A stretch of 64,000 nucleotides of DNA. Origin: a virus (lineage: Duplodnaviria; Caudoviricetes). The stretch lies in the IMG/VR virus record IMGVR_UViG_3300047160_022640, positions 1 through 64,000 of that record. One strand, 5' to 3'. The notes beneath the pieces were generated by a model. That model ran no database searches. It saw nothing but the letters and a program-made list of their open reading frames with translations, and was not told where the DNA came from. Positions 1 to 64,000 of the stretch are shown in pieces. The translations under genes and the position numbers were made by a program. Each line of letters opens with the position of its first letter. Positions within the stretch are counted from its first letter, which is position 1.

Positions 1-455
1 TCCCCGCCGATCTGCCGCCACGTCGGCATGCTCGGGAGCATGATCTCGAGATCTTCTGGGATGTCGGCGAAGCCCGGCAAGCTCGGTTGCCTGCGGCTGC
101 GCACGCGCATGGGTGTCGTTCGGGTCTGGCGAGCGCGCGGCGTCTCTTCTACGTCATCGTCACCGCCATCGTCATCGTCGTCACCGCCGGTCGCTTTCTG
201 CTCTTTCGCCTGATCGATGAGATCCCGCGCCACGTCCTTCGACGAGAAACGCCGATTGTCGCCCGGTACGCTCGAGGAGCCCCAGTACCCGCGGTGGTCT
301 TGATCGTACGACGAGTCGCCCCAGTGCACATTCCAACCGCCATCCGGGTGGACCTGCAAGCGAACGTCAACGCCCTCGTCGTCTTCCGTTTCGACGCTCG
401 AGTTGATGCGGCGAAGCTCTGCCGCGACTTCTGGGATAGTTGGAAACGCCATCAT
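1..455 (-). CDS. hypothetical phage protein, runs off the left window edge
   Basis: Not in the ORF track. ATG at 455 with GGAGG upstream and ATGA overlap with the upstream gene. Open to position 1: MMAFPTIPEVAAELRRIN...DVRLQVHPDGGWNVHWGDSSYDQDHRGYWG, then an acidic tract. Confidence 0.75.
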   Translation of the reverse strand, partial: MMAFPTIPEVAAELRRINSSVETEDDEGVDVRLQVHPDGGWNVHWGDSSYDQDHRGYWGSSSVPGDNRRFSSKDVARDLIDQAKEQKATGGDDDDDGGDDDVEETPRARQTRTTPMRVRSRRQPSLPGFADIPEDLEIMLPSMPTWRQIGG

Positions 456-853
456 GTCCTCCACTCGATCCACTCACGCTCTGGCGCGAGGGGTAACTGG
501 CTCGTCGGCACGCCGACTGTCTTGAGCACACTCCGGAGTGCCTCCCACTCGTCGGCGATGATCCGATCGATCTCCTCCTCGTCGGCATCGCTCTCGATCC
601 CCCACAGTCCCGGGCTCCGTAGCACCTGCGTCGTCGCGTCGATCGTCACTTCCGCCTCGATGCGTACGCCGACGAACGAAAAATCTCCAGCCTCGTACTC
701 TTCTTTCCGATCGGTGAGCTCTTCCTGGTCGAGGTAGGACGTCTCCGGATTCGGATCTTCGAGAACGAGCGCGCGTACCGCTCGGAGCTCGGCGGGCGGA
801 CGTCGGCCGGTGAGCACCACGACGCGGCGGCGCGGGCGCTGGGGGTCATTCAT
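452..853 (-). CDS. hypothetical phage protein
   Basis: Acidic protein with SPGLWGIESD motif, coupled to the next gene. Start at ATG 853 (track TTG 877 also possible). Confidence 0.75.
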   Translation of the reverse strand: MNDPQRPRRRVVVLTGRRPPAELRAVRALVLEDPNPETSYLDQEELTDRKEEYEAGDFSFVGVRIEAEVTIDATTQVLRSPGLWGIESDADEEEIDRIIADEWEALRSVLKTVGVPTSQLPLAPEREWIEWRT

Positions 854-894
854 CTTGTCTAGGCCATTTTCTGCCAATTTGGGTTGCCAGTCAA

Positions 895-1080
895 CTACCG
901 CTGGGCGCGGCCTTTCCCGTTCGCCTTGAGCCCCTTCTCGATCAGCATGTTCGTGACTTCATTGAGGCTCGGCTTGATGCCGGTCGCCTTCGTGATGCGT
1001 TGCTGCTCGGCGAGAATTCTACCGTGGAGGATCTCCGGCACGCGGGTGGTCATGTAGATCTGTTGTTTTTCTTGAGCCAT
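895..1080 (-). CDS. ribbon-helix-helix (Arc/CopG-like) DNA-binding protein
   Basis: 61 aa: beta strand IYMTTRV followed by two helices (PEILHGRILAEQQR; SLNEVTNMLIEKGL). Confidence 0.65.
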   Translation of the reverse strand: MAQEKQQIYMTTRVPEILHGRILAEQQRITKATGIKPSLNEVTNMLIEKGLKANGKGRAQR

Positions 1081-1116
1081 TGACCAGATCGTACCACAGT
1101 GATACGGTCTGGTTCA
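1081..1116. promoter_or_regulatory. extended -10 (TGG-TACGAT, minus strand) inside an imperfect inverted repeat; candidate leaderless promoter/operator
   Basis: Minus-strand TACGAT at 1088-1093 ends 7 nt before ATG 1080. Arms TGACCAGATCGTA / TACGGTCTGGTTCA. Confidence 0.5.
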
Positions 1117-1119
1117 AGG

Positions 1120-1158
1120 TGAACCGTTCTGGTTCTTTCTTAGGAAGGAGGCGTTCTT
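1120..1158 (+). repeat. 39-bp perfect direct repeat, copy 1
   Basis: TGAACCGTTCTGGTTCTTTCTTAGGAAGGAGGCGTTCTT, identical to 1518-1556. Confidence 0.95.
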
Positions 1159-1289
1159 GAGCCGCGTAGATGAAGGCATGCAGCAAGACATCCTGGTAGG
1201 CGACGCTCGACGTTACTGACGCGCCGGGTAGGGGCGCCCACACGGGTGGACGCTCCTGCCGGGCACTTCAGCCCGAAGGAGATACACAC

Positions 1290-1520
1290 ATGTACACACA
1301 TTACAGCATTGCGGTTATGGACAGGGGCGGCCTGGCTCGTGGCATGTACACCCGCTCGTGCGCCTACGAGACCCCGGAGCTCGCTCGCGAGCTAGGCCCA
1401 CAAGACATCCACAGCAGGGGCGAGCGCCTCGCTCTGGTGCGGGTCGAGACCCGTGATGAAGACGGCACCAGGACTGTCATCCGCGAAACCATCCTAGCCG
1501 TCGTGCGGGAGGCGTCATGA
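1290..1520 (+). CDS. hypothetical protein between the direct repeats
   Basis: 76 aa, strong AAGGAG SD. Confidence 0.65.
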   Translation: MYTHYSIAVMDRGGLARGMYTRSCAYETPELARELGPQDIHSRGERLALVRVETRDEDGTRTVIRETILAVVREAS

Positions 1521-1556
1521 ACCGTTCTGGTTCTTTCTTAGGAAGGAGGCGTTCTT
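1518..1556 (+). repeat. 39-bp perfect direct repeat, copy 2
   Basis: Identical to 1120-1158. Confidence 0.95.
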
Positions 1557-1682
1557 ACGCTGCGTAATAGCGGTCGACGATATACCGGTCCGACCGCGTT
1601 CAACGCGTACAACGAAGGGCGCGCCGATGGGCGTCGGATCGATCTAGGCGGATCGGCGCGGAAGCTCGGGAGCGCATCGTGA
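1551..1682 (+). pseudogene. start-less 3' gene remnant
   Basis: 43 open codons (VLTLRNSGRRYTGPTAFNAYNEGRADGRRIDLGGSARKLGSAS*) whose TGA overlaps the next GTG. No in-frame start after TAG 1539-1541. Confidence 0.4.
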
Positions 1683-1864
1683 AAGTCGCAATCACAGTGC
1701 TTGTTGACCACGCCGAGTCCGTTCGCGAGGCGGAGAACTGGCTCAGCGATGTTCTCATACGCAATCGCGAGCGCGCCGATGATACCGGCGAAGGCGCATC
1801 AGGAATGCTTCCGCATTGCATAGTCGAGTCGCACGTAGTCGTGGAGGTCGAGGACCATGGCTGA
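1679..1864 (+). CDS. hypothetical protein
   Basis: 61 aa, overlap-coupled in a run of small genes. Confidence 0.55.
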   Translation: MKVAITVLVDHAESVREAENWLSDVLIRNRERADDTGEGASGMLPHCIVESHVVVEVEDHG

Positions 1865-2051
1865 CGCAAAAAAAGTACCACGCACTGTAGGTGAGCTGAT
1901 CGAGCAACTTTCGAAGTTGGATCCAAATCTGTTCGTCGAGACAGAGGGGTGCGACTGCGTGGGACCTTGGTCTGGCGACGTTTCCGTACACGACAACGCC
2001 GTCACGATCGGCCGCAACGATAACCGCCCCGATTGGAAGGACTGGCCGTGA
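1857..2051 (+). CDS. hypothetical phage protein
   Basis: TVGELIEQLSKLDP N-terminus typical of small phage proteins; GAGG SD. Confidence 0.7.
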   Translation: MADAKKVPRTVGELIEQLSKLDPNLFVETEGCDCVGPWSGDVSVHDNAVTIGRNDNRPDWKDWP

Positions 2052-2410
2052 CCGCCAAGCACCCTACCTGGCTCCAATGGGCCCGCGCCGTCGCCGCCGA
2101 CCCGCTCAGTCCGTCGCGCATCGACCCGCAGATGATCGGCGCGATGACGGGGCAGGATATGCGGGTGATGTCCGCGATCGCCGCGTGCTGGCAGGTTTAC
2201 GCGAACGCCGACAACGCTGGACGTCGCGGAGCCATCGTCGCGATCTACGCGCTCTTGCCGGCGCTTCAACCTCGATCGAGATTCATTGCTCGCGAGCTTA
2301 TTCCGTGGGCGATGGACTGGTCGTTTCGCGATACGGTTTGGGCAGAGATCGAGAAACTTGATCGGCATGCGTCGATCGAAGGGGGTTGCGATGGCTGGTC
2401 TGCTGGGTAG
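2048..2410 (+). CDS. hypothetical protein
   Basis: GTGA overlap, helical composition. Confidence 0.65.
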   Translation: MTAKHPTWLQWARAVAADPLSPSRIDPQMIGAMTGQDMRVMSAIAACWQVYANADNAGRRGAIVAIYALLPALQPRSRFIARELIPWAMDWSFRDTVWAEIEKLDRHASIEGGCDGWSAG

Positions 2411-2678
2411 ACATCCTTTGGATTGCGTACGGCTCTGCCACGGATGTGGCGAGCTCAACGACTCGCGCTACCAAGGCGCGTGGATTCTGCGCATGCCGAA
2501 CCGAGTCATCGTCGAGGCCCGTATCTACGCTTGCCGGCGATGCGGACATGTGTTCGCGGCGGATCACGTCGAGCTCAAAGGAGCTACGTGTGATCAGTTG
2601 CTCGAGATCACCGACCTTCGCGCGTGGCACTGGTTGCGGGAAGAAGTCGCTACTCTTTTTGAAATGGAGGCGTCGTGA
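2391..2678 (+). CDS. zinc-ribbon protein
   Basis: CHGC and CRRC pairs; GGGGG SD-like before ATG 2391. Confidence 0.6.
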   Translation: MAGLLGRHPLDCVRLCHGCGELNDSRYQGAWILRMPNRVIVEARIYACRRCGHVFAADHVELKGATCDQLLEITDLRAWHWLREEVATLFEMEAS

Positions 2679-2847
2679 CTTTTTGGCGGGAGGCAGGGGT
2701 TGACATCATTGTCTCGATGTTGATCGGGGCCTTGATACCGCTTCCTTTTCTGTTTGTCTGCTGGCTGCATTTACACCGTCGCAGAAAGGAGACTTGGGAA
2801 CGGTTCGATTTGTCGGTGCGCAAATTCGACGAGGAGATAAAGACTTC

Positions 2848-3174
2848 GTGATCTACATCCTCCACATTGACCCCCCACTAGCCCACGCCCGCCACTACGT
2901 CGGCTGGACGAAGGACGAAGACGTCTCGCGGCGTGTACAGGAGCACCTCGACCAGTCTGGACGCCGTCCAGCACGTCTGATCGGCGCCGCCCTCGCCGCC
3001 GGACGGACCATCACGCTCGCCGGCACGCTCGAGGGGGACCGCGACTTCGAGCGGCAGCTCAAGCGACGAGGGAGCGCTAAGAGTTACTGCCCACTCTGCA
3101 AGCCGGCGTACAACGCGCATGCGGCGGCGCGGGCGCGGGCGAGACGACGAAAAAAGAGGGAAGGTCGCGCTTAA
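2848..3174 (+). CDS. GIY-YIG family endonuclease
   Basis: VIYILH...HYVGWT...RVQEH...FERQLK, C-terminal CPLC; GAGGAG SD. Confidence 0.8.
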   Translation: MIYILHIDPPLAHARHYVGWTKDEDVSRRVQEHLDQSGRRPARLIGAALAAGRTITLAGTLEGDRDFERQLKRRGSAKSYCPLCKPAYNAHAAARARARRRKKREGRA

Positions 3175-3217
3175 TTACGAAGTAAGACAGAACATTACGG
3201 GAAAAGGAGATCCCAAG

Positions 3218-4729
3218 ATGACCACCTGGAGCAAGTACCAACAAGCCGTCTTCGAAAACGTTGCCAGCGGAACCGGTCACACGGTGATTACCGCTGTGGC
3301 TGGAAGCGGCAAGACGACCACGATCGTAGAGGCGCTCGGTCACGTACCGTATGGCTGCAAGACGCTTTTCGTAGCCTTCAACAAGTCGATCGCCAACGAA
3401 CTCGCGAAGCGCGCCCCGAAAACGGTCGAGGTGTCGACGCTTCATTCGTACGGCCTGAAGACCATCACGAAATCTCTCGGACGACTGCGCATCAACGGGG
3501 ACCGCGTCGACCACATGATCCGCGTCATGTACTCGCAGCGGGAGCTCTCACTCGTGGGAGCGCTCGAGAAGCTCGCGATGGCGATGAACGTCAAAAACCC
3601 AGACGATCTCTTCACGTTCGAGATGCGGCGCGACCTGACGAAGACCGTCTCGCTTGCGAAGGGTTCGCTCGCGTCTGACGAGGCCGACATCGATGCGATT
3701 TTGGACGGGTACGGCATCGAGATGACCGAAGAGATAGTCCGAAAGGCGTTTATCGAAGATGCGCTCAAGATCATGATTCGGTGTGCCAACGTTTCAGCTG
3801 ACAACGAAGACGATTTGGACGGTCAGATCGACTTCGACGACATGATCTGGCTCCCGATCGTTCGCGATCTTAAACAGACGAAATTCGACCGCGTGTTCGT
3901 CGACGAGACGCAGGATCTCAATCCGGCGCAGATCGAGATGACGATGCGAGCCGTGCGTCCGGGCGGGCGGATCTGCGCGGTCGGCGACCCGCGTCAGGCT
4001 ATCTACGGCTTCCGCGGCGCCGATTCCGCCGCCGTCACCAACGTCATCACCCGACTCAACGCGAAGGTTCTTCCGCTGAGCGTCTGCTACCGGTGCTGCA
4101 AATCGGTTATTCGTGAGGCGCAGGAGATTGTTCCGGAGATCGAATGGGCTTCCAACGCAGAAGAGGGCGAGGTCAACGACGCGAGCGTCAAGGATCTGAT
4201 AAAGAACGCGCGTCCCGGCGACTTCGTGCTCTCTCGCACAAACGCACCGCTCATCTCGCTCTGTTTGCGGTTTCTCAAGGAAGGGCGCCGGGCGAACATT
4301 CAGGGTCGTGACATCGGAGCGTCGCTCGCGTCGTTCGTTCGTCGGAGCAAGAAGAAGACCATCAAGGAGCTCTGCGACTATGTCGAGAAGTGGCGCGATG
4401 ACGAGTGCGCGCGGCTCGCGGCGAAGAACCGGAACACGCAGAGCGTCGAGGATCGTGCGGAATGTATTCTGGCGCTCGCTGAGGGCGAAGAGAGTGTCGA
4501 CGCCGTCATCAGGAATATCGAAGGGCTCTTCGCGGACGCCGACGACAAGAACACCATCACGCTGTCGACCACGCACAAGGCGAAGGGGTTGGAGCGAGAA
4601 CGAGCGTGGGTGCTTCAGTCGACGTATATGCGCAGACCAGCCGAGGAAGAACGATTCTTGTACTATGTAGCCATTACCAGAGCAAAGAGATCGTTGTTCC
4701 TAGTTCACGGATCCAATTCGGAGCGATGA
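3218..4729 (+). CDS. UvrD/Rep-family SF1 DNA helicase
   Basis: Walker A AVAGSGKTT, STLHS, DFDDMI, VDETQD, VGDPRQAIYGFRGA, STTHKAKGLE, YVAITRAK; AAGGAG SD before ATG 3218. Confidence 0.95.
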   Translation: MTTWSKYQQAVFENVASGTGHTVITAVAGSGKTTTIVEALGHVPYGCKTLFVAFNKSIANELAKRAPKTVEVSTLHSYGLKTITKSLGRLRINGDRVDHMIRVMYSQRELSLVGALEKLAMAMNVKNPDDLFTFEMRRDLTKTVSLAKGSLASDEADIDAILDGYGIEMTEEIVRKAFIEDALKIMIRCANVSADNEDDLDGQIDFDDMIWLPIVRDLKQTKFDRVFVDETQDLNPAQIEMTMRAVRPGGRICAVGDPRQAIYGFRGADSAAVTNVITRLNAKVLPLSVCYRCCKSVIREAQEIVPEIEWASNAEEGEVNDASVKDLIKNARPGDFVLSRTNAPLISLCLRFLKEGRRANIQGRDIGASLASFVRRSKKKTIKELCDYVEKWRDDECARLAAKNRNTQSVEDRAECILALAEGEESVDAVIRNIEGLFADADDKNTITLSTTHKAKGLERERAWVLQSTYMRRPAEEERFLYYVAITRAKRSLFLVHGSNSER

Positions 4730-5298
4730 ACAAATACCAGAGATACAAGGAAAGACACATGCACCCGTGCGCTATATGCGGCGCACGGGTGCTAAAGAAC
4801 AGCAAGATGTGTCGGCGATGTGATAGGGCCAGACGTCGTGTAGAGATGAGCGAAAATCCACTACGACTGAGACACGGTTTTTCGAAGCGTCCAGAGCACT
4901 ATATCTGGCAATCGATGGTTCAACGATGTACGAATCCGAAAGCGCAACAATACGAAGACTACGGCGGACGCGGAATCAAGGTATGTGCCAGGTGGATGTT
5001 GTTCGACAATTTTCTGGCTGATATGGGCCAAAGACCTGAAGGTAAACACCCGTCAGGACGAGCGATGTACACGTTGGAGAGAAAGAAAACTGACGGCGAT
5101 TACACACCAAAAAACTGCGTCTGGGCGACGTACAAAGATCAGTCGCGCAACCGAAGAAAAGGACGCATCGTGTCGTATCGAGGAAAATCGCAACCGTTGG
5201 CAGTTTGGGTTGAAGAGTTCGGTCTGGATTACAAAATAGTTCATCAGCGCCTTTCTCGCGGATGGTCGGTATCGAAAGCGTTCGGGGTGGCTTCGTGA
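4726..5298 (+). CDS. HNH-type homing endonuclease
   Basis: YGGRGIKVC..W..FDNFLADMG.RP...TLER...DGDYTPKNCVWAT..Q.RNRR; N-terminal Zn finger; AT-richer than neighbours. Confidence 0.85.
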   Translation: MNKYQRYKERHMHPCAICGARVLKNSKMCRRCDRARRRVEMSENPLRLRHGFSKRPEHYIWQSMVQRCTNPKAQQYEDYGGRGIKVCARWMLFDNFLADMGQRPEGKHPSGRAMYTLERKKTDGDYTPKNCVWATYKDQSRNRRKGRIVSYRGKSQPLAVWVEEFGLDYKIVHQRLSRGWSVSKAFGVAS

Positions 5299-5663
5299 GC
5301 TCCCGCTTCGTCCATGTCCCCGCCGCCGCCATCCGAGAACGGTTGACGGCGGCGGGGTTTCAACTCCTACCTGCGCGCAGCGGGGAGGAGGTCTACGAAC
5401 GGCGTCACGTCAAGGATCAGCGATACGCGGTCAAAGTGTACTCGTCGATTCAGCGTGGCGCCACCGAGGCGCGCGACTGCGGGAAGGACGCCATTCGAGT
5501 GGTGGCACTGTTCTTTCCGAGAGGGGATGGTTATCCCACTGGGTGGGCGCACAAGGCGAAACGGGTTCACCGGTCGGGGAGCGTCGAAGCTGTACTGGAG
5601 CGCATGATCGAACGCGCGCGCGAGGCGTACGCGGAGTGCAATGCGCATCGGAATAGAACATGA
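5295..5663 (+). CDS. hypothetical phage protein
   Basis: GTGA overlap; ...KDAIRVV...KRVHRSGS. Confidence 0.7.
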   Translation: MSSRFVHVPAAAIRERLTAAGFQLLPARSGEEVYERRHVKDQRYAVKVYSSIQRGATEARDCGKDAIRVVALFFPRGDGYPTGWAHKAKRVHRSGSVEAVLERMIERAREAYAECNAHRNRT

Positions 5664-5998
5664 GCCACACTTGCCACGCCCACGGCTGTGCCACCGTCGT
5701 TCCGCCGCGCCTATTCGCGTGTCGCCGACACTGGTTCGCGCTCTCGAAGAACATTCGTGACGCGATCTGGCGCGAGTACCGTCCCGGGCAAGAGAACGAC
5801 AAGGAGCCGAGTCTTCGCTACCTGGCGGTACAGCAGTTCGCGTGCGCGTATCTCGCGTTCAAGGAAAGAGTGGAATGGACCCCGCCGTATCTTGTGAAGG
5901 CGCTGATGTTTCGCGAGATGGCCATGTCGAAGGGTCTCGGAGATCCGCTCGACGGACTGCTTCAGGACGTAGAACGATTACGGGGAGAAAGAAAATGA
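5660..5998 (+). CDS. hypothetical phage protein with Cys/His Zn-finger N-terminus
   Basis: HTCHAHGC...ACRRHW...YRPGQ. Confidence 0.75.
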   Translation: MSHTCHAHGCATVVPPRLFACRRHWFALSKNIRDAIWREYRPGQENDKEPSLRYLAVQQFACAYLAFKERVEWTPPYLVKALMFREMAMSKGLGDPLDGLLQDVERLRGERK

Positions 5999-6930
5999 GC
6001 AACAAAGACGTGAAAATTGCCGTACAACGACAACTGTCCCTCGCCGAAGACAATGAATGTCGCGCAAAAATGGCATTCAATCGTCTGTCTGACAGCCAAC
6101 TCGACGAAGAGCACGGCGAATCAGGCAGTACTAAACGTCAGATTTTACAAGGCTACCGTGAAGAAGTGAGTCGCTGGCGATCCGCGCTTGCGTCGCTGGG
6201 AGTAGTGTTGCTGCTCACCGGATGCGGTGGGAACGACTTCCAGGCGCTGTTCAGCGAGAACGGCGGCGCGCCGGAGACGGATACCGGAACCGGCGGCACG
6301 GGCGGTATGCGGGAGTTCGAGAAGCCGAGCACAGGCGGAGCGCTTGAAGCGGACGATGCTGGACGCCCGAGCGCGAACACGGGTGGTATGGCAGCTGTCG
6401 TTGCGGGCGACGCTGGCGGTGCCGGTGGCTCTACGGCGGCAACATGCCCTGTCAATGAAAAGCTCTGCGGCGGCACCTGCGTCGCGATGGCGCCGACCAC
6501 TGGATGCCTGGAAATAACCTGTGATCCATGCGGAGCGCCCCCAGATCACGCGCACACCATTTGCGCGAACGGGCAGTGTACCTTCGACTGCGATGAGGGA
6601 TACCAGCGCGTTGCGGACGCTTGCATGCCGGCTTGTCAGCAGAGCACGCACAGTGATGGGCGTGGACAGATGTGGACTGATTGCGCGCCGACGGGCACGT
6701 ACACGCAGGATCAGGCAACGAAGGCATGCGAGGCATGGTGTGCCATCAACGGCGGTTGTCACTGCGAGATCGGAATGTTCTGCGCCGACAACGAGGCGCG
6801 TATCTACGCGCCCTCAGGAACGTCATTTCTGACATGGGTATGGCAAGGGAGCGATGCGGGGAACGTCGTACAGGCGGACCCAGGGAGTGCCGGAAAACCG
6901 GCATGCACGACAGTGAGCAGCTGGCAATGA
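5995..6930 (+). CDS. Cys-rich myxobacterial-type lipoprotein with a fused soluble N-terminal domain
   Basis: Internal lipobox VLLLTG-C, Gly/DAG linker, Cys repeats (CPVNEKLCGGTC...CDPC...CANGQCTFDC). Confidence 0.75.
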   Translation: MSNKDVKIAVQRQLSLAEDNECRAKMAFNRLSDSQLDEEHGESGSTKRQILQGYREEVSRWRSALASLGVVLLLTGCGGNDFQALFSENGGAPETDTGTGGTGGMREFEKPSTGGALEADDAGRPSANTGGMAAVVAGDAGGAGGSTAATCPVNEKLCGGTCVAMAPTTGCLEITCDPCGAPPDHAHTICANGQCTFDCDEGYQRVADACMPACQQSTHSDGRGQMWTDCAPTGTYTQDQATKACEAWCAINGGCHCEIGMFCADNEARIYAPSGTSFLTWVWQGSDAGNVVQADPGSAGKPACTTVSSWQ

Positions 6931-7904
6931 ACCGGTTGTTCGTGACCGCTTTCTTGCTAGGTGCGTGCTCCTCGCCGACCAGTTCCGTGCCATCGGGTCC
7001 TACCTATCCACTCGATGCGACAGTTTCCGTCGAAGCCGCTACAACGCTGTCTCCAGAGCCGACACCGCGCTATCTGGAACAGGAGGCGTCCGCTCCGACA
7101 GCTTCGGTACCGCAGGACGCGGGTATCAACGAAGCACCCATGATCACTCTCGAATGGTCCGGTCCGATTGCGCCCGGCTACGAGGGGAACACGTGCGTAA
7201 TTCTCGGCGCAACGGCGACGACGGAGAAGTGGCTCACCGCATGGCATGCGACTCTCGAGCTGCTCCACCACGCAAATCTGTGGTTCGTGCCGCCCGACAC
7301 CGCCGTAGATCCGAACAGCGTTGCAGCCTGGTGCAACGCACCCGCTGGTCCGCAGAAGGCGTTCATTTTCGACGCATCGCAGCCGGATCTTCGCGCTGCG
7401 GTGCCGACGGGAGGCTCGATCCGGATACCGGCGAATTCGATCTGGCGGATCGATCTTCATCAACTGAACACGAGCTCCGATCCGGGTACCGCTGTTTTTC
7501 ACCTCGAGCTAGCGCTTCAAGATGCTCGTCGTGGGCTGGAAGTTTTCCCGGGTGCCCTCGGTACGCAGCACATTTCGGTGCCGCCAGCGTCAACCAAGAC
7601 ACTTACCTGGACGTGTCCTATTCCAGCAGACGCGACGATCCTGTGGATGAGCTCGCATTCGCACAGCCACACGACGCTTTTGACGGCGAGCGCGAACGGA
7701 GCGGAGGTCTACCGATCAACAGCGTGGTCAGAGCCGGCGCAGGAAGCGTTTTTGCCGCCGCTCAGTACGAAGTCCGTATCTTGGTCGAGCACGATCGTCA
7801 ACGACGGAACAACGACTCTGACTTGCGGTCCTAGTCGCGACAACAATGAGATGAGTGGCATTTATTTGATGACACTCGGTGAGAGGATTTGGTGCACGCA
7901 ATGA
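6927..7904 (+). CDS. copper type II (PHM/DBH-like) monooxygenase-fold lipoprotein
   Basis: Lipobox LLGA-C; H114-H115, H178, H244-x-H246 and E308-M309 match the PHM copper-ligand spacing. Confidence 0.75.
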   Translation: MNRLFVTAFLLGACSSPTSSVPSGPTYPLDATVSVEAATTLSPEPTPRYLEQEASAPTASVPQDAGINEAPMITLEWSGPIAPGYEGNTCVILGATATTEKWLTAWHATLELLHHANLWFVPPDTAVDPNSVAAWCNAPAGPQKAFIFDASQPDLRAAVPTGGSIRIPANSIWRIDLHQLNTSSDPGTAVFHLELALQDARRGLEVFPGALGTQHISVPPASTKTLTWTCPIPADATILWMSSHSHSHTTLLTASANGAEVYRSTAWSEPAQEAFLPPLSTKSVSWSSTIVNDGTTTLTCGPSRDNNEMSGIYLMTLGERIWCTQ

Positions 7905-8464
7905 ACGCCGACATACCGTCCTCTGTCACCCTTGGCGCCGTCTACGAGCACTACAAAGGCAGCCGCTATACCGTCCTCTCACTCGTTACGCATCACGAGA
8001 CGCGTCTACCGATGGTAGTCTACCGGTCGCATGAGCGGGGGACGGAAAATTGCCGGCCGCTGCATGGGTGGGCGGGTGATTCAGATGGGTTTTTGACATC
8101 GACGGCGGATGGGAAGGAAAGGTTCGTATTGGTTAAGTCTCCGGCGCCAGAAGATGAAGCGGTAATGAGTCAAGCCGAGTGGGCGACGATTCAATGGCGC
8201 AAGCGCTGCGAGAAAGCCGAAACTTCCCTCAAATCCACCCAGCTCGACCTTAACGAAGCTCAACAACGTCTCGAAGGATGCCGCGCCGGTCGTGCAGTAG
8301 CGGACAAACAAAACTCTGACCTTCTTCAGACCGCCAGCAGTCTGGAGCTCGCGTGTCGGAAGTTCACCGTGGAGAACGAGCGCCTCACTGCCGAGCTCTC
8401 CGAAGCACGGCGCATCATTGAGGGTCAGGAGAAACTCATCGTCAAACTGCGCAAGCCCAAATGA
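7901..8464 (+). CDS. DUF1653-like domain plus coiled coil
   Basis: GAVYEHYKGSRYTV...HHET..MVVY...RP...RF, then heptads. Confidence 0.8.
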   Translation: MNADIPSSVTLGAVYEHYKGSRYTVLSLVTHHETRLPMVVYRSHERGTENCRPLHGWAGDSDGFLTSTADGKERFVLVKSPAPEDEAVMSQAEWATIQWRKRCEKAETSLKSTQLDLNEAQQRLEGCRAGRAVADKQNSDLLQTASSLELACRKFTVENERLTAELSEARRIIEGQEKLIVKLRKPK

Positions 8465-8646
8465 CTGCTGACATCATCACAGCCCTTCGTGCTCGCTCGC
8501 GGGCATCCGGCAGAGACGTGCTACTCGAGGACGCGGCGGACGAGCTAGAGTCTCTAGAACGCGAAAACACCGATCTCCGCGCAGGACTCCAACCTGAAAC
8601 GGTGCTGGAGCGATATACCCGCTACCTCAACCGCTGCAACGGATAG
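8461..8646 (+). CDS. hypothetical protein
   Basis: ATGA overlap; LLEDAADELESL phage-like motif. Confidence 0.6.
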   Translation: MTADIITALRARSRASGRDVLLEDAADELESLERENTDLRAGLQPETVLERYTRYLNRCNG

Positions 8647-8649
8647 CCG

Positions 8650-9351
8650 TTATGCTGTTACCTTCAACATCCTCGCAGCCTGATGTAGCCGTCGTCCCGT
8701 ACGTGAGTACAGCGTCTGCTTCCGCGGATGTTTTGCCGCCAACATTCCCTTGAGTTTTGCGAACTCCTGCGTCGGGTTTCCAGACGTGTCGATCACGAGA
8801 TCGTAGCCACCCGCTGTCATCGCTGGCGCCGGCTGCCCGTGGAGCTTGTTGAGAAAGTCGCTTTCGGCATCGGTGATGGGCGTATCGGAGAAGTACGCAG
8901 GTCCCAGGAAATTAGTCACAGGTACTTCTGTGTTGCCGACAGTCTTTACGTAGCTGTCCTCTTCGACGGCATCACACATCTCGAAAGCGCGCATTTTACC
9001 GTCGCCCGCTTGTACCCACGAAGCGCAGTACCGATCGCCGAACATCTCGAGCGCTTCGTGGCCCATCGTGATCTGCCAGCTACCGGCATCTAGGAACGCG
9101 AATCCGATTGGTTTTCCTTGAGCGTCTTTCCAGTGGTACCCGGCAGCTCCGGGTTGATCGCTCTTTTCCCAGAGCTCTAGCTGAAACGCCGTCGCGAGCA
9201 CTGCGCCGCCGCAGAGGATCGTCGGCATCGCCGCATCCCACATCGGGCAGTAATCTTGCTTGAATTGCGCCGAGATAGCTGTCACAGCGGTCGCGAAGTC
9301 GTCCGGATGAACTTCGCTGGTCTTCGTCTTGTTTATGAACTGAATGATCAT
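8650..9351 (-). CDS. zincin-like metallopeptidase
   Basis: GYH...GHEALEMFGD...EMCDAVE...TNFLGPAYF (HExxE); start ATG 9351 coupled to the upstream lipoprotein. Confidence 0.65.
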   Translation of the reverse strand: MIIQFINKTKTSEVHPDDFATAVTAISAQFKQDYCPMWDAAMPTILCGGAVLATAFQLELWEKSDQPGAAGYHWKDAQGKPIGFAFLDAGSWQITMGHEALEMFGDRYCASWVQAGDGKMRAFEMCDAVEEDSYVKTVGNTEVPVTNFLGPAYFSDTPITDAESDFLNKLHGQPAPAMTAGGYDLVIDTSGNPTQEFAKLKGMLAAKHPRKQTLYSRTGRRLHQAARMLKVTA

Positions 9352-9578
9352 TGGCTGCATTCCTCGTCGCAGGTGAAGTTGACGGTCAGACAATCTAGAT
9401 TCGAGACACTTTCTGCGGCTGCGCATTTCTCTTCGCAGTAGCTCTGCGGTTTTGGCGGATTCGTGCGACACGCTGTTTGCGCGCGCGTACACGATTCATG
9501 ACAAGTAGGCGTTGTCGGAGGAGACGGCGACTGCTTGCTGCAACCGACGAGCACGAGTGCGATCAGAGTCCTCTTCAT
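9348..9578 (-). CDS. small Cys-rich lipoprotein
   Basis: MKRTLIALVLVG-C lipobox, Pro linker, 8 further Cys. Confidence 0.75.
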   Translation of the reverse strand: MKRTLIALVLVGCSKQSPSPPTTPTCHESCTRAQTACRTNPPKPQSYCEEKCAAAESVSNLDCLTVNFTCDEECSQ

Positions 9579-10192
9579 TCGGGCCACCACAGAATGGGCC
9601 GGCGTCCACGCAGATCAGCACCTGTGATGCTGATGTCGACGTTGATACCGGCGATGATTTGTTCGAGCGGCGGGATTTGCCAGATTGCGAAACCGCAACT
9701 GGGTTCGATGACTCCGAGTGAACCGCCTCGCCAGTAGAGATGCACGTCCGGCAAGTTGAAGATCTCGATCGCTGACAGCGGTTGCGGAACACCGACGTAC
9801 GCGAGCGGGATGTAGCTGGCGCGCGCGATCTCGGCGGTGAGAATCGTGTCGTAGGCGACAATGTCGACGTGTGTGCCGTTCTGCGCTTCGAAATCGACCA
9901 TAAAATGTACGCCGGTGGGGATCTCGAGCGAGGCCGCCAGATTCAACAACGATGCGGCTCGAGACTGACCGAAAACCTCGTTGAGTGTGCTCGCAGGCGC
10001 TTTGGATAGCGGCAAGATGCCCAATCCAGCGGCGAACAGGTCATCGCGTTCGAGGCCAGAGAGTGTTTCGACGTACCTGCCTACAGCGGAAACTCCCGAA
10101 TTTTTTAGTGATACAGCGGTTTTTGCCGAGATCGGTGCGAGCATATCCGCCATTACGGTGAACAGAGATGCGTGACGTGCGACACCGACCAT
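9575..10192 (-). CDS. DUF1906/Rv2525c-like glycoside hydrolase (putative peptidoglycan hydrolase)
   Basis: AVGRY, LFAAGLGI, LEIPTGVHFMVDFE, LAYVG, YW, IWQ, VD pattern of TIM-barrel DUF1906 proteins. Confidence 0.65.
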   Translation of the reverse strand: MVGVARHASLFTVMADMLAPISAKTAVSLKNSGVSAVGRYVETLSGLERDDLFAAGLGILPLSKAPASTLNEVFGQSRAASLLNLAASLEIPTGVHFMVDFEAQNGTHVDIVAYDTILTAEIARASYIPLAYVGVPQPLSAIEIFNLPDVHLYWRGGSLGVIEPSCGFAIWQIPPLEQIIAGINVDISITGADLRGRRPILWWPE

Positions 10193-10215
10193 GCACGTAT
10201 GGTAGCATCGTCTGC
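10193..10215. promoter_or_regulatory. overlapping divergent -10 boxes (bidirectional leaderless promoter candidate)
   Basis: Minus TACCAT (10199-10204) is 6 nt before ATG 10192; plus TGG-TAGCAT (10203-10208) is 7 nt before ATG 10216. Confidence 0.55.
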
Positions 10216-10620
10216 ATGTTTCAGACAGGGTCTCAGATAGGACTCGAATTTGCGCCGCGTACCTCCGACGAATGCAAGCGCCTAGTGGGGCGGCTTTTCC
10301 ACCCTACGGACCTGCTCGGCGCTTACCGGGATGCGCGCGCGCATTTCGGTACCGGTGACTTGGTACTGGTCACATCTGAGCAGGATCCATCCGGTTTCGA
10401 GCCATGGGTGCGCCCCCAGTACGCTACCAAAGTCGCGGGGCTCACCCGCGGGAAGCTACCCTCCTTTTTCGAGGGGTTGGCTGGCGCATCGGCGCACAGC
10501 ATTGTCAGTCTTCCGCGTGAGTCGGAGGCTTTCTGGCTGGTCATCACTCGACGCCAGACGATTCCGGTAATGGTTGTCATCTACGCGACACCGTTCAAAG
10601 TCGCTGTCGGAGAAAACTGA
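10216..10620 (+). CDS. hypothetical protein
   Basis: 134 aa from ATG 10216. Confidence 0.65.
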   Translation: MFQTGSQIGLEFAPRTSDECKRLVGRLFHPTDLLGAYRDARAHFGTGDLVLVTSEQDPSGFEPWVRPQYATKVAGLTRGKLPSFFEGLAGASAHSIVSLPRESEAFWLVITRRQTIPVMVVIYATPFKVAVGEN

Positions 10621-10847
10621 TGAGCGCAAAATCGGGTCTGATGAGCGCCTTTGGTGCACTACTCGGAGGAATCGCCGGCGCGGCTGCGGGCCACTACGTT
10701 GCGCGCCGTGGCGGCGATATCGGTGGCCCCGTTGAAGACATGATGGTCGCCGGCGGAGCCACCGGCGCCGTTCTCGGTGCGTTCATTGGCGGCGCAGCGG
10801 CGGACAATCCGCCACCTCCCGCGTCTGCTCCGCAGCTAGGAAAGTGA
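10620..10847 (+). CDS. glycine-zipper small membrane protein
   Basis: Two GxxxG-rich hydrophobic helices. Confidence 0.75.
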   Translation: MSAKSGLMSAFGALLGGIAGAAAGHYVARRGGDIGGPVEDMMVAGGATGAVLGAFIGGAAADNPPPPASAPQLGK

Positions 10848-10852
10848 CAATC

Positions 10853-11377
10853 ATGCAAAAATTGCTCTATGTTTTCGGTTTCTGTTCACTGTTAATCCCT
10901 GCGGTTCTTCTCACGACTACCGCCTGCAACCTTCCGCCGAACGTCGCGACCAATGCGATCGCCACCGCGCAAGCCGCCGCACAGACCGCAACGACGCTCG
11001 TGAGCGACGCACAAGCCGCGTGGCCCGCAGTCAAGGCGCTCTTGCCGGCGGACAAGCAGGCGGCTGCTCAGGATGCCTTCGACAAGACGGTCTTCACCGC
11101 AAATCACGCACTCCTTGCGCTCAACGACGCAATCACTGCGGCGATCGCGGCGAACAATCCGACCTTCGACTTCACGGCGTTACTCTCCGCGCTCGGTGAT
11201 GCCGCAATGGAAGTGATCGCGGTGATTCAGGAGTTTCGCGGCTTGCCGGCGACGACGCCTGGACCCGCAGCTGCGCCGACACATGCGCCTCCGGAGCTCG
11301 ATGCGGCGATCACCGACATCAGTCGCGCGGCGTTCAAGCTCAAGTCTTCGAAGACGGGTCTTTCTTCTTCGAAGTAG
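10853..11377 (+). CDS. helical lipoprotein
   Basis: Signal peptide ending LLTTTA-C, Ala-rich helices. Confidence 0.7.
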   Translation: MQKLLYVFGFCSLLIPAVLLTTTACNLPPNVATNAIATAQAAAQTATTLVSDAQAAWPAVKALLPADKQAAAQDAFDKTVFTANHALLALNDAITAAIAANNPTFDFTALLSALGDAAMEVIAVIQEFRGLPATTPGPAAAPTHAPPELDAAITDISRAAFKLKSSKTGLSSSK

Positions 11378-11573
11378 GTGGCGGCGGAATGGGCGTGCGC
11401 AGATCGCGCAGAAACTCTTCGAGTTGACTGTCGAGCTCGCTTACCGCCGCGACCGCAGATCCTTCGCTGATACTTTCGAGCTTGGCCCGGTACGCCTGTA
11501 CGGCCGGGTGCTGACCGCTTTTCGCTGTCGGAGACGGGATCACAGTGGGGCGTTTTGACCGACGTTCGGTCAC
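11340..11573 (-). CDS. hypothetical protein
   Basis: Start codon overlaps the holin-like gene stop; helical composition. Confidence 0.5.
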   Translation of the reverse strand: MTERRSKRPTVIPSPTAKSGQHPAVQAYRAKLESISEGSAVAAVSELDSQLEEFLRDLRTPIPPPPTSKKKDPSSKT

Positions 11574-11851
11574 CGGTTGCTCCCGAACGCACGGCCTTGA
11601 GAGGTCATCTTGCGGATTTCCTCAACCGTATCGTTCATCTTGTTGACGTTGTCGAGTACCTGCTGCTGCAATTTGAGCGCCAGATCCGTGTAGTTTTTCG
11701 CATCTTGAATGCGCGCCTCACGTTCGGCAGTGAGCTCCTTGTCTTTGCTCCAGGCGATCCAGCCGAAGACAAATACGACGGCGCCGAGCAATCCCTGCTG
11801 GGCTAGCAGCGAAAGCAACGGTGAGACAACTTGCGCCGGCGGGGCATCCAC
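11570..11851 (-). CDS. BhlA/UviB-like holin candidate
   Basis: Single N-terminal TM (QQGLLGAVVFVFGWIAW) followed by a charged coiled coil. Confidence 0.6.
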   Translation of the reverse strand: MDAPPAQVVSPLLSLLAQQGLLGAVVFVFGWIAWSKDKELTAEREARIQDAKNYTDLALKLQQQVLDNVNKMNDTVEEIRKMTSQGRAFGSNR

Positions 11852-11909
11852 AGATTTGAACTATAGCAGCTTCAAATAGGGACCGGCTGTACGGTATTCT
11901 GTGGAAGCC

Positions 11910-12218
11910 ATGCCGGAACTCTCATCAAATCTGGAAACCAGGCTCACTGAATTTCTGGATACTGGGCCGCCGTTGAAGGAAATGATGCATCGGATCGAGA
12001 ACTGGCAGCTGGCGCATGATGCTGAGCACAAAAAGCTCGAAGAGGAGATGCGTCGAGACACGGCAAGCTACGGATTTCGGCTCAAATCACTCGAGGCTTC
12101 AGCCGGACGCGGGTGGGCAGGCGCGGTGCGAATGGCATTGATCATCATGCTCGCGGTCGGCAGCGGTTACGCCGTTCGAGCGGCCTCTATTCCTTCTTCT
12201 CCGCTTCAGGCGCACTGA
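11910..12218 (+). CDS. coiled coil plus C-terminal TM protein (XhlA/holin-like)
   Basis: Heptad region then MALIIMLAVGSGYAV. Confidence 0.5.
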   Translation: MPELSSNLETRLTEFLDTGPPLKEMMHRIENWQLAHDAEHKKLEEEMRRDTASYGFRLKSLEASAGRGWAGAVRMALIIMLAVGSGYAVRAASIPSSPLQAH

Positions 12219-12423
12219 TCGCGGGGGGCGGCTCTGTACCGTGTACGGTGCGGGCGAGCTCTTTGAGGTACGAGCCGCGTAACTCGTTCATTTCTTGGCG
12301 AATAGCGTTCGCCTCTTTCTCGAGCATCTTGATGCGCCCGGCGAGTTTTCCGTACAGGTCCTCGATGCGTTTGATTCGAGTTTCCTGTAGCTCAGACGGC
12401 GTCTTTTGGCGATGCTCGCTCAG
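12187..12423 (-). CDS. small coiled-coil protein, start uncertain
   Basis: Protein-like C-half RIKRIEDLYGKL...; only CTG (with GGAG SD) at the coupling position. Confidence 0.4.
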   Translation of the reverse strand: MSEHRQKTPSELQETRIKRIEDLYGKLAGRIKMLEKEANAIRQEMNELRGSYLKELARTVHGTEPPPAISAPEAEKKE

Positions 12424-12869
12424 GCGGCGCTCCTGCGAGGCAGATAGTAGACGACGAGCGCCCCGCCAACGACTGCGACGAGCGCGATACCGAGCCACGC
12501 GGTCGCTTTCGCGGCGTCCTTCGTGCTCTTCATCATCTCTTCGACTTGTGTCGCGAACGACGGAACCGGATCTGGGCGTTGCACCGTGTCGCTTGAACTC
12601 GTGACATCTGCTGTCGCGATCTCTGGGAATCCAGGTCCGTGCCATGGTGTCGGTACTGAGACGTCGAAGAGGTACCAGTCGCGCACCGGATCACTGTCGA
12701 AGTGCTCGGTCGTGCGCACCTTCACGGTCGCCTTGTTCGAGCTGAGCCATGCGCCGAAGGCGTCGGCGTCCGGCGCGAAGACGTCGACCCAGTAACGCCC
12801 CGCCGGGAGCGGATTCTGCGTTTCTTGAGCACCAAGCCCGATCAGACGCTCATCGAAAAAAACTTTCAT
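12420..12869 (-). CDS. tail-anchored membrane (virion) protein
   Basis: ATG 12869; beta domain, then C-terminal TM WLGIALVAVVGGALVVYY followed by PRR. Confidence 0.75.
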   Translation of the reverse strand: MKVFFDERLIGLGAQETQNPLPAGRYWVDVFAPDADAFGAWLSSNKATVKVRTTEHFDSDPVRDWYLFDVSVPTPWHGPGFPEIATADVTSSSDTVQRPDPVPSFATQVEEMMKSTKDAAKATAWLGIALVAVVGGALVVYYLPRRSAA

Positions 12870-13051
12870 CGTCGTCTCCGGCGCTTTCGGCCGCGGAAGG
12901 CGGACCAGACCTCTTCGAGGAACCATCCGGTGGCGGCTGTTGCTGCGCCACCGACGAGCGCGAGCGAAAACTCCGACGGCGCCGTCCTCGGGACAGTCGC
13001 GGTCTCCGCGAGGCCGAACTCGATAGGACGTCCGTTGCGGGTAACTGTCAT
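12866..13051 (-). CDS. small tail-anchored membrane protein
   Basis: TM followed by RGRKRRRRR. Confidence 0.7.
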   Translation of the reverse strand: MTVTRNGRPIEFGLAETATVPRTAPSEFSLALVGGAATAATGWFLEEVWSAFRGRKRRRRR

Positions 13052-13467
13052 CGGCGTGCTCTCCAGGAAGCGAGCGTCGCAATGGTCCCGACGGCGAGAC
13101 TCACCGCTGTCAGTATCGCGATCGTTTTGGACAAAGAATCGGCGCTAGTCGGCGTCGATATCTCCTGCTGAGCATCTCCAACCGGGAGGTAGACGCCGCC
13201 TGCGCGAAAACACCCTTCGACGAGGGCTCCTTGTGTGTCGGGCCCCCACACGTGCGGCTCTACGCGGATCACGGCGATGACGCCGGGAAGCGGAAAGCTC
13301 TCCGTCGCGCCGAGATCTACGGAGAGATCGGCCGCTGCCGCCATCGCGCGCGCGGCAAGCGCATCCGGAATAGGGCCGTCTACGCTGGTCCAGGGCCGAT
13401 AGCCGATGAGCGGCGCTATCGACGGACATTGCGCTGCGAGCTCGGGGCCTACGCCGAATTGCGCCAT
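13048..13467 (-). CDS. tail-anchored membrane (virion) protein
   Basis: Starts MAQFGVG; C-terminal TM followed by WRARR. Confidence 0.75.
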   Translation of the reverse strand: MAQFGVGPELAAQCPSIAPLIGYRPWTSVDGPIPDALAARAMAAAADLSVDLGATESFPLPGVIAVIRVEPHVWGPDTQGALVEGCFRAGGVYLPVGDAQQEISTPTSADSLSKTIAILTAVSLAVGTIATLASWRARR

Positions 13468-13577
13468 CTCTCGCTCGAAAGTCTACGTGTGTCGACTTGA
13501 CAGGTCCAGTTACGTAGGCGCAGTATGCCTAAAGCAGTACAAATGTCATGCGACAGGCAGGATGAAAGGCAGGTCAG

Positions 13578-13787
13578 GTGGCAACGACCAAGCAATTTCA
13601 GAAGAAAAGCAAAAAGGTCGAAGTCAAGCTGACCCCTGATCAGCACGAAATGGTCATCAGGCGTGCCGAGAAAAGCGGCATCAGGCTTGCCACTTGGATG
13701 CGTGTGGTTTTGATGCAGGTGGCTCGGAGTCAGCCGGCAAATGACGGCTATATCCGCATTCGAGAGCCGGACAGGACGACGGTATGA
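13578..13787 (+). CDS. ribbon-helix-helix DNA-binding protein
   Basis: KVEVKLTPDQHEMVIRRAEKSGIRLATWMRVVL; heads the morphogenesis operon; TTGACA at 13497-13502. Confidence 0.75.
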   Translation: MATTKQFQKKSKKVEVKLTPDQHEMVIRRAEKSGIRLATWMRVVLMQVARSQPANDGYIRIREPDRTTV

Positions 13788-14314
13788 AAGAGAACCCGCG
13801 ACAGATGATGGGATTCGAGACCTCTGCCGATCAGCAGGTGAAGATCTCGATGCGAGACTGGGATGCGCTCCGAAGGGCGCTCTGGCGCAGTCGAGTCGGA
13901 TGGGAAATCGTGATGCGGGCCGCTTCGCAGGTATTGCAGCGATGCGAGCACGTCGAAGGATGCCCCGGCGCGTTCAATGAGACAGAACCATGTCTCGGCG
14001 TATTCGGCAAAGACGAGCCCGAGTGCCCAGATCGCGAGACGCGCGCAGATGCGCTTGTAATTCTCAACGCCGCACGCATGTTCGCTCCTACCGATGCCGG
14101 ACGTGCCGCGGATATGCCGTTCATCGCGCCTAGTCGTGAGTACTACTGCGAAATTCTCTCGACACTCGTGGTTACGCAGCTACAGCTCGAAATGCTGCGC
14201 AAAGCCGGCGTCGAAATCCCGGAGCCTTCGCCGGAGATGGTCCCGGAGACGAAGTTGCCACAACTCGAAGCGCGGCGCTTAGCGCTGCCTGAAGCGACCA
14301 AGGAAAACACATGA
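13784..14314 (+). CDS. hypothetical protein
   Basis: ATGA-coupled; C/H cluster CEH..GC...C. Confidence 0.7.
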   Translation: MKENPRQMMGFETSADQQVKISMRDWDALRRALWRSRVGWEIVMRAASQVLQRCEHVEGCPGAFNETEPCLGVFGKDEPECPDRETRADALVILNAARMFAPTDAGRAADMPFIAPSREYYCEILSTLVVTQLQLEMLRKAGVEIPEPSPEMVPETKLPQLEARRLALPEATKENT

Positions 14315-14655
14315 AACTTCTCCCGCAACCGAATCAAGTGCTCGGCAGGATCGCGATTACGAAGACGCAGTCAGACATTATCGTGTCGACTGACCCGACC
14401 AAAGGCGTGTCCAAGTTCTTGTTCGTCGAATCGGTTGGCGAAGAGGTCAAAGGGATTCGTCCAGGCGACTTCGTTCTCCCGAGAATTATCAACAACATCT
14501 GGCTCAGAGGAGGCCGTCTTCACCGCGGTGTTGTCCCGATCGACGAGATTGTCTGTACGGTACGCGACGTACCGCTCAGCGACTTCGTCGACAAAGACGG
14601 TAAGCCGTTCGTAGCCGATGAAGAGGCGTCGGCTGAAGAAGCGAGGCCGTCATGA
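14311..14655 (+). CDS. GroES/Cpn10-like co-chaperonin
   Basis: LLPQPNQVL...TQSDIIV...VESVGEEVKGIRPGDFVL...IDEIVCTV follows the Cpn10 pattern. Confidence 0.65.
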   Translation: MKLLPQPNQVLGRIAITKTQSDIIVSTDPTKGVSKFLFVESVGEEVKGIRPGDFVLPRIINNIWLRGGRLHRGVVPIDEIVCTVRDVPLSDFVDKDGKPFVADEEASAEEARPS

Positions 14656-15266
14656 GCTGCGCTTGCCGCACTCCGGTGCGTCGCGCTCCGTTCGCGGAGG
14701 GCGCGACGATAGGACGCCTTCGTATTCGAGAGGCAGTCAGGCCGCGCGCCCCGCGTAACGTCGAGCCAGTTGTGCTCGCCGGCGCCAAGAGCGGCACGCG
14801 CTGCCGGCCGTTCATCATCGTACAAAAGGATCCGGATAAGTTCGCGGCGTGCAACGCGCTCGCCGACGAAATCGGGCCGCTCAACGATCCGAAGAAAGCC
14901 TTCCGCTTGATCGAGGACGCTATCGGCGACGAGGTCAACGAGGTCTTCGGTGTTCTCATGCTCGATCTGCATCAGCGCATGAAGGGTATGGCTGAAACCG
15001 GTCGCGGCGAGCCGACGAGCGTGATGGCACCAATCGGACCGACGGTGCAAGCGGTGCTCGGAACCGGCGCCGAGGGGGGCGCGATCATCTTCCACGTTCA
15101 TCCATCCGGCATCGAGGCGTATCCTAGTGACGCCGACATCGAGACGACGGAAGCGTTCGCTGACGCCTTCGCGGCCAGCGAAGTGCGTCTTCTCGATCAC
15201 ATCATCATCGGCGGTGATGCGCGTCGTCGTAGCTACTACTCTTTCCGTGAAGACGGGGGGATCTGA
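14652..15266 (+). CDS. RadC-like JAB/MPN metalloprotein
   Basis: E(VF)...HVHPSG...PSDAD...LLDHIIIG...YYSFRE. Confidence 0.9.
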   Translation: MSCACRTPVRRAPFAEGATIGRLRIREAVRPRAPRNVEPVVLAGAKSGTRCRPFIIVQKDPDKFAACNALADEIGPLNDPKKAFRLIEDAIGDEVNEVFGVLMLDLHQRMKGMAETGRGEPTSVMAPIGPTVQAVLGTGAEGGAIIFHVHPSGIEAYPSDADIETTEAFADAFAASEVRLLDHIIIGGDARRRSYYSFREDGGI

Positions 15267-15667
15267 TGACTCAAATTGAATTGCCGCCGCCATCGTCCAA
15301 GCATCCGACGGTTGCGCGGGTCGTTTCGATGCCGCCGTCGATGGCGCTCGGTACCGACGAGGTCGTGTGGCAGCTCGGCGGCACGAATCCGATGAACAAC
15401 TTCACGATCGTGCGCATGTTCGATGAAGGTGAAGCGGGCGTTGTGATCTACTCGGTAGACAAGGTATCGCTCTCGTGCGCGCGCCAGCGTATCCCGCAGT
15501 TCATGCTCAAGTTCGTCGAAGAGGGGATGCGAATCGATCTCTTCATTCGCGAACTCGAGGCTGCCGAAAGCGACGATGAGGATCCGGACGAAGACGAACC
15601 GGAGGAAGACGAACCAGAAGAACCTGAAGACACGCCCGCAGCCGGCGTGCAGCCACCAACTACTTGA
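15266..15667 (+). CDS. hypothetical protein with acidic tail
   Basis: Coupled; ESDDEDPDEDEPEEDEPEEPED. Confidence 0.7.
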   Translation: MTQIELPPPSSKHPTVARVVSMPPSMALGTDEVVWQLGGTNPMNNFTIVRMFDEGEAGVVIYSVDKVSLSCARQRIPQFMLKFVEEGMRIDLFIRELEAAESDDEDPDEDEPEEDEPEEPEDTPAAGVQPPTT

Positions 15668-15669
15668 TC

Positions 15670-17328
15670 ATGGCAGCGCGAAAAAGGCGACCGAATGGGC
15701 TCGGGGATCTCGACAACGGAAAGTTGTCGACTCCTTTACAACAGGACGAAAGTGACATTCTCGACGAAGTCGGCGCGGAGCGCGACGAAGAGACCGGTGA
15801 ATTCGTAGCCGACGAGGAAGAAGTCAAACGACTTGGTGCGCTCGATCCGGCTACAGTGCTCGAGAATCGGCGGAAAGATACGATCGTCGGTAAAAAGCGC
15901 GCGAATCAGAAGAACGTCACGCTCAACTCGGGTGACGTGCTCGAAAACTATGAGACGCTGCTTAGAATTTGGCCTTCCAATTCGATCATCATCTACGTTC
16001 GGCGGCTTACCGGACCGCCGACACAGAATGTGATCAACAACTATCCGCGATCAGGGGTCGAACTCTACACAGCGCTTCTCGGTATTCACGGATCAAGAGA
16101 AGTATCCGAGTACGAGGTCAATTTTCAGGACGCGTCGACTCGGCAGTATCGCACCAAGGGGCGAATTACACTGCCCGACACGCGCCCCGCGCCGCAGCAA
16201 GGAGCTCCCATGCAGCCGCCGTACGGCTATCCGCCAGGGTACCCACTTCCTCCAGGCTACCCGCCGCCGCCTGCGGGTTATCCGCCTCAGGGGTATCCGC
16301 CGCCGCCTGCGCCGCAAGCCGCAGCTCCTGGAGTGCCGCCGCCTCCGCCGGTCGTGCACGTGAACGCGCCACCCGCGCCCGACCTCGGTGCGAATGTCGA
16401 AATCTTACGACAGATCTTGTCGCTGGCACAGACAATGCAGCCGCCCGCACCCGCACCCGCACCCTCTGTCGCGCCTCCACAGCCGGTACTCCCGCCGCCT
16501 CCCGCGACGTCGGACCCGAACGCGATGCTCGTCTACCTGGTGCAACAACTCATCGCGGCTCGCGCGGCACCGGCACCCGTACCCGTCACGGCGCCAGTTG
16601 CTACGCCCGTGCACGAGCCGCCGCAAGGCCCCCCGGGGCATATCTGGGTCGAGCAGCTCCGTACCTGGGTGCCGCTCGAGAGCCTCGCTCGCGCGCTAGC
16701 GCCGGCTCCGCGCGGTCCCGGACCGAGTCAAGGGGGTGGCGGCGGATATCCGCCTCCAGGAGGCGCGTACCGCGGACGTGAGGAAGGACGACCTTACTAC
16801 TCGCAGCCGCCGCCCCAACCGCAGCGGGAGCGGTCGCCCGTCGATCAGCTCCGCGAGGCGGTCACGCTTCTTCGAACTGTCTCAAATTTGACGCAGGAGG
16901 TCGGCGAAATACTTCCCGGGGGACGCGAGGAATTAGGGCCCGCGCCGACGCCGACACCAGATGATCCGGTTCGCTTCATGAAAGTCGGCGACATCAACAT
17001 GGGGTTCGATCCGGAGAGCGGCGGCTTCCGCCCGTGGGAAACGCTTACTGCGAACGCCGACAAGATCATCAAGACGGTCAACGAGCAGATCGTCAAACCG
17101 ATACAGGAACGTCAGCATCCGCGGTCGTCTCAGCGGCGCGTGCACCCTCCTGTGCCCGGGGTCGTCACGATGATGCCCGGCGACGAGCCGCCGCCAGGGT
17201 ACGTGGCGGTTCCGGTCGATCAGCTGCCGCCCGCACCTGTCGACGTGCCTCCTCCCATTTCTTCGACGCCAGCGGCCCCACCATGGGGGGCGCCGGTAAT
17301 TCCCGTCGAAGGAAACGGTATCGGATAA
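15670..17328 (+). CDS. large proline-rich low-complexity protein (assembly/scaffold candidate)
   Basis: Globular N-terminal ~170 aa, then PPYGYPPGY/poly-Pro tracts interspersed with short helices. Confidence 0.75.
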   Translation: MAARKRRPNGLGDLDNGKLSTPLQQDESDILDEVGAERDEETGEFVADEEEVKRLGALDPATVLENRRKDTIVGKKRANQKNVTLNSGDVLENYETLLRIWPSNSIIIYVRRLTGPPTQNVINNYPRSGVELYTALLGIHGSREVSEYEVNFQDASTRQYRTKGRITLPDTRPAPQQGAPMQPPYGYPPGYPLPPGYPPPPAGYPPQGYPPPPAPQAAAPGVPPPPPVVHVNAPPAPDLGANVEILRQILSLAQTMQPPAPAPAPSVAPPQPVLPPPPATSDPNAMLVYLVQQLIAARAAPAPVPVTAPVATPVHEPPQGPPGHIWVEQLRTWVPLESLARALAPAPRGPGPSQGGGGGYPPPGGAYRGREEGRPYYSQPPPQPQRERSPVDQLREAVTLLRTVSNLTQEVGEILPGGREELGPAPTPTPDDPVRFMKVGDINMGFDPESGGFRPWETLTANADKIIKTVNEQIVKPIQERQHPRSSQRRVHPPVPGVVTMMPGDEPPPGYVAVPVDQLPPAPVDVPPPISSTPAAPPWGAPVIPVEGNGIG

Positions 17329-17329
17329 C

Positions 17330-17515
17330 GTGCGCTACCGAATCATGATGAGCATCGAGATCGAGGCGACCGGTGATCGGCAAGCCTTCGAAACGGCGTT
17401 GAAGTTGAAGGGGTTGGTCAAAGACAGTCCGATGCTCCAAATGGCGCTACAAGGCGCAGGTATTCAGGTTTCCGGAGATCCTGTCGTACACCAGCCGCAA
17501 CGAGCCGTAGGGTAG
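17330..17515 (+). CDS. hypothetical protein
   Basis: 61 aa within the operon. Confidence 0.6.
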   Translation: MRYRIMMSIEIEATGDRQAFETALKLKGLVKDSPMLQMALQGAGIQVSGDPVVHQPQRAVG

Positions 17516-17552
17516 ACCGCTCACCGACGCTCGCGTAGGCTAGAAGGGCGAC

Positions 17553-18650
17553 ATGAGACAGTATGTCGTCCACCCCGGCGATAGCCCTGCCACGATCGGA
17601 ATCGCGTACGCGGGATGCCCGAAATGCGCGGTCGATCTCATCAAGGCAAACCCGCACAAGTCGACTCGGACGCTGCCGAACGGATTCAAAACATTCACGT
17701 CGCTTGGAGTCGGGGAGGTACTCAATCTCCCAGACAAGTGGCTGGACGGTACCTTAGACACTCGTCCGAAAGCGTACTTTCTCGCGCTTCCCTACGCGGA
17801 CGGTATTACGCCCTCGACGCTCGGTCTCGCGGCAGCCGGTGTGCTCTCAGACTTCGCAACGCTCGACGAAGCGACGGCGCTTGTAGGCACACTGCCCGGG
17901 CTCGATGACGTCTCATTCAGTGCTGCGGTACCCGACACCGCAAATCTGATCGATTCCTCGATCACCAAAGAGGTTGGCGACATGTCCGGCGCTGCGGTGA
18001 CGCACGCCGAGAATGTGCGCACGAGCACCTCGGCGGCGCGACAACGCAACGCGGACTTGAGCGCCGCGCTCGCGGCTGGTGACGAGGCCGGCGCAACGAA
18101 GGCGCGACTCGATATCCAGAACGCGTTTTCGACAGCGATCAGCGACGCCAAGATCGCGCTACAGAGCTACTACGACAATCCTCAGATCGTTGCCAGCACG
18201 ACAGCGTCGGCGTTTTCGCCCACACTCGTGGCAGCGGCACAAGCGGCGTCGACCGCGATTGCTTCGGATGCAGGCTATTGCGCGTCCGTCGCGCGCACCG
18301 GAACATCGGTCAATTCTGCCATCCACGCCTTCAAGACGGCCTGGAACGCCTCGCAACCGAATCCGGTACCGATCAACACTGGCAACTACGAACTGCAAAC
18401 AGCGGCAGCGCTCGCGAGCGTGATTGGAAGCGCTCCAGCAGCGTGCGGCGCGCATATTGTTGTGTCGCCTCCTCCGGCACCGGTACCGACTGTGCTCGGT
18501 CCGATCGCGACGGTTCCGCAGAAGCAACCAATGAGCGCGGCGTCGATGGCAGGAATCAGTTTACTCGGCGCAGGAGCTATCACCGGCGCTGTTTATCTTA
18601 CGACGCATTCTAACTTTCGAGGCCGACTAGTCCGTAGGATACGAGGATGA
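17553..18650 (+). CDS. LysM-like domain, helical body, tail-anchored virion protein
   Basis: YVVHPGDSPATI...LIKANP...GEVLNLP; C-terminal TM and basic tail. Confidence 0.75.
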   Translation: MRQYVVHPGDSPATIGIAYAGCPKCAVDLIKANPHKSTRTLPNGFKTFTSLGVGEVLNLPDKWLDGTLDTRPKAYFLALPYADGITPSTLGLAAAGVLSDFATLDEATALVGTLPGLDDVSFSAAVPDTANLIDSSITKEVGDMSGAAVTHAENVRTSTSAARQRNADLSAALAAGDEAGATKARLDIQNAFSTAISDAKIALQSYYDNPQIVASTTASAFSPTLVAAAQAASTAIASDAGYCASVARTGTSVNSAIHAFKTAWNASQPNPVPINTGNYELQTAAALASVIGSAPAACGAHIVVSPPPAPVPTVLGPIATVPQKQPMSAASMAGISLLGAGAITGAVYLTTHSNFRGRLVRRIRG

Positions 18651-20290
18651 TCGACAAGCCAGTTCCGGGGGTAAAAACCGACGCGCGATCGCATCCGTCA
18701 GGCTTCAAAGGGGCTCGACTGTCGCTCGATGAGTGCGCGCAACGCTCATGGCATGCCCGCATGAGTCCGCGCCTGCGCGCGTGGGTGACGCAGCAGCTCG
18801 CGGCGTGTGGCGCATCGCGTGGGAGTCGCCGAGAAAAAGCGCAGTGTATTCTCGATGCGTTTCGCAAGAAGGTGCCGTACATCGCCGACCCGGTGATGGG
18901 CGAGTTCATGGCGACGCCGAATCAGTTGCTCTGCCTTGATGAAGGAGGACTCTGTGTCGTGGGCGGGGACTGCTTTCCGGAGGGAACGCTTCTGCTTCGC
19001 GATGATTTTTCGTTCGTACCGATCGAAAAAATAAAAATCGGAGAACGGATCTGGGGGAAAGATCGATGGTCTACGGTTACGCAGAAATGGGCCAAGGGAA
19101 CGCTCCCGATCGATGCGATCGAGATGAGCAATGGTTCAACGGTGCATTTGACGGCCGATCATAAGATATACGTCGGCGCTTGCGAGCACGGCGGTCGTTG
19201 TGAACAGGCGCAATGCCGTCAACCGCATAAGCGAATCGTGAATTTTGATCAACGAATCAAAATTGCCGATTTGCGCGAGGGAGACACCTTGCTTCAGCCG
19301 AAACGCATCGATTTCGGAGACGGAAACGTAGATCAGGATCGGATGTACGTTGAAGCACTAGCGTTAGCGGACGGATGGACGAAGGCCAGTAAAAATCCAG
19401 ATCTACCTCATCTCAGTTTCTACGTAGCCGGAAGAGACGGAAAGCGAAAAGAAGCTCAGAAATTAGAGGTAAAAGCAATCTGCGAACGCCTTGGAATCGA
19501 TACCTACTGGCACGAACGGTACATCGAGATCAAAGATCGCGCATGGGCTTCGCGTATCGCCGCTCTCGGATCAAGAGCTCGATTCAAAGCGCTCGAGACA
19601 ATCAATTTAGATGAAAGCACAGCAGCTGCTGCTCTTCGTGGGCTAATGGCGGATAGCACACAGAATACCGGTTCGACGCTACGAACTTATTCGACAACTA
19701 GCCGTCAGATGATGATTCAGGTTCGAGTTTTGCATCGTATGTTCGGAAAAATGACGAGCGTACGGATGTTGACGCCAGAACAGCACGGAGGAGCCGGAAA
19801 GCATCCGCTCTGGCGTGTCGAACAACGCGAAAAATACGCGCTCAACCTGTCTGTTCGCTCGATTGAACGTGCCGTTCGAGAGGTCCCTTGCTGGGATATC
19901 TCGACAGACGACCACTACGTGTATCTTCCGGAGCACGATGTGACGGTCAGCAATTGCGATGAGCATGCGATCACGCTCGCAGCGGCGATGATGTCGATCG
20001 GAATTCCCGCGATGATCGTCGGTAGCAGTCATCACGATCCGGCTGAGACGCCGACGCACGTGTACATGGCGTTCGAGGACGACATGGGCGAATGGGTCCG
20101 AATGGACGGAACGATTCAGCTGCCAGTCGGTAAGGTTTCCAAGTACCGACGCGAGTGGTGGGTCGAGCCAGGCAAGGAAGCCAAAGATACCGGCACCGGT
20201 GACTTCGTCGGCATGCGTGACGACCACGGGGACGGATCGCTGTCAGGGCCTCCAAGTCTCATCGATCTCTACTACTCAGGCATCCTATAG
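18647..20290 (+). CDS. transglutaminase-like cysteine protease (Cys-His-Asp) containing an intein
   Basis: Spliced product (219 aa) reads VPY..DP...GGD-CDEHAITLAAAMMSIGIP...THVY...MDGT. Confidence 0.85.
   Translation: MIDKPVPGVKTDARSHPSGFKGARLSLDECAQRSWHARMSPRLRAWVTQQLAACGASRGSRREKAQCILDAFRKKVPYIADPVMGEFMATPNQLLCLDEGGLCVVGGDCFPEGTLLLRDDFSFVPIEKIKIGERIWGKDRWSTVTQKWAKGTLPIDAIEMSNGSTVHLTADHKIYVGACEHGGRCEQAQCRQPHKRIVNFDQRIKIADLREGDTLLQPKRIDFGDGNVDQDRMYVEALALADGWTKASKNPDLPHLSFYVAGRDGKRKEAQKLEVKAICERLGIDTYWHERYIEIKDRAWASRIAALGSRARFKALETINLDESTAAAALRGLMADSTQNTGSTLRTYSTTSRQMMIQVRVLHRMFGKMTSVRMLTPEQHGGAGKHPLWRVEQREKYALNLSVRSIERAVREVPCWDISTDDHYVYLPEHDVTVSNCDEHAITLAAAMMSIGIPAMIVGSSHHDPAETPTHVYMAFEDDMGEWVRMDGTIQLPVGKVSKYRREWWVEPGKEAKDTGTGDFVGMRDDHGDGSLSGPPSLIDLYYSGIL
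18971..19954 (+). mobile_element. intein (328 aa) with degenerate LAGLIDADG endonuclease
   Basis: Starts CFPEGT; block B LTADHKIY; ALADG and LRGLMADS; block H YSTTSRQM; ends VSN before Cys+1 (penultimate Ser rather than His). Confidence 0.9.
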
Positions 20291-20308
20291 CCTGCCGATA
20301 GCAGGCTA
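20288..20308 (+). terminator. short hairpin at the end of the protease gene
   Basis: TAGCCTGC-CGATA-GCAGGCTA; no T-tract. Confidence 0.3.
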
Positions 20309-20505
20309 CAGGGCATGCAATCGTCATGTCCTGATTATTTATGTGTGTGCGTATCTCGCGCTACGATCTCTTTGGGTCTGTGTGCGACAGCGACGAACGT
20401 AACTGATTAGTTTGGTTGTCGTTTTCGGGACATGACATCGGACACGGTTGATCGAACTCACATCGTGATTACGTGCGCGCCCGAGGCGCACTTTTCTGCC
20501 ATCGA

Positions 20506-20534
20506 TTGACTCGATGTGTCCGACTTGAAATTCT
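20506..20534 (+). promoter_or_regulatory. candidate sigma70-type promoter of the core/capsid operon
   Basis: TTGACT-N17-AATTCT in an AT-richer 260-bp intergenic gap. Confidence 0.35.
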
Positions 20535-20550
20535 GTTCGCGTACCGTGAC

Positions 20551-22239
20551 ATGGGCCTCTACGACGATCCTTCGGGAGATCTCAGCGAAGCGCGACGAAG
20601 CACGCGCAGCGCTGAGAAACGTCACTCGTTGGGGGCGACCGTCGGCGCTCGCAAGAGCTCTTCGGTTCAATCACTGCTCTTCGATCGAAGCGTCTGGACG
20701 CCGGCGAAGGCCAAGCAGTGGGCCTCCTCGCACGGGTACAAAAGCGGGAAGGTGGACGTCACCGACCGTTACATCCGAATCCGTCAACTCGATCCTTCGG
20801 GGTTCAAGGTCAAGCGCACCATCCCCTTCGGCAAGGACGCCTCGGGCATTCGCGCCGTAATTGTCAGAGAGGAAAGCCAAGGTATGGCAACCGTCAAAGC
20901 ATCTCGTCGTCGTCGCCGCCGCCACACGAAGAAGAAGACCGCCGCCAAGCGCCCTCGTCGACGCCGCGCGACGCGAAGACACGCGCGTCGTCGCAGAGTG
21001 AAGGCCGCTGTCACCGTGAGCGCGCCGCGCCGCCGGCGCCGCCGAGCCGCGAAGGTCGTTCGTCGTCGTCGACGCCGAGTGCACGCGGTTGCCGCTCAGG
21101 TTCAAGCACCTCGTCGCCGTCGACGTCGGCGTCGCGCGTCGCATGTGATGGCCTGGCGCGGAGACGCGGAGGGGCATCGCCGTGCGGCGAAGAAGGGGCA
21201 TCGTCGTCGTAAGGCGCGGCGCGCCCCGAAGCGTCGGCGTCGTTCGCATCGTCGTCGAGCACGCGAGACGGTGATGACCGAGGCCCCGCGCCGTCGGCGA
21301 CGTCGTCATCGCCGCGCGCGCGCCTACGCCGCCGCCCCTCGCCGTCGTCATCGCCGCATGCGCATGCACGCCTTTACCGGCGGCGGTCGCATGGGAATGG
21401 CCGAACTCGCGACGAGTGTGCTCACCGCTGGAATCGGGTTCGTTCTCGCTGACGGTCTCGATCGATTCTTCGCGACGTACAACCCGTCGGCGACGACGGC
21501 GCCGCCCGCGGACAAGTTCACGTCGACTGGCGCAGGGACGCTCGGCAACGGGCTCAACGTCGCCACTCGGCCGAACATGTACCGGATCGGTGTCGGTGCG
21601 GCTGCGGTCGCGGCGCCGCTCGGTGGCGCGGTGCTCGCGAAGCGGAGTCCGATGCTCCGTTCGGCAATGGAGGGCATGGCGGTCGGTGCCGGCATCAAGT
21701 TCTTCTCGATGCTGTGGTCGAACATCTTCGTGCCGCTCTTCACTCCGAAGGACACGTCGATCGGTGGGCTCCAGAAGAGCTACGTCGCTCGGCTGTATCC
21801 GATGGAGGTGGCGGCGCATCTCAACCTGCAGGCAAACCTGAAGAACGTCGCGAGCGCAGGCTCCGGCGCTCTCTCCGGCGCGCCGCAGCTCGGGATGGGC
21901 GCACCCGATGTGGGTCCGTTCGCGCTCAGCGATCAGTACCCCACAATTCAGCAGAACTGGGGCACTGGCGGCGAGTCGCCGTACCCAGATGCGGCGCAAG
22001 CGCTCCGCAGCAGGGCGGGCATGAGCGGGCCCGGTAGCGACTACCCGACCGCGACGCAGGCAATGCGCGCCGCGACCGGGATCGTCGGCTACGAGCCGGG
22101 TCCGCCCCCAGGATCAGGTCCCGGCCCGAAGGCGTCGCCGCATACCGATCCGTCCTGCGGCTGCATCGGAGACGATCTGACCATCGGTATGGCCGGTGTT
22201 TTCAGCGGCCCCGAAGAGGAATCACCCTTCAATCCCTGA
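20551..22239 (+). CDS. arginine-rich (protamine-like) core protein with membrane segments
   Basis: N-terminal small domain, ~170 aa of poly-Arg repeats, hydrophobic helices, Gly/Pro tail; second in-frame ATG with SD at 20884. Confidence 0.8.
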   Translation: MGLYDDPSGDLSEARRSTRSAEKRHSLGATVGARKSSSVQSLLFDRSVWTPAKAKQWASSHGYKSGKVDVTDRYIRIRQLDPSGFKVKRTIPFGKDASGIRAVIVREESQGMATVKASRRRRRRHTKKKTAAKRPRRRRATRRHARRRRVKAAVTVSAPRRRRRRAAKVVRRRRRRVHAVAAQVQAPRRRRRRRRASHVMAWRGDAEGHRRAAKKGHRRRKARRAPKRRRRSHRRRARETVMTEAPRRRRRRHRRARAYAAAPRRRHRRMRMHAFTGGGRMGMAELATSVLTAGIGFVLADGLDRFFATYNPSATTAPPADKFTSTGAGTLGNGLNVATRPNMYRIGVGAAAVAAPLGGAVLAKRSPMLRSAMEGMAVGAGIKFFSMLWSNIFVPLFTPKDTSIGGLQKSYVARLYPMEVAAHLNLQANLKNVASAGSGALSGAPQLGMGAPDVGPFALSDQYPTIQQNWGTGGESPYPDAAQALRSRAGMSGPGSDYPTATQAMRAATGIVGYEPGPPPGSGPGPKASPHTDPSCGCIGDDLTIGMAGVFSGPEEESPFNP

Positions 22240-22251
22240 GCCCGTCAACAC

Positions 22252-22281
22252 GAGCGGCGTGATCGAAATGTCACGCCGCTC
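22252..22281 (+). promoter_or_regulatory. stem-loop upstream of capsid candidate 1
   Basis: Perfect 11-bp stem GAGCGGCGTGA/TCACGCCGCTC, followed by an A-rich tract. Confidence 0.7.
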
Positions 22282-22353
22282 ATCAACAAGAAGCAACGAA
22301 GCCAGAAAGTTATACCCGTGTCGGCCCTATGAAACGGCGGGTGGGAGTGCAAC

Positions 22354-23721
22354 ATGCCAAGCAAGAGCATCATCGGTTCGGTCACGAAGAGTTACGGAAA
22401 CGACAAGCCGAAGGTTCGGCGTCCTCAGTTCGGCGGCGGCGTCGAAGCGCACGACATGCGTCCCTCGAAGACGCCTGATGGTAGGGGCGGTTTCCTGGGA
22501 GCCGCCGCGGACGCGGCGCAGAAATGCATCCGCTGCAGCTTCGGCAACATCCCCGTGATCGAGGAGGTCGTGTGGACGATCCCTCTCCCGCTCACGAGCG
22601 AAGAGGCGCAGTCGACGCTCGGCGATACGGTGAATCTGCTCTCAGGCAGCTCCGCCGTCCCCGGCGTGGCGTCGATCGACTCGACGTTCCTCATCAACGG
22701 GATCTTGCAGACCGACATCCTCGCTCAGGGTATCGGCGTGCATGTGTTCCACGAGCCGATGACGTTCTCGACGATCGGTAACGCCTTCGTTGCGCCGTCG
22801 ACGACGGTTTCGCCGCCTCCTTCGCCGGACGTCTACACGGCGAACGATCTCGTGAATCGCGCAATGAGCACGCAGGTACTCGCCGACGGTTCGAACTTCT
22901 CGCCGGCGGTGTTCGAGTTCGGCGTCGATGCCTGGCGCGCCGGGTGGAATTTCATCAACGCCTACCAGTTCCAGTGGAAGACGTCGCAGCGCGAACTCGT
23001 TCTCAACGAGCTCGCCGCCGACGTTAGCTACTTCGGTTCGTTCGCAGACGCCGAAGCGAGCGGCACGAGCGAGGTTGCGGTCATCGAGTTCGTGGCCGCG
23101 GTCAACGCGCTCTACCGAAGCAAGGGATCGGCAACGATCTTCCTCCCCGTGAACTTCCGTCGCGTGGGCTCAGTGAACTCGACGAGCGGCACGAACAACG
23201 TGGGCATCTTCCACCCGACGCGCGATTTCGATCTCGCACCGGTGACGTGGGGCGGTCTGCGCTGGCAGGGGTACGGCTGCCGCGGGCAGATGTACCGCCC
23301 GATCGAGAGCCCGTGCTTCCTCGAGCGCGGGATTCCTATCGGTATGCTGTTCGTGGTGCAAGACGCGGTGCACCAGGCCGCGATGCTCGCTGCCGTGACG
23401 ATCGACAACGATCCTCTCGGTACGAACATCGCTCCGGACGAGAATCTGAACTGCACGACGGCCGTGCTTCCCGCGCCCGCGACGGCGGGTACTCCGACGG
23501 CTGGTGCGATCACGGCCGGAGGTAGCAACACGATGCTCGAGCAGACACTCGACTCGACACCGGTGCTCGTCACCCAGTCGGTCAACGTCTGCCGCGAGGT
23601 ATTCAAGGGAGGCATTCTCAAGCTCGCGATCAAAATCAAGGGTTGGGAGATGCCCGGCGGTTGGAAGGCGTACTGCGCAACCAATCTGCCGACTGTCATG
23701 AGCACGACGAGCGCGGGCTGA
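22354..23721 (+). CDS. major capsid protein candidate (jelly-roll type)
   Basis: 455 aa beta-rich, strongly GC3-biased codons, basic N-arm, ends FKGGILKLAIKIKGWEM; position downstream of protease and core genes. Fold not demonstrated. Confidence 0.55.
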   Translation: MPSKSIIGSVTKSYGNDKPKVRRPQFGGGVEAHDMRPSKTPDGRGGFLGAAADAAQKCIRCSFGNIPVIEEVVWTIPLPLTSEEAQSTLGDTVNLLSGSSAVPGVASIDSTFLINGILQTDILAQGIGVHVFHEPMTFSTIGNAFVAPSTTVSPPPSPDVYTANDLVNRAMSTQVLADGSNFSPAVFEFGVDAWRAGWNFINAYQFQWKTSQRELVLNELAADVSYFGSFADAEASGTSEVAVIEFVAAVNALYRSKGSATIFLPVNFRRVGSVNSTSGTNNVGIFHPTRDFDLAPVTWGGLRWQGYGCRGQMYRPIESPCFLERGIPIGMLFVVQDAVHQAAMLAAVTIDNDPLGTNIAPDENLNCTTAVLPAPATAGTPTAGAITAGGSNTMLEQTLDSTPVLVTQSVNVCREVFKGGILKLAIKIKGWEMPGGWKAYCATNLPTVMSTTSAG

Positions 23722-23749
23722 CCCGAAGCAACTAGACGTCCGAAGTTAG

Positions 23750-23788
23750 TCGAGCGGCGTGGCGAAAGGACAGCGCCGCGCCGCTCGA
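23750..23788 (+). promoter_or_regulatory. stem-loop downstream of capsid candidate 1
   Basis: 15-bp stem TCGAGCGGCGTGGCG/CGCCGCGCCGCTCGA (one G-U); shares its stem sequence with the 22252 hairpin. Confidence 0.7.
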
Positions 23789-23809
23789 TTCGTTTGAGGA
23801 GATTTTTCG

Positions 23810-24415
23810 ATGACTCAGCCGCGTGACGATCAAATCCGCAACCTCGCTCTGTACGCTCCGAAGACAGCGTATGGGATGATCATCGGTGTTCCGCGTGTAC
23901 CGACGGTCCTCGAGATCCCGATTCAATTCTCCTCGAGCACCGTGAACGCGCCTCCGGTCGTGACGAACCTGCAGAACAACCTGACGCAGGACACCGTCAT
24001 CGAGCGCATGTCGTTCAAGCTCGCTCAGCAGAACAGTTTCCCCGGGAGCCCGTTCCAAAGCCTCTACTTCAATCAGTTGAAGCAGTCCGGAACCGGTATC
24101 GGTGTACAGATGGCCGTTTACGGCGGCCCCAAGTACAACGTCAACGACACGTTCGTCGATCTCGCAACGCTCGCTGACGTGTTCGCCGTGACGTGGCCGC
24201 AAGGGTGGCCGCTTCCGAAGCAGAGCAACGTCAAGGTGAGCGCGATACTGCTCGATACGCCGGTCAGCGTTCCGTACAACTGCACGATCACACTGCTCGG
24301 TTGGCAATTCCTAGACAAGACGATCGACGACATCTCAGACGCCGATGCGCGCGCTCGTCTGAACAAGCTCGGCATTCAAACCCCTGACTTGAGCGTGCTC
24401 CTTCCGCAGAAGTGA
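23810..24415 (+). CDS. second capsid protein candidate (single jelly-roll size)
   Basis: 201 aa alternating beta strands; last strand CTITLLGWQF echoes IKIKGWEM of the upstream protein; GAGGAG SD. Confidence 0.5.
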   Translation: MTQPRDDQIRNLALYAPKTAYGMIIGVPRVPTVLEIPIQFSSSTVNAPPVVTNLQNNLTQDTVIERMSFKLAQQNSFPGSPFQSLYFNQLKQSGTGIGVQMAVYGGPKYNVNDTFVDLATLADVFAVTWPQGWPLPKQSNVKVSAILLDTPVSVPYNCTITLLGWQFLDKTIDDISDADARARLNKLGIQTPDLSVLLPQK

Positions 24416-24418
24416 TCG

Positions 24419-25303
24419 ATGAACCAGCGCACCGCCAACGTGATTCACCTGCAGACGCACCCGGATGGTGTGGCAGGTGGATTGCGTTCGGTTCTCGATA
24501 ACGGGCGCTTCGAAGTTTTTACGGCGGGCCCGAATCCGGAATTCGGGTTCATCGGCAGCGATCCGTACGGAACAAACAACTACACGGGCCTGGTCGTTCC
24601 TCCGATTCCGAGCTCTGCAAACGGCGGCGCGCGGTACCTGTTCATGCTCGCACGGGCGAGCTTCGGCACCGGCGAGCAGAGCTCAGATTATCTCGGCGTG
24701 CGGCTCGTCGGTATTCGCCAGTACGCCGAGCTCATTGCCCGCATTCCGGCGGGAAGCGGTCCTCTTGGTAGCGGGCCGCCCGCTGGAAGCACGGTCACGT
24801 TTCGCAAGGAGATTCGGAGCCCGCTCTGGCACCCGCCGGACGGCGATATCTCGTGGCACGTGATGATTTTGCCGAAGACGCAGCGGGACACACGTCATCC
24901 GGCGAACGCTGACGGGCAGATGTACCAGGACTCGTTGTCTCCGGCGGTTCTGTTTCAAACACCGGTCCCGTACGCACCGCCCAACGCCGGGCGCCCGTGG
25001 GGGAAGCCGCTCGCCGGCGCTCTCGGCAACATCCACGAGCTTCGTTACAACTGGCGCGACCGGGACAGCAGCTACGTGCTCGATGTGCCTATCCCGGTAC
25101 CGTGCGACATCGCGCTCTTCGCAAGCGTGCGCCAGAACGATCCGACCCTCAACCCAGCATTTTCGGACACGAGTGTGACGCAAGCGTTCGCGGCACTCTC
25201 GGATGAAGACAAGTTCCTAGTCGCATATCACCAGTACGCGCAGTACGGCGTGATCGCGGGCGGACTCATCTTCGATCAGAACATCGGGAGCTGCGTGCCA
25301 TGA
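24419..25303 (+). CDS. beta-rich virion protein (minor capsid/penton candidate)
   Basis: 294 aa, strands such as VRLVGIRQY and DIALFASV. Confidence 0.5.
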   Translation: MNQRTANVIHLQTHPDGVAGGLRSVLDNGRFEVFTAGPNPEFGFIGSDPYGTNNYTGLVVPPIPSSANGGARYLFMLARASFGTGEQSSDYLGVRLVGIRQYAELIARIPAGSGPLGSGPPAGSTVTFRKEIRSPLWHPPDGDISWHVMILPKTQRDTRHPANADGQMYQDSLSPAVLFQTPVPYAPPNAGRPWGKPLAGALGNIHELRYNWRDRDSSYVLDVPIPVPCDIALFASVRQNDPTLNPAFSDTSVTQAFAALSDEDKFLVAYHQYAQYGVIAGGLIFDQNIGSCVP

Positions 25304-25542
25304 CGAGCGTCGAAGCGGGCATATTCGCCAGCGTTGTTGGCGGCATGATCAACGGCGCTATCGGCGGGTTCGCGGCCGACCACGCCGATCATCCGGTCAT
25401 CAAGGGCGCGCTCATTACCGGACTCGTATCTGGTGTCGCTTCGGCAATCTGGTTTGCCGGTTTCGGTGCGAAGCAGCAGCAATCGAGCGGACAGGTATCA
25501 GGATCACTGGTGCCACGCCAGATCCATGCGAGGTTCCTCTAA
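25300..25542 (+). CDS. small glycine-zipper membrane protein
   Basis: Two hydrophobic Gly-rich helices; resembles 10620-10847 in architecture. Confidence 0.7.
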   Translation: MTSVEAGIFASVVGGMINGAIGGFAADHADHPVIKGALITGLVSGVASAIWFAGFGAKQQQSSGQVSGSLVPRQIHARFL

Positions 25543-26237
25543 TGCCTACGCCGGCACAAGCCTACGGCCATCCCGATTTCGTTACGGACGTCCCCGTGCA
25601 AGGCCCCACCGACGAGGGAATTCGCTCGAAGGACTGCTTGTACGTCAACACACATATTCCGGCGCAACCCGCGTGCGCCGATTGCAAAGGACCGATTCCT
25701 ATGTGGGCACAGCAGAATACACCTCACGGCGTAGGCGAGCTGATTTCGTACGGCGGGCACGGAGCGCTCGGCTTCGCGCTCGGCACCGTCAACGATCCAG
25801 AAATCTGGAGCAAGTTGACTCCTGATCAGCAGATGTGGGTGACCAACTCGCTGAACACCCTGAACTCGAAGATCATGGCGGCAACCGGATCGAGCTGCCC
25901 GACATGGGGGCCAGCCATCAACCTCGCCGGCGGCTGCTTTCAGACGTGGTTCAACAACAACTACGGCGGCGCCAATAGCGGCGTGATGACGCTGCGTACG
26001 GATGGCGTCTTCGATCAAGACACGCTCTGCGCGCTCATCACGGTCACTGGGATGCATCAGACCGACTTCCCGACGGCCTTCCCGGATCCCAACAAGCAGT
26101 ATTGCCAGTCGCCGGGATCGGCAACGGCGACGAAGAAGATTTTGACGGCGAAGATGCTCGGTTTCGGCGCGCTCGGCGTTGTCGGGCTCGGCGGAATCGC
26201 TTACGCCGCAATTCACGGCAAGAAGCGCCGGCGCTGA
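25542..26237 (+). CDS. tail-anchored virion protein with PG-binding-like motif
   Basis: DGVFDQDT motif, Cys pairs, C-terminal TM followed by GKKRRR. Confidence 0.7.
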   Translation: MPTPAQAYGHPDFVTDVPVQGPTDEGIRSKDCLYVNTHIPAQPACADCKGPIPMWAQQNTPHGVGELISYGGHGALGFALGTVNDPEIWSKLTPDQQMWVTNSLNTLNSKIMAATGSSCPTWGPAINLAGGCFQTWFNNNYGGANSGVMTLRTDGVFDQDTLCALITVTGMHQTDFPTAFPDPNKQYCQSPGSATATKKILTAKMLGFGALGVVGLGGIAYAAIHGKKRRR

Positions 26238-26264
26238 AACGATCGCAGGAAGAAAGGATCAATC

Positions 26265-27446
26265 ATGTCGTTCTATCTAGTGCAGCGCGGTGATTCTCCG
26301 GCGAGCATCGCTCGACGACACGGCGTGTCGATAGGGTCGCTGCTCGGCGCAAACCCGCACAAGCCTGTCGTTGCGGTCGGTCAAGTACGAACGTGGCAAT
26401 CGCTTGGACTCGGCGAGCGCTTGAACCTTCCAGTGGGCGTCGGCGCAATCACGCCAGCGCCGCTGAACGCAGTGCACAAACAGATCAGCATCAACAACCC
26501 GGGACCGCATGTCGCGGATGCGGATGTGGCGCTCTGGCAAACCATCGTCGGAGCAACCCCTGACGGTCTCTTCGGACCGAACACGCAAGCAGCGACGAAG
26601 GCGTGGCAAGCCGCGCACGGGCTTGCTGCGGACGGCATCGTCGGTCCGAAGACGTGGGCCGCTGCAACGTTGGTGGCCGCTCCAGCTGCAGCCGCCGCGT
26701 CACTTCCTCAGATCGCCACGCAGATCTTGTCGCAGCTCCCGTCTATCCCGGGTATCACGCCAGCTGCCGCTCCCGCTCCTGTCCCTACGGCAGCGCCCAC
26801 CGTAACCCCGGCGGCGCCGGCGGCGGCAGCGATCCTCGCATCAGGAATCGACCCGTGCCTCTCCGACAACGCGCAGATGGTGTGCGCGGCGCAGCGCGTG
26901 CTCGGTGTCGCAGCCGATGGCAAATACGGCAACGACACCGCGACGGCGTTGCGGAAGTTTATACCGGGCGCTCCTCCCGGATGCAGCCCACGCCCTGCTT
27001 GGTGGACGCCGACGGGACAGAGCAACTGCAACACGGTAGCTGCTGCGCCTTCGCTTCCTTCGCTCCCTTCCCTCCCGCTACCGGTCCCCAGTGCTGCGCC
27101 GAGTCTGCCGTCGATCCCGTCGGTGCTTCCGATGCCGTCGACCTCGTCGACGCCGCTCCCGCCGATCGTCCTCCCGACGAACCCACCGACCGTAGTTCCG
27201 CTGCCATCGGTGCCGTCGATTCCGTCTGTCTTGCCGACGACGGCACAACCCGGTCCTGTTCAGCCTACGGTGACGGCGCCCGCGAAAGCGGGCATCAGCC
27301 CCGGCGTCATGGTCGCGGGCGGTCTCGGCGCCGTAGCACTCGTCGCGATGGTGGCGATGAGCGGAAAACACGGAGGCGGCCGAGCGCCAGCGAGCCGTCG
27401 ATCAGGCGGCCATAAGGCGCGCCGCACTTCCAGGAAGCGAAGGTAG
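26265..27446 (+). CDS. LysM plus two peptidoglycan-binding domains, Pro-rich stalk, tail anchor
   Basis: YLVQRGDSPASIARRHGVS..LLGANP; DGLFGPNTQAATKAWQAAHGLAADGIVGPKTW; ADGKYGNDT; TM and basic tail. Confidence 0.9.
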   Translation: MSFYLVQRGDSPASIARRHGVSIGSLLGANPHKPVVAVGQVRTWQSLGLGERLNLPVGVGAITPAPLNAVHKQISINNPGPHVADADVALWQTIVGATPDGLFGPNTQAATKAWQAAHGLAADGIVGPKTWAAATLVAAPAAAAASLPQIATQILSQLPSIPGITPAAAPAPVPTAAPTVTPAAPAAAAILASGIDPCLSDNAQMVCAAQRVLGVAADGKYGNDTATALRKFIPGAPPGCSPRPAWWTPTGQSNCNTVAAAPSLPSLPSLPLPVPSAAPSLPSIPSVLPMPSTSSTPLPPIVLPTNPPTVVPLPSVPSIPSVLPTTAQPGPVQPTVTAPAKAGISPGVMVAGGLGAVALVAMVAMSGKHGGGRAPASRRSGGHKARRTSRKRR

Positions 27447-27449
27447 GCG

Positions 27450-27638
27450 ATGCCCGAGATAGTTCACCAGGAGACGCTCTGCTGCGGGTCCAAACGGTGC
27501 CCGACAGTGAAGTTTCTCCATGATGGATCGGTAGTCATCACCGACGATGATACGGAGATCGGATCGGTCGGTACCATCAAGATTAGTTCAGATGCGCTCG
27601 ATCGCCTCATCGAGTTGCGCGAACAACTGAAGAGGTGA
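27450..27638 (+). CDS. small protein, DUF397-like pattern
   Basis: CC..K.CP.V..L.DG.V.I.DD...I.I. Confidence 0.55.
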   Translation: MPEIVHQETLCCGSKRCPTVKFLHDGSVVITDDDTEIGSVGTIKISSDALDRLIELREQLKR

Positions 27639-27642
27639 TCCT

Positions 27643-28086
27643 GTGCTAGTCGCCAAACGGCTCGGTAGTGAGACGTATCCGCAGCCGAAGCAGGCGGCGG
27701 CTCAGTTCTCTGTCGTATACGTTTCGGATCCTACGGCGTATCACCAGACCCAAGGTAGCCCCTCACTGCTGGTCGTCAGCGGAACGATTAATCTGCAGCC
27801 AGGATCGCGCGTGAAGGTCGAGGGGATGGTGACCTTCGTCGGATCTGTCGCGGCGGGTAGAGCGATCCTGTCATCACCGCAAGACCCCGGAGTGATCGGC
27901 AACGCTTCTTTCGATGTCGCTCAAGGATCCAACTACAGAACGCTCAATTTCATTGGTTTCACCGACGTGCAACCGGCTGGGCCTTACACGATCGGTTTGT
28001 TTCTCGACGTGAACGGCTCGGCAGGAGCGCGTATAGATTCCGCAGGACCGAGTGTGCTCGTGCTCACAGAGATACCTGCGTCCTGA
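27643..28086 (+). CDS. beta-sandwich virion protein with GxETYP N-terminal motif
   Basis: GTG start; all-beta; C-domain architecture like 36780-37514. Confidence 0.7.
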   Translation: MLVAKRLGSETYPQPKQAAAQFSVVYVSDPTAYHQTQGSPSLLVVSGTINLQPGSRVKVEGMVTFVGSVAAGRAILSSPQDPGVIGNASFDVAQGSNYRTLNFIGFTDVQPAGPYTIGLFLDVNGSAGARIDSAGPSVLVLTEIPAS

Positions 28087-28108
28087 TTTAGAAGGGCGGT
28101 AAAACACA

Positions 28109-33736
<5,628 letters not shown>

Positions 33737-33746
33737 AGGATGCAAA

Positions 33747-36248
33747 ATGGCCGAGCTAGTTGACCAGCGCCAGTTGTCGTTGACCGGTTTGACAGGATCG
33801 ACCGGAAGCAGCGGCACAGGCCCTACCGGGCCCACCGGCAGAACCGGCCCTACTGGAGCGACAGGAAACACCGGAGCGCCTGGATTCGCCACCAACACCG
33901 GTGCTACTGGGCCCACCGGAGCTACCGGGCCCGGCGCGCTGCCGTTGACACGTCAGCGTTTTATCGACGCCGGAACAGCAGCGAGCGTGCATAACGGATC
34001 GTACCCACAACCGTTCGCTTCGATCACGCAGTTCATGGCATCGCGAACGAATGTGTCGAGCGATGATGCCACATCGAACTACGTGGGATGGCTGACACCT
34101 GCTGCGGGAGCGTACACAGAGAGCGTCATTTTTCCTGCTTATTGCTCGACTGAGTTGCGAGCTCCTTCTTTTTCTCTGGCCCCATTGGGTGCTGTATTGA
34201 ACGGAAGTGTTCTCTGGCAGAACACCGGTGGCGCTATCTCTCCGTTTCTCGGAGCGACGGCGTCTATGCACAACGTCAGCGTACTTTTCGGGATCACCGT
34301 AGTCGATGATGCTGGCGCACCTATATCTAACTTCTCATTCAGCGGAGATTCTGTATCCGGACAGCTTGCCGGTGCGGAGATTGCTGGAAACTTCATTTCG
34401 AGCGCCTGTTCCAGACTTCGGCAGGTCTACTTCCTCAACGCTGCGGTAGTCGGTGACATCGACTGCGGTACTAGCTCAGACAGCGCGTTCCTCAACATGC
34501 GTGCGAGCTCCGTGCAAGGGAATGTTACCTGCAACGGATTGTACGCGGACGGCGTCACATTCGAGTCGTCATCGATAACGAGTTCGGCGTCAGCGCAGGC
34601 TACATTTCAGAATTGTGCGTTCGAGGGACCAACGCTCAACTGTCCGGCGGGATCGTTGTTTGACGGCCCCTCCTGGCAGAGTTTCGTCTCTACAGGAGGG
34701 TTACGCACGGCTGGGTTCGCTCTCGTCACGGGCGGATACTCCGGAGCTTCAGTAGATGGCGCTAATCTCAGTAGCGGGTCATCTAGTGTTTCGTTGAACG
34801 GTCTCGCTCCTGGCACGTCGCCCGCTTACACCGGTGTAAACTCTGGGAATCACTACACTGCGCCGACTTTGACAGCGCTTAGTTTTGTGACTCTGCTTAC
34901 CGGTGGAGGAGAAAACAACGGCGACACGCTGATGATCACGAAGCAGGACACGTCTCGCTTCGGATTTTCGATCCTGAACAATTCAGGGCAAATCATCGGA
35001 CTGATTCCCGCAGGAAGCAGCGGTTTCTTCCTAGCCAAATTCAACGCCTTTCTAGGAGATTGGTTTCTCGAAGAGTGCGGCTCTCAGAGCGGTGTTCTAT
35101 CTCGTCAAAAATACATCGATGGTGGCACGCAAGCCGTGCTCCGAAATGGCGCCATTTCGCAGCCGTACCAAACGATCACGGAGTTCACATCCGTTCGCGG
35201 AAACGCATCCGTAAACGATGCGACAACAAACTACGTCGGCATCGTAGTGCCTGCCATCAACGGGTACTCGGAAAATATTTCCTTCACTCCGTACGCATCA
35301 ACAGAGCTTCGCGCAGAATCTTTTTCGATTCCGTCCGGCACCCGCGGCGTGATTCTGAACGGTAATGCTACGTGGCTCAACTCCGCTGGCGCGAATGTCG
35401 GTGTCAGTCCAACCGTCGCTATCCACAACATCTCCGTTGGGGGAACGTTCACTGTTTCTGACGACGGCGGCGCCCCGACATCGACCGTGATCTTCGGCAG
35501 CGACGAAATTCCAGGCGGCGTGTTCTTGAGCGCTTTCGACGCCACCGGCGCCAATCATCTTGGAAGCGCGCAGTTCTACAATGCCGAAATCGGTAACTGT
35601 AATGCGGGCAACGGCGCCAGCGCCCCATCTGTCGTGCTTACTGGATGCACGATGTTGGGTGTCATCACGGCCGGATCTCTGAAGGCGACAGACACGCTGT
35701 TCGCGGTCGCGTCGATCACAGTCAAGACGGGCGGCGTCACACTGTTCTCCAACTGCACGTTCTCTCCCGGTTCCAATCCGCTTTTGACTTGCACAGGCGG
35801 CGGTCAGTTCGACGGCCAATCGTGGAGCTCGTTCATCGCCGCCGGAGGCACGCGAGCTGCAGGTACATTCGCGCTGGTCACGGGCGGATACAACGCCGCG
35901 CCTATCGAAGGCGCTACGTTGTCGGCGACGGCTGACACTAGCGTGTCGTTGAACGGGAACGCAGCGGGGACGACGACCGGGTACACCGGTAACAACTCGG
36001 GGAATCACTACACGTGCTCCAACTTGACGGCGAACCGAGCTGTCAAAGCGTTGAAGGGCGGCGGCGAGATGAACGGCGACACATTGCTGATCACCAAGAA
36101 CGGCCCCTTCGCATTCGATCTGTCGGTGCAGAACTCGAGCGGCTCTACCGTCGCTGTTTTGCCGTCTGGGTTCCGGGCGTTCGCGCTTCTGCAATTCTCG
36201 TCACTGGCTAACGAGTGGCTGTTCGTCGAGGGAGGGCAACTGTCGTGA
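33747..36248 (+). CDS. short-collagen fibre protein with two ~385-aa modules, paralogous to the C-half of 28109
   Basis: RQRFIDAGT...DAT.NYVG...Y.STELRA.SFS...SGNHY...GGGE..GDT.LI.K in both genes. Confidence 0.9.
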
Positions 36249-36505
36249 TTCTCGTCGAGTTAGGGCTCATCGGGATCACGCTCATCATCTCGCGAGGAAC
36301 CATTTTCTACTGGTTCCAGCAGCGCTGGCCTACGTTCATCAAGTGCGCGCAATGTACCGGAATGTGGGTCGGCATGGCTGCCGGCGCCGCCGGTCTCATG
36401 CAGACCGGGCATGGATTGATGTTCGACGTCGCAGCCGTCGGAGGGGCAACCAGTTTCCTGTCGCTGCTCGCCAATGCTATCCTTATTCGGTTGCTAGAAA
36501 AGTAA
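36245..36505 (+). CDS. small membrane protein with CxxC (DUF1360-like)
   Basis: GTG start; [14 protein letters not shown]. Confidence 0.65.
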
Positions 36506-36517
36506 CGGAGGAAAAAC

Positions 36518-36739
36518 ATGCGACGCAAATTGAAAAATCTAAAACACAAGAGCGGCCACTCCGAGAACGGATCCCCCCGGCAGCTGATCGACGAGATGGT
36601 CTACCGCGAGCACGCGAATCTAGTCGCTTCGATCTCGCCGCCTACTTTCGATCCGAAGTACAGCGGATGGTCGAACGCGAGTCGTCCGCGCGACTTCGCG
36701 ATCTTTCCGCGGTCCAATCTCGGCGCAGGTCCTGGGTAG
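36518..36739 (+). CDS. small basic protein
   Basis: GGAGG SD, 73 aa. Confidence 0.6.
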   Translation: MRRKLKNLKHKSGHSENGSPRQLIDEMVYREHANLVASISPPTFDPKYSGWSNASRPRDFAIFPRSNLGAGPG

Positions 36740-36770
36740 AACGCCGTTCGACATCCGAACCGGAGGATAG

Positions 36771-37514
<744 letters not shown>

Positions 37515-37522
37515 AGGACGAT

Positions 37523-37556
37523 TTGACAAGCGCGTGACGAACGTCATAGCTTGTCA
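37523..37556 (+). promoter_or_regulatory. promoter with palindromic operator for the glycosylation cluster
   Basis: TTGACA-N18-TAGCTT, 6 nt before ATG 37559; inverted repeat TGACAAGC...GCTTGTCA overlaps both boxes. Confidence 0.6.
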
Positions 37557-37558
37557 CG

Positions 37559-39151
37559 ATGCGTCTTACGCAAGCTGACATCGACAGCGTCGACCTCGAG
37601 CGGCTTCGACCGTACGTAGCGAGCCCGGAAGAGTTCTTCGGAAAGCGCGAGCATTACAAGCTGCTTGCCCACCTCACGACACTGCTTCCGCCGGGCGCGA
37701 CTGTCGTCGACATTGGCACGCATAGAGGAGACTCTGCGTTGTCGCTTTCTTATAGCCGTCACCTAGTCGATACTTTCGACGTAGTCGACAAGACGAGTTC
37801 TCGCGGAAACGATTGGAACACCTACAAGAGCGCGTTTCATCTCTCTGCGCACATCGGCGATCTGTTCGATCTGAAGACGCGCGAAGCGCACAGAAAGACA
37901 CTTCTCGATAGCCTGCTCATCGTCGTCGATATCGATCCGCACGAGGGCACGCGCGAACTCGAGCTCGTTGAGTGGCTCCGTGATCACGACTACGGCGGCA
38001 TCATCGTTCTCGACGACATCTGGTACTTCAAACAGATGCGCGACAACCTCTGGAGTCGCATCGAGTCGCGCTTCAAGACGGACGCGACGTCGCTCGGACA
38101 CTGGTCTGGTACCGGTATCGTTTCGTTCAAACAACGCGTCGAGATTGAAGGCGCTCCTCCACCCGCCGACAACTGGACGCTTGTTACGGGGTACTTCGAT
38201 CTCACGAAGGCGCCTGATGCGAACGACGCCATCAAGGCGCGTCCAGCCGAGCACTACATCGAACAACACGGTGGAGGAGTGCTGGGACTCGACAAAAACC
38301 TGATCGTGTTCTGCGAGCCGGAACTCGAACCCAAAATCTGGGCGATGCGGCCGAAGTATCTCCACGAGCACACGCGTGTCTACACGCAGTCATTCGAGGA
38401 CTTCCCGCTCACTCGAAACAGAGATCTGATCAAGCTTCATAGAGGAGGCGCCTGTCCGTCTGATCCGCGCAACACGGCGTCGTATTACCTGTTCTGCATG
38501 GCGCGCTACGCAATGCTCAAGCGAGCAATCCGCGATGCGCCATTCAAGTCAACGCACTACGCTTGGATCAACATCTGCATCGAGCGTATGGGTTTCAGCA
38601 ACCTCGCGCATCTCAACGAGGCGCTCGGACTCAACCGAAACAGGTTCTCTACGTGTTGGATCGACTACGTTTCAAAAAATCTCGTAGAAGACTTGCCCAG
38701 GTACTTCGACGGGAGTGCCTGCTTAGGACGTTGCTCGATGTGCAGCGGTTTTTTCACCGGGCGCCACGATCACATGCGATTCGCTTGCGACGAGATCGAG
38801 AACGCATTCTTTGATTGTCTGCTGAACGGGTACGGGCACGCCGACGAGCAACTATTCCCAATCGTACATTACCGTCACCCGGAGCTGTTCGACTGGTACA
38901 TCGGCGATTACACCGAGATGATCACCAACTACGCCGCGGTGCACGAACACCCGGAACGTCCGTTGCGGACCCTGATCACCAACAGCTTTGCCGCCGACGA
39001 TAAGCAAGTCTGCAAACGAGCTTGTGACATCCTTCGGGAGTCTATCGAGGCGGGGCACTGTCGCCTTTCACCTGACGATCAAGCCCAATTTGATATGATC
39101 AGTTATGCCCATCGTGATGGTCATCCCCCCGAGCTTGTTCCTGCTCGATGA
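37559..39151 (+). CDS. class I SAM methyltransferase fused to HtrL/YibB-like domain
   Basis: VVDIGTHRGDS, VDIDPH, IIVLDDI; C-half TLVTGYFDL, THYAWIN, CSGFFTG, ADEQL. Confidence 0.75.
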   Translation: MRLTQADIDSVDLERLRPYVASPEEFFGKREHYKLLAHLTTLLPPGATVVDIGTHRGDSALSLSYSRHLVDTFDVVDKTSSRGNDWNTYKSAFHLSAHIGDLFDLKTREAHRKTLLDSLLIVVDIDPHEGTRELELVEWLRDHDYGGIIVLDDIWYFKQMRDNLWSRIESRFKTDATSLGHWSGTGIVSFKQRVEIEGAPPPADNWTLVTGYFDLTKAPDANDAIKARPAEHYIEQHGGGVLGLDKNLIVFCEPELEPKIWAMRPKYLHEHTRVYTQSFEDFPLTRNRDLIKLHRGGACPSDPRNTASYYLFCMARYAMLKRAIRDAPFKSTHYAWINICIERMGFSNLAHLNEALGLNRNRFSTCWIDYVSKNLVEDLPRYFDGSACLGRCSMCSGFFTGRHDHMRFACDEIENAFFDCLLNGYGHADEQLFPIVHYRHPELFDWYIGDYTEMITNYAAVHEHPERPLRTLITNSFAADDKQVCKRACDILRESIEAGHCRLSPDDQAQFDMISYAHRDGHPPELVPAR

Positions 39152-41780
39152 GCGCGTGTTCATGTCGCTCGGCATCTTGCGTGTCGCGGCCAGTCTCGAG
39201 AGTGCCGGGCATCGAGTGGAGATGCTCGACCTGAGCGGTGTCGAGAACTTCGAAGAAGTCGCGGCTCTACACGCTGCGAGTACGACGGCCAGCGCTGTCT
39301 GCATCACAGTGACGACGCCACAACTGCCAGCAGCGGTCAAGATCGTGGCGGCAATCAGACGAGCGGCATCGCACTTGAAGATCATCGCCGGCGGGCCGCA
39401 CATCACGCTCGTGCACTCTGCCGTGAAGCTCGAACGCAAGAGCTCGCGAGTCGGGCGCGCGCATCGGGCGCTCGACAAGCTTCAGCAGATCTTCGACGTG
39501 CTCGTGTCCGGTGACGGGGAGCTCGCGATCTTTGAAGCGCTCCGTGTGCCGAGCGGCGTCGTCGACGCAGACGTCCCGAACGGTGTGTTGTTCTTGACTA
39601 ACAAGGCGTACGATGAGCTTGCGTGGCCAGCGCGTCATCTTGTTGACGTTGCAAGTTACAAGTACAGCATCGACGGGTTCAAGGCGACGAGCGTGATCGC
39701 CCAGCTCGGGTGCCCGTTCGGCTGCGGATTTTCATTGACTGGTGACGCGCTAATTTCCATCGAATCAGGGTTCAAGAGACTGAGCGAGCTAGTTGCCGGC
39801 CCCGGCGCAATCGAGCGCTGCGCGCATGGCGGCGCGGTGTGCGTGCACCGTGTCTCGAAGAAAGTGGCTACGCATCAGGGATGGTCATCTGGTGTCGAGG
39901 TTGTCGACGAAGGTACGCGTCCTGTCTACGAAGTTCGTACAGAAAACGGGCTGCGACTGCGCGCAACGGCCGAGCATCCGTTCATGGCGGTCTCCGGGGA
40001 CGATGTCGTGTGGCGAGACGTGCGAGACCTGCGAACAGGCGACTGGTTGGTTATGCAAGAGCCTGAGATGAACTGGCCGAATGAATACGTCTCCCTGCCC
40101 GCCCCAGAATCGCTCCCGGAGATCCCGCGCGGCGGTTTCGAACGCAAGAAGCATCATCGGACGCCTTCAAGAATGACCCCAGATCTAGCCTGGTTGACAG
40201 GGTTCATTGTCGGCGACGGATGCTTGCCGGCGGATCGGCGTCCGTCGGTTCACATCTGCGTGACTGTTGCCGTCGCGGAAAAACTCGAACGCATCGTCTT
40301 GGAGCAATTTGGCGTTCGGCTGTGCGTCAACAGCTCGTCAGTTACCGGCAAGATGCGCCACGGGTGGATACATAGCCGCATCGTTTACAACTTCTTCGCC
40401 GATGTGCTCCATATGGGCGCGGGCAACAAGCTCCACGTCCCAGAGCAAATACTTCGTTCGCCAAGGGACGTGATCGAAGCGTTTTTGAGAGGGCTACTCG
40501 ATGCGGACGGATACAACGATGGCCGGTCAGAGTATCTGACCACGGTTTCGTGGGATCTTGCTCGAGAGGTGGCAAATGTATGGTTGATGCTGGGTCACGT
40601 TCCCTCGATCAATGAGATCTCGGGGCCCGACTATTCACCGGGGACGTGCTATCGCGTACAAACATTTAGGAATGACCGAATTCCAACTAAGAAAGCGCTG
40701 TATCGGTCAACCAAGTCGGGCTCTTGGTATTGGCGCACGCCGCGCGATAAAACACACTTCCTAGGTATTCGCAGGCGTACGCTACGCGAATCAGGGTTGA
40801 CACACCCTCTTGATGTACCGGGTCGTCACTACGTACGTGTCGAGGCGATCACGCCTGGCGTTCCTGAGCGTGTGTACGACCTGCGTGTTCCTGGTGCGCA
40901 TTCATTCTTGGCAGACGGCATCGTTTCGCACAACTGCGGCGGTCGGAACACTGCGATGCTCCGACGTATTCGCACTAGATCGACGGAGAACATCGTCGCC
41001 GAGATCGAGCACTTGCACCGCACTTACGGCTTTCGCGCATGGATGTTCTACGACGACGAGCTCAACGTCAGCAAAACCTTCGTCGAGCTCCTACGCGCGC
41101 TCACAGCGTTGCAGGAACGTCTGGGGCAAGAGTTCCGGTTCCGCGGGTTTGTCAAATCGGAGCTCTTCAACGCAGAGCAAGCAGAGGAGATGCAGCGCGC
41201 CGGTTTCCGGTGGCTCCTCTGCGGCTTCGAGGCGGCCGATCCGCGCATCCTCGAGAACATCAACAAACGCGCAACGCTCAAGGACAACGACCGTGTCATC
41301 GAACTCGCGCATAAGCACGGACTCAAGGTCAAGGCGCTCATGAGCGTCGGGCACCCGGGCGAATCAGAGACGACCATATACGCGGTTCGCGGATGGCTCA
41401 CGTCGCGCGCGCCAGATGATTTCGACGTTACAACGATCACGACCTACCCGGGCACGCCGTACTACGACGAGGCCGTACCGCACGAGAGCGCATCCGATGC
41501 GTGGACATACACCGCGCGCACCGGCGACCGATTGCATTCGCTCGACGTCGATTACACGCAAGTCGCTGACTACTACAAGGGCGCCCCCGACAGTTATTGC
41601 TCGTACGTGTGGACCGACTACATTTCGCGCAAAGGGATCGTAGAGTGCCGCGACAATGTAGAACGCGACGTGCGCGCGGCGCTCAGTATTCCATTTAATC
41701 CCAGTGCTCCCGGAGTGCGCTACGAGCACAGTTTCGGACAAGGAAAACTGCCTGAGCGAATTCTTCGGGAGAGCGCATGA
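39105..41780 (+). CDS. cobalamin-binding radical SAM enzyme containing an intein
   Basis: SLGILRVAASL, IIAGGPHIT; spliced CPFGCGF-C motif; FYDDELN, GFEAAD, LMSVGHPGES, YPGTPYY; 490 aa after splicing. Confidence 0.9.
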   Translation: MPIVMVIPPSLFLLDERVFMSLGILRVAASLESAGHRVEMLDLSGVENFEEVAALHAASTTASAVCITVTTPQLPAAVKIVAAIRRAASHLKIIAGGPHITLVHSAVKLERKSSRVGRAHRALDKLQQIFDVLVSGDGELAIFEALRVPSGVVDADVPNGVLFLTNKAYDELAWPARHLVDVASYKYSIDGFKATSVIAQLGCPFGCGFSLTGDALISIESGFKRLSELVAGPGAIERCAHGGAVCVHRVSKKVATHQGWSSGVEVVDEGTRPVYEVRTENGLRLRATAEHPFMAVSGDDVVWRDVRDLRTGDWLVMQEPEMNWPNEYVSLPAPESLPEIPRGGFERKKHHRTPSRMTPDLAWLTGFIVGDGCLPADRRPSVHICVTVAVAEKLERIVLEQFGVRLCVNSSSVTGKMRHGWIHSRIVYNFFADVLHMGAGNKLHVPEQILRSPRDVIEAFLRGLLDADGYNDGRSEYLTTVSWDLAREVANVWLMLGHVPSINEISGPDYSPGTCYRVQTFRNDRIPTKKALYRSTKSGSWYWRTPRDKTHFLGIRRRTLRESGLTHPLDVPGRHYVRVEAITPGVPERVYDLRVPGAHSFLADGIVSHNCGGRNTAMLRRIRTRSTENIVAEIEHLHRTYGFRAWMFYDDELNVSKTFVELLRALTALQERLGQEFRFRGFVKSELFNAEQAEEMQRAGFRWLLCGFEAADPRILENINKRATLKDNDRVIELAHKHGLKVKALMSVGHPGESETTIYAVRGWLTSRAPDDFDVTTITTYPGTPYYDEAVPHESASDAWTYTARTGDRLHSLDVDYTQVADYYKGAPDSYCSYVWTDYISRKGIVECRDNVERDVRAALSIPFNPSAPGVRYEHSFGQGKLPERILRESA
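39732..40934 (+). mobile_element. intein (401 aa) with LAGLIDADG endonuclease
   Basis: Starts SLTGDALI; block B ATAEHPF; LTGFIVGDG and FLRGLLDADG; VYDLRV; ends SHN before Cys+1. Confidence 0.92.
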
Positions 41781-42439
41781 AAGCGCTATGCTTCGTTCTG
41801 GACTCGGATCCTCCGGTACACGGTTGGGCAGAGACGTACGAGTATCACCGCAGCGTGTGGCGTCAATGCATTGATGTCTGCCGCGAGCGATGTCCGAATA
41901 TCGACATCTTCTTCTTGCGGTCAAATCCGGACCTGAGTGTCGCGTTGAAAATAGCCGACAACTCGGTAGAGGTTCGCGGCCCGGAGAATTTCGACACAGT
42001 CTTACACAAGATCCAAGAAGGTATCGGCGCGCTGCTCAGCGGCCACGACTACGTCATCCAGACAGGACTCTCGTCAATGTGGGATTTCCCGCTATTCGAA
42101 CAAGAACCTGTTCGAAACGGCGTGTATGCGGGGCACGTTATCGAGAACCGATACATCTCCGGCGCCGGCATCATTCTGTCGAACAACGCCGCTAGGATCG
42201 TCTCCGAGTACCGGGATGCGCCGTCGTCAGGTTGGCAGGACGAGGCTATCTCCGACATTCTTAGCGCCCATCAGATACACCCAGAACATCGCGAGATGTT
42301 CTCGTACAACTACGCTCACGGGCCTGAGCAGCTCGAGACCAGGAGACATCTATGCTACAGAGTTCGGGACTACCACAACTCGTACCGAGTGACCGAGCGC
42401 GAAGTAATGGCGCGCATCTTCAGCAAGATATACGGGTAA
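41777..42439 (+). CDS. GT-A fold glycosyltransferase (galactosyltransferase-like)
   Basis: HDYVIQTGLSSMW, VYAG, YISGAGIILS, QDEAI. Confidence 0.65.
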   Translation: MKALCFVLDSDPPVHGWAETYEYHRSVWRQCIDVCRERCPNIDIFFLRSNPDLSVALKIADNSVEVRGPENFDTVLHKIQEGIGALLSGHDYVIQTGLSSMWDFPLFEQEPVRNGVYAGHVIENRYISGAGIILSNNAARIVSEYRDAPSSGWQDEAISDILSAHQIHPEHREMFSYNYAHGPEQLETRRHLCYRVRDYHNSYRVTEREVMARIFSKIYG

Positions 42440-45111
42440 CTCTCGTCACTGGATTCTTCCGGCTCCGAGATCGATCAGTCGACGAGGCGTTACAGTTTCA
42501 GCTGTTCGCGCAACTAGCTGCGTGCGGGCTCGACATCTTGCTGTTCCTTGATCAGGCGTTCATGGATCGCGCTCCGAAGCTATCGAATGTGCGCGTGATC
42601 CCGACGACGCTCGAGCAATTATGGGCGTTTCGGTGGGCTGACGGTCGCGAGATCGATCTGCCAGCGGCGCGCGAACCAACGAAGGACACGCGCGACTTTT
42701 TGCTGCTTCAGAACGCCAAACTCGACATGCTATCGCTTGCAGTTTGTCTCGATGATTCGTCTCACTTCGCATGGATCGATTTCGGCGTAATGAAGATCGT
42801 GCGCGATCCCGTACGCTTCTGGAGAAAGCTGCGTACTCTCCGACCGGCGGCGTCCTGCATTATGGCGCCCGGCTGTTGGGATCCGCGTCCCGATCACGAC
42901 AACGATCACGTTAATTGGCGCTTCTGTGGCGGTTTTCTCCTTGCTGACCGCGCTTCGATTTTACCTCTCGCTGAACGAGCCAGAGCTTTCTTAGAAGAGA
43001 CAGAGAGCCGGTTAACGTGGGAGGTCAATGTCTGGGCCGAACTCGAAAACCGCGGGCAGCACTTCGATTGGTACAAGGCCGATCACGATGACACGATACT
43101 CCCGAGCTCGGTTCCACGTATCTGTCTCGTCATGATCGTCAAGAACGAGAGCGCTATCATCGAGCGCTGTCTCGCGTCGGCGTTGCCGCACATCGACACT
43201 TGGTGCATCACGGATACCGGCTCGACGGATGACACCGTGGCGAAGATAGAACGATTTTTCGAAGATCGCGGCATACCGGGGCGAATCGCGCGCGCGCCGT
43301 TCGAAGATTTCGCGCAGGCGCGCAACGCTTCTCTAGACAACGCGCGCGCGATGCCCGACTGGGATTACGCGCTGCTCATCGATGCCGACATGGTACTTCG
43401 CGGAGCGATCGACAAAAAATCGCTGACCGCTCCTGCGTACAAGATCGTCCAGCACAACGGCAATCAGGACTACATGAACGCGCGCATGGTCCTGCGTGGA
43501 GCCCCAGGAATCTATTTCGGAGTGACTCACGAGTATCTGTCAACAGCCGATCCGGCGGATCTCCCTGGGATCGAGATCGATGATCTAGGAGATGGTGGGA
43601 GCAAATCAGACAAGTCTGATCGCGACGTTCGGCTGCTCTTGAAGGGGCTCGAGAAGGAACCGCTCAACGAGCGCTACATGTTCTACCTCGCGCAAACGTA
43701 CCGCGAGCGCGATCAGCCGCATCGCGCCATCCCGTGGTATCGGAAGCGCATCGAGCGCGGAGGATGGGATGAGGAGATCTACTACTCGCACTACGGAATC
43801 GCGATTTGTTACAAAGATCTCGATGACGAGGCGAAGTTCATCAGAGCGTGCTTCGAGGCGTACAACTACCGACCTTGGCGAGCTGAGCCGCTTCAACTGC
43901 TAGCGACGTACTTTCGCGAGAAAGGAAAAAACGAAAGCGCATGCCTCATCGCGGAGGCACAGGCGCAAATCAAACGCACTGACGAGCAACTGTTTTTAGA
44001 TCGAAATGCTTACGATTATGGAGCCAAGAACGAACTGTCGATTGCCGGATTTCACAGTCGAGTGCCGAGTCGTCGTGCGGCTGGATACAAGGCGTGCTCC
44101 GAGCTCACAGTGCATCCGGACGATTTCATTCGTACCCAGGCTCGCAAGAACTTCACGTACTACGCGAAGTCAGCGTTAGAGCTCTTTCAGGCTGACGTAC
44201 GTCCGATCAAGTGGATGCCGCCGGAGCCCGGCTGGGCGCCAATGAACCCGTCCGTCTTCGTTGGTATCGGCGGTGAGCCCGGCGGAGACGGCAAGCGCCG
44301 TCTCGTTCTCGTGCGAACAGTCAACTACGTCGTGAGTGACGGCCAGTATCCGACAAATGACGGCAGCGGCATCATTCGCACGAAGAACTACGTCGTTGAA
44401 ATGGACAACAGGTGGCGTCCGATCGTGTCGACGCTGGTCAGAGACATGACAGGCATCGCGAAGAACAATTTTCCTGTCGAAGGTTTTGAAGATTGTCGCT
44501 TGTGGGCGAACGACGAGAATTACGTCGTCTCCACGACCGTTCGCGATTTATGGGACAACGCGAACGGCCATTGCGAGATGGCTATCGTGGAGCTCGACGA
44601 GGCATGGCGCGCAGACGATCTACTCGTAATTCGCGACTACCAACACGAGAAGACGCAGAAGAACTGGATGCCGATCGTCGGAAGACCGGGCGCATTTTTG
44701 TACCTCTGTCATCCGACGATCGCAATCGAAGTCGCGAACAATGGTCGTACCGTAGAGATCGCGCGTCACCTCAGCGCAGGAAGAACGGAGGACAGTACAC
44801 CGATCTCTCTCATCGATGTGCGCGGCGGGTCACAACTCATTCCTCATCGTGACGGTTGGATCTGTCTCGTGCACGAAGTCGCATGGCGCCCCGAACGCGT
44901 CTACCTACATCGTTTCGTGCGCTTCGACGCCGCTTTCAAGATCGTCGCGCTCAGCGATCTGTTTTATTTCCAGCGTGTTGGCATTGAATTCTGCGCAGGA
45001 CTTGCGCGGGACGGTGACAGACTGGTTGCCAGTTTCGGCGTGAACGACGCTTCAGCGCATTTGGCTTTTTTCGGTGTCGAATCTGTCGAAAACGCCTTGA
45101 AATGCCTGTGA
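42352..45111 (+). CDS. multidomain HtrL-like + GT2 glycosyltransferase + TPR + five-bladed beta-propeller glycosidase-like
   Basis: VTGFF..AWIDFG..RFCGGF..WEVNVW; MIVKNE..TDTGSTD..IDAD; FYLAQTY TPRs; NPS..EDCRL..KNWMP..RGGS..IEFCAGL..SFGVND. Confidence 0.85.
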   Translation: MLQSSGLPQLVPSDRARSNGAHLQQDIRVTLVTGFFRLRDRSVDEALQFQLFAQLAACGLDILLFLDQAFMDRAPKLSNVRVIPTTLEQLWAFRWADGREIDLPAAREPTKDTRDFLLLQNAKLDMLSLAVCLDDSSHFAWIDFGVMKIVRDPVRFWRKLRTLRPAASCIMAPGCWDPRPDHDNDHVNWRFCGGFLLADRASILPLAERARAFLEETESRLTWEVNVWAELENRGQHFDWYKADHDDTILPSSVPRICLVMIVKNESAIIERCLASALPHIDTWCITDTGSTDDTVAKIERFFEDRGIPGRIARAPFEDFAQARNASLDNARAMPDWDYALLIDADMVLRGAIDKKSLTAPAYKIVQHNGNQDYMNARMVLRGAPGIYFGVTHEYLSTADPADLPGIEIDDLGDGGSKSDKSDRDVRLLLKGLEKEPLNERYMFYLAQTYRERDQPHRAIPWYRKRIERGGWDEEIYYSHYGIAICYKDLDDEAKFIRACFEAYNYRPWRAEPLQLLATYFREKGKNESACLIAEAQAQIKRTDEQLFLDRNAYDYGAKNELSIAGFHSRVPSRRAAGYKACSELTVHPDDFIRTQARKNFTYYAKSALELFQADVRPIKWMPPEPGWAPMNPSVFVGIGGEPGGDGKRRLVLVRTVNYVVSDGQYPTNDGSGIIRTKNYVVEMDNRWRPIVSTLVRDMTGIAKNNFPVEGFEDCRLWANDENYVVSTTVRDLWDNANGHCEMAIVELDEAWRADDLLVIRDYQHEKTQKNWMPIVGRPGAFLYLCHPTIAIEVANNGRTVEIARHLSAGRTEDSTPISLIDVRGGSQLIPHRDGWICLVHEVAWRPERVYLHRFVRFDAAFKIVALSDLFYFQRVGIEFCAGLARDGDRLVASFGVNDASAHLAFFGVESVENALKCL

Positions 45112-45171
45112 ACCCGTTGTGGCGGTTACGACCTCGAACTGGTACTGTCAAGCAGACAAGAAGAGGTCTAG

Positions 45172-47249
<2,078 letters not shown>

Positions 47250-47250
<1 letters not shown>

Positions 47251-48281
47251 TGGCGAAGCAGACGCCATACAGGATCGCGGGACCTGTCAGACTTCAGACG
47301 GACATCACCACGGTCTATTCGGTTCCTTACAATTCGAAGGCAACCGTCAATTCAATTCAGTTCTTCAATCAATCAGGATCACCGAGAACGGTCACGTTCG
47401 CGCTCGGCGTGGACTCGGGTCAGACACGTGTCTACACAGAGGTGATACCAGCGAATGGGCAGCTAAACTTCAGAGTCGGTTACGCGCTAGAGGACAACGG
47501 GGAAATCCAGGCGTCCGTTGATCTCAACTACGCCGTGATGATGACTGTGAACGGTACCGAGCTCCTCGGGGACCAAACTGGCCTTCCAATGCCTGGGATA
47601 TCCGGAAATTGGGTGCTCGTATTTCAAGATGACTTCGACGGACCGGTTAACAGTGCGCCCAATCTAAACAACTGGGGGTACTGGCTAGACGGACAGATGC
47701 GCAATGCCGCTATCAACAGTTACAAGAACACGTTCTTGGACGGATCAGGAAACTTGCAGCTGCGAGTCACCAACGCCGATATCGGATACGGAGCCGGCGT
47801 CATCACAGCTGGAGGACTGACAACCGAAACACTGAAGATATTCGGAGTCGGTTGTTATTTCGAAGCTCGGTGCAAGATCACGTCTGGCTGGTTCGGATGG
47901 TGGATCCAGAGCCCACTGATGGACGGGATCGTGTCTCCAGCTGAAGACGGAACAGAAATGGATCTGATCGAATCCTGCTGCCCTGGACCGGTGCATCACG
48001 CTGTGCATTGGGGTGGTTACGGATCAGGACATATGTTTGAGACGTTCAATCCGACAGTAGATCAGACGCAGTTCAACACGTACGGAATGCAGTGGACTCC
48101 AACCGCATACAACTTCAACACGAATGGAGTTGTAGATTGGGTATTCACAGACGCTATTTCAGAGCGCAGAGACCAGTTCGTGCGTCTGACTATGGAAGAC
48201 AACGGAGACTACACGTCTGGTGATGTGCGAGTAGACTACGTACGAATCTGGAGACCCAGATTCGGCTGGACGGGGGACTAA
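47250..48281 (+). CDS. beta-sandwich adaptor fused to GH16 glycoside hydrolase
   Basis: WVLVFQDDFDG, EARCK, catalytic EMDLIE, FNTYGMQWTP, VDYVRIW. Confidence 0.85.
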
Positions 48282-48974
48282 ATGCCCAGCGTCAAAGCGA
48301 CAGGAACCAGCATCTTCGTCGGTCGCACGGGCGGGTTTCCGGCCACGTTCACGTTCGGTGTATGGCTTAGAATCAACTCGTATTCGACTAATTTCACACA
48401 AGGCATCTTGTGGGCGAACAATCTAGGCGGAGGTGGCGGCGGAGGTGTAGACACCGACGAGAGCGGCAGCTCTACCACTCTGGATGCGTACGTATTCAAA
48501 GGCGCCACTGAAGATTTCGTGAGCATCTTAACCGGTAGTTACACGAACTGGGTGTTCGTCGCCCTCACACACACTAGCGGCAGCAACAACTTCGACGTGT
48601 ACTGGAGAAATCAGGAACAGGCGTACCTCAATCACCACACGCTAAATTGTGGCGCGGATCTGGACCTAAACGCCGGCCTGTCTGTGGCTGGCGGATCCGG
48701 AGAGGTCAGCGCGACCAATGCCAGAAACTTTTTCCTGAAGAACAGCGTACTCACGGCGACTCAGATTTTAGCCTCTTCGATGAGCATGGGGGCCCCCAGC
48801 GGATCCAACGAGACGTACCTGGTGTTGAGCTCCGCGACAGGCGCAGGAACTAACGGCGGTACGGGTGGAAACTGGACGGTCACTGGCGCGTTGGCTACAG
48901 ACAGCACCGCAGGGAGTCAACCGGAGCCCGATTTACCTTCTGCGCTACTGATGGGGTCAGGATCAACCAGCTAG
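48282..48974 (+). CDS. LamG/concanavalin-like lectin domain virion protein
   Basis: FTFGVWLR...WVFVALT...WTVTG. Confidence 0.65.
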   Translation: MPSVKATGTSIFVGRTGGFPATFTFGVWLRINSYSTNFTQGILWANNLGGGGGGGVDTDESGSSTTLDAYVFKGATEDFVSILTGSYTNWVFVALTHTSGSNNFDVYWRNQEQAYLNHHTLNCGADLDLNAGLSVAGGSGEVSATNARNFFLKNSVLTATQILASSMSMGAPSGSNETYLVLSSATGAGTNGGTGGNWTVTGALATDSTAGSQPEPDLPSALLMGSGSTS

Positions 48975-48984
48975 GAATACGACA

Positions 48985-51000
<2,016 letters not shown>

Positions 51001-51011
51001 AAGGCGGAGCT

Positions 51012-52460
51012 ATTCAGGTCCCGTTACCCGCTATCGGCGCTATCCGATGGGACGGCGGTTGGACGCCCGATCTCACGCCGGCGCAATCCGGAATCGGCGT
51101 CAACTTCGAAGCGAATTACCCGCATAGGCAGCCGTCTATATGGGGCGGCACTTGGTACCTATGGTCGGACAACAACCCGCTGAGCGTTCCGACACTTTCG
51201 TATATGGACGCCGATATCACGGCGTGCACCGGCGCGTTGGATTACTGGATCTACTACCATACGCCACCTCCGGCTGTGTACGGAGCTGACGCCCCCGCGC
51301 GCCCGTACACCACAGCGTACGGGTTGTTCAGAGCGTTCCAAGCGCACCAGGCGAGCTCAATCAAGACACACGTCAAATTCGCTGTGATGTACGGTGCTTT
51401 TTGGCTGGCGTATCCGAATGCTATGACAGATCCGGTTTGGCCGCACGTTGCCGACATCGCCGCGTACACGGCAAACCTATTCAACGATCCGGCTTACCAG
51501 CGCATAGACGGCATTCCGTTACTGGGCGTCTTCAACGCGACCGACTTCAGCACTGGCAATGCGAACACCAACTTCTTGGCGTTTCTTGCTGCGCTCAACC
51601 AGCCGGTGTTCCTGATCGGCTTCGGAGGAATCAGTCAAACAGCGTGGACGAACGCGCACATGAACACCGGGACCTCTTACGGAATTAACGGTGCTACCCC
51701 CAGCTCGGTACATGTCTCTTGGGGCGTACAACACTCAAAGGATGTCAGCATCATTCCGACAGCTCCGTTCGCGCGTATCGAAACGATCAACGTCAACCGA
51801 GACCCGCGCGGACGCTACGGCGAGCCGACGCCGTACGGGTGGAGCGATCCTCCAACGCCGCCCGACTTCGAAACGGTGCTTATTACCGCGCTGGCCGATT
51901 ACCCGCACACGGTGATCGTCGGCACGTACGATGAGCTCGACGAAGAGGGATCGCGAATGATGCCTACCGTGCAAGACGGAACGAGCTACGGAATCGATCC
52001 GATAGTGCGTGTACGTACCGGCACTAGGCCTCCAACGATCACGTACAAGCGCGGAACCTCGACATTCGATTTTTCACTGGCTGGCTCTTGGACACACATC
52101 GCGGCAGGGACGGCCGGCGTCACAGGCAACTACGACAGCAACGAGCAACAGAGCAGCAACACGAACGACACCTGTCTCTTGACGCTGAGCGCTTCGATCA
52201 TGGGAAGCGCCTTGAGCGCCCACATCACGCCCACGTGCCAGAATGGTCCCGATCGAGGGATCGTTCGAGTCCTCAAAAACGGAGTTAGTCAGGGCACCGT
52301 AGACCTCTACTCGGCTAGTCCGACCTACCAAGTTCCGACGATAACTGTAAGCGGAGTAGCCGGCGATATCATCGGATTGCAGGTGACAGGCACCAAGAAC
52401 GCGTCCAGCTCATCTGTACTCATCGGCACCGATGCCTTTACAATAGAGCTCATCACGTAG
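51012..52460 (+). CDS. GH99/WbsX-like TIM-barrel glycosidase plus carbohydrate-binding beta domain; start non-canonical
   Basis: Frame open from 51003 with IGAIRWD before the first ATG (51204); MDADI..ALDYW..Y, RIDGIPLL, YDELDEEG; C-terminal GPDRG..VDLYS. Confidence 0.6.
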   Translation: MQVPLPAIGAIRWDGGWTPDLTPAQSGIGVNFEANYPHRQPSIWGGTWYLWSDNNPLSVPTLSYMDADITACTGALDYWIYYHTPPPAVYGADAPARPYTTAYGLFRAFQAHQASSIKTHVKFAVMYGAFWLAYPNAMTDPVWPHVADIAAYTANLFNDPAYQRIDGIPLLGVFNATDFSTGNANTNFLAFLAALNQPVFLIGFGGISQTAWTNAHMNTGTSYGINGATPSSVHVSWGVQHSKDVSIIPTAPFARIETINVNRDPRGRYGEPTPYGWSDPPTPPDFETVLITALADYPHTVIVGTYDELDEEGSRMMPTVQDGTSYGIDPIVRVRTGTRPPTITYKRGTSTFDFSLAGSWTHIAAGTAGVTGNYDSNEQQSSNTNDTCLLTLSASIMGSALSAHITPTCQNGPDRGIVRVLKNGVSQGTVDLYSASPTYQVPTITVSGVAGDIIGLQVTGTKNASSSSVLIGTDAFTIELIT

Positions 52461-52474
52461 CCGGAGAAAAGAAC

Positions 52475-53932
52475 ATGGCGGAACTCGTACAGCAAAAACA
52501 GCTATCTCTGACCGGGATCATCACCGGATCTACCGGCACAAGCGGTACGGGCGGCACCGGTCCTACCGGATCTACCGGATCGACAGGACCAACTGGGCCC
52601 GCCGGATCGGCGACAAACACTGGAGCGACAGGATTCACCGGATCGACAGGCGCGACTGGGCCATCGAACACGCCGCCGTTGTCTTCGGTTCTAGCCGTCG
52701 GAAACACGACCGGCGCGCATGACATCATCGTCAATAACGGCCAAGCCATAGTCGGTGACACGGGCGGCAGCGTGCTCACGCTGAGAGGCGGCGCGGCCGG
52801 AGGCGCCACTATCGGCGGCGGTATCAGCGTCACCGCAACCGCGGGCGGAGCGACAGGTGGCAACGGCGGCCCGATCACCGTTCAAAGCGGAGCTGGCTTA
52901 GAAGGAGACGGCGGATCGATCACGGTCACTGCCGGCAACGCCGGCACCGCGTCAGCCGCTAATAGAGTAGGCGGCGTGGTCTCGATAACTGCAGGTACGG
53001 GCATCGGGACAGGCAACGGAGGAACGGCATCGCTCAAAGCCGGAGACACTATTTCTGGCACAGGCGGCGCCTGCTCGATACTGGGCGGCAACGGCGGGAC
53101 TGGCTCTGGTTCTGGCGGCGGCGATGTGAACATCACTGGAGGGAACGGCGGTCAGAGCGGCATCGGCGGAAACGTCGTCATCGCGTCTGGAGACGGAGGA
53201 TCTGTAACCAGCCAACCGGGAAACGTGACGATCAAGGGCGGTGTCGCTCGAGGGGCTGTTTCGAATGGCGGCGGCATCGTCATACAAGCCTCCAACGCGC
53301 ACGGCACAGGCAACGGCGGCCAGGTGGTCATCACTGGAGGTGACAGCTCCAACAACGGTGTCACGGGCGGCGCTATCACGATCACCGCGGGCAATGCAAC
53401 CGGGTCGGGGAGTACCGGTGGCGGTGTCACGATCACCGCGGGCGCAGGCAACCAAACCGGCACTGCCGGCAACGTTCTCATCACGGCCGGTGCGGGCGGT
53501 TCGACGACAGGCAACGGCGGCTCGGCCACGCTACGCGGCGGTCTGCCGGTTGCGGGCAACGGCGGCTCGGCGACCATTCAGGGGCAAGCCGGAGCAGGCG
53601 GTGCCGGGAACGGCGGCGATGCCGTCTCTCTCCCAGGCGCCGGCGCCGGCACCGGGACGCCCGGAAGCGCGCAGCTGCAAAGCGACAACGGATTTCCGCT
53701 CGTCGAAGCCGTTGCTATCGTCTCCGGATCACAACGTATCGTATCGATTGCCGGATCAGCGAAAGTCACAACGACGCAGATGCCGACCAATACCGGCGAT
53801 CGAGTCATCTACATCGCCAACGCTGCGACGGTGCCTACCGCCAACCCGGCATCTGGGGCTATTCTGTACGCCGCTAACGGAGCGCTTTACATGCGCAGCG
53901 TAGGCGGTACCATCTCGAGAGCGGCGGCGTAA
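52475..53932 (+). CDS. short collagen plus glycine-rich repeat fibre protein
   Basis: MAELVQQKQLSLTG N-motif; about 14 GG.(V/I).I.(A/G)G repeats. Confidence 0.85.
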   Translation: MAELVQQKQLSLTGIITGSTGTSGTGGTGPTGSTGSTGPTGPAGSATNTGATGFTGSTGATGPSNTPPLSSVLAVGNTTGAHDIIVNNGQAIVGDTGGSVLTLRGGAAGGATIGGGISVTATAGGATGGNGGPITVQSGAGLEGDGGSITVTAGNAGTASAANRVGGVVSITAGTGIGTGNGGTASLKAGDTISGTGGACSILGGNGGTGSGSGGGDVNITGGNGGQSGIGGNVVIASGDGGSVTSQPGNVTIKGGVARGAVSNGGGIVIQASNAHGTGNGGQVVITGGDSSNNGVTGGAITITAGNATGSGSTGGGVTITAGAGNQTGTAGNVLITAGAGGSTTGNGGSATLRGGLPVAGNGGSATIQGQAGAGGAGNGGDAVSLPGAGAGTGTPGSAQLQSDNGFPLVEAVAIVSGSQRIVSIAGSAKVTTTQMPTNTGDRVIYIANAATVPTANPASGAILYAANGALYMRSVGGTISRAAA

Positions 53933-53936
53933 AACC

Positions 53937-54344
53937 ATGGCCAGATACGGCGGAATACTTGTCGCGGGGGGCCCCACCAATACGGTCAACACGGCCACGT
54001 CGACGATCGCAACGCTGGATGTGTCCGCGCCATCTTTCAGCGCGAGCCCGAACAACGTCGGGTTCTACGTCGAGGGCATTCTCGTTGGGAAAGAAACGAC
54101 AAGCAACGATGTCGTATCATGCCGAGTGTCGCGTTCGTTCAAAAATATTGCCGGGACACTCACCGCTCTCGGCGCAGGTGTTGCGAACATTTCACCGATG
54201 GCCGGCGACGCCTCGATCGTCGCCTCCGTACCGCTACTCAATGTGTCCGGAACTACGGTGCAACTGCAGGCGACCGGCGTCGCGGCGACGACGATCGAGT
54301 GGACGGGTTACCTGATCTTCTACGGCGGCCAGTTTACCGGTTAG
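53937..54344 (+). CDS. beta-rich virion protein
   Basis: 135 aa, all-beta, follows the fibre gene. Confidence 0.7.
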   Translation: MARYGGILVAGGPTNTVNTATSTIATLDVSAPSFSASPNNVGFYVEGILVGKETTSNDVVSCRVSRSFKNIAGTLTALGAGVANISPMAGDASIVASVPLLNVSGTTVQLQATGVAATTIEWTGYLIFYGGQFTG

Positions 54345-54730
54345 GATTTCTCCGTTCGGGCGCCGACGATCTCGCGCATGAAGGGAATGCACGCCATCGC
54401 TCCGGTCGGATTGTACGTGACACCCAGCTCCACGGATCGCTTTAGGCGCAGCCAGTCCGTCTCATCGAGGGCGACCGTAGCTCCCGGCCGCAGATCAACC
54501 GTCTTGGCGATGATCGTCTGCGCGCTCACGAGCGCAACCATCGTCCAGTGGACCGTGTTCGCATCCTTCGGACTGTCCGAAACGAATGCGGGATCGACGC
54601 ACCTGCCGCGTATGAACTGCACATGACTTTCGGTAAGCGATCTACCGGCAGAGTCGCACGCGGGGCGCCCATCGAGTTCGCTCAAAGCGACGTCCGGTAA
54701 AATCGTGAAATAGCGAAGATTGTTCGACAT
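54341..54730 (-). CDS. hypothetical protein
   Basis: ATG 54730 preceded by TACGAT at 7 nt. Confidence 0.6.
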   Translation of the reverse strand: MSNNLRYFTILPDVALSELDGRPACDSAGRSLTESHVQFIRGRCVDPAFVSDSPKDANTVHWTMVALVSAQTIIAKTVDLRPGATVALDETDWLRLKRSVELGVTYNPTGAMACIPFMREIVGARTEKS

Positions 54731-54773
54731 CGGGAAAATCGTACCGCGATCTGATAGGCTTTGGCGAGCAATC

Positions 54774-55454
54774 GTGGCTACGACCAGCATCCTAGCCGTT
54801 CCTGGCATCGGACGAGTCGATCAGGGGTTCCTGAATTCGCTCGCAGCCGTAGCCGATCGGCACAACTGGAACGCTGACGGAATCGCCGGCGTTATATCTC
54901 ACGAGAGCGGCTTCAACGCCGCAGCGCACACGCCGATCGTCGGCCAGACTGCGACGGGACTGATCCAATTCACCGAACACACAGCTAACACGCTCGGTAC
55001 GACGACTGCGGCGCTGCGTACAATGTCCGCGACGCAGCAGTTGCCTTACGTCGAAGCGTTCTTCGCGAAAACGCTTCCGACGGTGCCTGCGGATCCAGCG
55101 GACTATATACTAGCTACGTACGGTCGATCTGATCTGATCGGTAAGGACCCGTCCGTCGTAATCGATAGCGGTTCTTCGACAGATCCAAACGAAGTTCAAA
55201 GATACAAACTGAATAGCGCACTCGATCGAGCGAACAAGGGATACATCACCGTCGGTGATCTTCGTTCGGTTATGAACGCCACCTTCGCGGGAGCTAACGG
55301 TCGCAGGTTGCCGATCGTGCCGGAAATAGAAATACTGTCGTCTCCGACGAAAACGACTCAGCCGATCCTTCTCGTGACGATTGCTGCGCTGAGCCTCTCC
55401 GTCGCGGCCGGGTACGCCGCGCATCAGACACTCAAGCGATGGCCGACTAGGTGA
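54774..55454 (+). CDS. lytic transglycosylase/lysozyme-like protein with C-terminal membrane anchor
   Basis: ISHESGF (catalytic Glu), ATGLIQF, QQLPYVEAFF; C-terminal TM followed by KRWPTR. Start uncertain (track 54720). Confidence 0.8.
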   Translation: MATTSILAVPGIGRVDQGFLNSLAAVADRHNWNADGIAGVISHESGFNAAAHTPIVGQTATGLIQFTEHTANTLGTTTAALRTMSATQQLPYVEAFFAKTLPTVPADPADYILATYGRSDLIGKDPSVVIDSGSSTDPNEVQRYKLNSALDRANKGYITVGDLRSVMNATFAGANGRRLPIVPEIEILSSPTKTTQPILLVTIAALSLSVAAGYAAHQTLKRWPTR

Positions 55455-55517
55455 GATATTTCGATATCTTACGACTCGCACGCTACAGCGTGAATGCGAA
55501 TAGTGTAGGCTCTTGAC

Positions 55518-57185
55518 ATGCCTGAATTCGGCGTAGGCGCTCAGATCGGTCCGAATCTGCAGAAGATGATCGATCAGGCACATCTGCCGTCATGGCTGTC
55601 TGACCGCTTTCACGACGAAGGTGCCGCGCTTCAGCAGGCGAGCTTTGCCGCCACCATGTACGTCAAAGGGTACGGGCGTGATCCCCGCTTCGGGCTACCG
55701 ACCGATCAGACATCGCTCAATATCCTTCTGAATCCGAGCGATCCTTTTTGGTCTTCAACGCAGCAACACGGCGCAGACCGCGACTACGGTGTCTCTCACG
55801 CGCCGAAACTATCGACGACGACACATTGGACACTTGGTCCTTTCGAGAGCATCGCCAAAATCCCGATATTAGGACCCGTGTTCAAAGCCGCTGTCGCCCC
55901 GATCACGTCGGTCGCGCACCTTGCCGAGGGGCAACCTATCGGTCAGGCGATGAAAGACAACTTCGCGTCGCAAGTCGGGGCGATCAAAGCGGTCGGTCCC
56001 TACGCCGTTACTGTTATCTCGTTCGTACTACCCGGCATCGGCACCGGCGTCGCCGCTGCGCTCTCCGCTGGCGCAGCTCTCGCGGAAGGCAAGCCCATCG
56101 ACGCAGCGCTCGAGGACGCGATCAAGGGCGCAATCCCAGGCGGCGCTCTTGCCGCAAGCGGCTTCGAGCTCGCGAAACGCGTAGCCAGTGGAGAAAACGT
56201 GGGAAAGGCAGCGCTCGAGAGCGCGCGCACAGCGTTGCCTCCCGAGGCTCAAAAAGCTTTCGATGTAGGAATCGCTGTTGTTACCGGCAAGCAACTCCAG
56301 CAAGCACTCACCGCCGGTATCACAAGTCTCGCGCCCGATGCTATCAAACAGGTCTTCGATGTCGGTGCGAAAGCAATTCAATCGACGCCCGGTCTCGCGG
56401 CAATCGTACAATCACTTCCGAGCGATGTAGCAAAGCAGGGGGCGCAACTCGCTTCAGGAGCGCTCGCGCACGCCGGCATCAACGAAACACAGATCCGTGC
56501 GATGCGCTCGAAACTCACGGGCGATACGCTCAAAGGGTTCGACGCTGGACTGCAGGGGCAGATTAAACACTTCCCATGGATCGAGAGCATCGCCGGTATG
56601 CCGCCTGGAGCAACTTCCACGCCGGTAGTGGAAACTACGGAACAACAGGAGCTCAGCCAGCTGGCGCAGCTCGCTCCCGATCAACAGAAACAGCTCGTCA
56701 ATCTCGCTGCTCTTTCGAAGTTGACGCCCGATCAGCAGGCACAGTTGGTTGCCTACGCGCAAGCGCAAAAGCAACCGACGGCCGCTCCGAAACCGCCTGA
56801 GCCGGCAAAACCACAGGCAGTACCGAAACCGCCTGAACCGACCCGTGCGGCGCCCGCAGCGCCCGCTGGTCCGTCTGTCACACCCGCTGCGGGGCCGCCG
56901 GCCTATCCGCCGTACCCGAAGGCGACGGGCACCGTCCACGGGCTCGGAAAGCCCTCCTACGGCGGCTATCCTGGCGGTGGCGGCGCGCTCGGGGAACCGG
57001 CGCCTTCCTGCCGCGTGTGGGGCGCGCCCGTCGAGTTCGATCCTGCCATGCGTGCCGCCGCACGCGCGGCGCTCGCCTCCTCGAAGGGGCGTCCCGCGGT
57101 GTCGCGCGCGCCCGGAGGCGTTCTGTACATGTTCTCACTCGAAAACGGCGTGCTCCAGGCCCGCCCCTGCGTTTCCGGAGAGTGA
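55518..57185 (+). CDS. Ala/Gly-rich membrane-associated virion protein (DNA delivery candidate)
   Basis: Starts MPEFGVG; long amphipathic Ala/Gly helices, Pro-rich linker, small C-domain. Confidence 0.7.
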   Translation: MPEFGVGAQIGPNLQKMIDQAHLPSWLSDRFHDEGAALQQASFAATMYVKGYGRDPRFGLPTDQTSLNILLNPSDPFWSSTQQHGADRDYGVSHAPKLSTTTHWTLGPFESIAKIPILGPVFKAAVAPITSVAHLAEGQPIGQAMKDNFASQVGAIKAVGPYAVTVISFVLPGIGTGVAAALSAGAALAEGKPIDAALEDAIKGAIPGGALAASGFELAKRVASGENVGKAALESARTALPPEAQKAFDVGIAVVTGKQLQQALTAGITSLAPDAIKQVFDVGAKAIQSTPGLAAIVQSLPSDVAKQGAQLASGALAHAGINETQIRAMRSKLTGDTLKGFDAGLQGQIKHFPWIESIAGMPPGATSTPVVETTEQQELSQLAQLAPDQQKQLVNLAALSKLTPDQQAQLVAYAQAQKQPTAAPKPPEPAKPQAVPKPPEPTRAAPAAPAGPSVTPAAGPPAYPPYPKATGTVHGLGKPSYGGYPGGGGALGEPAPSCRVWGAPVEFDPAMRAAARAALASSKGRPAVSRAPGGVLYMFSLENGVLQARPCVSGE

Positions 57186-57186
57186 A

Positions 57187-57342
57187 ATGCCGCGCTGGTT
57201 CCCCTACGCCATGGTCGCCTCGCTCGTCGTCGCTATCGGCGCTGGTGTTCGTTCCGGGTGGAAGACATCCGCGGATCAGCCGAAACCACCTCCACCTCCA
57301 CCGCCCCCGAGCAACGCCCTGAGCGATTGGTTTGGCGCGTAA
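57187..57342 (+). CDS. small membrane protein
   Basis: MPRWFPYAMVASLVVAIGAGV followed by poly-Pro. Confidence 0.6.
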   Translation: MPRWFPYAMVASLVVAIGAGVRSGWKTSADQPKPPPPPPPPSNALSDWFGA

Positions 57343-57399
57343 ATCGCAGAATCAGCCGCTCTGGCCCTGACCACGGGGCTCTTTGCCGGGAGGGCGAAC

Positions 57400-57672
57400 G
57401 TGATTCGAGACGAACTGTTACTAGACGCTGAGCATCTGATCGAAGCTTTCAATGGGGCGAAAACGGTTACCGAGGCGAAAGAGCACTACCTCGCGTTGAC
57501 CAAGCGCCTGATCCCGCACATTTACACCGAAAGCCCGGCACTCGGCGCCGCCGTCAAGCGGAAACTCCGTCGAGCTATCGACCGAAGAATCGCGCGGGCC
57601 GGGGGCGCGGTATCCTATTGCCGTGGCGCACGAGGACGATCGGAGCTCGAAGGAGCCGACGACTGTCGATGA
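57400..57672 (+). CDS. hypothetical protein
   Basis: GGAGG SD, helical. Confidence 0.55.
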   Translation: MIRDELLLDAEHLIEAFNGAKTVTEAKEHYLALTKRLIPHIYTESPALGAAVKRKLRRAIDRRIARAGGAVSYCRGARGRSELEGADDCR

Positions 57673-57859
57673 GACGCGTGCGGCGCGCTACCGGCGGGAG
57701 CACGGCGAGTTTCTCGAGCACAGTCTTCGTCCGCTTCCGCCGCTATCGCCACCGCCGCCCCCGCGCGCGAACGGATGGTTCGCGCGCATGCTCTGGTTTC
57801 TCGTTGTGGTCTATGGAACCTTCATGGGTATCCGGTGGCTGGCTCAGAGACTCTTCTAG
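57623..57859 (+). CDS. small membrane protein
   Basis: C-terminal TM MLWFLVVVYGTFMGIRW. Confidence 0.5.
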   Translation: MAHEDDRSSKEPTTVDETRAARYRREHGEFLEHSLRPLPPLSPPPPPRANGWFARMLWFLVVVYGTFMGIRWLAQRLF

Positions 57860-58458
57860 TCCGTACCCTGTTCCGCCAAACCGATGCCGGTGACCAAGAA
57901 GTCGTTGCCGAAGTCGCATAGCACGCTCATCGCACCGCCGTTGAAGGTGCCGAGACTGCCGTCCGGCTCATGCAAAAGCGTAGGGAACGCCAGGTTGAAT
58001 GTGACCGGCGTTCCCGACGGGCGCGTTGGACTGTACTGAAGCGTCGATGTCGTTCCACCGATATCTACCGGCGCACCGACCGATGTCGTTGGAGTTTCTA
58101 CCATGTTCAAGAAACACGAGATGTGACCGTAGTTCCACCCGCTCGGACCGGTGCCGTTCTGCATGGCGTAGATGGTGACCGACAGCGGCATCGTTAAGAG
58201 ATGATCGCGTGAGATCGACCACTGAAACTCGCAGTGATCTGTCGCTCCGTGTTGGCTCTGCGGTATGCCGACGATGTTCCCGCGAAAGACGGGGATCGGA
58301 CCTCCGTTGGCAAAGACGCACGAGTTTATTTTCGCGCTACCGCCAGAGAACGTCTTGGAGTCAACAACGAGCTGCGCGCCGGCGCGACGTCCGTGTATCG
58401 CCAACAAAGCGATCCCAACAACAGTGAGCAGAAGAATCGAACTGATTTTTTTGATCAT
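57856..58458 (-). CDS. secreted beta-rich protein
   Basis: Signal peptide MIKKISSILLLTVVGIALLAIHGRRAGA; four Cys. Confidence 0.7.
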   Translation of the reverse strand: MIKKISSILLLTVVGIALLAIHGRRAGAQLVVDSKTFSGGSAKINSCVFANGGPIPVFRGNIVGIPQSQHGATDHCEFQWSISRDHLLTMPLSVTIYAMQNGTGPSGWNYGHISCFLNMVETPTTSVGAPVDIGGTTSTLQYSPTRPSGTPVTFNLAFPTLLHEPDGSLGTFNGGAMSVLCDFGNDFLVTGIGLAEQGTD

Positions 58459-58489
58459 TGACCGTCCCTTTTGTAGTCGCTCATTAGCC

Positions 58490-58726
58490 TCAGATCTCAC
58501 CGAACAGATCTTCGCCGTTGACTTTCTCGACCGTCTGCGGCGCCGGCGGCGGCGTATGCGTCGCACTCGACCGCTCGGTAGTCGGCGGCGGCGGCTCCGA
58601 CGGCGGCGTTGAGGGGCGCGGCTGCTCTGCTGTACGCAGCCGCTGAGAGCACGCGGGGCAGTATCCCGCGGTGTTGACGCCTTTGATGTGATGGCAGCCT
58701 TTGCAAGGCATTCTTCGTGCGGACAT
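58490..58726 (-). CDS. small Zn-finger protein
   Basis: CKGC...CPAC. Confidence 0.55.
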   Translation of the reverse strand: MSARRMPCKGCHHIKGVNTAGYCPACSQRLRTAEQPRPSTPPSEPPPPTTERSSATHTPPPAPQTVEKVNGEDLFGEI

Positions 58727-58729
58727 GTT

Positions 58730-59002
58730 TCAGATCCCTTTCTGTAGCGCACAGATACGGCTAGGCACATTGAATGACGTGCCGATCTTGATCGCACCAG
58801 CTTGTTCTTCTTGCGCGAAGTAGACCATCGCGCGCGGATTGCTATGCTGACGGGCTACTTCGATTTGCCAGTCCTCTTTTCTGTCAAGCCATTCCTGAAC
58901 TAACTGACGCTTGATATCTCGAGATCCTTCAAAGCACGGATCATCCGTACCGCCTCGACGCATGGCTTCCTCGTTGAGCCAGAGAACAAAATCAGTGTTC
59001 AC
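58730..59002 (-). CDS. truncated T5orf172/GIY-YIG-like protein
   Basis: VYFAQ...AIKIGTS...RICALQ, then stop early in the domain. Confidence 0.55.
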   Translation of the reverse strand: MNTDFVLWLNEEAMRRGGTDDPCFEGSRDIKRQLVQEWLDRKEDWQIEVARQHSNPRAMVYFAQEEQAGAIKIGTSFNVPSRICALQKGI

Positions 59003-60087
59003 GACTCTGATGCCTTTTTTCGGTTTGCGAGCGCCTCGTCGAGCAGTCCGCGTCCTGCCGATTCTTCGATGAGCCCTGCGCGCCGAACATAACCAAGTAA
59101 CTCTTTCGTGCCGTTGTGTCCGGTCGACTGCATGATGTCGGGTACCTTGCGCCCTAGCTTGTAGGCGCTAGTGACAAATCCGCTTCGCAACGAGTGACCT
59201 CCGAAATTCGCAGGATCCAATCCGAGCAATGCGACATAGTGCTGCACGCGTCGCGATACTCCCTCAGGGGCTAGCCCTCGCTCTGCGATCTCGCCGCTGT
59301 GCATGTCGACACCTCGAAACACTGGGCCTCGGTCGATCTTCGATACGGCGAACCATCTCCGAAGCGCTGCAACAGGGCAGTACCGCGTGTCCGTCGCAGG
59401 CGTGAGCGCAACGCGCAATGTCTTCCCTGTCTGATCGGCTTTGCTGCGCGGAATCGTCCAAATGAACGCGCCGCCCGGCTCGGCGACGTACTGAAAGTGC
59501 TCAACGTGTGCTCCAGCAATCTCGCTTCGCCGGCGTCCGCCGCCTTGCCACCCGACGAGAAGCATTGCGCGATCGCGAATCCCGCGAACATCATCACTTA
59601 TCAGGTCGCACACGCGAAATAGAAGTCCCTCTCCCGTGATCCCTAGATCATGCTTCTGCCGCTTCGGCGCGGTACCCTTGAGTCGCGCTAGCGTATCACG
59701 ATGTTCGGTGATAAGCGGTTCATGCCAGGGACTTACGTGTCCTGCCGCACGATGGCTTCTGCATATCGCCGACAAGGTACGGATCAACGCACTGTACCCG
59801 AACGGTCCCTTCGGCTTTCCTCGTTTTAGATCAGCCGGATCGCGCCCCTTGTCCGCGAGCTCCTGCAAGTAGGCGCGGATGGCCTTTGGGGGCGCCGGGA
59901 GCGGCTCAAGCCCATGACGAGCACACCAGGAGGCGAAACAGGCCAACTCGAGCTCGTAGGCTCGCCTAGTGTTCGGCGGGATAACTTCTTCGGCCGCCTC
60001 CTCTGCACGCCGATCAAGCGCAACGAGCTCTCCCTGCGCGCGCGCTAGCGCGTGCTCCTCGTGTTTGGATATCTGCTTATCAGTCAT
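58999..60087 (-). CDS. Cre-like tyrosine recombinase
   Basis: NTRRAY, RDRAMLL, RRSE, SKADQ, HSLRSG, TGH and catalytic Y in LLGYVR. Confidence 0.92.
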   Translation of the reverse strand: MTDKQISKHEEHALARAQGELVALDRRAEEAAEEVIPPNTRRAYELELACFASWCARHGLEPLPAPPKAIRAYLQELADKGRDPADLKRGKPKGPFGYSALIRTLSAICRSHRAAGHVSPWHEPLITEHRDTLARLKGTAPKRQKHDLGITGEGLLFRVCDLISDDVRGIRDRAMLLVGWQGGGRRRSEIAGAHVEHFQYVAEPGGAFIWTIPRSKADQTGKTLRVALTPATDTRYCPVAALRRWFAVSKIDRGPVFRGVDMHSGEIAERGLAPEGVSRRVQHYVALLGLDPANFGGHSLRSGFVTSAYKLGRKVPDIMQSTGHNGTKELLGYVRRAGLIEESAGRGLLDEALANRKKASES

Positions 60088-60333
60088 CGGTGACCAAGAA
60101 CCACGACATCGAGCGGCGCGCTCGGCGTCGACACAGTACCTTGTCCGAGAATACGCACTACGGGCGACGGCGCCCACTGTAGAGCGCGCGCAAGCGCGAA
60201 GAGGGCCCGCAAGTTCTTTCTACGCTGACGAGCGAGACGACGGCGGCCAGATCGCGGCATCGCAAAATACGCTGTTTTCGAGGCTGTGCTGCATATCTGA
60301 TCTATTACATATACACGGTAAACGCCTTACAGT

Positions 60334-60358
60334 GCGTGATAAGAATACCTTATCACGC
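60334..60358. other. palindromic candidate recombinase crossover site
   Basis: GCGTGATAAG-AATAC-CTTATCACGC, 247 bp upstream of the recombinase start. Confidence 0.6.
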
Positions 60359-60515
60359 CCTTCTCTCGCGGGTCAAGATACAGCCGAGTGACGTTGTGAA
60401 TCACGCCGGTATTCACGCACCCGTGCAGGCGTCTACCAGGTCAACGCTAGGCACTCACCGGGCGCGCCCCCGGCACCGCGCAAGGACCGGTGCCACCCGT
60501 GTTATTCTGGGCTCT

Positions 60516-61670
60516 ATGGCGAGCCAAATCATTCTCGCGTGGCGAATGTCTGTGGGCGGCAGCTCTTTCGGGTCTGCGCAAGCAGTTACTGCGCTCGGCG
60601 CGGTGCCTCTCTACGAAAATTTGTCAGCGGATCCAATCTTAGGACAACTGCTCGGACTCACGGTGGCGAGCGACGCTACCGTCGACCTCGGTGGCGGCGT
60701 CGTTCAACGAACGTTGACGCTCAACATGGCATCGCCGCAAGCCGCGCCGCCCGCGTTTCCCTGCCGACCGGTCTCGTCGACACCGCCTGAGCTCCCACTT
60801 CCGCTTCGCAAGGCCATCGCGCTTCCTGGTTCGTTTTTCGTGCAGCAGGGATCGGTGAACATCGCAACGACGATGACTCAGCTCCCGTCGATTCCTCCGA
60901 ACAGCTACATCCAGTTCCTTTCTCAGCTCGGTGTCTTCTACCAAGTACTAGCAGTCGGCTCCACGTCGATCTTGCTTGCCACCCCATACTCCGGAGCGAC
61001 GACGAACACCGGTGCGAACAAGGAAGTAGCAACCCCAGTCACGAAAGCCGCAATCTACTCGACCTCGCCACTCGACACGAATGGCGTCGCAACGTCGCCA
61101 TCGATCCCCGCGGGACCTGGCGCGCAGAACATCATTCTGTCCTACAAAGACTCGACTGGCGCAGGGCCTTTCACGATGACCATCAACCTCACCGGCAAAC
61201 GTCCGGCGCAATTCGCACTCGTTGGCGGGAGCGTCGACATCGCCGAGATCGACTCTTTCGGAGTCGGCGGCGTCGGGAGCTTCGGCAATAGCGTGGGGCA
61301 GATCACGCTGGTCGAACTCACGAGCGATCTCCCGGCGATTCTTTCGAATCGCACTGCGGACGACTTCCCGGCACTGACCGACGAAGCGCAGATGCTGATC
61401 AAAAACCCGCTCGTGTATTTGCCGCCGAGTTATTTCGCGCTCGCTCAACAAGGCAATGCGCAAACACCCTCGCCGACACCTCCGACGAGCGCGCAGCTCT
61501 CATCGCTCATCGGACAGTTCGTCGCGCCGGAAGTTGCGATGCCGCCCCTGAAACCGCCACTCAATCCGTCGACGGTGCCGATTCCGACCTTCTTGAGTGG
61601 GTTCTTCACGCAAACGCTCCAGCTCGCACTCGCGGTGCCTGTAGCGCCGCAACCGATTGCGTTCGCGTGA
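60516..61670 (+). CDS. beta-rich virion structural protein
   Basis: ATG 60516 after TGT-TATTCT; contains a fibre-N-terminus-like segment (GSFFVQQGS...YQVLAVGSTSILLATPYSG). Confidence 0.65.
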   Translation: MASQIILAWRMSVGGSSFGSAQAVTALGAVPLYENLSADPILGQLLGLTVASDATVDLGGGVVQRTLTLNMASPQAAPPAFPCRPVSSTPPELPLPLRKAIALPGSFFVQQGSVNIATTMTQLPSIPPNSYIQFLSQLGVFYQVLAVGSTSILLATPYSGATTNTGANKEVATPVTKAAIYSTSPLDTNGVATSPSIPAGPGAQNIILSYKDSTGAGPFTMTINLTGKRPAQFALVGGSVDIAEIDSFGVGGVGSFGNSVGQITLVELTSDLPAILSNRTADDFPALTDEAQMLIKNPLVYLPPSYFALAQQGNAQTPSPTPPTSAQLSSLIGQFVAPEVAMPPLKPPLNPSTVPIPTFLSGFFTQTLQLALAVPVAPQPIAFA

Positions 61671-61721
61671 TGCGCGACCGGCTGCTCGAAGCTGCCTATC
61701 GCTCAAGGCTATGCGCGGCGC

Positions 61722-62204
61722 CTAGAGAGTTCTGGTTCGAGTTGGATGCTCGAGCACGAGAACACGAACAAGGTACGCCCCGCCATCCAGCGTTACATTC
61801 TCCATATCCGCTGTCCCTCGACCGCCGGGGAAAGCCGCCGTCCCATCGGGATCGAATCCCTTGAACATGCGACGGTTGCGTAGCGGTCCCGCAGCGAGTC
61901 CTTCAGTCTGCCAGAGCGCTGCATAACGCGCGCAGGGGACGTTGTTCTCTTTCGCCCACTCACGCGCAAGCGCGTCGGCGCCATCTGCGTCGCCTTGAGC
62001 GATCTCTCTAGGTTTGAGGATACCCATCACTTCGAAGAAAACGCGCCGCTCGCGCTCGACACGCTTATCGTCTTCGCGATCCGCTTCGAGGCTCGGGTAA
62101 CGCCCGATCTTTTTTCCGTACATGCGGCCGCCGCACACGATGAGACGATCACCGACGGGCGCCTCGTGAAAACGCAGTATTCGCCCTGGCTTAGATACTC
62201 TCAC
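61722..62204 (-). CDS. YspA/DUF2493 SLOG-family protein
   Basis: LIVCGGR, GDADGADALAREWA, AGPLRNRRM, AFPGGRGTADM. Confidence 0.85.
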   Translation of the reverse strand: MRVSKPGRILRFHEAPVGDRLIVCGGRMYGKKIGRYPSLEADREDDKRVERERRVFFEVMGILKPREIAQGDADGADALAREWAKENNVPCARYAALWQTEGLAAGPLRNRRMFKGFDPDGTAAFPGGRGTADMENVTLDGGAYLVRVLVLEHPTRTRTL

Positions 62205-62610
62205 TGAGAATGTCTCGCGCTTTCTTGCACGCCGATAGCTCGGAACGTAGTTGATTGATTGTCTGAGTGTCGTCGTCGATGCGATTGTCCTTCGACGCAC
62301 AAGCCGCGTGCGCTGTCGCGAGCTCCTTGCGTAGCGCCTCGTACCGTTCCTCGGCGCCCCATCTTGCGGAGTATAGATTGACGACGTCCTCGTACGCCTG
62401 CGACCACCCGTAATCGTCACGATCAGCACCGTTGCCGTAAGCGTGACAGCCTTGTGCTGCGACGCTGCACCCAGCAAGCTGCACACGAAGTTGTTCGGCT
62501 TCCGCTTCTGCTTTCTCTGCGCGCTCTCGAAGTCGTACGTTAGCGACCTGAATAACGAGCGTCTTCTTAAGTATCGCCCAAGCTAATGAGAATTTTCGCT
62601 TTTCAAACAT
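62191..62610 (-). CDS. coiled-coil phage protein
   Basis: LRVQLAGCSVAA...WSQAYEDV motif. Confidence 0.65.
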   Translation of the reverse strand: MFEKRKFSLAWAILKKTLVIQVANVRLRERAEKAEAEAEQLRVQLAGCSVAAQGCHAYGNGADRDDYGWSQAYEDVVNLYSARWGAEERYEALRKELATAHAACASKDNRIDDDTQTINQLRSELSACKKARDILSESI

Positions 62611-63446
62611 CACCAGTTCCCTTTCGCGCGAATCAACAGCTCTCCTACCTTCCCTCGTTTGCCCCCATTCGAATTGATCGCCCGTCGCGCCTGAACCTCT
62701 TCGATCAAAAACCCTTCGTATAACTCGCGCACGAACGGCGTGTCGGCGTTCGAGAGCAACACATGCACTCCGCGAGCGACGAGCTTCTCGGCGCAATTCC
62801 GAAGGCGCTCGTGGTCTTCTAGACTGAAACCGCTCTTCGAGTAGGCGGTGAAATTCGACGTGCTAGAGAGCGGTACATACGGAGGATCCATGTAAACCGC
62901 GTCGCCGCGTTTGGCGGTGCGCACGCATTCCTCGAAATCGCAGGCACCCATATCGACGTCTTTTTTCAACACCAGTGCAGCAGCGCGCAACGCTTCTTCG
63001 TCGCAGATCGGCGGATTCACATAGTCACCGAACGGAACATTGAATTCGCCCTTCTTGTTCACACGGTAGAGCCCGTTGAAGCAGGTCTTGTTCAAGTAGA
63101 TCAAGCGAGCTGCAAGAACGATCACGTCGACACCGAGAATACGATCGGCCACCTGCCGTCCGCGCACCGAGTAGAAGAATTTCTCGCTGTGCTCCGCCGT
63201 GAGCCCGCGAAGCGCCTCGATGACCTTCTCCGGTTTTCGCGCGAGCGTCTGATACGTGAGCATGAGCTCCGCGTTCGACTCTCCGAGAAAAGCGCGCTTG
63301 AATCGACCAGTGTCGGCGAGCGCAAAGAAGACGGCGCCGCCTCCGAGGAAAGGCTCGTAGTAGTCGTTGAACGTCTCGGGGAGGCGCGGGAGGATCTCCG
63401 AGAGCAATCCGGACTTCCCGCCTGCCCATTTCAAGATCGGTTTCAC
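62610..63446 (-). CDS. dam: Dam-like (D12 class) DNA adenine methyltransferase
   Basis: LKWAGGK, YEPFLGGGAVF, LNKTCFNGLYRVN, YMDPPY, LSN, RAIN. Confidence 0.92.
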   Translation of the reverse strand: MKPILKWAGGKSGLLSEILPRLPETFNDYYEPFLGGGAVFFALADTGRFKRAFLGESNAELMLTYQTLARKPEKVIEALRGLTAEHSEKFFYSVRGRQVADRILGVDVIVLAARLIYLNKTCFNGLYRVNKKGEFNVPFGDYVNPPICDEEALRAAALVLKKDVDMGACDFEECVRTAKRGDAVYMDPPYVPLSSTSNFTAYSKSGFSLEDHERLRNCAEKLVARGVHVLLSNADTPFVRELYEGFLIEEVQARRAINSNGGKRGKVGELLIRAKGNW

Positions 63447-63465
63447 AGGTTATCACCGATCCTTT

Positions 63466-63681
63466 TCATTCTACCGGCTCCTTCGGTTTAGGTCCCCGCT
63501 TCTGCATCTCGTACGGCGCCGTCATCGCGATGTACGACTCGAACCGTCGATAGAGCCCGCGAAGCTTCGGACCCAGCTTCGAGTGCGGCAGATCACCGAT
63601 CTCTTCGTAGAGCACGTTCACCTCGGCGAGCGTGAGCTCGAGCTTCATCTTGAATTCCGTCATCGGAACATCAACCTCCAC
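63466..63681 (-). CDS. hypothetical protein
   Basis: 71 aa in the minus-strand run. Confidence 0.55.
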   Translation of the reverse strand: MEVDVPMTEFKMKLELTLAEVNVLYEEIGDLPHSKLGPKLRGLYRRFESYIAMTAPYEMQKRGPKPKEPVE

Positions 63682-63905
63682 CCTTCATGTAGTCGATTGA
63701 TCGTCATAACCGTTTCGGCGGCCGCATGTCCGTTGCTGAGCTTCACAAGGAGCTCGTTCATCCCGAGCGTGTACTTACGACCTTGCTCTACGACGATACC
63801 GGGACCGACACCGATGATGAGTCCGCGGCACCAATGCGTGCGCTTGTCATTGTCGCTGTTCTGGCGGAGGACTTCTACGAACTTGCCGCGTTCAGGAAGA
63901 TTCAT
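63660..63905 (-). CDS. hypothetical protein (SH3/KOW-like beta)
   Basis: GKFVEV...GLII.VG...LLVKL. Confidence 0.55.
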   Translation of the reverse strand: MNLPERGKFVEVLRQNSDNDKRTHWCRGLIIGVGPGIVVEQGRKYTLGMNELLVKLSNGHAAAETVMTINRLHEGWRLMFR

Positions 63906-63939
63906 GCGCGCGATACCCGAGAATGTCGTGCTCCCGTAA

Positions 63940-64000
63940 TCACTTCCCCTTCTCGTGTAACCGCTTCGCCTCTTTCTCTACCTGTTCGATACGCGCAGTC
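63940..64000 (-). CDS. 3' end of a gene entering from the right edge
   Basis: ...RIEQVEKEAKRLHEKGK*. Confidence 0.4.
   Translation of the reverse strand, partial: TARIEQVEKEAKRLHEKGK

Follow-up and report, generated by a model that had tools for sequence, protein, structure and literature searches.

A short tag of the form hydrophobic-Gly-hydrophobic-Gly really does recur, judged from alignments of homologues, near the starts and at the domain joints of several unrelated structural-block proteins of this virus, and it is conserved there. Writing phi (φ) for a hydrophobic residue, the refined motif is [RK]-x-phi-G-phi-G, a short linear motif that unrelated proteins of the structural module appear to have in common. 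Its carriers, as we read the alignments, are the jelly-roll capsid candidate, several small C-tail-anchored membrane proteins, a LysM/PG-binding protein, an Arg-rich membrane protein and the family of the gene starting at 55518, all of them presumably virion proteins. The virus belongs to a large, uncultured soil family.

Motif definition and enrichment

The window, the whole stretch of 64,000 nucleotides analysed here, contains every string quoted by the initial annotation, which had defined the motif as G-[V/L/M]-G. That definition has to be corrected to the one given above, since the middle residue is frequently A, F, I or Y. Enrichment inside one genome is modest. Because collagen-like proteins suppress it, G[VLM]G falls below expectation genome-wide (24 observed vs. 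43 expected from within-protein shuffles), that is, it is not enriched. In the core module (12.4-27.7 kb), shuffles give 11 vs. 6.3 expected for G[VLM]G (p=0.05), and 11 vs. 4.3 for phi-G-phi-G (p=0.003), an excess of about 2.5-fold that is found only there; the replication and other genes of the window genome have no motif excess (4 vs. 7.4 expected). Predicted membrane helices hold about half of the module matches, and the single-genome signal is therefore weak.

The strong evidence comes from homologues: their conservation is decisive at some sites and negative at others. Outside membrane helices, phi-G-phi-G occurs 192 times vs. a shuffle expectation of about 89, with an excess in 20 of 20 related loci, which share kinship, so that these counts are not independent. 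The density in the first 40 residues is three times that beyond residue 100, with gene starts taken from our own crude gene caller. The motif is retained in clades whose capsid proteins share only about 29% identity, while its middle residue and its flanks vary from family to family. Orthologue codons vary synonymously, and therefore the constraint acts at the protein level.

The placement of the motif at N-termini and domain junctions, as originally proposed, survives in several families and has to be given up for other instances. The N-G-L-G at residues 9-12 (15694-15705, plus strand) of a 552-aa protein (gene 15670-17328) lies outside the conserved set: the NGLGD string cited there is kept in 0 of 20 homologues. 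We also discarded GLGERL (gene at 26265) and LGVGE (gene at 17553), both of which are the LysM C-terminal consensus, and several other instances that are Gly-rich membrane helices.

Conserved sites family by family

The clearest case is the capsid candidate (22354-23721, plus strand), for which comparison with jelly-roll folds gives weak matches only (Z ≤ 5.7). Within an N-terminal arm that is otherwise unalignable across the family, [RK]-x-phi-G-phi-G is nearly invariant. We observe phi-G-phi-G in 91% of 64 arms, vs. 5% after shuffling, and G27 and G29 are kept in 22 of 23 loci and in at least 90% of 66 representatives (21-53% identity). The window copy is F-G-G-G at residues 26-29 (22429-22440). 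This site had been missed in favor of F-L-G-A-A at residues 47-51 (22492-22506), a string that is not G-x-G and that lies, in degenerate form, where some homologues carry a facultative second copy: 20 of the 64 arms have 2-4 G-phi-G copies, the extra ones lying about 20 residues downstream.

Two proteins begin with the tag, and they are unrelated, as had been claimed, with only the first 10 residues found in common by BLASTP. One is a 139-aa C-tail-anchored protein (minus-strand gene 13048-13467, starting at 13467; membrane helix at residues 115-133), with F-G-V-G at residues 4-7 (13447-13458). Its N-terminus is conserved as M-A-Q-[FY]-G-[AVI]-[GD], mostly G-A-G, in 12 of 13 loci, where stops 2-4 codons upstream fix the start and the motif codons vary synonymously. 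The other is a 555-aa protein (plus-strand gene 55518-57185), which has a 7-residue N-terminal leader with F-G-V-G at residues 4-7 (55527-55538), and a family consensus of M-x-x-x-G-L-G. The motif occurs within the first 30 residues in 38% of 48 homologues, vs. 3% expected. The closest homologues are without it; leaderless close homologues open with M-A-[DEQ]-I-G-P, exactly one residue past the second Gly, and in one of them an in-frame stop lies 4 codons upstream. Since these proteins begin right after the second Gly, the leader is a separable unit. The same protein has H-G-L-G at residues 474-477 (56937-56948), in a Pro-rich linker preceding the C-terminal domain, where about 20 of the 48 homologues have x-G-[VL]-G-[AG] at the equivalent place.

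Another small C-tail-anchored protein, the minus-strand ORF 12420-12869, has I-G-L-G at 12831-12842, which would be residue 10 for a start at 12869. The real start probably lies further upstream: the frame is open up to 13082 in the window, and the small minus-strand genes at the syntenic place of related loci have V-I-R-[LF]-G-[LMVF]-G at 25-60 residues from their starts.

The remaining sites are in linkers. V-G-V-G at residues 57-60 (26433-26444, plus strand) directly follows the LysM domain of a LysM/PG_binding_1/C-tail-anchored protein (gene 26265-27446), and 11 of 16 homologues have P-[VAI]-G-[VI]-G-[AV] there. Cell-wall modules of this kind that end in an anchor abound in the module (LysM, PG_binding_1, SLT). 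Two further plus-strand sites are partly conserved. H-G-V-G at residues 62-65 (25725-25736) of a 231-aa protein (gene 25542-26237) corresponds to G-[VIL]-G-E in 13 of 20 homologues, adjoining an indel-rich stretch. L-G-M-G at residues 447-450 (21889-21900) of the Arg-rich membrane protein (gene 20551-22239) sits where the membrane region gives way to the C-terminal tail; 9 of 20 homologues have x-G-[VM]-G-[AS]-P-D-V-G-P-F-A-L in this indel-prone linker, the rest are without the whole short stretch, and a distant locus (L047) has an equivalent L-L-G-L-G-A-P.

The candidate enzyme and the rival explanations

The candidate processing enzyme is a transglutaminase-core Cys-His-Asp protein (18647-20290, plus strand; Pfam Transglut_core 25.4 bits, cut-off 23). 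As the initial annotation had it, the enzyme lies in this operon and would have 219 aa once its intein is removed. Its triad is intact. The intein (residues 109-436, 18971-19954; weak Hint domain match) directly precedes catalytic Cys437 (codon 19955-19957), and the intein-free orthologues align with residues 1-108 plus 437-547. These orthologues, of about 220 aa, have invariant Cys, His and Asp and 77% mean identity, and no protein of the module is more conserved. In every related locus checked, including all distant ones, the enzyme gene precedes the capsid candidate by 2-4 kb.

The enzyme also carries the motif. Its own C-terminal tail has a degenerate copy, F-V-G-M at residues 520-523 (20204-20215), within a G-D-F-V-G-M that is invariant among 15 orthologues and that resembles, by eye and not by alignment, the [FY]-V-G-I-G-A of two distant loci (L045 and L047), where 2-3 tandem copies lie past the catalytic domain. 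In distant clades a motif-bearing leader precedes the catalytic domain, and 1-3 tandem copies come after it, ahead of a membrane-anchored extension. Such an enzyme would look like a self-excising protease flanked by its own sites. The same layout of domain plus C-terminal anchor, found also in the module's SLT and LysM proteins, would fit a cell-entry lysin.

Given the conservation in homologues and an intact, syntenic enzyme, we consider it plausible, and the likeliest of the readings, that this enzyme recognizes the motif and cuts there, in a multi-substrate processing code; both the cutting and the identity of the cutter we infer. The enzyme would become active only once the intein is spliced out, and would cut past the second Gly, with Gly at P1, hydrophobic residues at P2 and P4, and a basic residue at P6. 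Such cuts would strip short leaders from the N-termini of the 13467 and 55518 proteins (7 residues) and of the capsid candidate (about 29), split proteins into domains at their linkers, and free the enzyme from its own extensions. The constraint seen in the sequence logo is asymmetric, strong from -3 to +2 and weak past the second Gly, as non-prime-side protease recognition would give; papain-like S2 pockets (clan CA) accommodate a hydrophobic P2.

The main rival, which we find possible if somewhat unlikely, is that the motif serves as a tag for assembly or docking and stays uncut, and that the enzyme is a membrane-associated cell-wall endopeptidase acting at entry or lysis. The phi-G-phi-G strand would bind one common partner (capsid shell, membrane factor or chaperone) for recruitment to the particle, and the enzyme would bear the tag only for its own incorporation. 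Short N-terminal tags can direct incorporation, as in T4-type capsid-targeting sequences (PMC9026906). The AF2 model of the capsid arm has low pLDDT; within the arm, the motif has higher pLDDT than the residues around it, and residue 25 is predicted to form a beta-bridge, which suits a structural role in docking. The module's many anchored cell-wall modules (LysM, PG_binding_1, SLT), and the anchor layout shared by distant enzyme homologues, point the same way. The fold matches of the enzyme are transglutaminase-like proteases, among them site-specific ones such as LapG and a putative cysteine protease. A cell-wall endoisopeptidase would fit equally well, and phage PeiP is among the best matches; the model itself is poor (pLDDT 61.5) and the matches weak (E ≥ 0.005). 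On the other hand, cleavage explains 7-residue leaders and tandem triple copies beside the enzyme domain more readily, close homologues do without the 55518 leader, and the enzyme is more conserved than usual lysins and has no wall-binding domain of its own.

It is improbable, in our judgment, that the motif has no common function and is a post hoc selection of LysM consensus, membrane helices, jelly-roll turns and flexible Gly linkers. The proteome is rich in Gly, Ala, Val and Leu (60% GC), G[VLM]G is unenriched genome-wide, some of the cited sites belong to LysM domains or membrane helices and one lacks conservation, and in a tally of conserved clusters from the same alignments, A-phi-A (9) and A-phi-G (9) are nearly as frequent as G-phi-G (10). 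With about 95 proteins, the coincidence of a 4-mer at one N-terminal position is only marginally unlikely (roughly 0.1-0.5 by our own estimate). None of this would account for the contrasts with expectation in capsid arms (91% vs. 5%) and 55518 N-termini (38% vs. 3%), the non-membrane excess in all 20 loci with its three-fold N-terminal bias, or the persistence of the motif between clades with such divergent capsid proteins.

Still less probable is a transpeptidase or cross-linker, in which a thioester at the second Gly would be passed to a Lys side chain, or a transamidation would occur, with covalent links between virion proteins as the outcome. The enzyme does belong to the transglutaminase superfamily, a Cys-His-Asp acyl-enzyme can end in hydrolysis or in aminolysis (transglutaminases, sortase-like enzymes), and capsid cross-linking is known in principle from HK97. 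But no Gln is conserved next to the motif, and position -2 can be any residue, which makes classical Gln-Lys transamidation there unlikely; and the small viral or bacterial transglutaminase-core proteins nearest in fold, LapG and PeiP, are hydrolases.

The module has a second possible peptidase, a RadC-like JAB (JAMM) domain protein (14652-15266, plus strand; Pfam RadC E=3.4e-20), with E...H-x-H-P-S-G...S-x-x-D conserved in 18 homologues. JAB enzymes typically cut after Gly-Gly (deubiquitinases, Cap3-type). That this protein from the same operon, or a host protease, cuts the motif is the least likely reading, since four distant motif-keeping loci (L023, L025, L027, L045) yielded no copy of the gene, which L047 has, up to 10 kb from the capsid gene, PHROGs groups the protein with DNA-repair proteins, and the P2 of the motif is bulky where JAB substrates have Gly.

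Comparison with known systems

Viruses do encode transglutaminase-fold cysteine hydrolases: the phage proteins PeiW and PeiP (MEROPS C71) are pseudomurein endoisopeptidases (PMC10318531). PeiP is a top fold match of our enzyme. These proteins cut cell-wall isopeptide bonds and have wall-binding repeats, whereas the window enzyme has no such repeats and keeps its place next to the capsid gene. LapG (MEROPS C93), also among the best fold matches, is a small transglutaminase-fold Cys-His-Asp enzyme that cuts a specific protein at a short small-residue motif, a di-alanine, near the N-terminus of that protein (PMC3032545, PMC10990149); LapG differs in being periplasmic and calcium-dependent, with a single adhesin substrate, and no Pfam Peptidase_C93 match is found in the window. 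McjB-type B proteins, compared by description only, are transglutaminase-fold cysteine proteases that take off a short leader at the N-terminus and leave an end next to Gly (cited in PMC10318531); this lasso-peptide leader peptidase belongs to RiPP biosynthesis and requires a leader-binding partner.

Short leaders on unrelated proteins, and an N-terminal segment of the capsid protein, recall T4 gp21 and phiKZ/SPN3US, in which 10-19-residue N-terminal leaders on unrelated head proteins end in a common cleavage motif, and an N-terminal segment of the major capsid protein is also removed (PMC9026906, PMC9958956, PMC7411985). Those are serine proteases of assemblin-like fold, from HK97-fold tailed phages, with (L/I)-X-E or X-X-E motifs; in the window we detect no assemblin-like serine prohead protease, portal or terminase.

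Finally, the adenovirus protease adenain cuts (M/I/L)-X-G-G|X, vaccinia I7L A-G|X, and ASFV pS273R G-G|X (PMC1198262, PMC8728581). These proteases are Ulp1-like (clan CE) and ours has a transglutaminase core; the register here is phi-G-phi-G with a hydrophobic P2, unlike theirs, and the host is presumably bacterial. The likeness is in the logic, one cysteine protease for many virion proteins at a short Gly consensus, which is what we propose here, and in the virus, which like theirs apparently has a jelly-roll capsid and an internal membrane.

Genome setting and virus family

The record is an IMG/VR virus entry of 87.8 kb with a GC content of ~60%, and the window is its first 64 kb. The region 12.4-57.2 kb forms a single long block, mostly on the plus strand, which holds collagen-like fibre genes together with glycosylation enzymes, C-terminally membrane-anchored LysM, PG_binding_1 and SLT proteins, an intein-split transglutaminase-core gene and a RadC-like JAB gene. 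With Pfam and PHROGs, the 88-kb genome as a whole shows no recognisable terminase, portal or packaging ATPase, and an HK97 capsid or tail protein was likewise not recognised; a Walker A motif is absent from the conserved structural module (12400-27700). The core proteins have no PHROGs family, except for the PG-binding, SLT and RadC ones.

A blastn search against a phage collection found no relative of the window. Metagenomes are rich in relatives, on contigs of 54-125 kb. A scan of GTDB genomes gave one match, a 5.8-kb MAG contig (Candidatus Binatia), which is uninformative on the host. A scan for the A5 subgroup returned no loci, and single-protein scans of viral contigs with the 55518 and 13467 proteins (genes are named by their start coordinates) returned no matches. 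Genome context was taken from IMG/VR loci, of which 28 related viral ones were centred on the orthologue of module gene 17553 and three were more distant. The homologue sets comprise 61 homologues of the 55518 protein and, for the capsid candidate, 169 representatives.

Two further components of the module can be described. The RadC-like JAB protein (14652-15266) has an intact JAMM site, of the metalloprotease type, and it lies in the structural operon of most relatives, but no copy turned up close to the capsid gene in 4 of the 5 distant loci checked; PHROGs labels its family 'DNA repair protein'. Beside the structural genes of distant relatives there is a GroES-like Cpn10 co-chaperonin (L023, 11310-11684, Pfam E = 2.9e-16; also L025 and L027, and by eye L045, 16760-17404). 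The window gene at the comparable place, 14311-14655, has no Pfam hit.

A glycine motif in the arm of the capsid candidate and in other protein families

The initial annotation had proposed a recurrent G[VLM]G as a maturation-protease code. All the strings it quoted are present, with 12869 and 13467 being minus-strand starts. The form we find to be conserved is phi-G-phi-G (phi, hydrophobic), or more fully [RK]-x-phi-G-phi-G, and the clearest case is the capsid candidate (22354-23721). Across the first 45-60 residues of this family only one island can be aligned, with P at -5, R or K at -3, a hydrophobic residue at -1, G at 0, L, F, M or Y at +1, G at +2, a small residue at +3 and P at +5. The two glycines are present in 100% and 98% of the sequences. 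A phi-G-phi-G occurs in 91% of 64 capsid arms versus 5% after shuffling, and 20 of the 64 carry 2-4 copies of G-phi-G. The window's own copy is F-G-G-G (residues 26-29), and not the FLGAA first put forward, whose position corresponds to the second copies in homologues.

The structural model of the capsid candidate (pLDDT 83.6) has weak beta-sandwich matches (Z <= 5.7), among them weak jelly-roll matches at Z 5.0-5.5 to the capsid proteins of the internal-membrane viruses HCIV-1, SPV1, PRD1 (P3), HHIV-2, PBCV-1 and FLiP. The Foldseek rows for papillomavirus L1 (TM 0.07) are meaningless. Because the capsid matches are weak, that the motif-bearing proteins are virion components is something we infer, reasonably in our opinion; for the carriers other than the capsid candidate, operon position and membrane anchors point the same way. 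The capsid candidate and the next gene (23810-24415) also have in common an internal strand x-G-I-G-V, at residues ~126 and ~96, kept in 20 of 23 and 19 of 20 homologues respectively. This strand may be the same jelly-roll element in two paralogues.

The two proteins singled out for their similar starts, 13467 (minus strand, 13048-13467, a 139-aa C-tail-anchored protein) and 55518 (55518-57185, 555 aa), are indeed unrelated, and share only M-x-[QE]-F-G-V-G. In the 13467 family, M-A-Q-[FY]-G-[AVI]-G stands at the extreme N-terminus in 12 of 13 loci, and the start codon is fixed by the stops that lie upstream. The consensus start of the 55518 family is M-x-x-x-G-L-G, and the motif lies within the first 30 residues in 38% of its members, versus 3% expected. 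Close 55518 homologues that do not have the motif start M-A-[DEQ]-I-G-P, one residue past the window's second glycine, and in one of them a stop codon lies four codons ahead of the start. As these homologues begin right after that glycine, the 7-residue leader is a separable unit.

As side observations on these two genes, a conserved promoter-like element (G-T-C-A-A-G, ~9 nt, C-G-T-A-G-A-C-T) is found at 13468-13510 on the minus strand, with an equivalent in L001-L019. It ends ~8-13 nt ahead of the ATG in every 13467 orthologue, which suggests that the 13467 mRNA has a very short or absent untranslated leader. Upstream of 55518, the similar G-T-G-T-A-G-G-C-T stands 6 nt from the ATG. In the 55518 protein family a hydrophobic core rich in Gly and Ala (residues ~115-260) is extremely conserved; it is followed by a linker rich in Pro and by a small C-terminal domain bracketed by Cys residues. 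In some homologues B_lectin or GH25 lysozyme domains are fused to the protein, and these fusions suggest a role in penetrating the cell envelope.

For the remaining families the results are uneven. Of 16 homologues of the LysM/PG_binding_1 protein 26265, 11 have P-[VAI]-G-[VI]-G-[AV] directly after the LysM domain. The sites in module genes 25542 and 20551 are kept in 13 of 20 and 9 of 20 homologues, both in indel-rich linkers. The family of the small minus-strand anchored protein 12869 has V-I-R-[LF]-G-x-G in syntenic small genes, 25-60 residues from their starts, so the start at 12869 is probably too far downstream, and an example of an alternative is the in-frame ATG at 12926 (12420-13082, minus strand). 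Other instances fall away: NGLGD of 15670 is conserved in no homologue, G-L-G-E-R-L (26265) and L-G-V-G-E (17553) are the C-terminal consensus of LysM, and several motif-like sites are membrane helices. The expected conservation among homologues is thus seen in four unrelated proteins of the structural module (the capsid candidate, 13467, 55518 and 26265), in part in 25542 and 20551, and not in 15670.

Statistics and level of constraint

Enrichment in structural genes, one of the checks set out in the initial annotation, was assessed for both forms of the motif. Genome-wide, G[VLM]G is below expectation (24 observed vs. 43 expected), as it is suppressed by the collagen genes. Within the core module there is an excess of phi-G-phi-G (11 vs. 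4.3 expected, p = 0.003), with roughly half of those hits in membrane helices, and the replication genes show no excess (4 vs. 7.4). The evidence from the window genome alone is thin. When related loci are included, the count of phi-G-phi-G outside membrane helices is above that of shuffled sequences in 20 of 20 loci (192 observed vs. ~89), and its density per 1000 residues is 4.1 in the first 40 residues vs. 1.3 past residue 100; the loci are related and their gene calls are our own crude ones, thus these figures describe a family trait and not independent trials.

An identical 14-nt string, AATTCGGCGTAGGC, which includes the rare GTA Val codon, encodes both F-G-V-G leaders (13447-13460, minus strand, and 55525-55538, plus strand). 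Orthologues do not conserve it, and a chance 14-mer identity is expected somewhere in 64 kb. In addition, the motif codons vary synonymously among orthologues, therefore the constraint acts on the protein, and we reject a conserved DNA or RNA element at these starts. Taking the families together, we are confident that the motif is real, acts at the protein level and spans several families.

A candidate enzyme, its rivals and its precedents

The sole cysteine-hydrolase domain found in the module is Transglut_core, and neither Pfam nor PHROGs reports a clan CE (Ulp1-like) or assemblin-like protease family there. The window protein (18647-20290) scores 25.4 bits against PF01841, with a cut-off of 23, and its L045 orthologue scores 28.7 bits. 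The catalytic triad C109/H143/D159 is invariant in 15 intein-free orthologues, corresponding to C437/H471/D487 in the window, and is also kept in distant fusion forms. Those 15 have a mean identity of 77%, higher than that of the capsid candidate, whose orthologues from those loci match it at BLAST identities of 65-79%. The AF2 model is mediocre (pLDDT 61.5), and its best Foldseek hits (3isr, 4xz7, 8z4f, 4fgp, 6g49), weak at E 0.005-0.03 and TM ~0.35, are all transglutaminase-like hydrolases, including a putative cysteine protease (3isr), PeiP, LapG and TgpA. The likeness to LapG is at the fold level only, and Peptidase_C93 (LapG/BTLCP) does not match the enzyme among Pfam hits at E <= 0.01. 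A PDB sequence search found no match for the enzyme profile or the 55518 family.

Most orthologues are ~220 aa and align to residues 1-108 and 437-547, in agreement with the 219-aa spliced enzyme initially proposed. The insert (18971-19954, residues 109-436) lies directly before Cys437, with junctions G-G-D/C-F-P and V-S-N/C-D-E. Absence from orthologues, Cys at position 1 and Asn-Cys at the C-terminal junction identify it as an intein, and the Hint profile gives a weak match (E = 0.007). Because the intein abuts the catalytic cysteine, its +1 nucleophile is the active-site cysteine of the enzyme. It is present in only 4 of ~25 related loci (L003, L007, L016 and L022).

In all clades the enzyme gene is found 2-4 kb upstream of the capsid candidate, even where the capsid proteins are only ~29% identical to that of the window. 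In distant clades the enzyme is a fusion of a short motif-bearing leader, the catalytic domain, 1-3 tandem motif copies and a membrane-anchored extension, and neighbouring small genes also begin with motif-bearing leaders. The window clade has an invariant G-D-F-V-G-M that, by eye, falls where the distant enzymes have the tandem copies.

The most economical reading is that the motif would be the recognition and cleavage site of this enzyme, with the cut after the second glycine. Asymmetric constraint around the site, dispensable leaders and the enzyme's own flanking copies fit such a cleavage, and so does the hydrophobic P2, as papain-like enzymes prefer a hydrophobic residue there. The protease-code proposal is to that extent partly supported by comparative sequence evidence. 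A serious rival is that the motif is an uncleaved docking tag and the enzyme an endopeptidase for entry or lysis; even so, the motif would mark which unannotated proteins belong to one assembly pathway. A mixture of unrelated causes accounts for some of the cited instances, but leaves the conservation in the capsid arm and at the N-termini unexplained. Gln-Lys cross-linking at Q-F-G fails because the Gln is not conserved there, and prepilin, lipobox and double-glycine bacteriocin signals because by inspection their flanking features are absent. Separately, for the PHM-like copper monooxygenase (peptidylglycine monooxygenase-like) suggested at 6927-7904, Pfam and a PDB sequence search returned no hits; were it real, an enzyme for peptides that end in Gly would make an intriguing partner for the Gly-ended leaders.

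To our knowledge, no maturation protease is known in prokaryotic jelly-roll viruses with an internal membrane (PRD1, PM2, sphaerolipovirus-like). In full-text searches of the literature we found no transglutaminase-fold virion maturation protease in any virus, nor a description of this virus group. Site-specific proteases of the transglutaminase fold include LapG, which cuts at a di-alanine (PMC3032545, PMC10990149), and lasso-peptide leader peptidases (cited in PMC10318531). Leaders removed by cleavage have precedents in the T4 capsid-targeting sequences (PMC9026906, PMC9958956) and in SPN3US (PMC7411985).

Tentatively, and with more doubt than belief, we propose for a large family of uncultured, apparently tailless bacterial viruses from soil (80-125 kb, with a jelly-roll capsid candidate and an internal membrane) that their particles may be matured by a cysteine protease of the transglutaminase fold, membrane-anchored and self-excising in some clades, which would trim phi-G-phi-G-ended leaders from the capsid protein and many membrane proteins. 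If true, this would be a new protease class in virus assembly, and would give a sequence rule to predict mature protein ends across the whole family. For large DNA viruses of eukaryotes, maturation at Gly motifs is established (PMC1198262, PMC8728581). Whereas adenain, I7L, pS273R and T4 gp21 have clan CE (Ulp1-like) or assemblin-like folds, the candidate here is Transglut_core. Multi-substrate maturation at Gly motifs would then have arisen independently in bacterial and eukaryotic viruses, and the system would be a bacterial counterpart of that of adenovirus, poxvirus and ASFV, convergent and with a protease of another fold.

Follow-up and report, generated by a model that had tools for sequence, protein, structure and literature searches.

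The window, i.e., the whole 64-kb stretch of DNA that was analysed, is the first part of one 87,768-bp virus record from which a terminal repeat is absent. It contains three adjacent open reading frames (ORFs) on the + strand, located at 22354-23721 (455 aa), 23810-24415 (201 aa), and 24419-25303 (294 aa), with exactly the coordinates and the strand given in the original prediction. The GC3 of this trio tops the genome (0.82, 0.78, and 0.75, respectively), and Shine-Dalgarno-like motifs are found ahead of the genes of the 455-aa and 201-aa proteins. The first gene, encoding the candidate major capsid protein, is flanked by two GC-rich hairpins on the same strand, one upstream with a 12-bp stem (22252-22281; fold of 22240-22353, z -2.1) and one of 17 bp just 3' of the gene (23748-23790; fold of 23722-23809, z -3.55), which have the stem core GAGCGGCG in common.

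None of the three proteins has a match in Pfam or PHROG scans, and PDB chains yielded no match with E < 0.1 to any of the proteins or to their profiles; moreover, hhalign found no relation among the three families (probability 1% or less). The hydrophobic-x-G-W ending that had been noticed in the first two proteins is present in both (IKIKGWEM in the 455-aa and ITLLGWQF in the 201-aa protein), but it does not hold as a sign of real kinship, because profile-profile comparison pairs the two endings at only 1% probability, so that the resemblance is no more than chance.

The trio belongs to a block encoded on one strand from ~13.8 to 57 kb, the head of which is made up of small ORFs without family and of a RadC-like JAB-domain protein (14652-15266, + strand; Pfam RadC 3.4e-20; core 5/5). 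On the same strand there follow a 554-aa Pro-rich protein (15664-17328) and a 365-aa tail-anchored protein (17553-18650), both core genes (5/5) without Pfam or PHROG match; the latter has an N-terminus that is LysM-like by eye, an Ala-rich middle, and a hydrophobic C-terminal segment. The next core gene (18647-20290, + strand) encodes a 547-aa transglutaminase-like cysteine protease candidate (Pfam Transglut_core 1.8e-5, Hint 0.007), which is split by an intein of ~308 aa (residues about 110-417); in most relatives residues 1-109 are joined directly to 418-546. Directly 5' of the capsid candidate, the gene at 20473-22239 (+ strand; core 5/5) encodes a 588-aa protein in which an Arg-rich, protamine-like region with long Arg runs precedes hydrophobic helices and a Gly/Pro tail; it is a candidate DNA-condensing core or membrane protein.

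On the 3' side of the trio, again on the + strand, are found a Cys-rich tail-anchored membrane protein of 231 aa (25542-26237; core 5/5), whose C-terminal TM segment is followed by KKRRR, and a 393-aa wall-binding protein (26265-27446) in which LysM (Pfam 1.7e-4) and peptidoglycan-binding (PG_binding_1, 8.2e-15) domains are combined with a stalk rich in Pro, a TM anchor, and a tail of basic residues. An 1875-aa collagen-repeat protein (Pfam Collagen 1.3e-89) is the product of the gene at 28109-33736 (+ strand), with which a series of candidate fibre genes begins. At the end of the block, collagen-repeat genes (up to 1875 aa) are arranged around a glycosylation cluster including HtrL, a B12 radical SAM protein with an intein, and GT2; a TM-anchored SLT transglycosylase is also located here. 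The remaining genome is devoted to replication and recombination, with Prim-Pol, UvrD-, RecD-, and SNF2-type helicases, AAA_24, a PD-(D/E)XK nuclease, and an exonuclease, and also encodes ParB, a TnpB/Cas12-like protein, a D12 methylase, and a weak integrase-like gene.

The conservation of this arrangement is extensive. The homologues of the 455-aa protein at 90% clustering are more than 392, mostly with 65-88% identity and on contigs up to 160 kb, and in a library of 1.8 billion proteins the family comprises at least 169 clusters at 50% identity. The gene is found on 29 IMG/VR contigs, and the order 554-365-547-588-455-201-294-231 is kept in 29/29 of these loci; in relatives at 24-44% identity, genes of 195-256 aa and then of 262-351 aa lie directly 3' of the 455-aa homologue. 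The trio, with its order kept in 29 loci and in distant relatives, is far more than a chance association. Five relatives are closed by a 127-bp terminal overlap at 80.3, 85.6, 111.5, 116.3, and 124.6 kb, so the 88-kb genome is plausibly near complete. The comparison by tblastn of the proteins of this genome with five full relatives defined a universal core of 17 genes, all at 10.2-36.7 kb. Besides the trio and the Arg-rich protein, this core includes the two protease-like genes and a number of small membrane proteins, with no ATPase among its members. The replication modules are swapped between relatives, as in G005, where PolA and VapE are found in place of the Prim-Pol present here.

The stretch is contained in 22 soil metagenome runs, with no RNA run among the sequencing runs containing it; it has no match in 50,697 GenBank phage records, and the lineage is undescribed in the literature searched. 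A non-viral origin, namely a large plasmid-like circle whose block builds a cell-surface or spore-coat-like layer, would agree with the circular 80-125 kb replicons carrying ParB, an integrase-like gene, and variable replication modules, as well as with the occurrence of collagen-like glycoproteins and tail-anchored wall binders on bacterial surfaces. However, 72,556 plasmids gave no match and conjugation genes did not come to light; in 185,579 species genomes the 455-aa protein is all but missing, with matches confined to two ~5.7-kb contigs of one Candidatus Binatia MAG; an Arg-rich DNA-condensing candidate beside lattice genes is not easily reconciled with a surface layer; and IMG/VR classes 29/29 of the contigs as viral. 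We therefore regard this explanation as very improbable.

The Binatia contigs are also the sole cellular lead to a host, and a weak binning lead. The Myxococcota host originally proposed is unsupported, since only these contigs match, the relative described as a 'provirus' in IMG/VR (G015) has only viral genes at both ends, and no tRNA genes were found; nothing points to Myxococcota. A bacterial type of host is suggested by the RBS motifs and by the peptidoglycan-binding, LysM, SLT, TnpB, ParB, CoiA, and D12-methylase genes.

The 455-aa protein was modelled by AlphaFold2 from a 75-sequence alignment with a pLDDT of 82.9 and a pTM of 0.82. The model comprises ~20 strands, an N-terminal helix (50-60), and helices at the C-terminus, preceded by a disordered N-terminal arm in which G27 and G29 are nearly invariant; as predicted, this protein, the most conserved and most codon-biased structural protein, is positively modelled as a beta-sandwich jelly roll, not as an HK97 fold. 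No Foldseek match in PDB or BFVD reached E <= 0.001, and the weak rows are jelly-roll capsids in nearly every case; in the ESM Atlas, whose own model of the protein is poor, the sub-threshold feature matches (0.82-0.86) are to small SJR capsid clusters and serve as leads only. Single-domain jelly rolls of 110-150 residues align across a span of the model from ~65 to 435, and because of this span a single barrel is probably shared by the two ends of the chain, its jelly-roll core being formed by strands located within residues ~65-190 and 393-435. The ~200 residues between them (191-392), a beta-rich part with ten strands and three helices, would then represent an inserted domain that may form a tower, rather than the second half of a tandem double jelly roll (DJR).

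The latter point bears on the possibility that the 455-aa protein is a very divergent, trimer-forming DJR capsid protein similar to those of Bamfordvirae, with the 201-aa protein as an SJR penton, as P3 and P31 of PRD1. This is unlikely in our view, since DJR proteins are matched over a single one of their two jelly rolls, the alignment of single domains over ~65-435 implies one barrel and not two in tandem, and an FtsK/HerA ATPase is not found in the core.

The 201-aa protein (23810-24415), with 555 homologues, was modelled by AF2 from 33 sequences, including relatives at 21-39% identity, with a pLDDT of 83.9, and the model shows a clean jelly roll of eight strands at residues 28-168, with helices on its flanks. 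The models of both the 455-aa and the 201-aa protein are beta-rich. In the VIA comparison of the 201-aa model the rows include PHM (7.9), Orf virus D13-like (7.5), PBCV-1 (7.3), HHIV-2 (7.1), EhV MCP (7.0), SPV1 (6.9), STIV A223 (6.9), SH1 (6.2), ASFV p72 (6.1), FLiP (5.9), HCIV-1 (5.6), and P23-77 VP17 (5.3), and picornavirus VP1, nucleoplasmin, GOLD domains, and phage cement proteins are likewise at 6-7. Foldseek probabilities were 0.97 for HHIV-2, 0.95 for SPV1, 0.90 for both HCIV-1 and STIV, and 0.82 for SH1, with no row at E <= 0.001 against PDB and BFVD. On the basis of this model, the protein is a candidate second capsid protein or penton. The third member of the trio, of 294 aa (24419-25303), is conserved down to 27% identity and lies downstream of the 201-aa gene in all loci; it gave no match in Pfam, PHROG, or the PDB profile search and no usable match in the ESM Atlas.

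The original prediction had also pointed to the lack of tailed-phage genes, and this is borne out. When the ORFs from 13.8 to 62 kb with a length of at least ~130 aa, together with several small core ORFs, were scanned with Pfam and PHROG, terminase, portal, HK97 capsid, and tail families were not matched, and hallmark families were likewise missing when the complete 87.8-kb record was searched in six frames. The scans cover recognisable hallmark genes; very distant forms, for instance a remote HK97 homologue elsewhere in the genome, may escape profiles. Terminase or portal genes in the flanking sequence, which would have spoken against the prediction, were looked for in the whole record and not found. 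In this genome and four circularly closed relatives, Pfam Phage_capsid, TerL_ATPase, and Phage_portal each responded in 0/5 genomes while the controls responded, and Terminase_6N was found in 0/5 relatives, two of them closed.

These results weigh against the idea that the virus is a tailed phage so divergent that the profiles miss its terminase, portal, and HK97 capsid proteins, and that the trio consists of accessory beta-sandwich virion proteins for decoration, cement, or fibres. The matches of the 201-aa model with cement and decoration proteins (KHP40, Pam1) and with fibre domains, and the many ORFs without any family, are in its favour; nevertheless, no hallmark family responded here or in the closed relatives where the controls did, no conserved ORF is of terminase or portal size with the exception of the collagen and glycosylation genes and the 554-aa Pro-rich protein, no conserved ORF has a Walker A motif other than the helicases and AAA_24, and tail, tape-measure, and baseplate matches are none. 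Such a phage is accordingly given very little credence.

The A32/FtsK-type packaging ATPase, for which a search had been suggested, is absent from this genome: Pfam DUF87 and FtsK_SpoIIIE, a family profile, and a Walker A scan revealed no HerA/FtsK-like ATPase, and only the helicases and AAA_24 carry a Walker A motif. A 313-aa ORF (57856-58797, minus strand) that is syntenic to the HerA-like ATPase of relatives is not an ATPase. In relative G005 a 326-aa HerA/FtsK-like ATPase is encoded (Pfam DUF87 3.8e-7; Walker A GRTGSGKT), and in G001 and G002 the HerA-like ATPase lies within ~3 kb of ParB. Altogether, six records were queried with the protein and ten others with a profile, and this ATPase was detected in 7/16 related records; it is present in 3/5 closed genomes and absent from 2/5, and is therefore placed outside the core. 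Pfam DUF87 and FtsK_SpoIIIE gave 0 matches in the closed relatives as well, apart from that one ATPase, while the control genomes responded. A universal packaging motor is therefore unrecognisable in the lineage.

With a probability of roughly 0.6, the trio builds the shell of tailless viruses of soil bacteria that have large genomes (80-125 kb) and jelly-roll shell proteins and that would form a family not yet described. What the analysis shows is the conservation and order of the genes, the folds predicted for the 455-aa and 201-aa proteins, and the lack of recognisable hallmark genes. The functional statements rest on predicted structures and gene context, from which we infer the capsid role, the membrane, and the motor-free assembly; in particular, the virion is probably membrane-containing and tailless. 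The 455-aa protein would be the major shell protein, with a jelly-roll base and a large beta-rich insertion, the 201-aa protein a second shell or vertex (penton) protein, and the 294-aa protein a third shell-associated one. The circular genome may be condensed by the Arg-rich membrane protein encoded just upstream and then wrapped by a membrane carrying the tail-anchored wall-binding and wall-cutting proteins; the jelly-roll lattice would successively enclose the membrane with no packaging motor, as in the archaeal SPV1, and collagen-like glycosylated fibres would be exposed on the surface. Large genomes with this type of capsid were considered a property of eukaryotic viruses; a jelly-roll lineage of 80-125 kb that is widespread in soil and has no packaging motor in its core would break the size limit of prokaryotic jelly-roll viruses, contribute a bacterial member to the discussion of where vertical jelly-roll capsids come from, and make one ask how DNA of ~100 kb gets into such a shell when an ATPase is lacking.

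A wider reading, which we advance tentatively and consider somewhat less likely than not, is that of a realm-level new lineage of bacterial viruses in which the SPV1-like motor-free design is scaled four- to six-fold. Here a protamine-like membrane protein would condense a circle of 80-125 kb inside an inner membrane, a jelly-roll lattice, and self-glycosylated collagen fibres. If this reading is true, the lineage would be the first with large genomes among prokaryotic jelly-roll virus groups, and would represent the bacterial equivalent of what has been proposed as the ancestral state of viruses with vertical jelly rolls.

As regards known systems, the lineage has no established place in Portogloboviridae, Helvetiavirae, or the DJR viruses, because genome size and host type differ and, for the last two, also because of the packaging ATPase. 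Prokaryotic DJR viruses have genomes below 20 kb (PMC8812541) and, in most cases, a packaging ATPase; a protein-primed polymerase is not encoded here, and only one jelly roll of the Tectiviridae-type proteins (PRD1 P3/P31) aligns here. Sphaerolipovirus genomes are about 30 kb (PMC12643093), and viruses of the Helvetiavirae/Singelaviria type (HCIV-1, HHIV-2, SH1, P23-77, and Simuloviridae) have 16-30 kb and an FtsK-HerA ATPase, in contrast to the 88 kb and the core without ATPase described here. With respect to their two vertical single jelly-roll MCPs, the 201-aa protein is predicted to be a single jelly roll and the 455-aa protein a jelly-roll core plus a part of ~200 residues; the latter is about twice the size of VP4 or VP17, the order here is large then small, and the structural matches do not exceed those with unrelated jelly rolls. 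The original interpretation as a whole is partly supported.

SPV1 combines a jelly-roll shell and an inner membrane with a condensed core of nucleoprotein and a circular dsDNA, and lacks a packaging ATPase (PMC8459092, PMC8812541). Portogloboviridae differ in their 20-kb genome and hyperthermophilic archaeal hosts from the 80-125 kb, the soil origin, and the bacterial-type RBS and peptidoglycan-binding genes found here; there is no sequence similarity, the candidate core protein here is Arg-rich and has TM helices, with no kinship to VP1 of SPV1 implied, and the major protein of this lineage is of 455 aa with a large insertion. A packaging ATPase was not recognised in the core of this lineage, and a nucleoprotein core and a membrane may be conjectured from the 588-aa Arg-rich and the tail-anchored proteins. 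Since the core contains Arg-rich membrane, tail-anchored wall-binding, and protease-like genes, an SPV1-like virion is suggested, with a jelly-roll shell, an inner membrane, condensed DNA, and no motor, and SPV1 is the closest working model, ahead of the sphaerolipoviruses.

The 455-aa candidate major capsid protein (window 22354-23721) begins with an N-terminal arm, residues 1-49, that is disordered in the model and in which G27 and G29 are nearly invariant, the family consensus being R..GLG..P. During maturation, the protein may be cleaved here by the product of one of the two protease-like genes of the conserved core (17 genes that the window genome has in common with five full relatives). 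The gene itself is bracketed by two GC-rich hairpins, located at 22252-22281 (fold z -2.1) and 23748-23790 (fold z -3.55), which have in common the stem core GAGCGGCG. A possible role for them is to delimit a dominant monocistronic transcript or to make it more stable.

Upstream of the capsid module, the transglutaminase-like cysteine protease candidate (18647-20290, + strand) contains an intein of about 308 aa, at residues about 110-417, which is carried by the window genome and by three relatives' loci (L006, L012, and L021); in most relatives the protease candidate is without the intein and residue 109 is joined directly to 418. Since the junction reads ...GGD/CFPEG...VSN/CDEHA, the +1 Cys and the catalytic Cys predicted in the GDCDEHA motif may be one and the same residue.

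Changes are also found within the capsid module of relatives. At the locus L027 of one relative (11284-12608, + strand) the gene of the 201-aa predicted jelly-roll protein is present in two tandem copies, 47% and 63% identical to the copy of the window genome, a natural duplication of this small capsid-type gene. In L003, the homologues of the 201-aa and 294-aa genes are separated by an inserted gene for a 507-aa HNH endonuclease (Pfam HNH_3; 12071-13594, + strand), and in L017, L019, and L027 the start of the 294-aa homologue is shifted ~0.5–1.2 kb further downstream; therefore, the module may have been repeatedly invaded by mobile elements.

A 444-aa beta-rich protein without an assigned family (60336-61670, + strand) is kept in four of the five relatives at 52–63% identity and may be an additional virion or vertex protein; its gene adjoins an integrase-like gene (58999-60177 in the window) both in the window genome and in the related genome G005.

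A HerA/FtsK-like ATPase of 326 aa (DUF87, Walker A GRTGSGKT) is encoded by G005 at L035:14700-15680 (- strand). Its distribution across the lineage is patchy (7/16 records, 3/5 closed genomes), with further holders in G001, G002, G004, G006, and G011, and in G001, G002, G006, and G011 it lies within longer open frames of 600–730 aa; accessory packaging, partition, or defence are candidate roles.

G005 (L035-L040) and the window genome share the virion core, whereas their replication modules are non-homologous, consisting of VapE and a UDG-domain family A DNA polymerase in the former and of a Prim-Pol and helicases in the latter; among relatives, exchange of the virion module is independent of that of the replication module.
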